Under the pieces are notes generated by a model that saw only the letters and a program-made list of their open reading frames with translations, had not been told where the DNA came from and made no database searches. The position numbers and the translations under genes were made by a program. Source: a virus (Duplodnaviria > Heunggongvirae > Uroviricota > Caudoviricetes). Taken from it: a stretch of 25,626 nucleotides of DNA. The stretch is from IMG/VR virus record IMGVR_UViG_3300027770_000048; one strand, written 5' to 3'. Positions within the stretch are counted from its first letter, which is position 1. The number at the start of each line of letters is the position of its first letter. Below, piece after piece: positions 1 through 25,626 of the stretch.

Positions 1-768
1 AATTATGTTAGATTTTTCTTTTATAGTGATACAAGACAAAATAAAGGATATACATCTTCAATAAGACCAAACATATTAAAACAACATTGGGAAGCTAGAC
101 CTGAAATACATAATAATACTATTTTCTATCATGATTGTGATATTGCTTTCACAAAACCAATTGGTGAATGGATAACCGAAGAAATGATAAATGATGATAA
201 GTGGTATGGTAGTGATACAAGGTGGTATATAGGACATGATTATATTATTTCAAAAGGTGATGATATACTTACTAAAATGTGTGAGATAGTTGATATAGAT
301 AAAGATTTGGTTAAACAAAATGAATTAAACTCTATTGGTGCACAATACTTAATGAAAGGAATTGATTATAATTTTTGGGATAATGTTGAAAACGATTGTG
401 AAAATTTATTTAGAGAAATTAATTTATTAAGTAATTCAAAAAAATTAATTGAACCAACTTATCACGAATTACAAATATGGTGTGCAGATATGTGGTCTGT
501 ATTATGGAATGGTTGGAAATTAGGATATGAAACAATATGTCATCCAAATATGGAATTTAGTTGGGCAACATCTCCTGAAAATTTATGGAATACATGTAAC
601 ATATTTCATAATGCTGGCGCGGTGAATTCAACAAGTGGATTATTTTATAAAGCGGAGTATATGAACAAGTTACCATATAATGAAGTATTAGATATTAAAG
701 AGGGTACAACATCATATGAGTATTGGAAGTTAATACAAAACACAGCAAAAAAATCAGTATTAATATGA
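1..768 (+). CDS. GT-A glycosyltransferase resembling plant HPAT (GT95) / SERGT1 (GT96) protein O-glycosyltransferases; 5'-truncated by the window edge
   Basis: Frame 1 is open from base 1, so the ATG at 184 is internal. The upstream translation is NYVRFFFYSDTRQNKGYTSSIRPNILKQHWEARPEIHNNTIFYHDCDIAFTKP, with a DxD motif (DCD, 133-141) after a hydrophobic strand. WCADMWSVLWNGWKLG (from 478) parallels the WxxEMY motif of GT95/GT96. Confidence 0.72.
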   Translation, partial: NYVRFFFYSDTRQNKGYTSSIRPNILKQHWEARPEIHNNTIFYHDCDIAFTKPIGEWITEEMINDDKWYGSDTRWYIGHDYIISKGDDILTKMCEIVDIDKDLVKQNELNSIGAQYLMKGIDYNFWDNVENDCENLFREINLLSNSKKLIEPTYHELQIWCADMWSVLWNGWKLGYETICHPNMEFSWATSPENLWNTCNIFHNAGAVNSTSGLFYKAEYMNKLPYNEVLDIKEGTTSYEYWKLIQNTAKKSVLI

Positions 769-795
769 TAATAAAAAAACAATTTTAAAAAATAA

Positions 796-803
796 ATACT
801 TAT
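796..803 (+). promoter_or_regulatory. Candidate phage late-promoter octamer ATACTTAT
   Basis: Lies in the 47-nt intergenic gap, 12 nt upstream of the ATG at 816. Related octamers occur in other intergenic gaps (20509-20516 on the minus strand, 21500-21507, 24192-24199). The AT-rich background makes chance hits likely. Confidence 0.3.
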
Positions 804-815
804 TGAAGAAAGATT

Positions 816-1796
816 ATGATAGTTTTTATTACAACAGGTTACGGAAAAAATGTTATAGGAGGTGCCGATATTTGGTGCAACAACTTTATAGAAAATGTTT
901 TACCATTAGTCAAAGAAGATTACAAAATTATAATTGATGGTAGACCTTTGGTTAGAGAAATTGATGCAATCTATACTTTTGGAAACGAAAAAGAAGTTGA
1001 TAAAATATTAGACGAATGTGATAAGATTGTCTTTTTACACCATTCTTATAAACCAAATCCTATTATTCAAAAGTATTTACATAAAACATATCTTACATTT
1101 GTTCATGCGTTTATACCTGATATGGTTGGATTAAATGATGAATATGAAAATTTAATGACAAGATTGGATTGGCATTGGCAAAAAGATATATTAGATAATT
1201 CTGAAAATATTGTTTGGATTGGTTATGAGAAAGATACAATACACACATACTATCCAAAAACAATTACAATTCCAAATTATTATGAATGGAAAAATAAAAA
1301 ACCATTTGTTGGAGTAATTGATAATAAAGTTGGATATGCTGCAAGATGTGAGACAAGAAAGAACGCACATTATTTAGATTCAATACCTGCATTTATATTT
1401 TCAAACAAATATGATTATAAAAGAATGTTAGAAGGTAGTAAAATAAATGCATCCGTACATCAATTTATAGAATTTGATTATCGTTTTCACAATAAGTTTT
1501 TTGAAAAGAATTTCCAAATATTTCATGGAGCATATACCAAAGAACCATTTGGATATGCAATCTTTGACGCAATTGATAATGGTAAACTTCCAATATTAGA
1601 TGGTAGTTGGATGAAAGATATTAAATACAGATATAGAGCAATTAATAAAAAACAATTTCATTATCAATACATAAAAATATTAGAAGATGGATTTGAAAAA
1701 AATAAAAAACAATTTGATAGATTAAAAGCCGGACTAGAAAAATATACTAATAAACAAAAATGGATTAAAGAAATATGGAACCTCTTATTAACTTAG
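816..1796 (+). CDS. GT-B fold glycosyltransferase, GT4-like
   Basis: N-terminal GGADIW loop and C-terminal EPFGYAIFDAIDNGKLP, matching the GT4 E-x-F-G-x4-E/D-A-x3-G-x-P signature. Confidence 0.75.
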   Translation: MIVFITTGYGKNVIGGADIWCNNFIENVLPLVKEDYKIIIDGRPLVREIDAIYTFGNEKEVDKILDECDKIVFLHHSYKPNPIIQKYLHKTYLTFVHAFIPDMVGLNDEYENLMTRLDWHWQKDILDNSENIVWIGYEKDTIHTYYPKTITIPNYYEWKNKKPFVGVIDNKVGYAARCETRKNAHYLDSIPAFIFSNKYDYKRMLEGSKINASVHQFIEFDYRFHNKFFEKNFQIFHGAYTKEPFGYAIFDAIDNGKLPILDGSWMKDIKYRYRAINKKQFHYQYIKILEDGFEKNKKQFDRLKAGLEKYTNKQKWIKEIWNLLLT

Positions 1797-2536
1797 ATAG
1801 AGTAAAAAAGTTTATTACCAATAATACTCACATAGATAAAGAAGGTAATGAAATACATACTCCTGTAAAGTATCGTTGGACACATGGTGCAACCGATTTA
1901 CATATGGGAGATGGTCTTTTGGTATACTCTTTCATTCAATTTATTAGAGCAAAGGTATGTGTCTGTATTGGGTCAGGAGGTGGATTTATACCTCGTCTTA
2001 TGACACAATCAAGATACGATTTATGGGAACAAAAAATATTTGAAGGAAACAAAGCAAATGAATGGGGCGACACCGGAACTACAATCATAGTTGATGCTGC
2101 AAATGGTGTTGGTGGGTTTACCGATTGGACAGAAGAAAATTCTTTTTTAAGATTTAATTTTCAACCTCAAATAATTTTAGAAACATCTGAAAGAGCATTT
2201 TATGATTACTTTGTAAGGCAAGATATTAAAATAGATTACTTACATATTGACGGAGACCATTCATACGAAGGAGTTAAAAAAGATTTTGAATTATATTCTT
2301 CAATTATGTCTGAAAATGGAATTATTACTATTCACGACATAGACCAAAACTATCATGACACATTTGTTGTAACCGAAAATGCAAAAGAAGATTTTGTTCC
2401 GTTTGATGGCCCGGCTAAATATATTAAAGAATTAGAAGAAAATCAGAAATGGAATTTGGTAAACTTAAAAAATTTTCGTATGTTTGATAAAAAAGTTACC
2501 AGTACAGGTTTAACACTGTTAACAAGGAAAGATTAA
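1775..2536 (+). CDS. Class I SAM-dependent methyltransferase (Methyltransf_24-like)
   Basis: CIGSGGGF glycine-rich motif I, and IDYLHIDGDHSYEGVKKDF...NGIITIHD, typical of this family. Confidence 0.85.
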   Translation: MEPLINLDRVKKFITNNTHIDKEGNEIHTPVKYRWTHGATDLHMGDGLLVYSFIQFIRAKVCVCIGSGGGFIPRLMTQSRYDLWEQKIFEGNKANEWGDTGTTIIVDAANGVGGFTDWTEENSFLRFNFQPQIILETSERAFYDYFVRQDIKIDYLHIDGDHSYEGVKKDFELYSSIMSENGIITIHDIDQNYHDTFVVTENAKEDFVPFDGPAKYIKELEENQKWNLVNLKNFRMFDKKVTSTGLTLLTRKD

Positions 2537-2544
2537 AAAAAAGA

Positions 2545-3390
2545 ATGAATAAAATAAGATTAGTTACAGTAACAGGTTCACGAACGGATACATTGTGGCA
2601 TATGTTGAATCATTATAAAGATTTGGTAGACGAAATGTATGTTGTAGTTTATGAATGGGAAGGTAAAAATATTTATAATGAAGTATCTAAAATTGTAAAA
2701 GAATTTGATAAAACAAAAATTATAAAAAGAGTAACAAAAGAAAAATTTAATTGGGAATATGTTACTGAATTATATAATGAAATAAAAATGTTATTTCCTA
2801 ACGATTGGTGGGTAGTTTCTGATGACGATGAATTTCACATTTATTCCAAACCCCTAAATCAAATTATATCAGCTTGTGCAAGAAATGGATGGGAATTGGT
2901 AAGAGGTGGGTTTATAGATAGAATAGGACAAGTTGGTGATTTTCCAAATATAAATAAAAAGGAAAATATATTTGAACAATTTCCAGTTGCAGGATTTTTT
3001 AGATACCCAATGAGTGGTGCATGTCCTAATAAAGTATGTATAATGAAAGGTTATATAGAAATCACACCTGGACAACACTACGCAAAAATAGATGGACAAA
3101 CTACATGGAGATGGCAAGGTTGGAACCATCCGTTAATTGCACCTGTTGATGAATATAATGTTCAAGTACATCATTTCAAATGGGATTCGACTTGTGTAGA
3201 AAGAATTAAACAAGTTGCAGACATAAAAAAAGATTATTCATTCTCAGCTGAGTATTTGAAAATGTATCAATCTTTAAGAAGTAGTAATTTTGAAATAGAT
3301 GTTACAAATAAAGAATATATGTTTGAATATATTGGAAATGGTGAATATAAACAATGGAATAAACTTTTGAAAAAAATAGTATCAATATAA
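2545..3390 (+). CDS. GT-A glycosyltransferase (GT2_4 / GT92-like)
   Basis: N-terminal beta strand, LNHYKDLVDEMYVVV segment, WWVVSDDDEF acidic metal-binding motif, and NKV...GQH and VHHFKW in the C-terminal half. Confidence 0.65.
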   Translation: MNKIRLVTVTGSRTDTLWHMLNHYKDLVDEMYVVVYEWEGKNIYNEVSKIVKEFDKTKIIKRVTKEKFNWEYVTELYNEIKMLFPNDWWVVSDDDEFHIYSKPLNQIISACARNGWELVRGGFIDRIGQVGDFPNINKKENIFEQFPVAGFFRYPMSGACPNKVCIMKGYIEITPGQHYAKIDGQTTWRWQGWNHPLIAPVDEYNVQVHHFKWDSTCVERIKQVADIKKDYSFSAEYLKMYQSLRSSNFEIDVTNKEYMFEYIGNGEYKQWNKLLKKIVSI

Positions 3391-3422
3391 TTTGGTAATA
3401 TCAAAAAAATAGATTAGATTTA
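3391..3422 (+). promoter_or_regulatory. Bacteroidota-type -33/-7 promoter (TTTG-N20-TAGATTTA)
   Basis: TTTG at 3391-3394, a 20-nt spacer, and TAGATTTA at 3415-3422 (consensus TAnnTTTG, one mismatch). It fills the intergenic gap upstream of the ATG at 3439. Confidence 0.5.
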
Positions 3423-3438
3423 TAAAAATAAACAAGTT

Positions 3439-3645
3439 ATGGCAGAAAATAAAAACGAAGAACAATTACTTTTAGAAACAAGAAAAGTAAAAGCATTAGA
3501 AAAAATAGCTAACTCATTAGACGCACTTACCATATGGTTTGAAGATATTGACAAAGATGAATGGAGTAATCGTATTCAATATTATTTATCAGAGTGGCAT
3601 AAAACTATTCCAAAATCTGCATCAGATACCGATGAGTCCGCATAA
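3439..3645 (+). CDS. Small hypothetical protein (68 aa, helical, acidic)
   Basis: Clean ORF in operon orientation with protein-like composition, preceded by a promoter-like element. Its end overlaps the start of the next gene. Confidence 0.75.
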   Translation: MAENKNEEQLLLETRKVKALEKIANSLDALTIWFEDIDKDEWSNRIQYYLSEWHKTIPKSASDTDESA

Positions 3646-5044
3646 ACTTGGAATAATTGTCCCATATAGAGACCGATACGACCAGTTGGTATTATTTAAA
3701 TATTACATGGTCGAATATCTTTCAACAAAAAATATTGATTACGAAATAATTGTCATTCAACAAGATGATGCTAAATTATTTAATAGAGGAATGATATTAA
3801 ATGTAGGTGCAAAATATGCAAAAGGTTTGGGCTGTGATTATATGGTATTTCATGATGTAGATATGTTACCACATGATGTAGATTATTCCTATTCAAACAT
3901 TCCATTACATTTAGCAACAAACTTTATTACAAAACCAGGAGATGCAAAAAGAGAAATGTTTGACCAATATTTTGGTGGAGCTACTATGATTACAATGAAA
4001 GATTTTGAAAAAATAAATGGTTACTCAAATAAATATTGGGGATGGGGTTATGAGGATGATGATTTGTTATTAAGATGTAACCATCATAATATAAAATTGC
4101 AAAATAGTAATATTAAAAATATAGGTAGAAGTGGAGTATCATTGAAATTTAATGGAATCAACTCATTGGTAAAATGTAATAATACAATTAATTGCAATAT
4201 GAGTTCAACTTTTTTCATATCATTTTATCCTGATAAATTGAACTTGAATCACCAAAAGGAATCGGATGAGTTTACGGTATTCAGTATTCCGGGATATGAT
4301 TTTGCAATATGTTATACTTCTTTTGCACGATATAATTTTTGTGCATTTGATGATAAACTAAATGCATTATATGTAAACACTCCTATAAAACCAAATTATA
4401 GAACAAATATCATAGTTACTATTGATACAATTGATAATATTATAAAAGTATACCAAGATGGAATTTACATCGGCCAAACCCAATCTTTTAAAAAATTATA
4501 TAAATATAAAATAGAACCCTATTTTTATTTAGGGGTTGGTAATCCAAAGAGAGATATTATACCAAACTATTTTAAAGGACACATCGACACATTCGCATAT
4601 TATGATAATATATTGACCGATAATCAAATTAAAGAAATATCAACTGATAATACAGACCTAAGAAACTATAATTCAATAAATGATTTAAAAATCTATTATG
4701 ATGCAAATTATATAGAGAATTATAAATTAACAGATTTATCTAATAATAAAAACGATGGTGAAATCGTTGGATGTGAAATAGTAGAATCTGATTTTTTACC
4801 ATATTGTGAAATTCAAATACCAACAAGACGAAATTCTATTTTTAAAACATTACCACATGAAGAAAACGGATTTGAAAATAATAAATGGAAAGATATATCA
4901 ACCAGACACAATCAATTAAGGTTTGTAAATGAAGTTAGCAATCACTCATCATTATTATATAAAGATGGTTTAGATTCTTTACAATTTACAGAATATGGAA
5001 AAACCAATGAAAATAATATAACACATATAAATGTTGGAATATAA
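3632..5044 (+). CDS. GT7 (beta-1,4-galactosyltransferase-like) with an inserted LamG/concanavalin-A-like domain; start revised from 3539 to 3632
   Basis: GT7 motifs IIVPYRDR, FNRG, FHDVD, QYFGG, NGYSNKYWGWGYEDDD. A LamG-like block follows (SLKFNG ... KVYQDG ... FYLG ... FKGHIDTFAYYD), then the GT7 tail (FKTLPH ... DGLDSLQF). The paralog at 5044 starts directly at MKLGVCVPYR. Confidence 0.9.
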   Translation: MSPHKLGIIVPYRDRYDQLVLFKYYMVEYLSTKNIDYEIIVIQQDDAKLFNRGMILNVGAKYAKGLGCDYMVFHDVDMLPHDVDYSYSNIPLHLATNFITKPGDAKREMFDQYFGGATMITMKDFEKINGYSNKYWGWGYEDDDLLLRCNHHNIKLQNSNIKNIGRSGVSLKFNGINSLVKCNNTINCNMSSTFFISFYPDKLNLNHQKESDEFTVFSIPGYDFAICYTSFARYNFCAFDDKLNALYVNTPIKPNYRTNIIVTIDTIDNIIKVYQDGIYIGQTQSFKKLYKYKIEPYFYLGVGNPKRDIIPNYFKGHIDTFAYYDNILTDNQIKEISTDNTDLRNYNSINDLKIYYDANYIENYKLTDLSNNKNDGEIVGCEIVESDFLPYCEIQIPTRRNSIFKTLPHEENGFENNKWKDISTRHNQLRFVNEVSNHSSLLYKDGLDSLQFTEYGKTNENNITHINVGI

Positions 5045-6450
5045 TGAAATTGGGAGTATGCGTACCATATAGAAACAGAGAGGAACATATGAATCAGTTT
5101 GTTCCTCATGTTACAAAATTCTTAGAAGAAAGAGGAATTGAACATACTATATATCTTGCTCACCAATGTGACGATAAACTTTTTAATAGAGGTTTAATGA
5201 AGAACATTGCAGCCAAACATGCATTCGATGATGGATGTGATTACATAGTTTGGCATGATATTGATATGGTGCCTGAAGATGAAAGTTGTGATTATTCGTT
5301 TCCAAAAGACAATCCACAACATATCGCAGTTCGTATTTCACAATCGGATTATCAATTAAAATATGAAGAATACTTTGGTGGTGCTGTTTTATTTTCAAAA
5401 GAACAAGTAGAAAAAACAAACGGATACTCAAATGGATATTGGGATTGGGGAATGGAAGATGATGATTTATTTTGGAGATGTGTGATGGAGGGTTACGCAG
5501 AAAAAACAAATTTAGATTATGATAAAGAAATGTATGTATCATATTTTAATGGTATAGATTCTAAAATTCAATTTAGACCGAGTAGAGAGCAAAGAGATTG
5601 TCTTTCTAATTCACATACGATTTCAGTATTAGTTAAAGCTGACCAACAAATAGAAAAAGTTGCAATTTGGTTAATTGGTGATGAAGAAAGAAAGTTTGTA
5701 GAGTATCCTATATTTAGAAAACCAGGATATGATTGGGGATTATCATTTAACAATAGTAGAGCATATACAATGCAACTTTGGGATAGAACTAAACAACATT
5801 TGTACCAATGGATTAAAAGATATGAAAATCAATGGAGTTGGGTAACAATGGCAGTTGATTCTAAAAATAATAAAATACATTTTTATTTAAATGGTAGAGA
5901 AAGTGATGCAAGATTAGGAACAGGTACACAATCACCATTAAGTTTTTCAGAACCATTAAAGAAATATGGAATGGAACCATTTAATGTTGGTTATTCAAAA
6001 TCACCAATTGAAGAATTTTTTAAAGGTGGCATTGCTAGCATACAAATGTGGGATAGATGTTTAACATCCGATGAGGTAAAAAATCTACATAAAGAAATAC
6101 CTGAAAATAATTTGATATTAGATATATTCACTATGAATTTAGAATTTGGTGAAATGGAAAATATTGAATTAAAAAAAGAAAAAATAGAAATTCCAAATAC
6201 CATTTTACCTTATAGAAGAAATGGTAAATTTTTATGTTTACCACATCAAACGGAAGGATTGATTAATGTTGGTGGTATTGATAAGTGGGCAAAGGGTGAA
6301 ACTACTGCAAGAAATGAAAGAAGATATATTTTAGAAATGCAACAAGGTAAATTAGATTATAAAAACGATGGTATTAATAATATGAATTATAATTATATTA
6401 ATACGGATATAATATTTGATAAACATAAATTAATAAATGTAACATGCTAA
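5044..6450 (+). CDS. Second GT7 with an inserted LamG-like domain (tandem paralog)
   Basis: VCVPYRNR, FNRG, WHDID, EYFGG, NGYSNGYWDWGMEDDD. LamG block (YFNG ... WSWVTM ... HFYLNG ... FKGGIASIQMWDRCLT) and GT7 tail (FLCLPH ... DGINNMNY). TAATG coupling with the upstream gene. Confidence 0.9.
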   Translation: MKLGVCVPYRNREEHMNQFVPHVTKFLEERGIEHTIYLAHQCDDKLFNRGLMKNIAAKHAFDDGCDYIVWHDIDMVPEDESCDYSFPKDNPQHIAVRISQSDYQLKYEEYFGGAVLFSKEQVEKTNGYSNGYWDWGMEDDDLFWRCVMEGYAEKTNLDYDKEMYVSYFNGIDSKIQFRPSREQRDCLSNSHTISVLVKADQQIEKVAIWLIGDEERKFVEYPIFRKPGYDWGLSFNNSRAYTMQLWDRTKQHLYQWIKRYENQWSWVTMAVDSKNNKIHFYLNGRESDARLGTGTQSPLSFSEPLKKYGMEPFNVGYSKSPIEEFFKGGIASIQMWDRCLTSDEVKNLHKEIPENNLILDIFTMNLEFGEMENIELKKEKIEIPNTILPYRRNGKFLCLPHQTEGLINVGGIDKWAKGETTARNERRYILEMQQGKLDYKNDGINNMNYNYINTDIIFDKHKLINVTC

Positions 6451-7832
6451 ACGAAGTTTTTGAAAAGACTAGAAATAAATTAAATGATGTAGGATGTGGT
6501 ATGTGTTTAGCAAAATGGACACAAGTTACAATGCATTTACATAATGGTACCAATCACTCATGCCACCACCCAGCTACTCATAAAATTCCATTAGAAGAAA
6601 TTATGAATGACCCAAAAGCATTACATAATACAAACTTTAAAAAGAAAGTTCGTAAAGAAATGTTAGAAGGTGGTAAACCAAAGGAATGTGATTATTGTTG
6701 GAACATAGAGGATGTATCCAACGCTTTTTCGGATAGAACATACAAATCATCGGAACCCTGGTCAGCCCCCCATTTTGAGGATATATTAAAGACTGGTTGG
6801 CAGAATAATTTTAATCCAAAATATGTAGAGGTTTCTTTTTCAAATACTTGTAATTTTAAATGTTCTTACTGCGGCCCTCAATATTCATCTAAATGGGTTG
6901 AAGAAATAAATCAATTTGGCCCGTATAAAACCAGTACTAATTTTAATGATATTGCATTATTTAAAAAAGAAGGTACAATGCCTTATTTAGCATCCGACCA
7001 TAATCCATATGTAGAAGCATTTTGGAAATGGTGGCCGGAAATGTATCAAGATTTACACACATTCAGAATTACAGGTGGTGAACCTCTTTTATCAAAAGAT
7101 ACATTTAAGTTATTAGATTATATAATTGAAACACCCAATCCAAATAAAAAATTAAGTTTATGTATTAATAGTAATCTTGGAATTCCACAAAAATTATTTG
7201 ATGAATTTGTATCAAAAGTTGAAAAAATAATTGATAACGAATTAGTACATGAATTTATTATATTTACTTCTTGTGATACCTGGGGTGAGCAAGCTAATTA
7301 TATAAGAAATGGTTTGGATTATAATTTATTTAAAGAAAGAGTTGATTTTTTATTAGATAAATTCAAACCATTAACAATTGATATAATGTCAACATATAAT
7401 GCATTATCTGTTCCAAATTATCATAAACTAATAGAAGATGTTATTGTTTTAAAAGAAAGACATCACAACCCATATAGATATTGGGGTTCATCGTTATTAT
7501 TAGATTCATCATATCTTAGATGGCCAAACCACCAAGCAGTTAAAATATTAGAAAACCATTGGGTGGATGTTATTGATAGACAGGCAAAATTAGTAGATTT
7601 TCACGAACAAACTAGAATCGGTATGGATGGTTTTGGATTTACCGATATTGAAATAAATAAAATTAAAAGAATTAAAGATTGGTTTATAACGGAAAATAAT
7701 GATGAAAATTTAAAACAAAATCGTAGAGATTTTTATAAATTTATTAAAGAGCATGACAAAAGAAGAGGAACCGATTTTAATAAAACATTTCCTGAATTAG
7801 AAGAATTTTTACAAAAATGTAGAGTATCATGA
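6444..7832 (+). CDS. Radical SAM protein with an N-terminal twitch (half-SPASM) domain
   Basis: CNFKCSYC (CxxxCxxC) and ITGGEP. N-terminal Cys cluster CLAKW...SCHHP...CDYCW. C-terminal HDKRRGTDFNKTFPEL. Confidence 0.92.
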   Translation: MLNEVFEKTRNKLNDVGCGMCLAKWTQVTMHLHNGTNHSCHHPATHKIPLEEIMNDPKALHNTNFKKKVRKEMLEGGKPKECDYCWNIEDVSNAFSDRTYKSSEPWSAPHFEDILKTGWQNNFNPKYVEVSFSNTCNFKCSYCGPQYSSKWVEEINQFGPYKTSTNFNDIALFKKEGTMPYLASDHNPYVEAFWKWWPEMYQDLHTFRITGGEPLLSKDTFKLLDYIIETPNPNKKLSLCINSNLGIPQKLFDEFVSKVEKIIDNELVHEFIIFTSCDTWGEQANYIRNGLDYNLFKERVDFLLDKFKPLTIDIMSTYNALSVPNYHKLIEDVIVLKERHHNPYRYWGSSLLLDSSYLRWPNHQAVKILENHWVDVIDRQAKLVDFHEQTRIGMDGFGFTDIEINKIKRIKDWFITENNDENLKQNRRDFYKFIKEHDKRRGTDFNKTFPELEEFLQKCRVS

Positions 7833-8728
7833 TAATTAAAAATAAAAAATCGTTTATCGTTAAAAACGAAACACGAAACCACACAAATACAAAAAACTAT
7901 AACCTACTGAATGGTGATTTCATTTACGAAATAACTTATAAATCAGGAATGTTAGAAGAATTTTCTAGTAGTGAACAATGTCTAATGGGAAGGACTGGTT
8001 ATAATATGGGCATCTTTACTCAAAAAACATCTACTCTATTAGAGGAAGACTCCGTTTCATCTTCGGTAAAGTGGTGTTGGTTTAAACACGTTGGAGATGA
8101 GATACATTATGATGATATTTATTTTGGATTAAAGAGTGATGATAATAAAAATTATGAAGAATGGTGGATTAATTACATAAAAAAAATAGCACCCAATGTT
8201 ATAGATGAAAACGTCTTAATTGGTTTAGTTGCAAGATGGGGATTTTTTTATAATAATTTACAATTGGAGACAATTCAGGATAAAGAAATTAGAGAATGGG
8301 CAATTAATTTTGAAAACTCTAAAAAAGAAACTGGCTCCTACATTAGTGATATTATTAAAGTAAAAATTATAAAAACAAAGGATAAATTTACAATGTATAT
8401 TAATGATATCTTTTACAAAGATAAAGAATGCGGCCAATTATATGATTACTCAAACCAATCAATTTTTATTGGAGTAGCTAATCCATATTCTCATGAAGAG
8501 AATCAGTTTTGGTTTAGTGGTGAAATTTTTGAAGTAAAAATATATCATGATAGTATTGAAAAAGATGATAATTTATATCTTTGGTTTGATTTTGAAAATA
8601 ATTCAAAATTTAAAACATTTGACAAATCAGGAAATGGCAACCACGGCCAATTATACGAAACGGAACAATTTGTATATCAAAAGAATTTGGAATTTAATAA
8701 ATTTGCAAGACCAGCAAAAATAGTATAA
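7829..8728 (+). CDS. Stand-alone LamG/concanavalin-A-like domain protein
   Basis: MYINDI, IFIGVANP, WFSGEIFEVKIY, LWFDFE and DKSGNGNHG are LamG-like. GYNMGI parallels PGYDWGL and PGYDFAI in the LamG inserts of the two GT7 genes. Confidence 0.65.
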   Translation: MIIKNKKSFIVKNETRNHTNTKNYNLLNGDFIYEITYKSGMLEEFSSSEQCLMGRTGYNMGIFTQKTSTLLEEDSVSSSVKWCWFKHVGDEIHYDDIYFGLKSDDNKNYEEWWINYIKKIAPNVIDENVLIGLVARWGFFYNNLQLETIQDKEIREWAINFENSKKETGSYISDIIKVKIIKTKDKFTMYINDIFYKDKECGQLYDYSNQSIFIGVANPYSHEENQFWFSGEIFEVKIYHDSIEKDDNLYLWFDFENNSKFKTFDKSGNGNHGQLYETEQFVYQKNLEFNKFARPAKIV

Positions 8729-8729
8729 T

Positions 8730-9389
8730 ATGAGTTTCATTAATTTAAATTTCTTAAAAGAAAATTTTCAATATAAAAAAATTATTTTTTTTGATATTGG
8801 TAGTGCAGATTTGTGGGATACAAAAGCATTTGCAGAAACACTTCCCAATGCAGAAATTTATGCATTTGAACCATTAAAAAATCATTATGATATTTGTACC
8901 AAAAGAGCAATTGAATATGGAGTTAAATTTTTCAATTATGCAATATCTGATATAAATGATGATGTTTTATTCTATCCATCTCAAACAGAAAGAAATAATG
9001 AACAATTACAATCTAGTAGTATTTTCAAACGTAAACCAAATAGTAATATAATATATGGAGAACCATATTTGGTTAAATCGGTAACAATAGAAACATTTTG
9101 TAATGATAATAATATATCTCCCGATTTTATACATATAGATGTAGAAGGTGCGGAATATAATGTATTTAAAAAATTAGGAAATTATAGACCATCCGCAATA
9201 TGGATTGAAATGATTGGTTTTAGATATTATGAAAATGGCCGAAATATTGATAGTTTTGTACATGAAATTGATTATGAATTGGATACGTTATTAAAAAGTT
9301 ATGGATATGAAATTTTTTTTGAAGGCGAAAGTGATTTTCTTTACTTACACAAAAACGCCGAATTAAAAAATAAAAATTATAAAAATTAG
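8730..9389 (+). CDS. FkbM-family methyltransferase
   Basis: FFDIGS, IYAFEP, TIETFC...PDFIHIDVEGAEYNV. Confidence 0.85.
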   Translation: MSFINLNFLKENFQYKKIIFFDIGSADLWDTKAFAETLPNAEIYAFEPLKNHYDICTKRAIEYGVKFFNYAISDINDDVLFYPSQTERNNEQLQSSSIFKRKPNSNIIYGEPYLVKSVTIETFCNDNNISPDFIHIDVEGAEYNVFKKLGNYRPSAIWIEMIGFRYYENGRNIDSFVHEIDYELDTLLKSYGYEIFFEGESDFLYLHKNAELKNKNYKN

Positions 9390-9393
9390 ATAT

Positions 9394-10839
9394 ATGACAG
9401 ATGAGTTACAAAAATGGAGAGATAAAAATTTGAATAGTATAAGTTGTACTTTTTGTGCAGCAAAATGGTATAATGCCAGTTTACATTTAGGACATGGTTA
9501 TACCAATTCGTGTCATTTACCATTGCCCCATCCAATTGATTTAGAAGAAATAAAAACAAATCCATCAGCATTACATAATACTAAGCATAAAAAAGAAATG
9601 CGTAGAATGATGTTAACAGGCATCAAACCGGCCGAATGTTCATATTGTTGGAAAATAGAAGATATAGGTAGAAATAATGTATCCGATAGAGTATATAAGA
9701 GTAGTATTTATAGTGAAGAAGACATTGCAGCATTACAACATATTCCATGGGATGCCGATATACCATTAAAAACCGTTGAAATTAGCTTTGATAGGACTTG
9801 TAATTTTGCATGTTCATATTGTAATGCGGGATATAGTACAACTTGGGGTAAAGAAATTCAACAACACGGCCCTTATCAAAAATTTAAAACAGGAAGTGCA
9901 GGTGCATATCAATCCGATGGTTCTTGGTCTGAACAATTTGGTAAACATAATGAGAATAATCCATATGTAAAGGCATTTTTAGAATGGTGGCCAGAATTAT
10001 CACAAACGTTACAAGAGGTAAGAGTTACCGGTGGTGAACCATCACAAAGTCATAATTTTTGGGATTTTATAGAAATAATGAAAAAATATCCATCCAAAAA
10101 TTTAAGAATGGCCGTAAATTCTAATTTAGGAGTTAATGATAAATCTTTACAAAGATTAATAGATATAACATATGAATTGGATATTAAACAATTTGATTTA
10201 TATACTTCAAATGAATCTTTCGGTAAACATGCAGAATATATTAGAGATGGATTACATTATGATACTTGGAGAGCCAATGTAGTTAAATTTATTGAACAAG
10301 CTAACCCTGAAAAATTTAGAGCATTAACAATAATGATGACAATAAATAGTTTATCTTTATTTAGTATAGTTGAATTTTTAGAAGATATGAAAATTTTAAA
10401 GATAAAATATGGTCACCATAGACCAAACGTTGATTTAAATATCTTAAGATGGCCATCGTTTATGTCTCCATTAGTATTACCTGATGAAATAAAAATGATA
10501 CTACATACTAAATTAAAAAATTGGTATGAAGATAATAAAGATAGTAATTTATTTAATTCAGGAGAAAAAGCTCAATTAGAAAGATTGATTGATTATATAG
10601 AAGTTGTAAAAAGAGGACACAATCGCACCGAATTGAATATGGATTTACAATTCCACGATTTTAAGAGTTTTTATACTCAATATGATATTCGTAGAAATAA
10701 AAACTTTGTGGAAACATTTCCTGAATTAACTGATTGGTATAATTCTATTGAAATAGACCACACAATTAAACCAATTAGAATGCATGATGGAAAATTGGGA
10801 AACTGGGAAACGGGTGAATACATTACAGACACAAAATAA
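9394..10839 (+). CDS. Second radical SAM protein with an N-terminal twitch domain
   Basis: CNFACSYC and VTGGEP. N-terminal CAAKW...SCHLP...CSYCW. C-terminal YDIRRNKNFVETFPEL. Clearly paralogous to 6444-7832. Confidence 0.92.
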   Translation: MTDELQKWRDKNLNSISCTFCAAKWYNASLHLGHGYTNSCHLPLPHPIDLEEIKTNPSALHNTKHKKEMRRMMLTGIKPAECSYCWKIEDIGRNNVSDRVYKSSIYSEEDIAALQHIPWDADIPLKTVEISFDRTCNFACSYCNAGYSTTWGKEIQQHGPYQKFKTGSAGAYQSDGSWSEQFGKHNENNPYVKAFLEWWPELSQTLQEVRVTGGEPSQSHNFWDFIEIMKKYPSKNLRMAVNSNLGVNDKSLQRLIDITYELDIKQFDLYTSNESFGKHAEYIRDGLHYDTWRANVVKFIEQANPEKFRALTIMMTINSLSLFSIVEFLEDMKILKIKYGHHRPNVDLNILRWPSFMSPLVLPDEIKMILHTKLKNWYEDNKDSNLFNSGEKAQLERLIDYIEVVKRGHNRTELNMDLQFHDFKSFYTQYDIRRNKNFVETFPELTDWYNSIEIDHTIKPIRMHDGKLGNWETGEYITDTK

Positions 10840-10843
10840 TAAT

Positions 10844-11776
10844 ATGAAAAAAATATTGATAACAGGCTGCAGTGGCCTAGTAGGAATACATTTAGTAAAA
10901 AAATGTTTAAAGCTGGGGTATAATGTGATTGGAGTTGATTTACGATATTCAAATAATTTACCAGTATCAGATAATTTTACCTTTTACGAATTAGATTTAA
11001 CAATTGGTGAAAATCTTAAAAATTTGTTTTTTTTTGAAACCCCTGATGCAGTATTTAATGCATTTGGTGTCAAAGGTTCTCCAATGAGGGCAAAAAATGA
11101 ACCTGTTGATTTTTTATATCCGTCTTTTAAAATTAATACTGAAATTATAAACCAATGTGCCCAAATGAATATTTGGTTAGTATTTGTAAGTTCAGTTGGT
11201 GTCTATGCACCAGCAGAATCTTTTGTTGAAGATAGTGTGTGGAAAACATTACCTGGTGAAGCTGATTGGTTTCCTGCTTGGAGTAAAAGAATGGGTGAAA
11301 TTTTATTAGAAGCGTGTAAAATACAATACAAATATGAAAAATATGCAATAATTAGACCAGCTAATATTTTCGGAGAATATGATGATTTTAGTGGAAAGGG
11401 AACAGTAATTGCATCTACAATTAAAAAAGTATATGACGCCACCGATTCCATTGAAGCATGGGGAGATGGTACACCAATTAGAGATTTTGTTTATGCGGGG
11501 GATGTTGCTAATGCCATTATTCAATTATATGAAAATAAGATACACGATGTTGTTAACTTCGGTACAGGTGAAGAAATTTCCATAAAAGATATGATTGAAA
11601 TGGTTATTAAAATTAGTGGTAAAGAGATATATATAAATTGGGATACTACAAAACCCAATGGTGACTTAAAAAGATTAATGGATGTTACAAAACAAAAAAA
11701 ATATAATTTATTACCTGAGATTTCGTTGTTGGAGTCTATAAAAAAAGTTTATGAATATTACTCAAACAAAAAATAA
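10844..11776 (+). CDS. NDP-sugar epimerase/reductase-like extended SDR (GDP-fucose synthase-like) lacking the catalytic Tyr; start revised from 10784 to 10844
   Basis: MKKILITGCSGLVG (GxxGxxG), RPANIFG, WGDGTPIRDFVYAGD, WDTTKPNG. The YxxxK position reads PAWSK (11273-11287). Confidence 0.88.
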   Translation: MKKILITGCSGLVGIHLVKKCLKLGYNVIGVDLRYSNNLPVSDNFTFYELDLTIGENLKNLFFFETPDAVFNAFGVKGSPMRAKNEPVDFLYPSFKINTEIINQCAQMNIWLVFVSSVGVYAPAESFVEDSVWKTLPGEADWFPAWSKRMGEILLEACKIQYKYEKYAIIRPANIFGEYDDFSGKGTVIASTIKKVYDATDSIEAWGDGTPIRDFVYAGDVANAIIQLYENKIHDVVNFGTGEEISIKDMIEMVIKISGKEIYINWDTTKPNGDLKRLMDVTKQKKYNLLPEISLLESIKKVYEYYSNKK

Positions 11777-12740
11777 AGATTCAAAAATCCTTATAACAGG
11801 TGGGTCTGGTTTGGTTGGACAAAATTTAACAAATCGATTACACAAAGAAGGTTACACAAACATTAGAGTTAATTTACACAAAAGAGGCGTGAGAAATACA
11901 ATCGAAAGTGTAGAATATACACACTTCGATTTACAAACATACGATGGATGTTTGAATGCAACCAAAGATGTGGATGTAGTATATCATTGTGCAGCAAGTA
12001 CCTCCAACGCTGTGGATACGGTTGTTGACCCGTTAGCACATGTTACACCAAATGTAGCAATGAATAATTTTTTAATTGATGCCAGTTGGAGAAATAAAGT
12101 TCAACATTATATTTTCTTATCATCTAATACTGTATATCCACCTAAAGGAGATACACCGGTAGTTGAAACCGATTTTCTATTTGATGAACCTTATCCAGTA
12201 TATTTTCCAGTTGGTTGGATGAAACGATATGCAGAAGTTCAATGTGAATTATATGCAAAGTATTTACCTGTTAAAATGAAATGTACAGTTATTAGACCTG
12301 CAAATTTATTTGGCCCACATGATAAATATGATTTTGATAAATGTCATGTAACACCCGCAACAATTAGAAAAGTAGCAGATAAAATGAATCCAATTCCTGT
12401 ATGGGGAGATGGAACCGAATTAAGAGATTTACTTTATATTGAAGATTTTTGTGAAGCATTGCAAATTGTAATGGAAAAAGAAACTGAAAATTATCAAATA
12501 TATAATATCGGATGTAATGAAGTTTATTCAATTTTAGATGTATTAGATAAAATGAAGAAAATTGCAAACTACGATGCTCCAATAGAATTCATAAAGGGTA
12601 AACCATCGATGATTCCTACACGTAAAATCGATTCAAATAAGATTTATGATAAGTTGGGTTGGAAAGCAACTACATCCTTAGAAGATGGTTTAAAATTAGC
12701 TTATGAATGGTATTTAGAACACAAAGAAGAATTTAATTAG
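11751..12740 (+). CDS. Second GDP-fucose synthase-like extended SDR lacking the catalytic Tyr
   Basis: ILITGGSGLVG, RPANLFGPHDKYD, HVTPA, WGDGTELRDLLYIED. The YxxxK position reads VGWMK (12210-12224). Confidence 0.88.
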   Translation: MNITQTKNKDSKILITGGSGLVGQNLTNRLHKEGYTNIRVNLHKRGVRNTIESVEYTHFDLQTYDGCLNATKDVDVVYHCAASTSNAVDTVVDPLAHVTPNVAMNNFLIDASWRNKVQHYIFLSSNTVYPPKGDTPVVETDFLFDEPYPVYFPVGWMKRYAEVQCELYAKYLPVKMKCTVIRPANLFGPHDKYDFDKCHVTPATIRKVADKMNPIPVWGDGTELRDLLYIEDFCEALQIVMEKETENYQIYNIGCNEVYSILDVLDKMKKIANYDAPIEFIKGKPSMIPTRKIDSNKIYDKLGWKATTSLEDGLKLAYEWYLEHKEEFN

Positions 12741-12742
12741 TT

Positions 12743-13609
12743 ATGAAAATAAAGGATGATAAAGTAATAAAGGGTATAATATTTGCAGGTTGTTCATTTA
12801 CTTGGGGACAGGGACTATATTATTATTCTAATATGTCTACACTAAAAGAACCACCTCCTGATACATATAATTGGGAATTGGTTACAGATGCACATAATAA
12901 ATTTAGAAAAACATTATACTTTCCAAGGTTAGTTGCTAATCACTTTGATACCTTTGAGGTTTCAATGATACAAAATGGTGGAGCGGAAGTAACATCATTT
13001 GAATATATTAAATGTGCACTTGGATTATTGGGCCCGTATCATCATTTGATAACCGAAACATACACATATGATGAAATAGAATATATAGTATTACAAACAT
13101 CACAACCACAACGAAATACATATCATTACGATTATACTAATTCGGATGGTAGTGTAGATAAATGTGAATTTAGAACATTTTCACCAGAAACACAGGATAA
13201 ATTTTATAAATATTTAGATGAACAAAAGAAATGTACAATCGATGAGTGGTATGCGGAACATTGCAAAGATTGGTTTCAAAAAATAAAACAAGAATTACAA
13301 TTTTATGAAAGTAAAGGAATAAAAACTTTTATACTTAATTGGGAAATCGATTATATGCCATTTTATAAAGATGATATGTGGATGAACGATAGATTGGTTA
13401 CATTTGAATACGATGGTAAACACTATGATACTATACGAACTATGATGGATGCAAATAAACAGTTACATATAAATTCAGATTATGAACATTTTGAAATCAC
13501 ACCAAAAGACCACCATCCTTCAAAAGAGTGTCATAGAATTATGGCAGATGCAATTATTAAAAAAATAAAAGAATCAAAAAATACACGTTATGAATCAAAG
13601 CTTATATAA
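12743..13609 (+). CDS. SGNH/GDSL-like hydrolase or acyltransferase (GCS variant)
   Basis: IFAGCSFTWGQG (block I) and DHHPSKECHRIMAD (block V, DxH-like). Confidence 0.62.
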   Translation: MKIKDDKVIKGIIFAGCSFTWGQGLYYYSNMSTLKEPPPDTYNWELVTDAHNKFRKTLYFPRLVANHFDTFEVSMIQNGGAEVTSFEYIKCALGLLGPYHHLITETYTYDEIEYIVLQTSQPQRNTYHYDYTNSDGSVDKCEFRTFSPETQDKFYKYLDEQKKCTIDEWYAEHCKDWFQKIKQELQFYESKGIKTFILNWEIDYMPFYKDDMWMNDRLVTFEYDGKHYDTIRTMMDANKQLHINSDYEHFEITPKDHHPSKECHRIMADAIIKKIKESKNTRYESKLI

Positions 13610-14126
13610 AGATGCACTTACCTCTGCAATGACGGAGTTGGGAAAAATGGATAATACTATCTTTATAGGACAACAATTACTTTGGCATGGAAATCCAATG
13701 AGTACAACCGTTTCAAATGTTCCAAAAGAAAAAATGATTGAAGTTCCTGTTATGGAAGAATCTCAAATGGGAATGAGTTTAGGGATGGCGATGTCCGGAA
13801 AATTTGTAATTACATTTTATCCTCGTTGGGATTTTTTAATTTGTGCAACTAATCAATTGGTAAATCATATAGATAAAATAGTTGGAATGAGTAAAGGTGA
13901 ATGGAATCCAAATATGATTATTAGAATTGGCAAAGGTTCGGATAAACCATTAGACCCAGGGCACCAACACAAAGGAAATTACATTGATGAATTTAAGTCA
14001 ATGTGTAAAAATATTGAATTTCACGATGTAAAATCAGGATATGATGTTGAATTGGCCTATAAATGTGCAATTCAAAATGGTGGAATTAATTGTATAATAG
14101 AATACCCAGAACTATATCATGTCTAA
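13590..14126 (+). CDS. ThDP-dependent enzyme beta subunit (PDH E1-beta / transketolase pyrimidine-binding domain only)
   Basis: IEVPVMEESQMGMSLGMAMSG, FLICATNQLVNH, IIRIG...PGHQH. At 178 aa it has no transketolase C-terminal domain. Confidence 0.85.
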   Translation: MNQSLYKDALTSAMTELGKMDNTIFIGQQLLWHGNPMSTTVSNVPKEKMIEVPVMEESQMGMSLGMAMSGKFVITFYPRWDFLICATNQLVNHIDKIVGMSKGEWNPNMIIRIGKGSDKPLDPGHQHKGNYIDEFKSMCKNIEFHDVKSGYDVELAYKCAIQNGGINCIIEYPELYHV

Positions 14127-14871
14127 TAATAAAAATATCTATTTAGTTATATTTGGTGCAAACGGATTTCCTAATGATTTTTCTTTAAGCCGAATTAGAT
14201 TAGAAAAAGAAGCAAGAGATACCGGTTGGTTTACTGATGTTTTTAATTATTCTGCAGATGATTTAATATCATATAACAAAAAACTAACAGGTGTTGGTGC
14301 TGGTTATTATTGGTGGAAATCGGTTGTTTGTCAAATTTCCTTAAATAAAATTAAAAAAAATGATATAATTTTATATTTAGATGCCGGTTGTAGTATAAAT
14401 ATAAAAGCTGAAAAAAGATTTTGGGAATATATACAATTATGTGATGCCGGCCCAGGGTTTGTTGGTTTTGGCGGTATCGGTGACAATCCCCCTATCGAAA
14501 AAACTTATACAAAACGAGATTTACTTATACATTTAAAGTGTGATTTACCAAAATATACGGAAACAACACAAGCAGTTGCAGGTTTATTTTTTGTTAAAAA
14601 TAATCAATTTGGAAATCATTTAATTAATGAATGGGTAGAATTAAGTATGAATGAACATTTAATAACAGACTCCATATCTATAAATCCAGAATATAGTGAA
14701 TATAAAGGACATAGACATGACCAATCAATTTTAAGTTTATTATTAAAACTTAGACTACCAAAATTAAACAATTACTTATTAGAAAGCTTAGAAGTGGCCG
14801 TAACTTTAATAGAACCATTTTGTTCAGAATGCCCATTAAAAGCCACTAGAATTAATGATTCACATTTTTAA
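14119..14871 (+). CDS. Putative GT-A nucleotide-diphospho-sugar transferase-like protein
   Basis: GYYWWK, ILYLDAGC (DxG after a hydrophobic strand) and HRHDQSILSLL, a motif set I associate with GT-like proteins in phage glycan clusters. Confidence 0.55.
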   Translation: MSNNKNIYLVIFGANGFPNDFSLSRIRLEKEARDTGWFTDVFNYSADDLISYNKKLTGVGAGYYWWKSVVCQISLNKIKKNDIILYLDAGCSINIKAEKRFWEYIQLCDAGPGFVGFGGIGDNPPIEKTYTKRDLLIHLKCDLPKYTETTQAVAGLFFVKNNQFGNHLINEWVELSMNEHLITDSISINPEYSEYKGHRHDQSILSLLLKLRLPKLNNYLLESLEVAVTLIEPFCSECPLKATRINDSHF

Positions 14872-14881
14872 AATACTATTA

Positions 14882-17440
14882 TTATATTAATTTTTGTTTA
14901 TTTACTCTCACTCCTGTTTCAAATTCATATTCATATAATCCAGTCAATTTTTTTAAAAAATCTCTATCACTTGTATCATATGTTAAATCTTTTGCTAATT
15001 TATGATTTTTTTGAAATCTTTCTTTATTGTTTTTATAAAAATCAATAAAAAATTCTTTGTTATCATTTATACGTTTAATTTCTTTAACGAATGCATATAA
15101 TCGTTCTTTGTGGTCTAATATAGTATCGTAACTATGGTCTATAACATCATCAAACCAATCAAAATTATAACGTTTTTTTATTTCATAAATGTGGTTTGGA
15201 GATGCCAGTATTAGTGGAAATTGAAATGTAACAAATGGTTTAAATGATTTTTCAGTAACGTGTATTTCATTAGTATCAAATTCCGTTTCAGTTGTAATAT
15301 TTACATAGGAATTTTTATAACTTAAATACTCATACGTTCTTCCCCAATCTACATAATCTATATTATCCTCTCTAAACCAATTTTTATCTTCTTCATAGAA
15401 ACTTTTCTTTTGGTCTATATTGATAAAATACACCATATCATCTATCATTTTTTCCATATCCTCATCGGATAAACACGATTGATACAATCCTATTGGATGA
15501 TTTGCATATTTTTGTTTAGCATCCCATCCATTTGCTAATGACCAATCTACATTATCCAAAAGACCATATTGTTTTAACAAAACTAATAAAGAATATCTAT
15601 GTGGTCTAATACGTCTATTATGGCATAAGAAGAATTTACCTTCTTTTTCTGTGGTATATTTTAAGTCTGGCATTGCTTCCATCATAGCTAATCCGATATG
15701 GGTTCTAACTTTTGATGTAGAATATACATTCATTTGACTATTTAATTCTGCTTTATAATCTTCTAATTTAATATTATTATTTACTATCCAAATTTGACTT
15801 TGATTTAAATTATTAAATTTAGTCCAAAAATGAACAAACTTAAAAGTATTAAAACTTTCAAATTCTTGTTCATTTGCCAAAACAACATTAAAGTTTGGAT
15901 TTTCTCGCCAACAATCTATAATCTCTTGTGGAAATGGTAAGATTCTATCTCTAATTTTATTACCTATTTGATTTGGCGTAAGTGTTACGAAATAATAAAA
16001 TTTTCTATTTGGATATTTTGCAACGGTATTAATTGGATATCGTTTAATTCTTTCTTCGGGAAATCCTAAAGACCTAACAAATGATTCTAAATTCATAAGA
16101 AATGAATCTGTGTAAATTTCTTTACAATTCATATCATATGGCTCTTGTAATGTTTCGTTCCAATTATCATAAACTAAGTGTAAATCTACATCATCAATCT
16201 CTGGCTTTACTTCACTTAATTTTTTAAAAAATTTATAATCATAATCGTTACCCCATGCCTTTAATATATTGTGATTTTTTTGAAATCTTTCTTTATTGTT
16301 TTTATAAAAATTAATAAAAAATTCTTTGTTATCATTTATACGTTTAACTTCTTCAACAAATGCGATTAATCTATCCCTATTATTTTCTATATTATCATAA
16401 CTATGATTTATAATATCATCAAAGAAATCCAATTCAGGATATGCTTTTCTAAAATATTCTAAATGATGATATGAAGCTAAAATCATTGGATATTGAAAAT
16501 AGAAAAATGGTTTAAACGATTTTTCAGTAATATGAATATCTTCTCCTACAAAATTAGTTTCGGTTGTAATATTCAAATATGAATTTTCAAAACTATTGGG
16601 TTCGTTTGGCAATCTTTGAATTTCTCTATCATCCAATCCTTCGTATTGAGTTTCATAATTACTTTTTTTAATATCAATTGAAGTAAAATATTCAATTTCA
16701 TCTGATAAATTTAATATATCTTCGGAGTTCAAAATAGAAGTAAATTGTGATTTAGCTTCTTTATCAAAAGACCATCCGTTTATCAACGACCAATTTGTAT
16801 TGTCTAAAATATTATATTTTTTTAATAAACATAATAATCCATACCGATGAATTCTTGGACTTCTATTATGACACAAAAAAAACTGATTTGGAGTTTTTAA
16901 TATTCTATATTTTACTGCAGGATATGTTCCAGAAACTGATGTAGACATTGAACGACTTGCATGCACATTTATACTTGCATTTAATTCTTGTTTATGTTCT
17001 GGTAATTTTTCACCATTATGAATAAACCAAACCTTTTTAGGATTTATTTTATGTAATTTTACTATCTTATCAAGTCTTTCTAAAGATTGTTTTGTTTCAA
17101 ACTCACACTCATTCATTATAATTAAATGTAAATTATTATTAGTTTTAATCATCCGAATTACCTCTTTATTCACAGGTAACATATTATTGGCAAAAAAACG
17201 ATTATTCCAACCATTTCTATTCCATATATGATAATAAAACATTACATCCGGATTATTTGGAACATCTGATAGTTTCCAATTTTTTATAACGGTTCTATGA
17301 TATACCGCCATTGGTTGTGTAGATAACACCCACGTATTCTCATTATCATCTTGATGAATATAATCACTTAATCTATTAGGAAGGGGTAAATCATTTACTT
17401 CATCCCAATCATCATAAACAAAATTTAAAACGTTATCCAT
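14882..17440 (-). CDS. Protein of two tandem homologous ~415-435 aa units, each with a GT10-like TEK motif (putative double glycosyltransferase)
   Basis: Unit 1: VYDDW ... FLCHNRSPRIHR ... ITTET ... HITEKSFKPF. Unit 2 (from about aa 416): VYDNW ... FLCHNRRIRPHR ... ITTET ... HVTEKSFKPF. The TEK motif recalls the GT10 donor-binding motif; the functional call is tentative. Confidence 0.55.
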   Translation of the reverse strand: MDNVLNFVYDDWDEVNDLPLPNRLSDYIHQDDNENTWVLSTQPMAVYHRTVIKNWKLSDVPNNPDVMFYYHIWNRNGWNNRFFANNMLPVNKEVIRMIKTNNNLHLIIMNECEFETKQSLERLDKIVKLHKINPKKVWFIHNGEKLPEHKQELNASINVHASRSMSTSVSGTYPAVKYRILKTPNQFFLCHNRSPRIHRYGLLCLLKKYNILDNTNWSLINGWSFDKEAKSQFTSILNSEDILNLSDEIEYFTSIDIKKSNYETQYEGLDDREIQRLPNEPNSFENSYLNITTETNFVGEDIHITEKSFKPFFYFQYPMILASYHHLEYFRKAYPELDFFDDIINHSYDNIENNRDRLIAFVEEVKRINDNKEFFINFYKNNKERFQKNHNILKAWGNDYDYKFFKKLSEVKPEIDDVDLHLVYDNWNETLQEPYDMNCKEIYTDSFLMNLESFVRSLGFPEERIKRYPINTVAKYPNRKFYYFVTLTPNQIGNKIRDRILPFPQEIIDCWRENPNFNVVLANEQEFESFNTFKFVHFWTKFNNLNQSQIWIVNNNIKLEDYKAELNSQMNVYSTSKVRTHIGLAMMEAMPDLKYTTEKEGKFFLCHNRRIRPHRYSLLVLLKQYGLLDNVDWSLANGWDAKQKYANHPIGLYQSCLSDEDMEKMIDDMVYFINIDQKKSFYEEDKNWFREDNIDYVDWGRTYEYLSYKNSYVNITTETEFDTNEIHVTEKSFKPFVTFQFPLILASPNHIYEIKKRYNFDWFDDVIDHSYDTILDHKERLYAFVKEIKRINDNKEFFIDFYKNNKERFQKNHKLAKDLTYDTSDRDFLKKLTGLYEYEFETGVRVNKQKLI
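15003..15094. repeat. 92-bp direct repeat, copy 1 (in unit 2 of the 852-aa gene)
   Basis: Matches 16272-16363 at 88/92 nt by manual comparison; offset 1269 nt (423 codons). Confidence 0.9.
16272..16363. repeat. 92-bp direct repeat, copy 2 (in unit 1 of the 852-aa gene)
   Basis: Matches 15003-15094 with 4 substitutions. Encodes AFVEEVKRINDNKEFFINFYKNNKERFQKNH versus AFVKEIKRINDNKEFFIDFYKNNKERFQKNH. Confidence 0.9.
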
Positions 17441-18057
17441 TTACCTGTTCCGTAATGCGGCCATTTATTTTTATAATTATACCAAATCACATTAGAAGGT
17501 ATTTCTCTTTTAATTCCACCCCAAGTTTCAATTGTTGGTGTATTAGTTGAAACTCCATTATCTTCGACAACAAATATTATAGGCAAATCCAAATTAGTTG
17601 CGTATTTATGCATTTCATAAAACTGACCTGTTTCAAATGCCATATCACCAATAAAACACCAAACTTTTTCATCACCACCACTTTGTTTAATTCCCATAGC
17701 TGCACCAACCGCAATTGGAATAATTGATGATACAATTGCAGATGCATAAAATTTATCTTTTTCACTAACAATTGTAATACTTCTACCTGCTAATATTTCT
17801 TCTTCTAACCATACCGGACTAATTCCTTTAATTAATGCATGATAATGAGAACGCCAAGTTGAAAATACCCAATCGGTGGATTTCATTCGTTTACCAATTT
17901 CTATTAATTGTTCCTCATTTCCTCCACTCAAATGAACTGGTCCTTTGATTTTTCCTTCTTCCCAATGTTTTACTATAAAATCTTCAAACTTAATTAAAGA
18001 TGTTATGGTTTGTTCAATATCTTTTATAATTGGATATTGTTCTAAATTTTTTATCAT
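17425..18057 (-). CDS. ThDP-dependent enzyme alpha subunit (PDH E1-alpha-like, truncated)
   Basis: GPVHLSGGNE, STWRSH, and the ThDP/Mg motif CFIGDMAFETG...FVVEDNG. It is 210 aa long and ends at WPHYGTG. Confidence 0.87.
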   Translation of the reverse strand: MIKNLEQYPIIKDIEQTITSLIKFEDFIVKHWEEGKIKGPVHLSGGNEEQLIEIGKRMKSTDWVFSTWRSHYHALIKGISPVWLEEEILAGRSITIVSEKDKFYASAIVSSIIPIAVGAAMGIKQSGGDEKVWCFIGDMAFETGQFYEMHKYATNLDLPIIFVVEDNGVSTNTPTIETWGGIKREIPSNVIWYNYKNKWPHYGTGKWITF

Positions 18058-18590
18058 CTATCTCTTTTTTGTAGTGTTGGATTATTAGAAGGCCATTCCA
18101 TTTGATATTCTGGGTCATTCCATTTAACTACACCTTGCTCATTTGCATCTACATAACCATTTTTATAAAATAAATTATAATGAAATATACAATCAGTTAA
18201 TGCGTAGTGGCCGTTTGCAAATCCAGGTGGAACTAATATTTGATTTCTATCTTTATCAGTTATCATAAAAGATTCCCACTCTCCAAAGGTAGTACTATTT
18301 TTTCTCATATCTAATACAATTAGGTAAATATCTCCAACTACGGCTTGAACTAACTTCCAAGTCTTATTATCGTAATGCAATCCTCTTAATACACCTTTAT
18401 ATGATTTTGAGAATCTACCATGTACTTCATTTCCTTCACCTATTTTTGTAATTACAGGGTGTTCACCTGAATGAAAGGTTGTAAATATTTCACCTCTATA
18501 TTCTCTATAAATTGATGGAGTATATGTTGGTACTTCTAATCCAAATTTTTTCGAAGGAGTAATTTGAAACTCATCCCATTTATTACTCAT
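18054..18590 (-). CDS. rmlC: dTDP-4-dehydrorhamnose 3,5-epimerase family (cupin)
   Basis: YRGEIF, SYKGVLRGLHY, KLVQAVVGDIY..VLDMRKNSTTFGEW, LVPPGFANG, WNDP. The nucleotide specificity is not certain. Confidence 0.9.
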   Translation of the reverse strand: MSNKWDEFQITPSKKFGLEVPTYTPSIYREYRGEIFTTFHSGEHPVITKIGEGNEVHGRFSKSYKGVLRGLHYDNKTWKLVQAVVGDIYLIVLDMRKNSTTFGEWESFMITDKDRNQILVPPGFANGHYALTDCIFHYNLFYKNGYVDANEQGVVKWNDPEYQMEWPSNNPTLQKRDR

Positions 18591-18591
18591 A

Positions 18592-19575
18592 CTATGTTTG
18601 ATTTGCGTATCCTAAAGGAAAACCATTTCTAAATTCAAAACCCATTTTTGGTACTATCATTTGATATGCCATTATAAGTTCTTTAATACCTCTATCTAAA
18701 TCCCATTGTGGCCCCCATCCTGTTGCTTCTAACTTATCGTTTGATACAATATAGTTCCTCTTATCTGGGTCCTCATAATAGTCATCGTAGACCACTGCAA
18801 AGTCCTTTACATGAGATTGTATTTTTTCTAATAATTCTTGTTTTGAAAGATTTGCATTACTCAATCCTACATTGAAAACTTCACCTTTATATTTGTCATA
18901 ATGTTGAATCATAAAACAAAAAGTAAATGCTACATCCTGTATATGAATGAAATTTCTTTTGAACGTTTTTTCAAATACAACAACATATTTGTCAGTAATT
19001 GATTTATAAACAAAATCGTTTACTAATAAGTCAGTTCTCATTCTTGACGAAACTCCAAAAACAGTTGCCAATCTAAATATGATTGCATCCGTTGAAGTTC
19101 TTAAAAAGTTTTCAGCATCACATTTAGTTTGTCCGTAAACTGATATTGGAGTAAGTGGAGATTCTTCTGTACATTCCATTTGACCGGTACTTAAACCATA
19201 TCCACTATTTGTATTTGGATATAAAATCTTTTTACCTTTTCCGTTTGTAAATTTAACAATATTAACTATTTGTTGAAAGTTAATTTCTTTTGCTAATTTT
19301 GGGTCTTGTGCACATGCAGGAAATCCTACAATTGCAGCCAATGGAATAATCACATCCGCTTCATCACAAAGTTTTTGTAATAATGATTCGTTACGAACAT
19401 CTCCATGTATAAATTTGAATTTTGACTTTGATATGTATTGTAATAACGAAGTTTGATTGAATAATAATTTATCCAAAACAACTACTTCATAACTTTGTTC
19501 TAATAGTTTTCCAACTAATACCGAACCCAAATAACCTGCACCACCTGTGATTAAAACTTTTTTATTTATATTCAT
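18592..19575 (-). CDS. NAD-dependent NDP-sugar epimerase/dehydratase (extended SDR, canonical YxxxK)
   Basis: VLITGGAGYLGS, GDVR, LAAIVG, YGQTK, FRLATVFG...MRTDLLVN, RNFIHIQDVA. Confidence 0.92.
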   Translation of the reverse strand: MNINKKVLITGGAGYLGSVLVGKLLEQSYEVVVLDKLLFNQTSLLQYISKSKFKFIHGDVRNESLLQKLCDEADVIIPLAAIVGFPACAQDPKLAKEINFQQIVNIVKFTNGKGKKILYPNTNSGYGLSTGQMECTEESPLTPISVYGQTKCDAENFLRTSTDAIIFRLATVFGVSSRMRTDLLVNDFVYKSITDKYVVVFEKTFKRNFIHIQDVAFTFCFMIQHYDKYKGEVFNVGLSNANLSKQELLEKIQSHVKDFAVVYDDYYEDPDKRNYIVSNDKLEATGWGPQWDLDRGIKELIMAYQMIVPKMGFEFRNGFPLGYANQT

Positions 19576-19595
19576 AATATTATTTCATGTTTATT

Positions 19596-20411
19596 TTAAG
19601 GCCCAACAAATGATTGAATTGCAAACCTTTTGAATTTATTTTTAACAAGTTCAATTGAATGACCCACATTAAATTTGGTGAAATCCATTATGACGTAATT
19701 CCCATAAACTGGAATACATTTTACAGCTGACTGATTAAATTCCAAAATTTGTTGGTTATTTGTTTTAATATCTTGTCCTATTAATAATTCACCACCATCA
19801 TCATTATGATATGTAAGTGGGTCTGCCAAATAGAATACTATTACACAAGCTCTTCCTGGATTTATACCATCAAAATGCATTTCGGAAAAATCCCCAGCTT
19901 CATATAAACTATAACCAGTAGCTACTCTAAAGGTATCCTTTTTATCAAATAGTTCGGGATAAATAAGTGAAGTATGTTTTCTAATAACATCTTCAAAATA
20001 AGTATCCATATCCCGTATTTTTTGTGCTTCTGCACCTTCAAAATTTTCTAATTGTAATCTTGACCATTGTTGTGTAGTTCTAATATCTCCACCACCAGCA
20101 ATTACTTGATTAACAAAGTCTTTTCTATTATCCACACGTACATATGGTATTTCCTGTAAAAATTCCTCATCAGTTGGTACTGGTCCAGAATATTCGTTAG
20201 AATTTAAATAATTGTGAGGAGAATTCTGAGCTATAAAATTGTGTCGATAACAATACCATTTTTCTTTTTCATCTGCAGTTTGTCTAAAGTGATTAGTCCA
20301 ATATAAAAACATATCTTCTTTTATACCCGTTAAATCATTAAAAAATTCCTCGAATTTACCAATGTGGTATCCATTGTTTATCAAATTTTTATAGATTTGA
20401 TTATACATCAT
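19596..20411 (-). CDS. 2OG-Fe(II) oxygenase (prolyl 4-hydroxylase-like superfamily)
   Basis: YSLYEAGDFSEMHFDG (HxD), FYLAD...DGGEL, GHSIELV (distal His) and KRFAI (2OG-binding Arg). Confidence 0.85.
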   Translation of the reverse strand: MMYNQIYKNLINNGYHIGKFEEFFNDLTGIKEDMFLYWTNHFRQTADEKEKWYCYRHNFIAQNSPHNYLNSNEYSGPVPTDEEFLQEIPYVRVDNRKDFVNQVIAGGGDIRTTQQWSRLQLENFEGAEAQKIRDMDTYFEDVIRKHTSLIYPELFDKKDTFRVATGYSLYEAGDFSEMHFDGINPGRACVIVFYLADPLTYHNDDGGELLIGQDIKTNNQQILEFNQSAVKCIPVYGNYVIMDFTKFNVGHSIELVKNKFKRFAIQSFVGP

Positions 20412-20479
20412 ATATTTTGTATTTTTTCAACTATAACAGAAATTAAATAACTATTTTCATCCGTAACCAATATTTTCAT
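20408..20479 (-). pseudogene. 23-codon remnant of an SDR epimerase N-terminus, not in the ORF track
   Basis: Translates as MKILVTDENSYLISVIVEKIQNI*, which aligns without gaps to VLITGGAGYLGSVLVGKL of the gene at 18592-19575. Its TGA overlaps the ATG of the oxygenase (ATGA). Confidence 0.6.
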
Positions 20480-20508
20480 TTCAAAAAATGTGTTTATTTT
20501 TTATATAT

Positions 20509-20516
20509 ATAAATAT
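20509..20516 (-). promoter_or_regulatory. Candidate late-promoter octamer ATATTTAT heading the leftward operon
   Basis: Lies in the divergent intergenic region, about 30 nt upstream of the ATG at 20479. The same octamer precedes the 891-aa gene. Confidence 0.35.
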
Positions 20517-20541
20517 AACATAACAAAAATTTTTATAAACA

Positions 20542-21318
20542 ATGAACACAAAAAAGCGATTTTTTGCATTTGGTTGTAGTTACACCCGATGGAACCCAAA
20601 TCCAACTTGGGCAGATTTTATTGGTATAAATTTTGAAGAATATTATAATTTAGGTAAACCTGGAGCATGTAATACCTATATTATGAATCAAGTTATAGAA
20701 GTAAGTGAAAAAATGCAATTTAACCAAGAAACCGATGTGGTAATAGTTGCATTAACCGGATTTGGTAGATTCTCATATTTACAAGCACCACCAAAAAACG
20801 CACCATATGGATATAATTGGATTACAAGTGGTGATATATTATTCAAAAACCCAGGACATAACCAAACAGCTAAATTATTAGCTAATGAAATTTATAATTA
20901 TACATGGGCAGCATATAACTCTTGGATTGCAATAAAAGTAATCAAATCAATTTTGACTTCAAAAAATATAGAACACAAAATTATAATGGTTATTAATAAT
21001 TCTCACTATTTAACAGATTCGGATGCATTGGATTTAAATAGAGGAATTAACACATCTGATGATATAATATCTAAAATTAAAAATATATACGATACATTAG
21101 ATATAACGGAAACGATTGATGAATTCAAATTGGATTATATAACTATGAATGGCGGTAATACCAACGAACATCCTAATAAAGAAATTCATTTTCAATATAT
21201 ATCTAAATATTTTCCAGAATTTGTTACCGAAAAAAGTAAAAATTTATTAAATATCGATATATCTACTCATAACTGGTATTTAGAACTTACAAATCGAATC
21301 ACAAATTTGATAAATTAA
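20542..21318 (+). CDS. Second SGNH/GDSL-like protein (GCS variant)
   Basis: FFAFGCSYT (block I), NLGKPGACN (block II-like) and NEHP (block V His, without the canonical Asp). Confidence 0.62.
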   Translation: MNTKKRFFAFGCSYTRWNPNPTWADFIGINFEEYYNLGKPGACNTYIMNQVIEVSEKMQFNQETDVVIVALTGFGRFSYLQAPPKNAPYGYNWITSGDILFKNPGHNQTAKLLANEIYNYTWAAYNSWIAIKVIKSILTSKNIEHKIIMVINNSHYLTDSDALDLNRGINTSDDIISKIKNIYDTLDITETIDEFKLDYITMNGGNTNEHPNKEIHFQYISKYFPEFVTEKSKNLLNIDISTHNWYLELTNRITNLIN

Positions 21319-21337
21319 AAAATTTGTCGTATATTCA
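21306..21337 (+). promoter_or_regulatory. Weak Bacteroidota-type -33/-7 promoter (TTTG-N20-TATATTCA)
   Basis: TTTG at 21306-21309, a 20-nt spacer, and TATATTCA at 21330-21337 (two mismatches to TAnnTTTG), upstream of the ATG at 21353. Confidence 0.3.
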
Positions 21338-21352
21338 AATATAAATTAAATT

Positions 21353-21490
21353 ATGAAAAACTTTTTAAAAAAATTACCAATCATCGCATTTTTTGTAAAT
21401 TTGTATGAAAAAAAGCAAAGAGAAAAATGTTTTAAAAAAAAATTAGAAGAGTTAAAAAAAAGAGACCCCTTTGTTTATAAGAATTTCTAA
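21353..21490 (+). CDS. Small basic hypothetical protein (45 aa), not in the ORF track
   Basis: MKNFLKKLPIIAFFVNLYEKKQREKCFKKKLEELKKRDPFVYKNF*. It fills the gap between flanking genes. I recall a C-terminal ELKKRDPF(I/V)YK motif in small proteins of large phages (unverified). Confidence 0.7.
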   Translation: MKNFLKKLPIIAFFVNLYEKKQREKCFKKKLEELKKRDPFVYKNF

Positions 21491-21499
21491 TATTTTAAG

Positions 21500-21507
21500 A
21501 TATTTAT
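21500..21507 (+). promoter_or_regulatory. Candidate late-promoter octamer ATATTTAT
   Basis: Lies in the 21-nt intergenic gap, 4 nt before the ATG at 21512. Confidence 0.35.
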
Positions 21508-21511
21508 ACAC

Positions 21512-24187
21512 ATGAATTCATTATTAGAAGCAAATAAACCAAAAGTTACACAATCAATAATCATTTATGGTGGTCGTTTTCAACCATTTCATAAAGGACA
21601 TTACGCAGCATACCAAAATCTAGTATCAGAATTTGGAAACGCAAATGTATATATTGGAACCTCTAACGATACATCTTCCGACAAATCTCCATTTACTTTT
21701 AATGAGAAGAAGGAAATTGCAACTAAGATGTTTGGTATACCAGCATCTAAATTTGTCAAAGTAAACAACCCTTACAGACCCGTAGAGATACTTTCTAAAT
21801 ACGATGGTAAGATTACACAATATATTGCAGCAGTAGGAGAAAAGGATGCCAGTAGGTTAAAGAGTGGATATTTCAAACCATACAAAGGTAAAGCCGGATA
21901 TGGTTATGATGAAGTTGGTTATTACTATACAATACCCGCAGAAGAAAATCCAATTAGTGGAACGGATGTTAGAAAAAAATTAGGAAGTTCAAATAAAGAG
22001 GTAGCTAAAAAGTTTTTCTTAAAAGCATATCCATCGTTTGATAAAGATGTTTTTAAAATGATTACTTCAAAATTAAATGAAAATGGTATGCCAGGTGGAA
22101 TTGGTGTTGGTTTAGTTTTACCTGGTGGATATATTAACGGAGCACCAACAGGTTCTAAAAATGAAATTATCGGTGAAATTGAAAATGAGGTAAACGAATT
22201 TATAACACAATATTTTAATGAAGGTATTTCTGAATCAAAAGAAAACTCAATAAATCACTTTGTGGAGTATGCAACTAAAAAATTAAAGTTAAAAGAAACT
22301 CCAAAAATTACTTTATTAAGTGGTAGAGAATATTCTGAAGCAAAAACCTCTTTAGGTGGGTATAATCCTATGTCTAAAGAAATATATGTTGCAATAGAAG
22401 GTAGACTAACTGCGGACATACTTAGAACTCTTGCACATGAGATGGTTCATAGAAAGCAAGATGAGATGGGTCTGGTAAAAGATGAAATCAAAGATGGTGC
22501 AACAGGTTCTCCAATTGAAAACCAAGCTCATGCAGTAGCCGGTATCTTAATGAGAAACTATGGTAAGATAAATAAACAAATATACAACGAAAGTATTAAT
22601 ATAGATGTTGATAAGGGTGATACTGTATTGATGGGTAAATTTAAAAATAAAAAAGTTGTTGTAAAAGATATTGGAAAGGATGACTACGGAATGCCAACAA
22701 TTAATGGTAAGAAAGCAGCAACATTTAGATTGGGTGATAAAGGACAAAATATATTTAAAAAAGATGAAAATATTGATGAAATGAAATCTACGGATATTCA
22801 TTTTATTAATATTATAAAAATGTATAGAGATTCAACATTTAGAAAAAGAATAAATGCATATCTTTTTGGAAACCCTAATAAAAATAATCCTAATGCAGTA
22901 GCCAGAGAGCTTAGCAATATGAATTATGATGAGATAACTCAAATGGAAAAAGAATTAAATCTTAAACCAGATTTGAATGAATCATTACTATTAGAAGGTG
23001 GAGCATATGGACATATGGCACACCCATTCGATGATATGGATTTAACTTTTGGTGATTTAAAAGATATTATTTCAAAAGCACTTAATGGTGATTTAGGAGT
23101 AGTTAGAGAAAAAACAGATGGCCAAGCTTTAGCAATAAGTTGGAAAAATGGTAGATTGATTGCAGCGAGAAATAAAGGTAATTTAGCAAACGCAGGAGCA
23201 AACGCAATGGGAATAGAGGATGTTGCATCAAAGTTTGGTGGTAGAGGGGGTTTAACAGATGCATACAATTTTGCAATGAAAGATTTATCTGCAGCAATAA
23301 GTGGTTTATCTGATGCACAAAGAAAAAAAATATTCAACGAAGGAAAGTGTTTTATGAATTTGGAAGTAATATGGCCTACATCGGTTAATGTTATTCCTTA
23401 TGGTCAAGCTCTTTTAGTTTTTCATAATACAACTTGTTACGATGAAAAGGGTGTGGCAATTGGAGCAGATGGTGGAGCAGCGGGAACTTTAGCAGGAATG
23501 ATTAAGCAAGTCAACGCAGATGTTCAATCTAAATACACAATACAAGGCCCTCCAATAACTGAAATACCAAAATCGGAAGATTTGAGTTCTAAACAAGGTA
23601 AATATCTTTCAAAACTTTCAAAATTACAATCTGAATTTGGATTAAAAGATTCGGATAATGTTGCAGATTATCATCAAAGTTGGTGGGATTGGTGGATTAC
23701 ATCAAACGCACCTATTAAGGTTGACAAAATTACAAAAGAAGCATTGATTAGAAGATGGGCATTTGGTGATAAAGTATTTAGATTAAATACAATATCAAAT
23801 TTAGAATTACAAAAGTGGGCAATTGACCATGATAAAGTAAATGTTGCAAAACAACAAAAAGATAATATTAAACCATTTGAGGAAATATTTTTAGGTGTAG
23901 GTGCAGATGTATTAGAATTTGTTGGAAGTGTATTAACTGTACATCCTGAAAAGGCAATTCGTGCAATGAAACAAAAATTTGCATCGGTTGCATCACAAGT
24001 TAGAAGTGGTGGTAATCCTGCACAAATACAAAAATTAAAATCAGAATTAGAAAGATTAAATAAATTAGGTGGTATTGAAAAGATAGTAGCAAATGAAGGA
24101 TTGGTATTTGTTTATAATGGTAAAACATATAAACTTACAGGTACTTTTGCACCATTAAATCAGATACTTGGTATTTTTTACTCTTAA
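21512..24187 (+). CDS. Multidomain phage protein: HIGH-family nucleotidyltransferase + HExxH zincin-like domain + two small domains + ligase-like (KxDG) C-terminal domain
   Basis: YGGRFQPFHKGH (HKGH at 21590-21601) and ISGTDVRK; AHEMVH (22436-22450) followed by IENQA; EGGAYGHMAHPFD, REKTDG (K at 23111), NLEV, EGLV (from 24095) and YKL. Confidence 0.82.
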   Translation: MNSLLEANKPKVTQSIIIYGGRFQPFHKGHYAAYQNLVSEFGNANVYIGTSNDTSSDKSPFTFNEKKEIATKMFGIPASKFVKVNNPYRPVEILSKYDGKITQYIAAVGEKDASRLKSGYFKPYKGKAGYGYDEVGYYYTIPAEENPISGTDVRKKLGSSNKEVAKKFFLKAYPSFDKDVFKMITSKLNENGMPGGIGVGLVLPGGYINGAPTGSKNEIIGEIENEVNEFITQYFNEGISESKENSINHFVEYATKKLKLKETPKITLLSGREYSEAKTSLGGYNPMSKEIYVAIEGRLTADILRTLAHEMVHRKQDEMGLVKDEIKDGATGSPIENQAHAVAGILMRNYGKINKQIYNESINIDVDKGDTVLMGKFKNKKVVVKDIGKDDYGMPTINGKKAATFRLGDKGQNIFKKDENIDEMKSTDIHFINIIKMYRDSTFRKRINAYLFGNPNKNNPNAVARELSNMNYDEITQMEKELNLKPDLNESLLLEGGAYGHMAHPFDDMDLTFGDLKDIISKALNGDLGVVREKTDGQALAISWKNGRLIAARNKGNLANAGANAMGIEDVASKFGGRGGLTDAYNFAMKDLSAAISGLSDAQRKKIFNEGKCFMNLEVIWPTSVNVIPYGQALLVFHNTTCYDEKGVAIGADGGAAGTLAGMIKQVNADVQSKYTIQGPPITEIPKSEDLSSKQGKYLSKLSKLQSEFGLKDSDNVADYHQSWWDWWITSNAPIKVDKITKEALIRRWAFGDKVFRLNTISNLELQKWAIDHDKVNVAKQQKDNIKPFEEIFLGVGADVLEFVGSVLTVHPEKAIRAMKQKFASVASQVRSGGNPAQIQKLKSELERLNKLGGIEKIVANEGLVFVYNGKTYKLTGTFAPLNQILGIFYS

Positions 24188-24234
24188 TTTGATATATATT
24201 ATAATAATAAACAGTTACAAAAAGGAAGATTAGT

Positions 24235-24903
24235 ATGGCAAAAAGAAAAAGTTTTGATGAAAAACAAAAGGGGATGCACAAATCTCGTAAACTCATCATT
24301 GACACGGTTTTTGGAAGACAAGATAATAACCAAAGGGTATTTGGTTATGATGGTGAAGTAAAAGAAAAAAGAGAAGTAGGAGATACGTGGACAGACAACG
24401 ATGGTAAAGAGTGGGAACAAAAAGAAGGATTTGTCTCCGCAGTTACTCAAATGGATGACATTAGAAAGTATTTAGATAAATTAAATACTTGTAGTAATGC
24501 AGAATGTCAAACAACCAAACCTTCAATGGCTGATAAAAAATTAATTCGTAAAACCGGATTATGTATTATTTGTTTAGCTAAACAAGAAAGAAAACTTCAA
24601 GAGGATGGGACTTTTCCTTTTTATGAAGATTATAAAATAACTCTTAATAAATTAGGATTTGTTAGAGATACAAAAGCACAATATGAAGAAGCTTTGTTAG
24701 GTATTAAACAACAAATAGAACAAGTTACAGAAGATGGTAGAGTTGAAAAGTGGACATGGGATATTGATATTGAGAAAGTAAAAACGGATTTGAAAAAAGA
24801 TATAGATGGTGCATATGAGGCCATTGAATTATTAATAGAAAGAAAAAGATTATTAGAAGAAAAATTGGTTGAGTTAAATCATCCAGAATTAGTTAAAAAA
24901 TAA
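24235..24903 (+). CDS. Hypothetical phage protein with a Trp-rich hairpin, a Cys4 zinc-ribbon-like motif and a coiled C-terminus
   Basis: REVGDTWTDNDGKEWEQKEG; CSNAEC ... CIIC; heptad-like C-terminal helices. Confidence 0.75.
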   Translation: MAKRKSFDEKQKGMHKSRKLIIDTVFGRQDNNQRVFGYDGEVKEKREVGDTWTDNDGKEWEQKEGFVSAVTQMDDIRKYLDKLNTCSNAECQTTKPSMADKKLIRKTGLCIICLAKQERKLQEDGTFPFYEDYKITLNKLGFVRDTKAQYEEALLGIKQQIEQVTEDGRVEKWTWDIDIEKVKTDLKKDIDGAYEAIELLIERKRLLEEKLVELNHPELVKK

Positions 24904-24908
24904 AAAGT

Positions 24909-25550
24909 ATGAAAAAATTATTAAATTTAAAAAACATTGCAATAGCATTATTAATTGTAATAGTAGTTTTCCAACAATGTGGTGGAGACAAAACGAAAAC
25001 AGGTGAAATTATAAAAGTAGATGGTAAAAAATATGAACTTATTAAACATGAAATTGATACTGTTGAAGTAGTTAAGACTAAGGTAGTAACTAAAAAAGGT
25101 GAAGATATTTATCATGAAACAATTAAAGAAGTGACCATTCCTGCAATTGTAGATACTCAAGCTTTATTACAAGACTATTTTGCAAAGAACATTTATAAAG
25201 ATACATTACAATTACCAGATAGTTTAGGTATCGTATCTTTAATTGATACGATTACTCAAAACAAAATATTAGGTAGAACATTTAATGCAAGTGTTAAACA
25301 AAGAGTTATTAAAGAAACTACAGTTGTAAAAGAATTACCAAAGACTAAACTATTTTATGGTTTTGAAGGTGGATTTAACAAAGCAGATGTAGTATCTCAT
25401 TTAGGATTTGGTGTTTTAGTTAATACAAAAAAAGATAAGATGTTCCATTTAGGATTGGGAGTTGCAAATAGAACAACCGATGGTACAAGTGGAGCATTGT
25501 CACCTTATATCGGTGGTGGTGTGTATTGGAAATTGAAACTTAAAAAATAA
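24909..25550 (+). CDS. Membrane-anchored or exported protein of Bacteroidota-phage type, possibly lysis-related (spanin-like)
   Basis: Basic N-region, then hydrophobic IAIALLIVIVVF, then QQC. Several DT/DS motifs and a C-terminal amphipathic beta region ending PYIGGGVYWKL. Confidence 0.6.
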   Translation: MKKLLNLKNIAIALLIVIVVFQQCGGDKTKTGEIIKVDGKKYELIKHEIDTVEVVKTKVVTKKGEDIYHETIKEVTIPAIVDTQALLQDYFAKNIYKDTLQLPDSLGIVSLIDTITQNKILGRTFNASVKQRVIKETTVVKELPKTKLFYGFEGGFNKADVVSHLGFGVLVNTKKDKMFHLGLGVANRTTDGTSGALSPYIGGGVYWKLKLKK

Positions 25551-25626
25551 TGGGAGTTCAAGGGCAACCTAAGAAAACATTAAAAGAAATAATAGCTGAA
25601 GAATATCGTAAATGTGCGTTAGACCC
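25550..25626 (+). CDS. Probable terminase large subunit (T4 gp17-like), N-terminal fragment running off the window; not in the ORF track
   Basis: The ATG overlaps the upstream stop (TAATG). MGVQGQPKKTLKEIIAEEYRKCALDP matches the EEYxKCxxDP N-terminal motif of T4-like TerL proteins. Only 26 codons are visible. Confidence 0.72.
   Translation, partial: MGVQGQPKKTLKEIIAEEYRKCALD

Follow-up and report, generated by a model that had tools for sequence, protein, structure and literature searches.

Mycobacteriophage capsid and tail-tube subunits bear glycans at their C-termini (Freeman 2023, as cited in PMC12619734), and diverse DNA glycans made by phage glycosyltransferases have been documented (Pyle 2024, as cited in PMC12619734). 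T4-like cyanophages have large polymorphic sugar clusters, such as the 15-gene major cluster of P-SSM2, which were interpreted as acting on the host surface; for a second cyanophage cluster, whose enzymes modify sugars and amino acids, the proposed product is a secondary metabolite (PMC7824862). The window analyzed here, a 25,626-nucleotide stretch of phage DNA, holds a glycan gene island in bases 1 to 21318 that is comparable in size to the cyanophage sugar clusters but for which we propose a different target. An earlier sequence-only reading of the window had described a pathway much larger than the characterized phage examples, which the P-SSM2 cluster shows to be an overstatement. We lean toward O-glycosylation of virion proteins in the cytoplasm as the best reading of the island, on the evidence of gene neighborhood and protein fold.

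The window represents an accessory island from the genome of a T4-like myophage, uncultured, low in GC and of freshwater origin, whose complete relatives have genomes of 198-276 kb. The island slot lies between a long tail-fiber gene and a conserved block consisting of an NMNAT-like gene, terL and portal. The T4-like terL that had been predicted about 4 kb downstream of the island is cut by the end of the window, and contigs with an identical gene before terL run into a 535-aa Terminase_6N protein, the T4-type portal (Portal_T4) and the prohead protease (Peptidase_S77). Just upstream of base 1, where wzx, wzy or gtr genes would have spoken against the sequence-only reading, there are instead a 1556-aa tail fiber with an S74 chaperone and a 401-aa poly-threonine mucin-like protein. 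With terL, portal and S77 protease on one side and a tail fiber on the other, the contig belongs to a phage and not to a cell. Two complete relatives, G001 and G003, encode homologues of the right-boundary protein that are 74-75% identical to it. The closest cultured terL is that of Flavobacterium phage immuto (52.6% identity), in which glycan genes are absent from the 20 kb upstream of terL, from the tail-spike gene onward. A 907-aa immuto protein annotated as NMN adenylyltransferase and encoded ~9 kb upstream of its terL is, by annotation and position, likely the counterpart of the boundary protein. The T4 late-promoter motif was not enriched, a point against the virion-protein reading.

Table 1. 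Features of the window. Genes orf1 to orf21 are numbered in map order; the small ORF at 3439-3645 stands outside the numbering.
Feature	Coordinates	Strand	Evidence or remark
orf1, 5'-truncated, PHROG 4417 family	1..768	+	phrog_4417 2e-50
orf2, GT-B (GT4-like) glycosyltransferase, first conserved-core gene	816..1796	+	fold level
orf3, class I methyltransferase (Methyltransf_24)	1775..2536	+	PF13578 4e-10
orf4, probable GT-A glycosyltransferase	2545..3390	+	invariant D93-D94-D95 following hydrophobic strand
Conserved small protein, 68 aa	3439..3645	+	unlabelled ORF between orf4 and GT7 genes
GT7 (beta-1,4-galactosyltransferase family) + LamG/concanavalin-like domain, copy A	3632..5044	+	PF13733 1e-19, PF02709 8e-19, PF13385 2e-5
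GT7 + LamG-like domain, copy B	5044..6450	+	PF02709 2e-19, PF13733 1e-17, PF13385 5e-10
N-terminal-twitch radical SAM enzyme 1	6444..7832	+	NF033640 334 bits (cut-off 170)
orf8, stand-alone LamG-like protein, after radical SAM gene	7829..8728	+	C-terminal 'DKSGNGNHG' motif
FkbM-family methyltransferase, variable gene	8730..9389	+	PF05050 8e-15, TIGR01444 2e-19
N-terminal-twitch radical SAM enzyme 2	9394..10839	+	NF033640 298 bits (cut-off 170)
Extended SDR, GDP-fucose-synthase-like	10784..11776	+	PF01370 2e-39
Extended SDR, GDP-fucose-synthase-like	11751..12740	+	PF01370 5e-44
SGNH-hydrolase-like (esterase or acyltransferase)	12743..13609	+	GCS...G...DxHP..H blocks, common to orf21 family
ThDP E1-beta-like subunit, pyrimidine-binding domain only	13590..14126	+	PF02779 3e-8
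orf15, weak GT-A lead	14119..14871	+	GT34/DUF273, Pfam E 0.09 and 0.15
orf16, two fused GT-B modules of ~420 aa each	14882..17440	-	halves 42% identical
ThDP E1-alpha-like subunit, diphosphate-binding part	17425..18057	-	PF00676 2e-18, phrog_34187 6e-49
RmlC-like NDP-sugar 3,5-epimerase cupin	18054..18590	-	PF00908 5e-32, 111 bits
Extended SDR, YGQTK intact	18592..19575	-	PF01370 5e-34; motif at residue 147
2OG-Fe(II) oxygenase, variable gene	19596..20411	-	PF13661 1e-6, PF13640 4e-6 (prolyl-hydroxylase-type families)
SGNH-hydrolase-like 2 (orf21), last island gene	20542..21318	+	alignment + Lipase_GDSL matches of homologues
Right island boundary, 891-aa conserved backbone gene	21512..24187	+	NMNAT/cytidylyltransferase-like N-terminus, PF01467 6e-7
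terL, first 25 codons	25550..25626	+	T4-type; contigs with identical preceding gene extend it

The ORF listing gives 21 ORFs of 178-852 aa and the conserved 68-aa ORF in bases 1-21318, at a coding fraction of ~0.99 and with intergenic gaps of -26 to +48 nt, except for those of 130 and 193 nt that flank orf21. Nearly all of the genes serve to tailor sugar nucleotides, to transfer glycosyl groups or to decorate the product; there is no nucleotidyltransferase gene in the island. The observation of more than 20 consecutive glycan genes is thus confirmed. A Kyte-Doolittle hydropathy scan, which is a simple and crude predictor compared with TMHMM, found no convincing membrane segment in orf1-21, in agreement with the sequence-only reading: the few 19-residue windows scoring at least 1.6 all fall within cofactor-binding folds. 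Multi-pass membrane proteins are also absent from the 1,486 ORFs of 80 related loci, and no ORF of the two complete relatives G001 and G003 (198 and 238 kb) has more than four weak hydrophobic segments. Neither wzx, wzy or gtr nor any other multi-pass gene was found upstream of base 1, in the 80 loci or in these two genomes, and Bac_transf was not found in four complete relatives (control positive in 9 of 14 genomes).

The tailoring and decoration enzymes named from the sequence (RmlC, three SDRs, the ThDP alpha/beta pair, two radical SAM enzymes, two methyltransferases and a 2OG oxygenase) all have Pfam or NCBIfam support. Both radical SAM enzymes carry CxxxCxxC at residue 136. The two GDP-fucose-synthase-like SDRs are without the catalytic Tyr, having PAWSK (upstream gene) and VGWMK (downstream gene) where YxxxK is expected; for the former, Fcl is the best NCBIfam model, at 132 bits vs a cut-off of 500. 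The third SDR has a median identity of 81% across 60 loci. The RmlC-like cupin scores 106 bits against TIGR01221, under the cut-off of 155.75, and the E1-beta-like subunit matches PDH E1-beta (3e-9) far under cut-off. Both putative SGNH enzymes were assigned from the conserved GCS...G...DxHP..H pattern and from two homologues in the family that match Lipase_GDSL (E 3e-4). The orf3 gene is present in 76 of 80 related loci, and the FkbM methyltransferase gene is absent from all 80. The product of orf8, which has no Pfam match and a protein of ~245 aa at its position in relatives, is probably a LamG-like partner and not an enzyme. A small ORF occupies the position of the 68-aa gene in 43 loci, with a core that is almost invariant among the 40 listed; the relatives have 62-88 aa (one listed 97-aa minus-strand entry is a spurious ORF), and the window protein has no Pfam or PHROG match.

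The estimate of about seven glycosyltransferase-like genes was a fair one: four genes (five domains) are solid, and orf1, orf4 and orf15 are probable leads. The AF2 model of orf2 (pLDDT 90.3) has GT4 enzymes as its top Foldseek matches (E 2e-9, TM 0.64); the protein has the motif EPFG..A..GK.P, with the first Glu invariant, and is present in 70 of 80 related loci. For orf4, found in 79 of the 80, the Atlas neighbors are GT2/GT92 at 0.96-0.97, and the Pfam match to Glyco_tranf_2_4 (E 0.018) is under cut-off. GT7 copy B matches human beta4GalT7 (phmmer, E 3e-30) and nothing in 50,697 phage GenBank records. Enzymes of the GT7 family normally act on an existing sugar rather than on a peptide, which weighs against the virion-protein reading. 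None of the 79 homologues of orf15 has a Pfam domain. Modeling confirms at the fold level that orf16, which belongs to no Pfam family, consists of a GT-B module duplicated in tandem: in VIA-align, a module (N-module AF2 pLDDT 80) gives Z 10-12 over ~290 residues, and every structural match named glycosyltransferase or synthase, FUT9 included, is of GT-B type.

To place the island in a comparative context, we surveyed its relatives: 276 IMG/VR loci carry a relative of GT7 copy B and share the core island, and 80 of them were examined in detail. Core gene order is strongly conserved across these loci. A fiber homologue lies upstream of the core in 53 of the 80, immediately adjoining it in 25, and most of the other 26 loci end within ~3.7 kb upstream of the core; wherever the upstream sequence is long enough, the island comes after a tail-fiber gene. 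Gaps of 1-48 nt separate the fiber gene and the genes that continue from it. A second fiber gene, elsewhere in the genomes of G001 and G003, has an orf2 paralogue within 5 nt downstream.

The orf1 gene provides a second link to virion proteins. Its product is 314 aa at full length (L001, 5948-6892) and belongs to a PHROG family that is itself unannotated. Invariant residues are D104-x-D106 and H262-N-A-G, and fusions to GT2, GT6, Gly_transf_sug, rSAM-SPASM and MT_24 domains occur among its relatives; profile comparisons against GT-A families gave nothing significant. We regard orf1 as a probable DxD glycosyltransferase that is tied to poly-Thr proteins by gene neighborhood. Between the fiber and orf1 lies the gene for the 401-aa mucin-like protein, which has ~10 Thr runs (TTTTTTT-A/E-A-P) and is Cys-rich at one end. 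In each of the five GT7-anchored loci with orf1, the gene immediately upstream encodes a Thr-rich protein (S+T 0.32-0.38); in L027 just a truncated 117-aa fragment of it, lacking T-runs, is visible. In GT7-anchored loci the poly-Thr protein never occurs without orf1. Among 77 orf1-anchored viral loci, the upstream gene is poly-Thr in 40 of 75, vs 20 of 943 other ORFs (Fisher, P = 5e-36), and in 23 of 34 clusters at 80% identity. A poly-Thr tract is also found in a virion-module gene beside or near the orf1 homologue in all six cultured phages checked (Enterococcus phiFL1A and VPE25, Staphylococcus SA2, Clostridium phiCTP1, Lactobacillus 521B and Chryseobacterium MA9V-3). The annotated major tail protein ends in this tract, at its C-terminus, in three of them (phiFL1A, VPE25 and SA2), while an unannotated gene at the tail-protein position carries it in phiCTP1.

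An unlikely alternative, if the strongest of those we weighed, is that the island remodels the host surface. Phage enzymes would make unusual NDP-sugars and load host undecaprenyl-linked or LPS-core intermediates at the inner membrane face, and the host initiating transferase, flippase and ligase would finish the glycan; the altered surface could act during infection, e.g., by blocking superinfection or preventing re-adsorption of progeny to lysed cells. The island is hypervariable like host-interaction islands, its SDR/RmlC/ThDP set resembles O-antigen deoxy-sugar pathways, and the T4-like cyanophage clusters have been interpreted in this way. Many O-antigen and capsule glycosyltransferases are soluble or peripheral, and because soluble enzymes can act on host undecaprenyl-linked intermediates, a membrane-free island is compatible with this explanation too. 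However, phosphoglycosyl transferase, flippase, polymerase, ABC exporter and Gtr-type genes are absent in four complete relatives and the 80 loci, the course of a lytic T4-like infection leaves little time for displaying a new polysaccharide, and neither the fixed position after fiber genes nor the orf1/poly-Thr pairing within structural modules of unrelated phages would be explained. The sequence-only interpretation, that the glycan is placed on virion proteins, is partly supported: it gains from the fiber linkage and the poly-Thr coupling, and its membrane-free argument leaves room for host-surface remodeling.

We give still less credence to several targets, with the orf1/mucin-like cassette modifying one virion protein and the GT7/radical-SAM/ThDP core making another product, e.g., a soluble glycoconjugate, a glycosylated small molecule or a modified sugar-nucleotide pool. 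The second cyanophage cluster offers a parallel for such a product. The island is mosaic and may not be a single pathway: the cassette is separable from the core, being present in only 5 of the 80 loci; few relatives have orf8, 9, 13, 15, 20 or 21; another set of genes occupies the island slot in L005; and block 14882-20411 is inverted in the window relative to its relatives. Yet the core keeps its order after the fiber gene, Pfam searches of the island found no carrier protein, NRPS/PKS, kinase or transporter as signs of a small molecule, and about seven glycosyltransferases suit a macromolecule-borne oligosaccharide better. It is very improbable that the transferases put a complex glycan on hydroxymethylated phage DNA bases, for restriction escape as in T-even phages and as with the multi-sugar DNA glycans recently reported. 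In favor of this reading are the T4-like nature of the phage, the fact that DNA glycosylation takes place in the cytoplasm, needs no membrane parts and has documented diversity, and the structural alignment of orf2 (with an Atlas AGT-family cluster at 0.97) and the orf16 module with T4 AGT/BGT among many GT-B enzymes. Against it, AGT and BGT rank 25-34 for orf2 in Foldseek, after generic GT4 enzymes, G001 and G003 carry the island without the thymidylate-synthase-family gene needed for hmC or hmU nucleotides, four relatives gave no Tet/JBP match (in a search without positive control), the island sits among structural genes rather than those for replication, and DNA as the target would leave the poly-Thr coupling unexplained.

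For O-glycosylation of virion proteins, gene content, phage identity, the lack of membrane components, fiber-gene linkage and orf1/poly-Thr coupling are directly supported, and the tail-fiber linkage together with the coupling across unrelated phages gives independent comparative support for the virion-protein link. We infer an acceptor, a sugar chemistry, an order of steps and one product for all 21 genes as follows. NDP-hexoses would be drawn from the host during infection and remodeled in the cytoplasm by the RmlC-like epimerase, the three SDRs, the ThDP pair, which possibly adds a two-carbon branch, and the two twitch radical SAM enzymes. Soluble glycosyltransferases (two GT7 enzymes with lectin-like LamG domains, one GT4-like GT-B, the double GT-B and up to three GT-A-like enzymes) would then assemble an oligosaccharide directly on Ser/Thr-rich virion proteins, to be decorated by the two methyltransferases, two SGNH-type enzymes and the 2OG oxygenase. 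The most likely first acceptor here would be the 401-aa mucin-like protein, with orf1 as the initiating transferase. Because so few related loci have this cassette, the conserved core must have another acceptor; the fiber has a Ser+Thr content of 22-25%, which is common for fibers. Virions would be assembled in the cytoplasm and released by lysis, and a lipid carrier, flippase and exporter would therefore be unnecessary.

The G+C content of the window ranges from 25 to 34% in 1-kb windows (mostly 26 to 31%), no tRNA genes were found in its 25.6 kb, and a megablast search against 50,697 phage records returned no near-identical cultured relative. Its genes could be placed on JGI metagenome contigs by exact-protein look-up (samples 3300009161, 3300010160, 3300028394, and others). 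On contigs carrying an identical copy of the last complete window gene, that gene is followed by a Terminase_6N protein (535 aa), a Portal_T4 protein, a Peptidase_S77 prohead protease and ribosomal protein S21; the last 25 codons of the window are the start of this terminase gene, terL. The nearest cultured terL is that of Flavobacterium phage immuto (Immutovirus, 52.6% identity), the next that of Microcystis phage Mel-JY01, and the 2,987 matching records are mostly T4-like. One head module holds a T4-type large terminase, a gp20-type portal and a gp21-type prohead protease, and relatives in IMG/VR that were judged complete are 198 to 276 kb long, one with terminal repeats. The head module and the size of these relatives therefore identify a large T4-like phage rather than a cell, as the sequence-only reading had assumed.

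In this phage lineage, the gene for ribosomal protein S21 (PF01165) is part of the head module. Next to terL, on its upstream side, is a gene for a 213-aa protein whose strongly hydrophobic N-terminus leads into Cys-Gly-Gly, resembling a lipoprotein signal; no other product of the window is membrane-targeted, and the gene is located outside the island (1-21318). For the T4 late-promoter motif TATAAATA, there is no enrichment (9 observed versus 10.3 expected); one copy is found 27 nt before orf21.

On its left, the island adjoins structural genes. The sequence-only reading had allowed that wzx, wzy or gtr genes might be hidden just upstream of base 1, and none is there. Instead, the contigs carry a Ser/Thr-rich tail fibre of 1556 aa with a Peptidase_S74 chaperone domain and matches to PHROG tail-fibre and long-tail-fibre-distal-subunit families, a characteristic of T4-like phages. 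It is followed by a mucin-like protein of 401 aa with about 10 runs of 6 to 13 Thr, most of them followed by A/E-A-P, and a Cys-rich C-terminus, and then by full-length orf1, which directly adjoins the mucin-like gene. From the fibre gene through the mucin-like gene and orf1 to orf2, the gaps are only 1 to 48 nt.

The NMNAT-like gene at the other end is 74 to 75% identical at the protein level in G001 and G003, two complete relatives that carry the island (198.5 and 238 kb), and belongs to the conserved backbone, outside the glycan island. Beyond the N-terminus, its product contains a stretch of the form HExxH as well as a ligase-like K-x-D-G motif. Immuto encodes a 907-aa protein annotated as NMN adenylyltransferase upstream of terL, which is likely the counterpart of this protein, and glycan genes are absent from the 20 kb upstream of the immuto terL, from the tail-spike gene onward. 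With a fibre on the left, a backbone gene on the right and a slot free of glycan genes in immuto, the island is therefore an accessory insertion among structural genes. The slot before the NMNAT-like gene is a swap site: in a related 77.7-kb contig (L005), the same position before the NMNAT-like gene and terL is occupied by a different set, consisting of an SDR, a Transket_pyr protein and five unannotated proteins.

Features of the island, its flanks and the loci compared with it (positions refer to the window unless another record is named)
Feature	Position	Strand	Remarks
orf1	1-768		PHROG 4417; 5'-truncated in the window
orf2	816-1796
orf3	1775-2536		methyltransferase
orf4	2545-3390
Small conserved protein	3439-3645	+	between orf4 and GT7 genes in 43 related loci; near-invariant core
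orf5, orf6	3632-5044, 5044-6450		GT7 + LamG
Radical SAM pair	6444-7832, 9394-10839		NF033640
Two adjacent SDRs	10784-12740	+	GDP-fucose-synthase-like
orf13	12743-13609		SGNH-like
orf15	14119-14871
orf16	14882-17440	-	two fused modules
orf16-orf20 block	14882-20411	-	inverted in the window
Inversion junctions	14871/14882, 20411/20542		convergent, divergent
orf21	20542-21318		SGNH-like
NMNAT-like backbone gene	21512-24187	+	right boundary of island; 891 aa; NMNAT/cytidylyltransferase-like N-terminus
Protein before terL	24909-25550	+	213 aa
Ribosomal protein S21 gene	L004 11219-11395		head module
Alternative gene set in the slot	L005 1-9300
Second fibre gene	G001 94305-97178		with orf2 paralogue
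Second fibre gene	G003 210929-215867		with orf2 paralogue
Tail protein end and overlapping ORF	L184 (Staphylococcus phage SA2) 3117-3930

Between positions 1 and 21318 there are 21 ORFs and a conserved 68-aa ORF, at a coding density of about 99%. Pfam, NCBIfam and structure prediction show the gene inventory of the sequence-only reading to be essentially right, with orf4, orf15 and the SGNH assignments weaker. The families confirmed by Pfam and NCBIfam are two GT7 proteins with LamG domains, two N-terminal-twitch radical SAM proteins, three extended SDRs, an RmlC-like cupin, a Methyltransf_24 and an FkbM methyltransferase, a 2OG-Fe(II) oxygenase, and short E1-alpha-like and E1-beta-like ThDP proteins encoded on opposite strands. 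Because the SDRs, the cupin and the ThDP subunits all score far below the NCBIfam equivalog cut-offs, the specific sugars cannot be named. The RmlC-like protein falls within the Pfam dTDP_sugar_isom family (111 bits, cut-off 27) but reaches only 106 bits against the RmlC equivalog TIGR01221 (cut-off 155.75), so that it is RmlC-like rather than demonstrably RmlC. The two adjacent SDRs have PAWSK and VGWMK in place of the catalytic YxxxK and thus lack the catalytic Tyr, while the third retains YGQTK. The radical SAM proteins score 334 and 298 bits against NF033640 (curated cut-off, 170), with the CxxxCxxC motif at residue 136 (CNFKCSYC and CNFACSYC). Neither Pfam nor NCBIfam matched a sugar kinase or an NDP-sugar nucleotidyltransferase in 1-21318, and the only nucleotidyltransferase-like domain in the window is that of the NMNAT-like backbone gene.

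The glycosyltransferases are of several kinds. Both GT7 genes exceed the Pfam gathering cut-offs for Glyco_transf_7N and 7C (27 and 23 bits), with 70.7 and 67.5 bits for orf5 and 64.5 and 69.6 bits for orf6. Alignments to PDB structures span query residues 2 to 181 and are followed by LamG_3 (186-346) and about 120 further residues. The DxD metal site (H71-D72-I-D74) and the WGxEDDD motif (W135-G-M-E-D-D-D141) are invariant or nearly so in 18 sequences and align to beta4GalT7. Structures of orf2 and an orf16 module were predicted from alignments of metagenomic relatives. For orf2, the AF2 model (pLDDT 90.3, pTM 0.87) has 242 PDB matches at E ≤ 0.001, the top ones being GT4 enzymes (TM 0.60 to 0.66, Foldseek E 2e-9), and the first Glu of the EX7E motif (in EPFG) is invariant, with D, N or Q at the second position in all 19 sequences. 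The model indicates that orf2 is a GT4-type GT-B enzyme. The two modules of orf16 are 42% identical to each other, and are encoded by separate adjacent genes in some relatives (for example, L080 and L084). A single module gives VIA-align Z scores of 10 to 12 over 256 to 304 aligned residues, and every match named as a glycosyltransferase or synthase is of the GT-B type (for example, the alpha-1,3-fucosyltransferase FUT9, Z 11.0, rmsd 4.1); its Foldseek match is weak (E 2e-3). We assign both modules to the GT-B fold on the predicted structure. None of 28 members of the orf16 family has a Pfam family.

The remaining proteins are less readily classified. Family profiles of orf2, orf4, orf1 and the SGNH-like proteins retrieved nothing significant from PDB sequences. 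A relaxed-E Pfam search of the unlabelled ORFs returned only sub-threshold matches to GT2_4 (orf4) and GT34/DUF273 (orf15), and homologue searches with these two found only unannotated proteins; their GT-A-like character is a weak lead only. In the family of orf13 and orf21, the G-C-S of the first SGNH block and the His of DxHP..H are invariant, the block II Gly is nearly so, and the block III Asn is not. Lipase_GDSL (PF00657) is matched at E 3e-4 by 2 of 13 family members, and orf13 and orf21 themselves have no Pfam match. By its sequence, orf8 is a predicted LamG-like protein. The small conserved protein is 62 to 88 aa long in relatives, appears helical by eye and belongs to no Pfam or PHROG family.

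The island had been described as membrane-free, and a Kyte-Doolittle scan agrees: there is no convincing membrane segment in orf1 to orf21. The same kind of survey, extended to 80 related loci with 10 kb on either side, found a strongly hydrophobic window in only 12 of 1,486 ORFs, namely ThDP or SDR enzymes, one 86-aa protein and short ORFs without a label that lie mainly on the opposite strand and are probably spurious. No multi-pass protein was found in the whole genomes of G001 and G003, where the maximum is 3 to 4 weak hydrophobic segments per ORF, in a coiled-coil protein unrelated to polysaccharide export. A flippase, polymerase or ABC-2 permease (6 to 14 TM segments) is accordingly missing from the window, the 1,486 ORFs, G001 and G003. 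The initiating phosphoglycosyl transferase Bac_transf (PF02397) is absent from four complete relatives (the control search was positive in 9 of 14 genomes), and hydropathy gave no WecA-type multi-pass candidate in G001 or G003. The island resembles Wzx/Wzy and ABC-dependent O-antigen or capsule loci and Gtr cassettes in its deoxy-sugar tailoring (RmlC-like protein and SDRs), its several glycosyltransferases and its methyl or acyl decoration. Unlike them, it has no recognizable initiating transferase, flippase, polymerase, chain-length regulator, ABC-2 permease or GtrA/B/C-like protein in the locus, the 80 relatives or the complete relative genomes.

To survey synteny, we scanned IMG/VR with one GT7-LamG protein and examined the best 80 of 276 loci (59 to 94% identity); tblastn found no GT7 + LamG match in 50,697 phage GenBank records. 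The recurrent order is fibre, 0 to 5 variable genes, orf2 (GT-B), orf3 (methyltransferase), orf4, the small conserved protein, two or three GT7-LamG genes, radical SAM, LamG-like, SDR, RmlC-like, ThDP-alpha, one or two orf16-type GT-B genes, and SDR. A fibre homologue precedes this core in 53 of the 80 loci and directly adjoins it in 25; most of another 26 loci are truncated no more than about 3.7 kb before the core or open with a long unlabelled ORF. Moreover, G001 and G003 have a second fibre gene far from the island, with a paralogue of orf2 (30 to 34% identity) no more than 5 nt after it, so that a fibre is paired with a glycosyltransferase twice per genome. The periphery is less constant. 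The orf16-orf20 block is inverted in the window and co-directional in nearly all related loci, and orf8, orf9, orf13, orf15, orf20 and orf21 are rare in relatives. Given these features and the different gene set of L005, the island periphery is mosaic.

The gene next to the mucin-like protein, orf1, is a member of PHROG 4417, a family without annotated function. Its relatives number 2,370 at close and 976 at cluster level, and no Pfam domain is found in any of them. Two motifs are invariant in the family: D-x-D, which follows a hydrophobic strand, and H-N-A-G. Longer relatives have the orf1 domain at the N-terminus, fused to GT2, Gly_transf_sug, GT6 or radical SAM-SPASM; in one protein, it is C-terminal to Methyltransf_24. 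Comparison of the orf1 family with the GT7 and orf4 families by hhalign was not significant, with low-diversity alignments (Neff about 2). Five of the 80 GT7-anchored loci contain orf1, each with a protein of 32 to 38% Ser+Thr directly upstream (seen in L027 only as a 117-aa cut piece without T-runs), and no poly-Thr proteins occur elsewhere in these 80 loci. We therefore rejected the poly-Thr protein as a companion of the entire core island; it accompanies orf1 only.

When the IMG/VR scan was anchored on orf1 instead (550 relatives, 80 loci of these examined), the gene directly upstream was poly-Thr in 40 of 75 loci, compared to 20 of 943 other ORFs (Fisher P = 5e-36, although kinship inflates such counts). 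Nearly all poly-Thr ORFs (57 of 60) are located one or two genes upstream of orf1, and the pairing is seen in 23 of 34 orf1 clusters at 80% clustering, spanning divergent backbones. Homologues of orf1 (28 to 38% identical) also occur in 77 cultured phage records, and in each of the six phages inspected, a virion-module gene beside or close to the homologue carries a poly-Thr tract. In Enterococcus phage phiFL1A, the major tail protein gp50 closes with about 25 consecutive Ser/Thr residues, and the next gene, gp51, located before the tape-measure region, is the homologue of orf1. Enterococcus phage VPE25 has a major tail protein ending in T10, with the homologue about 1.8 kb away in the head-tail module, and in Clostridium phage phiCTP1, an unannotated gp18 in the tail-protein position ends in poly-Thr and is followed by the homologue. 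Lactobacillus phage 521B carries an Ig-like protein with terminal TTVxP repeats directly before its homologue; in Chryseobacterium phage MA9V-3, the homologue is preceded by a protein containing three runs of Thr and followed by an unannotated ORF of 786 aa, a putative fibre-like protein. In Staphylococcus phage SA2, the major tail protein has C-terminal poly-Thr, and a short overlapping poly-Thr ORF separates it from the homologue. The SA2 tail protein ends in T8, and the overlapping ORF (88 aa, 56% Ser/Thr) is in another frame; a frameshift might extend the tail-tube protein into it. In the literature covered, which is incomplete and includes few subscription journals, no paper connects glycosylation in phages with poly-Thr tracts, PHROG 4417 or GT7-LamG genes.

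Given modest confidence, we propose that the most likely function of the island is cytoplasmic tailoring of NDP-sugars, with soluble glycosyltransferases glycosylating Ser/Thr-rich virion proteins. Gene content, lack of membrane parts and linkages are observations; the acceptor, the chemistry and the unity of the pathway we infer. Host NDP-hexoses would be tailored in the cytoplasm by epimerization, reduction, radical SAM chemistry and possibly a ThDP-dependent two-carbon branch. Late in infection, soluble glycosyltransferases would move the products straight onto the putative acceptors, the Ser/Thr-rich virion proteins, and the glycan would then receive methyl groups and be acylated or de-acylated. 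For this phage, we regard orf1 as the probable starter of the chain on the mucin-like protein, and the GT7 enzymes would elongate that chain, their LamG domains helping to hold the acceptor; the closest solved GT7 relatives (beta4GalT7) extend a sugar already attached to protein. More tentatively, as a possibility that we rate below an even chance, we hypothesize that PHROG 4417 is a candidate initiator of a widespread, unrecognized mucin-type O-glycosylation of poly-Thr tracts on phage virions. Its targets would be tail-tube C-termini (Enterococcus, Staphylococcus and probably a Clostridium phage), an Ig-like protein (Lactobacillus) and fibre-associated mucin-like proteins (Bacteroidota and aquatic T4-like phages). 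As part of the same hypothesis, the lineage of this phage, one of abundant and large freshwater phages, would have joined this initiator to a cytoplasmic pathway of about 20 genes, with eukaryote-like GT7 enzymes bearing lectin domains, twitch radical SAM proteins and a ThDP enzyme, which would coat the tail fibres with an unusual, possibly branched, methylated glycan.

The island could also remodel the host surface through borrowed host membrane machinery, a reading that we consider unlikely. Soluble glycosyltransferases without TM segments are compatible with it, and modification of host outer polysaccharides is the published interpretation of comparable clusters in T4-like cyanophages such as P-SSM2 (PMC7824862). 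According to the same text, those clusters are large and polymorphic, with several NAD-dependent epimerase/dehydratase paralogues, cupin sugar isomerases, many glycosyltransferase families, methyltransferases and 2OG oxygenases. The island likewise has epimerase/dehydratase paralogues, a cupin isomerase, several glycosyltransferase families and polymorphism among relatives. Unlike it, the cyanophage clusters contain sugar kinases and nucleotidyltransferases, and no fixed linkage to a tail fibre or mucin-like protein is described for them in the passages of PMC7824862 covered. Remodelling of the host surface leaves both the fibre linkage and the poly-Thr coupling unexplained. Still less probable is a mosaic island with more than one product, which would fit the variable periphery and the relatives in which the core is present without the cassette of orf1 and poly-Thr protein. 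Glycosylation of DNA is very improbable, as the thymidylate-synthase family (PF00303) is absent from both island carriers G001 and G003, the Tet/JBP oxygenase family PF12851 was unmatched in all four complete relatives in a search run without a positive control, and orf2 is closer to generic GT4 enzymes than to T4 AGT or BGT.

Glycosylation of virion proteins, the reading that we favour, has known parallels. Chloroviruses and mimiviruses encode their own NDP-sugar tailoring enzymes and multiple soluble glycosyltransferases, and glycosylate structural proteins without the host membrane pathway. The island is similar in its virus-borne tailoring and soluble glycosyltransferases, and the chlorovirus glycosyltransferase 3oy2 is a structural neighbour of the orf16 module (Z 11.2). 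The giant viruses differ in infecting eukaryotes and belonging to Nucleocytoviricota, and they share only glycosyltransferase folds with the island, with no sequence-level kinship beyond these. The N-terminal 150 to 180 residues of both GT7 genes resemble animal GT7 enzymes (beta4GalT7 and beta4GalT1; E 3e-30 to 1e-28), including DxD and WGxEDDD. Like polypeptide GalNAc-transferases, the GT7 proteins combine a GT-A catalytic domain with a carbohydrate-binding-type domain; unlike in those enzymes, the lectin-like domain is LamG, not ricin-type, and follows the GT7C segment by Pfam coordinates.

To our knowledge, virion protein glycosylation is established for only a few mycobacteriophages. An arrangement of that type, a putative glycosyltransferase gene (orf1) beside a virion gene with a Ser/Thr-rich tract, is found at the left end of the island, in 40 of 75 viral loci and in the six cultured phages. 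Mycobacteriophage glycans are reported to be located on the C-termini of capsid and tail-tube subunits (Freeman et al. 2023, via PMC12619734), and for soluble phage-encoded glycosyltransferases, a cytoplasmic action on virion proteins at Ser/Thr-rich tracts has been proposed (Freeman et al. 2023, via PMC12619734 and PMC12582341), as we propose here. The tract in cultured phages with orf1 homologues is mostly a C-terminal tail-tube extension, as in the mycobacteriophages so described. Compared with the same descriptions, the island differs in its families (PHROG 4417, GT7 + LamG, twitch radical SAM and ThDP E1-like) and its roughly 21 genes versus a few. The host also lies outside the actinobacteria, and instead of the capsid, a distinct mucin-like protein beside the fibre is the candidate acceptor.

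Both the glycosylation of phage virions and large sugar clusters in phages are thus known kinds of system. The novelty lies in the fixed linkage to fibre genes within a large, uncultured lineage, the pairing of PHROG 4417 with poly-Thr proteins across lineages, and the enzyme set of GT7 + LamG, paired twitch radical SAM proteins, a split minimal ThDP enzyme and a double GT-B protein. The GT7 enzymes with LamG, the twitch radical SAM proteins each with a LamG partner, and the minimal split ThDP enzyme are of biochemical interest in themselves. Because orf1 is paired with poly-Thr in cultured Enterococcus, Staphylococcus, Lactobacillus, Clostridium and Chryseobacterium phages, bench tests of the proposal are already possible and need no culture of the lake phage. 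If it is true, PHROG 4417, a large unannotated family, would gain a function. The core occurs at 276 IMG/VR loci, one core gene has more than 3,000 metagenomic relatives, and the orf1 family comprises 976 sequence clusters; glycosylation of virions would then be a common and elaborate trait of abundant phages in the environment. Tail fibres, which decide host range, would bear a variable glycan layer, and this layer would affect adsorption, resistance to host proteases and defences, and the stickiness of particles in water.

What the first reader, a model, noticed from the sequence alone, without database searches (positions are those of the whole stretch)
10844..12740. Two adjacent GDP-fucose-synthase-like SDRs that both lack the catalytic tyrosine
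Seen: the YxxxK motif is PAWSK (11273-11287) in one gene and VGWMK (12210-12224) in the other, while GxxGxxG, the catalytic Ser region, the Lys and WGDG..RD are intact. The third SDR in the window keeps YGQTK. Known: extended SDRs use this Tyr as the general acid/base. E. coli Fcl also uses Cys109 and His179 for epimerisation; the Cys is absent in both genes (SSVGVY, SSNTVY) and the His is kept only in the second (CHVTP). Inference: independent-looking loss of Tyr in two full-length genes with a shared xWxKR motif suggests a distinct subfamily. It could use another mechanism, or it could present NDP-4-keto-sugar to the truncated ThDP enzyme, perhaps as a heterodimer.
Basis: partly seen in the sequence, partly recalled or inferred. 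Interest (0 to 1): 0.82.

Follow-up and report, generated by a model that had tools for sequence, protein, structure and literature searches.

The report
Phage sugar enzymes missing usual tyrosine
Two neighbouring sugar-modifying enzymes of an uncultured large phage do lack the textbook catalytic tyrosine, but this is the fixed signature of two old, uncharacterised enzyme families that sit beside thiamine-dependent enzymes in phages and in many bacteria, which points to an undescribed route to an unusual sugar.

Summary
At the column of E. coli Fcl Tyr136, SDR1 (10844-11776) has Pro144 and SDR2 (11751-12740) has Val154. Lys, Ser, GxxGxxG and WGDG..RD are kept.

The "independent loss" reading is only partly right.
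- **SDR2** belongs to a large clade with the motif Y-[FY]-x-V-G-W-M-K-R-Y. A Tyr three residues upstream (Tyr151) is present in 135 of 150 cluster representatives. A family profile aligns it with the catalytic Tyr174 of GDP-mannose 3,5-epimerase through a 3-residue gap, so the motif reads Y-x6-K rather than "no Tyr".
- **SDR1** belongs to a second clade, D-x-[FY]-P-x-W-x-K-R. Asp141 is invariant there, and the ancestral Tyr position is mostly Phe. This clade really has no conserved Tyr.

Both families are found well beyond phages:
- In 79 of 80 viral contigs the pair lies together, usually in the order E1alpha, SDR1, SDR2, E1beta.
- In 48 of 69 bacterial loci an SDR1-type gene lies near the SDR2-type gene, often as SDR1-type, RmlC, SDR2-type.
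- 50 of 60 long bacterial loci carry a two-subunit ThDP enzyme within 10 kb.

Most likely these are working enzymes of an uncharacterised NDP-sugar pathway that includes a ThDP-dependent C-C bond-forming step. The chemistry itself is inferred. The heterodimer test gave no verdict. The scan has flagged the same pair before on other phage genomes.

The parts
10844..11776 (+). SDR1: an Fcl/GME-like extended SDR of 310 aa in the 'S1' family. It has no conserved catalytic Tyr.
   Evidence: Translation. Pfam Epimerase hit at 1.6e-39. AF2 model with pLDDT 93.9. It shares 33% identity over its full length with the Nitrospira S1 gene.
11264..11290 (+). SDR1 active-site helix motif D141-W-F-P144-A-W146-S-K148-R149. 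P144 sits at the canonical Tyr column and F143 at the likely ancestral Tyr position.
   Evidence: D, P, W, K and R are 95-100% conserved across phage and bacterial S1 members. Position -5 from the Lys is F or Y.
11751..12740 (+). SDR2: an Fcl/GME-like extended SDR of 329 aa in the 'S2' family, with a Y-x6-K motif. It overlaps the end of SDR1 by 26 nt.
   Evidence: Translation. Pfam Epimerase hit at 4.8e-44. AF2 model with pLDDT 96.3. The best fold match is GDP-mannose 3,5-epimerase, TM 0.89.
12201..12227 (+). SDR2 motif Y151-F-P-V154-G-W156-M-K158-R159. V154 sits at the canonical Tyr column and Y151 is the conserved upstream Tyr.
   Evidence: Among 150 representatives, Y151 is present in 135, Tyr at the canonical column in only 5, and K158 in 124. 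The family profile aligns Y151 with GME Tyr174. Residues 149-170 form one helix in the model.
12345..12347 (+). SDR2 His199, at the column of Fcl His179 and GME Lys217.
   Evidence: His is present in 132 of 150 representatives.
12743..13609 (+). Conserved 288-aa gene after SDR2. It matches no Pfam family.
   Evidence: It follows SDR2 in 40 of 80 viral loci. No Pfam hit.
13590..14126 (+). Short E1-beta-like ThDP subunit (178 aa; pyrimidine-binding domain only).
   Evidence: Pfam Transket_pyr hit at 2.6e-08. Present in 73 of 80 viral loci, downstream of SDR2.
17425..18057 (-). Short E1-alpha-like ThDP subunit (210 aa).
   Evidence: Pfam E1_dh hit at 1.7e-18. Present in 73 of 80 viral loci, usually just upstream of SDR1.
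18054..18590 (-). RmlC-like cupin (NDP-4-keto-sugar 3,5-epimerase family).
   Evidence: Pfam dTDP_sugar_isom hit at 4.9e-32. Present in 63 of 80 viral loci. It lies directly upstream of the S2 gene in 29 of 69 bacterial loci.
18592..19575 (-). SDR3: an extended SDR with the canonical YGQTK motif, RmlD-like in that motif.
   Evidence: Translation. Pfam Epimerase and RmlD_sub_bind hits. Present in 69 of 80 viral loci.
19596..20411 (-). 2OG-Fe(II) oxygenase. In relatives, a paralogous domain is fused to SDR1 or to SDR2.
   Evidence: Pfam hits. SDR1::2OG fusion of 563 aa in L001. 2OG::SDR2 fusion of 547 aa, P0014.

Best explanation
SDR1 and SDR2 are working members of two old, uncharacterised sister families of Fcl/GME-like extended SDRs. 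In both families the catalytic helix has been rebuilt. They act in a conserved NDP-sugar tailoring pathway that also contains an RmlC-like epimerase and a two-subunit ThDP enzyme.

**SDR2 (shown, then inferred).** It keeps Ser124, Lys158 and His199, and its Rossmann fold has basic residues after strand 2. Its Tyr (Y151) lies seven residues before the Lys instead of four, about one helical turn further out. I infer that SDR2 is an NADPH-dependent ketoreductase whose acid is placed for a carbonyl that sits differently from the usual ring C4 keto group. The most likely target is the carbonyl of the two-carbon branch that the ThDP enzyme would add to an NDP-4-keto sugar.

**SDR1 (shown, then inferred).** It has an acidic residue after strand 2 (NAD type). 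It has no conserved Tyr and carries an invariant Asp141 exactly where SDR2 has Tyr151. I infer that it binds NAD and the same sugar nucleotide. It would then carry out a step that needs no Tyr acid (epimerisation or isomerisation of a keto sugar, or hydride transfer with Asp/Lys/water as the proton relay).

**Status.** Family membership, conservation and gene linkage are shown. The substrates, the cofactor preference and both mechanisms are inferred.
For: **Families and motifs**
- The canonical Tyr column is P in SDR1 and V in SDR2.
- In the S2 family, Y151 is present in 135 of 150 representatives, Tyr at the canonical column in 5, K158 in 124 and H199 in 132.
- The S2 family profile aligns Y151 with GME Tyr174 through a 3-residue gap.
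- Y151, V154 and K158 lie on one predicted helix, residues 149-170.
- S1 family invariants are D141, P144, W146, K148, R149, S116, S117 and a GxKGS motif. Position -5 is F or Y.
- The related S4 family still has Tyr at -5.
- The S2 clade and the S1+S4 clade each have 99% support.

**Selection**
- The motifs are identical in all 121 close homologues of each gene.

**Gene linkage in viruses**
- SDR2 accompanies SDR1 in 79 of 80 loci. E1a occurs in 73, E1b in 73, SDR3 in 69 and RmlC in 63, and the core order is conserved.

**Gene linkage in bacteria**
- An S1 gene lies near the S2 gene in 48 of 69 loci, and RmlC in 44 of 69.
- A two-subunit ThDP enzyme occurs in 50 of 60 long loci and an HddA-like GHMP kinase in 45 of 60.
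- A 40%-identical homologue lies beside equally short E1a and E1b genes.

**Fusions and cofactor site**
- A 2OG oxygenase domain is fused to SDR1 in some relatives and to SDR2 in others.
- The end of strand 2 is acidic in S1 and basic in S2.

**Precedents**
- PDH-E1-like heterodimers are proposed to acetylate NDP-4-keto sugars (PMC10338323).
- An SDR ketoreductase can work without the Tyr (SimC7, PMC5039031).
Against: - No member of either family has been assayed or solved. The nearest structures are 25% identical.
- I could not read model coordinates, so whether Y151 or D141 reaches the nicotinamide and substrate is unknown.
- A pairwise alignment to Fcl places V154, not Y151, at the Tyr column, so the 'moved Tyr' rests on one of two possible alignments plus conservation.
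- 26 of 150 S2 representatives lack the Lys but keep Y151 and H199. That fits acid/base (epimerase) chemistry at least as well as ketoreduction.
- No 4,6-dehydratase or sugar-1-phosphate nucleotidyltransferase was identified in the window, so the substrate is unknown.
- The NAD versus NADP assignment is a rule of thumb.
Confidence: 0.6

Rival explanations
1. SDR2-type enzymes are not reductases. They are cofactor-bearing epimerases or isomerases that use Tyr151 and His199 as the acid/base pair on a keto sugar, in the way Fcl uses Cys109/His179 and GME uses Cys145/Lys217.
For: - His199 sits at the Fcl His179 / GME Lys217 column and is kept in 132 of 150 representatives.
- 26 representatives lack the SDR Lys, yet 21 of them keep Y151, 22 keep H199 and 25 keep GxxGxxG.
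- GME is the best profile and fold match.
Against: - An RmlC-like epimerase is already present in most loci.
- The phage SDR2 itself keeps Ser124, Lys158 and an NADP-type site, as a reductase would.
- The Lys-less forms are extra paralogues that sit beside a Lys-bearing S2 gene in the same loci.
Confidence: 0.2
2. SDR1 is a non-catalytic SDR-fold subunit. It would bind the nucleotide or sugar and partner with SDR2, the 2OG oxygenase or the short ThDP subunits, for example as an SDR1:SDR2 heterodimer through the Trp-bearing catalytic helices.
For: - SDR1 has no conserved Tyr, and Phe is the commonest residue at the ancestral Tyr position.
- SDR1 and SDR2 are inseparable in viral loci (79 of 80) and are linked in bacteria.
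- Fusions join the same oxygenase domain to either SDR.
- Both families conserve a Trp two residues before the Lys. On a helix this faces away from the Tyr/Lys face (the geometry is inference).
Against: - SDR1 keeps GxxGxxG, Ser116/Ser117, Lys148, Asn174 and an invariant Asp141 across phage and bacterial members that are only 33% identical. That pattern is typical of an active pocket.
Confidence: 0.15
3. Both genes are ordinary GDP-L-fucose synthases, as automatic annotation calls their homologues. On this view the motif differences have no functional meaning.
For: - JGI names many homologues 'GDP-L-fucose synthase'.
- Fcl is among the best sequence and fold matches.
Against: - The Fcl equivalog model scores 132 and 149 bits against a cut-off of 500.
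- Tyr136 and Cys109 are absent in both genes, and His179 is absent in SDR1.
- No GDP-mannose 4,6-dehydratase was found in the window.
- The conserved partners are RmlC and ThDP enzymes.
Confidence: 0.03

Closest known systems
E. coli GDP-L-fucose synthase Fcl/WcaG (PDB 1bws, 1e6u)
   Same: Same extended-SDR fold and length. Ser, Lys, GxxGxxG and WGxG..R(D/E) are kept. It is the best pairwise PDB match of SDR2 (E 1e-31). SDR2 also keeps the His179 equivalent.
   Different: Tyr136 and Cys109 are absent at the aligned columns, and His179 is absent in SDR1. The Fcl equivalog score is far below its cut-off. The genetic partners are RmlC and ThDP enzymes rather than Gmd.
GDP-mannose 3,5-epimerase (Arabidopsis GME, PDB 2c59/2c5a)
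   Same: It is the best match of the SDR2-family profile (E 1e-55) and of the SDR2 model (TM 0.89). The family Tyr151 aligns with catalytic Tyr174, and His199 with Lys217.
   Different: Three extra residues lie between the Tyr and the Lys (Y-x6-K). The Cys145 equivalent is Asn, Ser or Thr. Identity is about 25%.
Campylobacter jejuni GDP-heptose tailoring set: C4-dehydrogenase Cj1427, cupin C3/C5-epimerase Cj1430, C4-reductase Cj1428 (PMC10680097)
   Same: The logic is SDR, cupin, SDR. Bacterial loci show an S1-type SDR, RmlC, then an S2-type SDR, and 45 of 60 carry an HddA-like heptose kinase. A C. jejuni heptose C4-reductase (8ewu) is a good fold match.
   Different: The C. jejuni pathway contains no ThDP enzyme. 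I did not test whether its SDRs have the canonical triad. The phage window has no kinase or nucleotidyltransferase of that pathway.
ThDP-dependent two-carbon branching of NDP-4-keto sugars: YerE/YerF (yersiniose), and PDH-E1-like pairs such as EvdU5/EvdS3 (PMC10338323) and those of the paulomycin clusters (PMC4802897, seen but not read in detail)
   Same: A heterodimeric E1 alpha/beta-like ThDP enzyme is embedded among NDP-sugar SDRs and an epimerase. A reductase would be needed for the acetyl branch.
   Different: The phage subunits are much shorter (210 and 178 aa). None of the known pathways is reported to use Tyr-shifted SDRs. Many bacterial loci use a split transketolase instead, which would imply a different C-C bond-forming chemistry.
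SDRs that work without the canonical Tyr: SimC7 (Ser-Ile-His, substrate-assisted; PMC5039031). From memory, not checked here: the CapE/FnlA UDP-GlcNAc dehydratases with a Ser-Met-Lys triad.
   Same: They show that an SDR fold can catalyse hydride transfer or sugar chemistry with the YxxxK Tyr replaced.
   Different: They are unrelated subfamilies with different replacement residues and substrates. SimC7 also lacks the Lys, which SDR1 and SDR2 keep.

Membership tests
Extended SDR (Pfam PF01370, NAD-dependent epimerase/dehydratase) | Rossmann fold with an N-terminal GxxGxxG motif and a C-terminal substrate-binding domain, about 310-350 aa in total | tested here: met
   Pfam E-values are 1.6e-39 for SDR1 and 4.8e-44 for SDR2. 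The motifs TGCSGLVG and TGGSGLVG are present. The AF2 models are confident and match extended SDRs at TM 0.8-0.9.
Extended SDR (Pfam PF01370) | Catalytic Ser/Thr plus YxxxK, with the Tyr four residues before the Lys | tested here: not met
   Ser and Lys are present. The Tyr column is P144 in SDR1 and V154 in SDR2. SDR2 has its Tyr seven residues before the Lys, and SDR1 has none that is conserved.
GDP-L-fucose synthase (NCBIfam NF047922 equivalog) | Whole-protein score at or above the curated cut-off of 500 bits | tested here: not met
   The scores are 132.1 bits for SDR1 and 148.9 bits for SDR2.
GDP-L-fucose synthase | The epimerisation pair Cys109 and His179, plus Tyr136 | tested here: not met
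   In SDR1 the three columns are V118, T187 and P144. In SDR2 they are N126, H199 and V154.
GDP-L-fucose synthase | A partner GDP-mannose 4,6-dehydratase encoded nearby | tested here: not met
   No window ORF is a Gmd. The gmd model reaches only 20.6 bits on SDR1, and the other ORFs hit other families or none.
GDP-mannose 3,5-epimerase | Catalytic Tyr174 and Lys178 in a YxxxK motif, plus the Cys145/Lys217 acid-base pair | tested here: not met
   The family profile aligns Y151 with Tyr174 only through a 3-residue gap. The Cys column is Asn126, and the Lys217 column is His199.
ThDP-dependent branched-chain NDP-sugar pathway (YerE/YerF or AviB/Evd type) | A ThDP enzyme encoded among NDP-sugar tailoring genes | tested here: met
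   E1_dh and Transket_pyr subunits are in the window. They occur in 73 of 80 viral loci. A two-subunit ThDP enzyme occurs in 50 of 60 long bacterial loci.
ThDP-dependent branched-chain NDP-sugar pathway | An enzyme that makes the NDP-4-keto acceptor (a 4,6-dehydratase or decarboxylase) | tested here: inconclusive
   None was recognised in the window. The host could supply it, or SDR3 or SDR1 could generate the keto sugar.
ThDP-dependent branched-chain NDP-sugar pathway | Formation of a C-acetyl or hydroxyethyl-branched sugar and its reduction by the SDR | not testable with these tools
   This needs enzyme assays with product analysis.

The most novel reading that the evidence does not exclude
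The two families define a new catalytic arrangement of the SDR fold, dedicated to ThDP-built (branched or chain-extended) sugar nucleotides.
- In one family the proton donor has moved one helical turn (Y-x6-K), so it can serve a carbonyl outside the sugar ring.
- In its obligate partner family the Tyr is replaced by an Asp-based relay, or that family acts as a Trp-zippered heterodimer partner.

The product would be an undescribed sugar, made by many bacterial phyla and copied by abundant aquatic T4-like phages, possibly to decorate their virions.
Probability: 0.3. Interest if true: 0.8.

Novelty: new variant of a known kind. Interest (0 to 1): 0.6.

Why it matters
The Ser-Tyr-Lys triad with YxxxK spacing is the defining catalytic signature of SDR enzymes, and automatic annotation relies on it.

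Two large families break that rule in fixed, family-specific ways: hundreds of near-identical phage copies, and members in Nitrospirales, Omnitrophota, Chloroflexota, Planctomycetota, Elusimicrobiota and others. Automatic annotation currently names many of their members 'GDP-L-fucose synthase'.

Their near-obligate linkage to two-subunit ThDP enzymes, RmlC-like cupins and often a heptose-type kinase marks out a widespread sugar-nucleotide pathway with no characterised member. Working it out would:
- reveal how an SDR works with a displaced or missing Tyr;
- identify a new bacterial and phage surface sugar;
- correct a systematic misannotation.

Tried and rejected
- **Heterodimer of SDR1 and SDR2.** One complex-prediction job returned 'no answer' (best score 0.31, mark 0.32). 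It is not used as evidence either way.
- **Position of Y151 and D141 in three dimensions.** The AF2 models are confident, but their coordinates are not exposed. I could not measure distances to the cofactor site and could use only the secondary-structure string.
- **Nucleotide search of cultured phages.** There was no match. Protein-level matches in cultured phages are at most 31% identical and are canonical Fcl/GME-like genes.
- **Whole genome.** None is held for this window.
- **First genome scan.** It was repeated with the narrower A3.
- **Literature.** Searches for a Tyr-shifted or Tyr-less nucleotide-sugar SDR, and for transketolase in O-antigen clusters, found nothing relevant to these families.
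- **Whether the two clades lost or moved the Tyr once or twice.** The quick tree leaves Fcl, S2 and S1+S4 unresolved. The careful tree did not finish in time.
- **Pseudogene or assembly-error reading.** Rejected, because both motifs are fixed in all close homologues.
Full report
**What is in the window**

The window is a long run of glycan-related genes from an uncultured large T4-like phage (earlier notes). No genome is held for it.

The two genes of the finding are SDR1 (10844-11776, 310 aa) and SDR2 (11751-12740, 329 aa). They lie on the plus strand and overlap by 26 nt. Both are extended SDRs: Pfam Epimerase hits at 1.6e-39 and 4.8e-44. They are 31% identical to each other.

Nearby genes:
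- a conserved 288-aa ORF after SDR2;
- a short E1-beta-like ThDP subunit (13590-14126);
- on the other strand, a short E1-alpha-like subunit (17425-18057);
- an RmlC-like cupin (18054-18590);
- a third SDR with canonical YGQTK (18592-19575);
- a 2OG-Fe(II) oxygenase (19596-20411).

Upstream lie two radical SAM genes, methyltransferases and GT7-like glycosyltransferases.

**Checking the observation**

HMMER alignments to solved Fcl structures place Fcl Tyr136 opposite Pro144 of SDR1 and Val154 of SDR2. Lys140 and Ser107 are conserved. Cys109 is replaced by Val in SDR1 and Asn in SDR2. His179 is kept only in SDR2, as His199.

The motifs are under selection. D-W-[FY]-P-[SA]-W-S-K-R occurs in all 121 close SDR1 homologues, and Y-F-x-V-[GA]-W-M-K-R-Y in all 121 close SDR2 homologues.

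Neither protein qualifies as Fcl. The NCBIfam equivalog scores 132 and 149 bits against a cut-off of 500.

**SDR2 belongs to a large family with a displaced Tyr**

A search of 1.84 billion cluster representatives gave 324 proteins at E ≤ 1e-30. I aligned the best 150.

| Column (SDR2 numbering) | Residue | Representatives out of 150 |
|---|---|---|
| 154 (canonical Tyr column) | Tyr | 5 |
| 154 | Val, Ile, Leu or Ala | 122 |
| 151 (three residues upstream) | Tyr | 135 |
| 158 | Lys | 124 |
| 199 | His | 132 |

A profile of the family matches GDP-mannose 3,5-epimerase best. HMMER aligns the family Tyr with the catalytic Tyr174 of that enzyme by opening a 3-residue gap. The motif can therefore be read as Y-x6-K rather than as a lost Tyr.

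The AF2 model (pLDDT 96.3) puts residues 149-170 in one helix. On a regular helix, Tyr151 would sit about one turn before the canonical position, on roughly the same face as Lys158. This last point is inference, because I could not read coordinates.

The best fold matches are GME (TM 0.89), Fcl and a C. jejuni heptose C4-reductase, at about 25% identity. No member of the family has a solved structure.

**SDR1 belongs to a second family that truly lacks the Tyr**

Bacterial loci recovered with the SDR2 motif contain a second SDR with the motif P-P-M-D-M-F-P-G-W-A-K-R-M-A-E. It is 33% identical to the phage SDR1 over its full length.

Across phage and bacterial members the conserved positions are Asp141, Pro144, Trp146, Lys148, Arg149, Ser116, Ser117 and a GxKGS motif, at 95-100%. 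The residue five positions before the Lys is Phe in most members and Tyr in some.

A related family (S4, N-D-R-Y-A-G-I-A-K-R) still has Tyr at that position. The simplest reading is therefore a one-residue insertion plus a Tyr-to-Phe change. Asp141 occupies exactly the column where SDR2 has Tyr151.

In a quick maximum-likelihood tree the S2 clade and the S1+S4 clade each have 99% support. They join Fcl in an unresolved group, so I cannot say whether the helix was rebuilt once or twice.

The end of Rossmann strand 2 is acidic in S1 (V-[SD]-L-[DR]) and basic in S2 ([YL]-H-x-[RK]). By the usual SDR rule this suggests NAD for SDR1 and NADP for SDR2. This is inference.

**Gene linkage**

Counts in 80 viral contigs found with the SDR1 motif:

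| Gene | Loci out of 80 |
|---|---|
| SDR2 | 79 |
| E1alpha | 73 |
| E1beta | 73 |
| SDR3 | 69 |
| RmlC | 63 |

The recurrent order is SDR3, RmlC, E1alpha, SDR1, (2OG oxygenase), SDR2, (288-aa ORF), E1beta. The window has the same genes split over two strands.

In some relatives the oxygenase domain is fused to the C-terminus of SDR1 (563 aa). In others it is fused to the N-terminus of SDR2 (547 aa).

The bacterial loci come from Nitrospirales, Omnitrophota, Chloroflexota, Planctomycetota, Elusimicrobiota, Azospirillum, Heliobacterium and others, and include complete chromosomes.
- Of 69 informative loci, 48 have an S1 gene and 44 have RmlC. In 23, the two genes lie directly upstream of the S2 gene as a contiguous S1, RmlC, S2 run.
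- Of 60 loci of at least 15 kb, 50 carry an E1 alpha/beta pair or a split transketolase. 45 carry an HddA-like GHMP kinase.
- A 40%-identical homologue lies beside equally short E1 subunits of 201 and 177 aa.

An earlier follow-up on another genome called the route 'virus-only'; the bacterial loci argue against that.

**How it most likely works**

These points are shown: both proteins are conserved, folded members of two distinct SDR families, and both are embedded in a pathway with an RmlC-like epimerase and a two-subunit ThDP enzyme.

The rest is inferred. By analogy with YerE and with the PDH-E1-like pairs proposed to acetylate NDP-4-keto sugars (PMC10338323), the ThDP enzyme would form a C-C bond on a keto sugar nucleotide.
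- SDR2 has Ser, Lys, an NADP-type site and a Tyr displaced by one turn. It is the best candidate for reducing a carbonyl that is not at the usual ring position, such as the branch carbonyl.
- SDR1 has an NAD-type site, no Tyr and an invariant Asp. It would perform a step that does not need the Tyr acid, or use another proton relay.

SimC7 shows that SDR ketoreduction without the Tyr is possible (PMC5039031). The C. jejuni heptose pathway shows the dehydrogenase, cupin, reductase logic (PMC10680097).

Rival readings are given separately: SDR2 as a Tyr/His epimerase, SDR1 as a non-catalytic partner, and both as ordinary Fcl. The heterodimer job gave no verdict.

**Verdict**

This is a new variant of a known enzyme kind. 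It marks a widespread, uncharacterised sugar-nucleotide pathway. Interest is moderate to high and rests on conservation and linkage; the chemistry remains to be shown.

Noticed in passing
L001:8313-10004; protein P0014: In related phage contigs a 2OG-Fe(II) oxygenase domain is fused to the C-terminus of SDR1 (563 aa). In other contigs it is fused to the N-terminus of SDR2 (547 aa, 89% identical to the window's SDR2). The window's free-standing oxygenase (19596-20411) is only 31% identical to the fused domain.
   Followed up: partly
L013:4422-5435, L047:7464-8456, L057:5042-6106, L061:1337-2326: Some bacterial loci carry an extra SDR2-type paralogue in which the SDR Lys is replaced by Ser or Asn (W-M-[SN]-R). 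The upstream Tyr and the His are kept. Among the 150 cluster representatives, 26 lack the Lys.
   Followed up: partly
L020:1-12223 (Nitrospira sp. chromosome): The bacterial version of the pathway runs in this order:
- the end of a Gmd-like gene;
- an HddA-like GHMP kinase;
- a NUDIX protein;
- split transketolase N and C subunits;
- an S4-type SDR;
- an aldo-keto reductase;
- an unknown gene;
- a TylF-like methyltransferase;
- an S1-type SDR, RmlC and an S2-type SDR;
- a second aldo-keto reductase.

A GT9 heptosyltransferase-like gene lies further downstream. I know of no characterised pathway with this composition.
   Followed up: partly
window 12743-13609: A 288-aa ORF with no Pfam match follows SDR2 and overlaps the start of E1beta. 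A homologue follows SDR2 in 40 of 80 viral loci.
   Followed up: no
window 10784-10843: The longest ORF for SDR1 starts at an ATG 60 nt upstream, inside the end of the radical SAM gene. Homologues start at MKK(I/V)LITG, so 10844 is the likely start.
   Followed up: partly
window 13590-14126 and 17425-18057; L004:10158-11298: The ThDP subunits are very short: 178 and 210 aa in the window, and 177 and 201 aa in a distant bacterial-type contig. Bacterial E1-like genes in other loci are spaced about 900 bp apart, which suggests full-length alpha subunits there.
   Followed up: no

Follow-up and report, generated by a model that had tools for sequence, protein, structure and literature searches.

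Two short genes of a T4-like phage encode, as judged in silico, a single enzyme: an alpha-like protein of 210 aa and a beta-like protein of 178 aa are the two halves of a minimal E1-type ThDP enzyme. Both ORFs had been proposed in a first-pass annotation of the window, by which we mean the whole stretch of 25,626 nucleotides analyzed here (IMG/VR record IMGVR_UViG_3300027770_000048), and both are present with these lengths (Table 1). The in silico support comes from the identity of the domains, a truncation that is kept among relatives, the cofactor motifs, the partnership between alpha and beta, and the sugar-pathway context. By analogy with known enzymes, the pair probably builds an unusual sugar rather than serving central metabolism, and this sugar is likely to be carbon-branched. 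The more specific reading, to which we give about even chances, is that of a free-standing E1-type core that adds the C2 unit of pyruvate to a keto-sugar within a nucleotide-sugar pathway of the phage.

Table 1. The alpha- and beta-like genes and their neighbors in the window.
Feature	Coordinates	Strand	Evidence and remarks
Two GDP-fucose-synthase-like SDRs without the catalytic Tyr	10784..12740	+	NCBIfam GDPFucSynFcl 2.6e-38 and 2.1e-43, both under the cut-off
Conserved 288-aa protein, no family	12743..13609	+	Directly upstream of beta; 20-nt overlap with the beta start
E1-beta-like subunit, 178 aa, pyrimidine-binding (Pyr) domain only	13590..14126	+	Pfam Transket_pyr 2.6e-8
250-aa protein, no family	14119..14871	+	Downstream of beta; 8-nt overlap
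852-aa protein, two tandem copies of a ~400-aa domain with an HxTEK motif	14882..17440	-	Start overlaps the alpha end
E1-alpha-like subunit, 210 aa, diphosphate-binding (PP) domain	17425..18057	-	Pfam E1_dh 1.7e-18
RmlC-like cupin NDP-4-keto-sugar 3,5-epimerase	18054..18590	-	Pfam dTDP_sugar_isom 4.9e-32; stop overlaps the alpha start
Extended SDR, YxxxK intact (YGQTK)	18592..19575	-	Pfam Epimerase 5.4e-34; best NCBIfam match GalE-like
2OG-Fe(II) oxygenase, head of the leftward operon	19596..20411	-	Pfam 2OG-FeII_Oxy_4 1.1e-6

The Pfam match on alpha spans positions 6-170 of the 300 in the E1_dh profile. In a comparison of structures, the AF2 model of alpha (pLDDT 91) matches human E1-alpha from residue 20 to residue 268 with its own residues 6-205 (Z 19.3, rmsd 2.3 Å, 194 residues aligned), and it matches BCKDH E1-alpha 33-299 with residues 1-207. 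The active-site His of these proteins is H263 in the human enzyme and H291 in BCKDH; since the structural match ends at around 268 and 299, respectively, the phage protein stops a few residues past this His. Its end corresponds to about residue 268 of the 362-residue human chain 1ni4_A, so that some 95 C-terminal residues are absent. Moreover, a P200-H201-x-G203 motif is invariant at the position of the active-site His (alignment A3), in agreement with the earlier claim that alpha ends at the His loop. When alpha is aligned by profile to E1-alpha chains of solved structure, the match ends at around residue 170, short of this loop, and the equivalence of the loops is therefore based on the structural ranges and on the motif pattern; the last nine residues of alpha are modeled with low confidence. 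The ThDP/Mg motif reads G137-D138-M139 ... E165-D166-N167, and G137, M139, E165, and N167 are invariant among the 30 members aligned, as are H42, H71, and P200-H201; in some cellular members, GEM or GGM takes the place of GDM.

The beta protein corresponds to the first half of E1-beta. Its AF2 model (pLDDT 93.7) matches residues 0-178 of the 330-aa human E1-beta over its entire length, 1-178 (Z 23.3, rmsd 2.1 Å, 173 residues aligned). Since the match is confined to this half, the C-terminal, transketolase-C-like domain is absent, as the first-pass annotation had stated, and the alignments show that this end point is kept throughout the family. Invariant positions are E51, E56, R79, Q126, and H127 (the alpha and beta alignments hold 30-34 diverse members). 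E56 aligns with the Glu of the 'P-L-x-E' loop in the Thermus and Pyrobaculum E1-beta proteins; going by these alignments, E56 is the cofactor-activating Glu, and Q126-H127 is the His loop.

One simple explanation for such short proteins, already raised in the first-pass annotation, is that sporadic frameshifts truncated them in this phage. However, alpha has 4301 homologues, among which the truncation is kept: the best 120 of the 4301 are 201-211 aa long, and the part beyond the His loop is absent family-wide. The homologues of beta (270 clusters at 50% identity, E<=1e-10) are mostly of about 177 aa. Because thousands of homologues share the short lengths and the positions at which both proteins end, the comparison of sequences indicates that they are due neither to frameshifts nor to chance. 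Both AF2 models are, moreover, confident, compact folds.

That alpha and beta belong to one enzyme is indicated by gene fusions. The family phrog_34187 (405 positions) matches alpha on positions 5-200 at 6e-49 and then beta on positions 236-401 at 3.2e-27, and alpha-beta fusions occur in cyanophages S-SM2 and P-TIM68 and in two further entries (P0148 and P0203). In bacterial and archaeal loci, beta lies directly downstream of alpha in 78 cases out of 80, and every phage locus or record checked contains both. When alpha was modeled with beta, the complex scored 0.85, compared with 0.02 for the best of three controls, a pass that may reflect likeness to the E1 alpha/beta complexes that have been solved. 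Of 80 solved complexes, 58 reached this mark, as did 2 of 110 mismatched pairs; these counts apply only roughly here because our own alignments were used as input. The runs share at least 97% of their contacts, with a partner pLDDT of at least 89, and the modeled interface would bring the beta loop with E56 to the region of the ThDP motif in alpha. The two subunits would assemble as a heteromer, with the alpha2beta2 arrangement of E1 enzymes as its most likely form, equivalent to the catalytic core of the E1-type (alpha-keto acid dehydrogenase 2) superfamily; the parts that would serve docking on an E2 core, i.e., the C-terminal domain of beta and the tail of alpha past the His loop, would have been lost.

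The separation of the two genes had been taken to characterize the system, described as split across convergent operons. This holds for the present phage, where the distance between the facing genes is 3298 bp, and for two close relatives, which together make up a three-member subclade, but it is not the nature of the system. In the other phages of the clade, alpha and beta lie on the same strand, 1-12 kb apart; more generally, the pair is adjacent in cells and, in phages, fused, adjacent, or part of one co-directional row of genes. The convergent layout is a late, derived rearrangement without mechanistic meaning, and the series seen among phages, from fused through adjacent and pulled apart to inverted, offers a clean case of the subunit genes of one enzyme drifting apart inside an operon with neither being lost. 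A nucleotide search with positions 13000-19000 gave zero matches among phage records. Nor is the short family specific to phages, even though this copy is phage-borne: a genome scan with a 12-sequence beta alignment as the query found it in the genomes of at least 300 cellular species.

The surroundings of the pair belong to nucleotide-sugar metabolism. According to Pfam, the sugar genes in the window include the RmlC-like gene, three SDRs, glycosyltransferases, and methyltransferases, which lie around both subunit genes, as the first reading of the window had proposed. Direct reading confirmed the ATGA overlap by which alpha is coupled to the RmlC-like gene, with the SDR further upstream. In 28 of 33 phage-type loci, an RmlC-like gene precedes alpha, either directly or at a short distance, and all of the related loci, more than 110 in number, place the pair among sugar genes. 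In cells, 33 of 37 long loci include a ColD-like 3-dehydratase, which has a His at the position of ColD His188; the cassette further comprises a kinase that is HddA-like, a nucleotidyltransferase that is HddC-like, SDRs, and L-2-hydroxyglutarate oxidase. C. jejuni uses this toolkit to produce NDP-4-keto-(3-deoxy)heptoses (PMC10680097), and heptose-pathway genes accompany the family both in cells and in cyanophages. One carrier of the cassette is the culturable bacterium Herbaspirillum lusitanum (L107/L118). The ColD-like enzyme occurs in only one of 36 phage loci, so that phages and cells may use different acceptors. The S-SM2 protein (SSM2_198) and that of P-TIM68, members of phrog_34187 with 41-42% identity to alpha and 33-34% to beta, are single polypeptides of about 380-400 aa, unlike the two genes on opposite strands here; they are encoded in sugar clusters of the phages that also contain genes of the heptose pathway, and are listed as of unknown function. 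Searches of the literature on the cyanophage 'transketolase central region', or on heptose together with thiamine, found nothing relevant. The first-pass annotation had proposed a C-branched deoxysugar, on the precedent of enzymes that act on NDP-4-keto-6-deoxysugars. The setting is indeed that of an NDP-keto-sugar, but, judging by the gene context in cells and cyanophages, an NDP-heptose derivative is indicated no less than a 6-deoxyhexose, so the sugar may be a hexose or, as in the cellular relatives, a heptose.

To our knowledge, sugar-branching E1-type ThDP enzymes are known only as full-length pairs from a few actinomycete antibiotic pathways, and because they are full length, the transfer of their function to the minimal pair is an analogy. 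The pathways for aldgamycin, avilamycin, paulomycin, and kibdelomycin use E1 alpha/beta-type enzymes to put a pyruvate-derived C2 unit on keto-sugars, and in the case of KbDH-alpha/beta this branching has been demonstrated in vitro (PMC12247030, section 2.2; PMC4425429; PMC4802897). Like the phage pair, AviB1/AviB2, Pau11/Pau12 (Plm8/Plm9), AlmDI/DII, and KbDH-alpha/beta are two-subunit E1-like enzymes encoded within a deoxysugar pathway that lacks E2 and E3. The clusters of the AviB1/B2 type also share with the window the 4-keto chemistry around the pair (dehydratase or oxidase, 3,5-epimerase, reductases) and a non-heme iron oxygenase nearby: AviB1/B2 work with AviO2 (PMC4425429), and the first gene of the operon that holds alpha encodes a 2OG oxygenase. 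However, the AviB1/B2-type subunits are full length (Pau11 has 325 aa and Pau12 345 aa; PMC4425429), compared with 210 and 178 aa for proteins in which alpha ends at the His loop and beta lacks its C-terminal domain. Their genes are adjacent and belong to Gram-positive secondary-metabolite clusters, whereas those studied here are convergent, 3.3 kb apart, and in a T4-like phage, and the cellular members of the short family occur in surface-glycan, GDP-heptose-like cassettes.

By this analogy, C2 branching by the pair is plausible, and we infer pyruvate as the donor, a keto-sugar as the acceptor, and a branched product. In such a pathway, an SDR would oxidize or dehydrate an NDP-sugar to a 4-keto intermediate; the SDR upstream of the RmlC-like gene is a candidate C4-oxidase or 4,6-dehydratase for this step, and its YxxxK motif is kept in phage and cellular homologues. 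The RmlC-like cupin would then epimerize the 4-keto intermediate. The ThDP enzyme would decarboxylate pyruvate to hydroxyethylidene-ThDP and transfer the C2 unit to the sugar carbonyl to give an acetyl- or 1-hydroxyethyl-branched sugar. This product could be tailored by the neighboring SDR-like, oxygenase, and methyltransferase enzymes and transferred by the neighboring glycosyltransferase-like proteins.

The same logic, in which ThDP carboligation adds a unit derived from a 2-oxo acid to a 3-deoxy-4-keto NDP-sugar, is proposed for the pair and known for YerE, ErwE, and MygE, which are ALS-like ThDP flavoenzymes that branch CDP-3,6-dideoxy-4-keto-glucose. The acceptor of YerE is a 3-deoxy-4-keto sugar (PMC9306805), and a C3-dehydratase accompanies both YerE and the cellular relatives of the pair. 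These enzymes belong, however, to another ThDP superfamily, being FAD-containing single chains of some 570 aa built from TPP_enzyme_N/M/C domains; in the phage pair, Pfam finds a weak TPP_enzyme_C match (7.3e-6) on the shared cofactor motif and neither of the N and M domains. A Pelagibacter SAG carries a true YerE-like protein of 566 aa beside the pair. An assignment of the cellular cassette to erwiniose or caryophyllose was dropped, as these sugars are explained by YerE-type enzymes acting with longer 2-oxo acids (PMC9306805).

Other explanations have to be weighed against pyruvate-dependent branching. Databases mislabel the proteins: JGI names them 'pyruvate dehydrogenase E1 component alpha subunit', just the mislabeling that the first-pass annotation had foreseen, and the S-SM2 record reads 'transketolase central region-containing protein'. 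The best named matches are also PDH E1 alpha and beta. Taken at face value, the PDH names would make the pair an auxiliary metabolic gene, with the phage supplying an E1 of pyruvate or acetoin dehydrogenase that docks on host E2/E3 and redirects central carbon, which is barely credible. The pair does share with the metabolic alpha2beta2 enzymes for pyruvate or branched-chain substrates the fold, the ThDP motif, the activating Glu, both His loops, and the predicted alpha/beta interface. However, it lacks the E2-binding domain of beta, ~95 C-terminal residues of alpha, and the phosphorylation-loop tail, and its place among sugar genes in all of the more than 110 loci argues against such a role. 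Pfam found no E2, E3, or lipoyl family among the 24 ORFs of the window, as had been noted earlier, and no E2 catalytic domain (PF00198) in five related phage genomes, four of which are at least 90% complete. Moreover, the scores are four-fold under the cut-offs of the PDH families in NCBIfam (TIGR03182, 88.5 bits against 393.85; NF006667, 36.3 against 321). The missing E2-binding domain, the missing E2, and these scores support, at the level of sequence, the conclusion that the pair is not a PDH auxiliary gene. A literature match in Pectobacterium was dismissed because it concerned an ordinary acetoin dehydrogenase operon. It is also very unlikely that the pair is the remnant of an enzyme that has lost catalysis and been retained as a scaffold or as a module for binding sugar nucleotides. 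The truncation is extreme, and the neighboring Tyr-less SDRs show that non-canonical or inactive enzymes occur in the cluster, but archaeal, bacterial, and phage members alike keep the ThDP/Mg motif, the activating Glu, and both His loops with little or no variation, and the confident, compact folds of both models likewise speak against decay.

A rather unlikely but more serious alternative keeps the enzyme and the sugar pathway and changes the chemistry: a transketolase-like transfer of a hydroxyacetyl group, the extension of a terminal aldehyde by C2 to give an octose or nonose, or the decarboxylation of a 2-keto acid borne by the sugar. DXS and transketolase belong to the same fold family (Z 13-14), transketolases have been proposed to make the hydroxyacetyl branches of miharamycin and amipurimycin (PMC12247030, section 2.3), heptose-pathway genes are found with the pair in cells and cyanophages and the side chain of a heptose offers further carbonyl positions, and the B12-radical-SAM genes in 30 of the 37 long cellular loci show further C-C chemistry in the cassette. 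Against this, the pair is clearly nearest to the pyruvate and branched-chain E1 enzymes (E1_dh 1.7e-18 compared with DXP_synthase_N 1.9e-6; Z 19-23 compared with 14-18), and all the known E1-type sugar enzymes install pyruvate-derived C2 branches (PMC12247030). With respect to transketolase itself, the NCBIfam E-value is only 1.7e-4, the transketolase C-terminal domain is absent, and split TK gives Z values of 14.1 and 17.6 compared with 19.3 and 23.3 for E1. Alternatively, the pair might never touch a nucleotide sugar and might instead convert a 2-oxo acid into a small aldehyde or an acyloin for a non-sugar decoration of the glycan, to be aminated, phosphorylated, or attached. The cellular cassettes contain a GHMP kinase and a nucleotidyltransferase, yet GmhA or GmhB is nearby in only 7-8 of the 37 long loci, and given this scarcity, the molecule that is activated may be something other than a heptose; moreover, a PLP enzyme nearly always adjoins the pair. 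What makes this explanation improbable is that the PLP enzyme resembles ColD, has the dehydratase His, and takes NDP-4-keto sugars as substrates, that the kinase and the transferase best match HddA and HddC, and that translational coupling links alpha in phages to an NDP-keto-sugar epimerase.

In the most far-reaching form of the sugar role, the pair, with some 390 aa of catalytic core in two chains, would be the smallest E1-type ThDP carboligase in nature and would define a large family that branches or extends NDP-heptose-type sugars in the surface glycans of abundant environmental microbes and T4-like phages, with the conserved Tyr-less Fcl-like SDRs of the phages perhaps holding the nucleotide sugar as non-redox partners. 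We regard this form as doubtful. The microbes would be SAR11, picocyanobacteria, Verrucomicrobiota, Nitrospira, CPR bacteria, and DPANN archaea, some of which are infected by T4-like phages. Since bacteria and archaea of hundreds of species have the conserved minimal form, as do large phages of marine and freshwater origin, branched or chain-extended sugars would be far commoner in environmental surface glycans than known structures suggest. A short E1 alpha and a short E1 beta beside NDP-sugar genes should then not be annotated as PDH, and a very small carboligase scaffold would be available for biocatalysis.

The Fcl-like SDRs upstream of beta had been described as Tyr-less, and alignment bears this out for both: the Tyr is replaced by P or V and the Lys is kept, with PVGWMK where E. 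coli GFS has PYAIAK. The loss is kept across the phage clade, and in colinear relatives these SDRs sit between alpha and beta. In relatives, the 2OG oxygenase is fused to or lies beside the first of them, as in the 546-aa SDR-2OG fusion of one locus (L003).

The 288-aa protein, for which a Pfam search gave zero matches, is encoded in synteny with beta in at least 13 phage loci; its atlas matches are viral hypothetical clusters only, with a weak share of GDSL, so that an SGNH/GDSL-like protein is possible as a lead. The 250-aa protein, with neither a Pfam nor a PHROG match, is kept in the two closest relatives (L007 and L008) at 68-72% identity. The 852-aa protein, the atlas matches of which are again viral hypothetical clusters only, is a candidate glycosyltransferase on the strength of a GT10-like hit with a weak score (0.79), which we treat as a lead. 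Its tandem copies are 42% identical, the domain is homologous to the C-terminal parts of two beta fusions (P0124 and P0127; E 1e-34 to 5e-48), and its homologues follow alpha in relatives as a single copy.

By Pfam-based annotation, the window (GC about 28%) contains a row of glycan-biosynthesis genes, including methyltransferases, two GT7-like glycosyltransferases with LamG inserts, two radical-SAM proteins, three extended SDRs, an RmlC-like cupin, a 2OG oxygenase, and a cytidylyltransferase fusion, together with the E1-beta-like and E1-alpha-like genes (here, beta and alpha). The latter two are convergent and separated by 3298 bp; both genes flanking beta overlap it, and an 852-aa gene begins within the 3' end of alpha. 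The coupling of alpha behind RmlC by a shared ATGA, proposed in the first-pass annotation, is present in the sequence, where the RmlC-like stop overlaps the alpha start; as also noted there, no gene of the window looks like E2, E3, or a lipoyl-domain protein.

Features of the window and of related loci (L-numbers)
Feature	Locus	Coordinates	Strand	Description
Tandem GT7 genes	window	3539-6450		Two beta-1,4-galactosyltransferase-like genes, a Laminin_G_3/LamG-like segment in each
Fcl-like SDRs	window	10784-12740		PAWSK and PVGWMK where E. coli GDP-fucose synthase has PYAIAK
beta	window	13590-14126	+	178 aa; Pfam Transket_pyr 2.6e-8
852-aa gene	window	14882-17440		Tandem duplication of a ~400-aa HxTEK domain; halves 42% identical
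alpha	window	17425-18057	-	210 aa; Pfam E1_dh 1.7e-18, profile positions 6-170 of 300 only
891-aa ORF	window	21512-24187		N-terminal cytidylyltransferase-like domain (HldC/HldE-type fold)
Three ThDP enzymes	L119 (= L108), Pelagibacteraceae SAG	4433-10537		Abreast in one glycan cluster
alpha/beta pair	L041, Pelagibacteraceae SAG AG-447-E20	9354-10522		Adjacent; groups with phage clade
DegT-family gene	L107	10597-11799		Putative ColD-like 3-dehydratase
L-2-hydroxyglutarate oxidase	L095	17160-18515		Score above NCBIfam cut-off

AF2 models built from family alignments were confident (pLDDT 91 for alpha and 93.7 for beta). Since human E1-beta (330 aa) superposes through its residues 0-178 only on residues 1-178 of beta (Z 23.3, rmsd 2.1 A, 173 aligned), beta is predicted to be the Pyr domain alone, without the E2-core-binding domain. 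Residues 6-205 of alpha are matched by human E1-alpha 20-268 (Z 19.3, rmsd 2.3 A, 194 aligned), residues 1-207 by BCKDH E1-alpha 33-299, and residues 1-205 by Geobacillus E1-alpha 22-276. These matches end a few residues beyond the catalytic His of E1-alpha (H263, H291, and H271, respectively). P200-H201-x-G203 of alpha is invariant in a 30-member alignment, nearly every member of which ends 7-9 residues later. Because the profile alignment of alpha to E1-alpha stops short of the His loop, the predicted equivalence of the P200-H201 loop to it is based on structure and motif. Family alignments also reveal invariant residues in alpha (G137, M139, E165, N167 (metal/diphosphate motif), H42, R69, and H71) and beta (E51, E56, R79, and Q126-H127), so that the cofactor site looks intact.

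The first-pass annotation had allowed that the truncations might be sporadic frameshifts. This is countered by the homologues: 4301 were found for alpha at E<=1e-5, the best 120 of which are 201-211 aa long and 72-95% identical, and an exhaustive beta search gave 270 representative clusters (50% identity) at E<=1e-10, mostly of 175-185 aa. The short lengths are no accident.

Both proteins match one PHROG, a phage family labelled 'unknown function', alpha at positions 5-200 and beta at 236-401. In cyanophages S-SM2 and P-TIM68, alpha and beta are fused into one protein, which bears the annotation 'transketolase central region-containing protein' and is encoded in sugar clusters alongside phosphoheptose isomerase, a carbohydrate kinase, and nucleotidyltransferases. 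With each prokaryotic species represented by a single genome, a scan confirmed at least 300 cellular beta relatives, in bacteria (Verrucomicrobiota, Saccharibacteria and other CPR, Pelagibacteraceae, Synechococcus, Prochlorococcus, Nitrospira, Planctomycetota, and Herbaspirillum isolates) and in DPANN archaea. Among the 80 cellular loci retained, 78 have alpha immediately 5' of beta; contig ends interrupt the other two. A model of the complex scored 0.85 (best of three controls, 0.02), a mark attained by 58/80 solved complexes and 2/110 mismatched pairs, with at least 97% of contacts agreeing between runs and a partner pLDDT of at least 89; since the alignments were our own and structures of E1 complexes exist, this pass shows likeness to E1 and is not independent proof of binding. 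Taken with the shared PHROG, the fusions, and the adjacency, it makes it very likely that alpha and beta are one two-subunit ThDP enzyme, as had been proposed.

The window proteins were mapped onto two cyanophage records, four metagenome loci, and 31 IMG/VR loci, the majority of which have alpha and beta on one strand, 3-12 kb from each other, with the Fcl-like SDRs among the intervening genes; where beta lay beyond the fetched flank, it was located 10.6-11.6 kb downstream of alpha on the same strand. The two are about 1 kb apart in L009 and L022, adjacent in L034 and L035, and convergent only in the window, L007, and L008. In an alpha tree rooted on a longer E1-like paralogue, adjacent pairs of archaea and bacteria are basal, the phage-type alphas cluster together (support 91), with adjacent or fused pairs on the early branches, and the three genomes with the convergent layout make up a single clade (99) inside the colinear ones. 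The convergent split noted in the first pass is thus real but derived, and the adjacency that it suggested looking for in related phages exists, fusions included, but not in most of them. Relatives with complete genomes (198-289 kb) are T4-like phages that carry a Gp23 capsid gene.

Constant phage companions are an RmlC-like epimerase, which immediately precedes alpha, a YxxxK SDR, two Fcl-like SDRs that lack the catalytic Tyr, a 2OG oxygenase, and one or two copies of the HxTEK domain. Of the 37 cellular loci that reach at least 18 kb, 33 have a DegT-family protein, 30 a B12-radical-SAM protein, 28 a GHMP kinase, and 28 a nucleotidyltransferase. The DegT-family neighbour (in L107 and homologues), whose best PDB match is 2gms (3.9e-52), has a His, not the Schiff-base Lys, at the position of ColD His188, and its sequence is that expected of a ColD-like 3-dehydratase, not an aminotransferase. 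HddA and HddC are the closest matches of the kinase and transferase, with scores under the curated cut-offs, and the H. lusitanum cluster additionally has GmhA-like and GmhB-like genes. In Campylobacter, the same enzyme set makes GDP-4-keto and 3-deoxy-4-keto heptoses, and the heptose C4-dehydrogenase yields L-2-hydroxyglutarate (PMC10680097). The presence of an L-2-hydroxyglutarate oxidase, scoring above the NCBIfam cut-off, near the cassette in 19 of the 80 cellular loci (L095 and 18 others) suggests that it recycles L-2-hydroxyglutarate from a Cj1427-type NDP-heptose C4-dehydrogenase.

It is very likely that the alpha/beta enzyme acts in a nucleotide-sugar pathway. In the Campylobacter pathway, no ThDP enzyme takes part (PMC10680097). 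YerE, a ThDP branching enzyme, uses a 3-deoxy-4-keto NDP-sugar as acceptor (PMC9306805), and several actinomycete pathways have an E1 alpha/beta-type enzyme as their accepted C2-branching catalyst, with the activity demonstrated in vitro for KbDH-alpha/beta (PMC12247030; PMC4425429; PMC4802897). Given these precedents and the sugar-gene companions, the most economical reading, to which we would give an even chance, is that a minimal free-standing E1-type carboligase attaches a C2 unit from pyruvate to an NDP-keto-sugar. Its main rival is that these sugars undergo some other ThDP chemistry. A PDH-like auxiliary metabolic role, against which the first-pass annotation had warned, is effectively excluded: the pair has no E2-binding domain, the window has no E2, and no E2 catalytic domain was found in five related phage genomes. 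E1-like ThDP pairs in deoxysugar branching are already known; the literature searched gave no description of the domain-minimal form, its broad spread, or its heptose-type cassette.

Several other observations concern the surroundings of the pair. Both Tyr-less SDRs retain the Rossmann motif, the Lys, and the epimerase-dyad His, and both types are kept in essentially all phage loci of the clade and occur in a few cellular loci. The HxTEK domain, for which GT10-like is a weak lead, is joined to the short-beta C-terminus in some relatives (proteins P0124 and P0127), which argues for a functional link to the ThDP enzyme. The remaining ~700 aa of the 891-aa ORF have no Pfam match; relatives have separate PfkB kinase and CTP_transf_like genes, like the ADP-heptose route. 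The tandem GT7 genes, upstream of the sugar cassette, are kept in many relatives. In L119, a YerE/ALS-like enzyme (566 aa), an intermediate E1-like pair (279 + 305 aa), and a minimal pair (200 + 178 aa) adjoin a B12-radical-SAM gene. The L041 alpha has the phage-type C-terminal motif, and this pair either hints at the host range, SAR11 being consistent with the low GC, or is phage DNA within the SAG.

What the first reader, a model, noticed from the sequence alone, without database searches (positions are those of the whole stretch)
21512..24187. Candidate capsid-packaged polyprotein: hydrophobic-x-Glu motifs mark every domain boundary
Seen: LLE (aa 4-6) precedes the nucleotidyltransferase and LNE (188-190) follows it. 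FNE/ISE (from 235) precedes the HExxH domain and YNE (358-360) follows it. IDE (421-423) separates two ~60-aa domains, and LNE-S-LLLE (488-495) precedes the C-terminal domain. Known: T4 prohead protease gp21 cleaves after Glu in (I/L)-x-E motifs in head proteins, including internal proteins that are later injected. Inference: this protein is packaged, cut into about five modules during head maturation and delivered to the host as a set of effectors (nucleotidyltransferase, metalloprotease-like, ligase-like).
Basis: partly seen in the sequence, partly recalled or inferred. Interest (0 to 1): 0.8.

Follow-up and report, generated by a model that had tools for sequence, protein, structure and literature searches.

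The report
Phage head-cargo polyprotein with cut sites
An uncultured T4-like phage strings five small protein modules, including an NAD-synthesis-type enzyme, a zinc-peptidase fold and an unnamed RNA-ligase-like enzyme, into one chain whose joints carry the cut motif of the phage's own head protease, so it is probably packed into the capsid, cut up and injected with the DNA, though no one has measured this.

Summary
The 891-aa ORF lies just upstream of terminase; in close relatives portal and a gp21-type protease follow, and scaffold and capsid genes in the longest contigs. AlphaFold gives five domains on disordered linkers. Seven of nine (I/L)-x-E motifs fall at linkers (p=0.0004 against other Glu). 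Across 150 diverse relatives modules change order, yet each starts or ends at the motif, well above shuffles. Swap points found without using the motif lie at it (14/35 against 4.4 expected). The motif is depleted about two-fold inside folded cores. One cassette also sits, between the same motifs, in another head gene. Modules: NMNAT/PPAT-like HIGH transferase, minigluzincin fold, two small unknowns, and an RNA-ligase-fold domain akin to DUF6267. Distant cyanophage relatives with T4-style leaders are reported in virions. Packaging, cutting, ejection and substrates are inferred; 21% of relatives lack the Glu before the ligase. I found no paper describing it; this scan noted the same family on other DNA several times.

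The parts
21501..21508 (+). TATTTATA, candidate late-promoter motif (variant of T4 TATAAATA), 3 nt before the ATG
   Evidence: Present a few nt before the ATG in all close homolog loci listed; in the complete relative G001 it is strand-biased (53 vs 16) and lies upstream of many structural genes. Function inferred.
21512..24187 (+). 891-aa modular polyprotein gene (P0001)
   Evidence: family of 64 IMG/VR loci and 1793 50%-identity clusters for the C-terminal domain
21512..21529 (+). 6-residue N-terminal leader ending in LLE, like the T4 Alt propeptide (ITE-6)
   Evidence: 61 of 65 relatives with an N-terminal transferase have (I/L)-x-E in the leader despite varied sequence; PMC5694885
21530..22081 (+). 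HIGH-superfamily nucleotidyltransferase (HKGH at aa 27-30), NMNAT/PPAT-like; ends at LNE 188-190
   Evidence: Pfam PF01467 E 6e-7; phrog_395/3041; VIA Z 11.8 NadM, 11.5 NadD, 10.9 PPAT, tied
22082..22234 (+). Gly-rich peptide (aa 191-218) and acidic spacer (219-241) with IGE, VNE, FNE, ISE; main insertion hot spot in relatives
   Evidence: pLDDT<50 at 191-239; breakpoints at 190, 215-220, 231-241
22235..22591 (+). Zincin-fold module, HEMVH at aa 309-313 plus downstream Glu336; ends at YNE 358-360
   Evidence: VIA Z 9.0 to YbeY-type AQ_1354 (rmsd 2.6, 102 aligned), 8.3 to SprT, 7.2 to Wss1/selecase; HExxH in 17/17; present in only 18 of 151 diverse relatives
22592..22780 (+). Small all-beta module (KOW/SH3-like appearance, unnamed); ends at IDE 421-423
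   Evidence: strands in the model at low confidence; mobile, 52 copies in varied positions, nearly always starting right after Glu; look-alike stand-alone 62-78 aa viral proteins in the ESM Atlas, score 0.88-0.90, a lead only
22781..22981 (+). Small four-helix module, unnamed; ends at LNE 488-490
   Evidence: follows a hydrophobic-x-Glu in 10/10 relatives; also inserted between IDE and IKE in another head-locus gene of L063
22973..22996 (+). Double site LNE-S-LLLE before the ligase domain
   Evidence: P3 L/I in 96%, P1 Glu in 77%, P2 spread over 14 residues; unstructured (pLDDT<50) even in a 102-sequence model with mean pLDDT 93
22997..24184 (+). RNA-ligase-fold (covalent nucleotidyltransferase) domain, KTDG at aa 534-537, with a large helical insert; structural kin of DUF6267
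   Evidence: KxDG in 141/142, motif IV EG in 140/142; the seven best VIA hits are all RNA ligases, Z 7.7-8.9, rmsd 4.0-6.0, about 185-205 aligned; TM 0.62-0.70 to DUF6267 clusters
25550..25626 (+). Start of the large terminase gene, marking the head-morphogenesis block
   Evidence: tblastn to the G001 terminase-like protein, 80% identity; same gene order as the annotated Mel-JY01 region

Best explanation
A late-expressed internal head protein of a T4-like phage, built as a chain of cassettes. Its leader targets it to the prohead core, as for T4 Alt and the internal proteins. During maturation the phage's gp21-type protease cuts after Glu at the hydrophobic-x-Glu sites in the unfolded joints, removes leader and spacers, and leaves a transferase, a zincin, two small proteins and an RNA-ligase-like enzyme as separate pieces. 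These stay with the DNA and are ejected into the host, most likely to repair RNA (tRNA) ends or restore nucleotide cofactors early in infection. One targeting signal thus delivers many cargos, and new cargos are gained by in-frame insertion at an existing site. Shown: gene context, domain layout, motif statistics, cassette swapping, folds. Inferred: packaging (about 0.8), cutting at most joints (about 0.7), ejection (about 0.6), RNA-repair or anti-defence role (about 0.4).
For: Context: terminase follows in essentially every locus long enough, then portal and gp21; PF03420 over cut-off in 5/5 and gp23 in 4/5 long contigs. Their scaffold starts with an LKE leader and portal ends in LTE. Flank windows versus within-window shuffles for (I/L)-x-E: transferase upstream 69/83 vs 31, downstream 78/103 vs 32.5, zincin upstream 13/17 vs 4.2, ligase upstream 110/141 vs 43; core windows 1-7%. 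Junctions defined from alignments alone: 14, 19 and 23 of 35 lie within 4 aa of the strict, medium and broad motif, against 4.4, 5.5 and 8.1 expected, beyond all 1000 random draws. Core depletion: observed/expected 0.50-0.64, versus 0.96-1.18 in non-virion control enzymes. Order of modules is shuffled. The helical cassette is inserted at the motif in a second head gene, whose 12 close orthologs lack it. A stand-alone gene with an MIKLKDLLKE leader is 60% identical to a cassette of another family member. Cyanophage NMNAT/cytidylyltransferase-like proteins are reported in virions (PMC10665884, PMC9602691); S-CREM2 gp154 and the matching S-SCSM1 ORF begin with T4-like leaders ending in LTE-10 and LKE-10, and gp154 aligns to this transferase (24%, E 6e-6). 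Cassettes in relatives include CCA-adding/poly(A) polymerase, HD, AAA_33/Zeta-type kinase and 2H domains, which fits RNA end repair.
Against: No proteomics for this clade. The virion papers themselves warn of co-purification, and those proteins are distant. 21% of relatives have Cys or Met instead of the pre-ligase Glu, although 26 of 32 such cases have another motif within 30 aa. Nine to twelve of 35 junction classes are not near even a broad motif. FNE and YNE fall outside the T4 I/L rule, and this protease's specificity is unmeasured. Homologs are related, so the shuffle and depletion counts overstate independence. HxGH is intact in only 60/104 transferases. No NAMPT/NAPRTase was found in the complete relative or Mel-JY01, which weakens an NAD-salvage role.
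Confidence: 0.62

Rival explanations
1. The protein is packaged, but only the leader and some spacers are removed. The internal motifs act mainly as repeated core-binding tags or are cut only partly, so a multidomain enzyme is delivered, as with N4 virion RNAP-type polyvalent proteins.
For: In T4, targeting and processing are separable within the CTS (PMC9026906); incomplete cleavage is documented in SPN3US (PMC10052503); Cys/Met variants at the pre-ligase site; transferase and ligase stay linked in most relatives.
Against: Fixed P3/P1 with free P2 at a fixed distance from each module's start, in unstructured chain, and depletion of the motif in cores, fit a cutting site better than a binding tag.
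Confidence: 0.16
2. The protein is cut in the prohead but the pieces are not ejected: they leave with scaffold fragments, act during head maturation or packaging, or act late in the producing cell.
For: T4 gp22, gp67 and gp68 are cut at many sites and exit (PMC5694885); the gene sits in the head block with a late-type motif.
Against: Folded cores avoid the motif, as expected if they must survive; the cargo varies quickly and includes RNA-repair enzymes, which suits a host-facing role.
Confidence: 0.11
3. The motifs are scars: CTS-bearing genes fused, or short A-rich DNA microhomologies favoured recombination there, and the protein is a soluble multi-enzyme that never meets the protease.
For: Stand-alone relatives of some cassettes carry CTS-like leaders; the genome is AT-rich. 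DNA-level microhomology was not tested.
Against: The motif is kept at protein level across ligase domains only 40-60% identical, with P2 free to vary; cores are depleted while control enzymes are not.
Confidence: 0.07
4. The chain processes itself with its zincin, as proposed for polyvalent proteins (PMC5512222).
For: Intact HExxH plus third ligand, minigluzincin fold; precedent proposed for P1 DdrB.
Against: Only 18 of 151 diverse relatives have the zincin, and those without it keep the motif (93/124 before the ligase, 65/89 after the transferase).
Confidence: 0.04

Closest known systems
T4 Alt and internal proteins IPI-III (capsid targeting sequence, gp21 processing, ejection)
   Same: Short leader ending in (I/L)-x-E (Alt ITE-6; PMC5694885), same protease family nearby, variable cargo behind a conserved signal (PMC3012670).
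   Different: T4 cargos lose only terminal propeptides. Here every internal joint carries a site, several unrelated folds share one chain, and cassettes swap at the sites.
Polyvalent proteins of phages and conjugative elements (Iyer et al. 2017, PMC5512222)
   Same: Multi-domain, variable architecture, zincin module, proposed head packaging and injection.
   Different: Those are proposed to self-process by their zincin; here the zincin is optional and the joints match the prohead protease. The constant core is a HIGH transferase plus a ligase-fold domain; no MuF, ArdC-N or LPD hit in the Pfam scans.
Cyanophage virion NMNAT/cytidylyltransferase proteins (S-CREM2 gp154, S-SCSM1 ORF91) and the S-PM2 DUF6267-cytidyltransferase fusion
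   Same: HIGH transferase in phrog_3041; T4-like leader; reported in virions; S-PM2 fuses the transferase to a KxDG domain of the same predicted fold (Foldseek E 2e-5).
   Different: Only about 24% identity; S-PM2 has the reverse domain order; no sequence-level DUF6267 hit here; fewer modules.
RNA ligases Rnl1/Rnl2/Rnl5, REL1, Trl1 (covalent nucleotidyltransferase superfamily)
   Same: KxDG lysine motif and motifs III-V; seven best structural matches are RNA ligases.
   Different: About 140-residue helical insert before motifs IV-V, no OB domain, Z only 7.7-8.9, 10-15% identity; substrate untested.

Membership tests
T4-type CTS/gp21-processed internal head proteins | gp21-family protease with portal, scaffold and gp23 in the same phage | tested here: met
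   In close relatives (95% identical L003 and others); the window itself ends at the terminase start
T4-type CTS/gp21-processed internal head proteins | Short N-terminal leader ending in (I/L)-x-E | tested here: met
   LLE-6; 61/65 relatives; control window enzymes 2/20
T4-type CTS/gp21-processed internal head proteins | Present in purified virions and cleaved after Glu | not testable with these tools
   Only indirect: distant cyanophage homologs reported in virions
T4-type CTS/gp21-processed internal head proteins | Ejected into the host with the DNA | not testable with these tools
   none
Polyvalent proteins (Iyer 2017) | Two or more unrelated effector-type domains in variable architectures | tested here: met
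Polyvalent proteins (Iyer 2017) | Zincin MPTase of the polyvalent clades as hub and self-processing enzyme | tested here: inconclusive
   Zincin fold present here but in 18/151 relatives; clade not tested
HIGH-superfamily nucleotidyltransferase (PF01467) | HxGH motif, Rossmann-like fold, Pfam score over cut-off | tested here: met
   30.2 bits vs cut-off 21
NMNAT (NadM/NadD) specifically | Closer to NMNAT than to PPAT or cytidylyltransferases; NMN substrate; salvage partner NadV | tested here: inconclusive
   Z 11.8/11.5 vs PPAT 10.9, tied; no PF04095 in 4 records
ATP-dependent RNA ligase superfamily fold | KxDG motif I, motifs III-V, adenylation-domain fold | tested here: met
   16/102 members hit PF09414 weakly, best E 0.0045
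ATP-dependent RNA ligase superfamily fold | Joins RNA ends | not testable with these tools
   inferred from fold and from RNA-repair cassettes in relatives
DUF6267 (PF19782) | Profile match over the Pfam cut-off | tested here: not met
   No hit for P0001; hhalign of alignment A2 to the S-PM2 piece, probability 0.2; fold similar, TM 0.62-0.70

The most novel reading that the evidence does not exclude
A large clade of T4-like aquatic phages uses a true polyprotein strategy: one capsid-targeted chain is cut by the prohead protease into several active enzymes, forming an injected RNA-repair and counter-defence kit around a previously unnamed RNA ligase family. The protease site doubles as the joint at which cassettes are exchanged between this gene and other head genes.
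Probability: 0.45. Interest if true: 0.8.

Novelty: new variant of a known kind. Interest (0 to 1): 0.62.

Why it matters
If true, it extends T4's capsid-targeting system from single cargos to multi-enzyme polyproteins matured by the head protease, a strategy familiar from RNA viruses but not described for gp21 in the papers I could search. It gives a sequence rule for listing injected proteins in uncultured phages, names a large unannotated RNA-ligase-like family (1793 clusters at 50% identity), offers an explanation for the 'cytidyltransferases' repeatedly seen in cyanophage virions, and suggests how to load several proteins into one capsid. A cultured carrier exists (Mel-JY01), so it is directly testable.

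Tried and rejected
No own genome is held, so head genes were checked in relatives. Sequence searches of PDB with the ligase profile gave only spurious ribosomal S6 hits; Foldseek on the full model saw only the transferase. hhalign to the S-PM2 KxDG domain was not significant. An apparent shared small module between S-SCSM1 ORF91 and L008 was not confirmed by BLAST. No Pfam or Atlas family for the helical module, and none named for the beta module. No NAMPT/NAPRTase in four records. The sigma-70 scan found fewer sites than shuffles. Metatranscriptome contigs hold only short, mostly 85-95% alike pieces and cannot show transcription. Paper searches for Mel-JY01, DUF6267 and gp21-cut polyproteins found no description of this system; the library lacks most subscription papers. 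A genome-wide count of N-terminal motifs by region in G001 was only mildly enriched in the head block (8/18 vs 5/30) and is not used as evidence. No complex prediction was run.

Full report
Observation. The ORF at 21512-24187 (+) encodes 891 aa. The strict (I/L)-x-E motif occurs 9 times; the broad hydrophobic-x-Glu motif, needed for FNE and YNE, occurs 24 times. An AlphaFold2 model (26 sequences, mean pLDDT 68, pTM 0.34) shows five domains on low-confidence linkers at 1-6, 191-239, 359-365, 404-427 and 484-503. Taking these linkers with 2 residues of slack, 7 of 14 linker Glu and 2 of 42 core Glu have I/L at P3 (p=0.0004); without slack p=0.016; with the broad motif p=0.027.

Context. The window is an AT-rich phage stretch of glycosylation and metabolic genes that ends at the start of a large terminase gene. 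In 64 IMG/VR loci the gene is followed by terminase, portal, core genes and a gp21-type protease wherever the contig is long enough, including L003 at 95% identity. PF03420 scores over cut-off in 5 of 5 long contigs and gp23 in 4 of 5. In the complete 209-kb relative the scaffold begins with a leader ending in LKE, the portal ends in LTE, and several small genes begin MIKLKDLLKE, so the clade's head proteins carry the same motif. A TATTTATA motif precedes the gene in close homologs and many structural genes; I read it as a late promoter (inference). The only cultured carrier found is Microcystis phage Mel-JY01, with the same gene order.

Modularity. Close homologs run from about 680 to 1560 aa, with insertions at residues 190, 215-241, 360, 418-423 and 488-492 of the query. 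Among 150 representatives at 50% identity, transferase and ligase are the usual core, while the zincin (18), beta (52) and helical (10) modules are optional and change order. Sixteen-residue flanks hold the strict motif far more often than shuffles of the same windows: 69/83 vs 31 and 78/103 vs 32.5 around the transferase, 13/17 vs 4.2 before the zincin, 110/141 vs 43 before the ligase; windows inside cores hold it in 1-7%. Before the ligase, P3 is L/I in 96%, P1 is Glu in 77% and P2 varies over 14 residues, and this stretch stays unstructured in a 102-sequence model of mean pLDDT 93. Junctions defined only by where pairwise homology stops or resumes fall within 4 aa of the motif in 14 (strict), 19 and 23 (broad) of 35 classes, against 4.4, 5.5 and 8.1 expected, beyond all 1000 draws. 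Inside cores the motif is depleted (observed/expected 0.50-0.64; 140 of 152 ligase domains below expectation), whereas control enzymes give 0.96-1.18. These sequences are related, so the counts are not independent. An independent case: the helical module is inserted between IDE and IKE in a different head-locus gene of L063, at the site where 12 close orthologs have a single acidic site before Met. A stand-alone gene with an MIKLKDLLKE leader is 60% identical to a cassette in P0142.

Modules. Residues 7-190: HIGH nucleotidyltransferase (PF01467), equally close to NadM, NadD and PPAT (Z 11.8, 11.5, 10.9); substrate open, and no NAMPT partner was found. Residues 242-360: zincin fold like YbeY, SprT, Wss1 and selecase (Z 7.2-9.0); peptidase or nuclease activity untested. 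Residues 361-423 and 424-490: small beta and helical modules without a family. Residues 496-891: invariant KxDG and motif IV/V residues; the seven best structural matches are RNA ligases at Z 7.7-8.9, and the fold is shared with DUF6267 without a sequence match. Cassettes of relatives include CCA-adding/poly(A) polymerase, HD, AAA_33/Zeta-type kinases, a 2H domain and DUF5661, the usual partners of RNA end repair (established knowledge).

Mechanism. T4 gp21 removes leaders from Alt (ITE-6, also LTE-619) and the internal proteins, which are ejected, and degrades the core proteins (PMC5694885; PMC9026906). The simplest reading is that this chain is targeted by its leader, cut at its joints in the prohead and ejected as separate proteins. 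NMNAT/cytidylyltransferase-like proteins are reported in virions of S-CREM2 and S-SCSM1, with the authors' caveat about co-purification (PMC10665884, PMC9602691); both start with 10-residue T4-like leaders, and the S-CREM2 protein is a distant homolog of the transferase. Against: no direct data; 21% of relatives have Cys or Met at the pre-ligase P1, though 26 of 32 have another motif within 30 aa; a third of junction classes are not at a motif; HxGH is altered in 44 of 104 transferases. Self-processing by the zincin, proposed for polyvalent proteins (PMC5512222), is unlikely because relatives without it keep the motifs.

Novelty and verdict. It works like T4 CTS cargo and resembles polyvalent proteins, but internal, multi-site processing into separate enzymes with cassette exchange at the sites was not found in the searched literature. 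Earlier notes of this scan reached the same reading on other genomes; I count them as leads, not support. Observation confirmed; interpretation partly supported; new variant of a known kind; confidence 0.62; interest 0.62.

Noticed in passing
window 21501-21508 and L076/L077 region of G001: TATTTATA lies only 3-4 nt before the ATG of this gene in close relatives; if it is the late promoter, the mRNA would be leaderless or nearly so. Elsewhere its distance to the ATG varies from about 4 to 45 nt.
   Followed up: partly
P0141, P0146, P0175, P0192, P0197 and others: About 12% of relatives have Cys and 9% Met in place of the pre-ligase Glu. Met could serve as an internal start giving the same N-terminus; several Cys variants follow a ROS/MucR-like zinc-finger cassette (L051, P0146). 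Untested.
   Followed up: partly
L063:19526-20533: A DUF3008-like head-locus gene between portal and gp21 is itself modular at the same motifs and has captured the helical module of P0001.
   Followed up: yes
G001 27484-27837, 40611-41618, 153364-153792, 152693-152992: Several unrelated small genes begin with an MIKLKDLLKE-type leader, candidate capsid-targeting sequences.
   Followed up: partly
P0136: A relative carries two tandem CCA-adding-enzyme-like cassettes and an HD cassette, each bordered by hydrophobic-x-Glu, and no HIGH transferase.
   Followed up: partly
L092:486-2265 (S-PM2, NC_006820): The DUF6267-cytidyltransferase gene is split across two frames in this record, whereas the structure library lists a 591-aa protein for S-PM2; probably a sequence error in the older record.
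   Followed up: no
window 1-21318: About 21 kb island of glycosyltransferase-like, methyltransferase-like, two radical-SAM-like, NDP-sugar epimerase, transketolase/E1 and 2OG-Fe(II) oxygenase genes, part of it on the minus strand (14882-20411); variable between relatives.
   Followed up: no
window 24235-25550: Two conserved genes sit between the polyprotein and terminase: a 222-aa protein with four Cys (zinc-binding candidate, possibly a small terminase or regulator) and a 213-aa protein with an N-terminal hydrophobic stretch and Cys (lipoprotein or spanin-like). No confident family.
   Followed up: no
transferase domains of diverse relatives: HxGH is replaced by GxHH-type variants (GPHH, GKHH) in about a third of the family; these may be altered or inactive enzymes.
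   Followed up: partly
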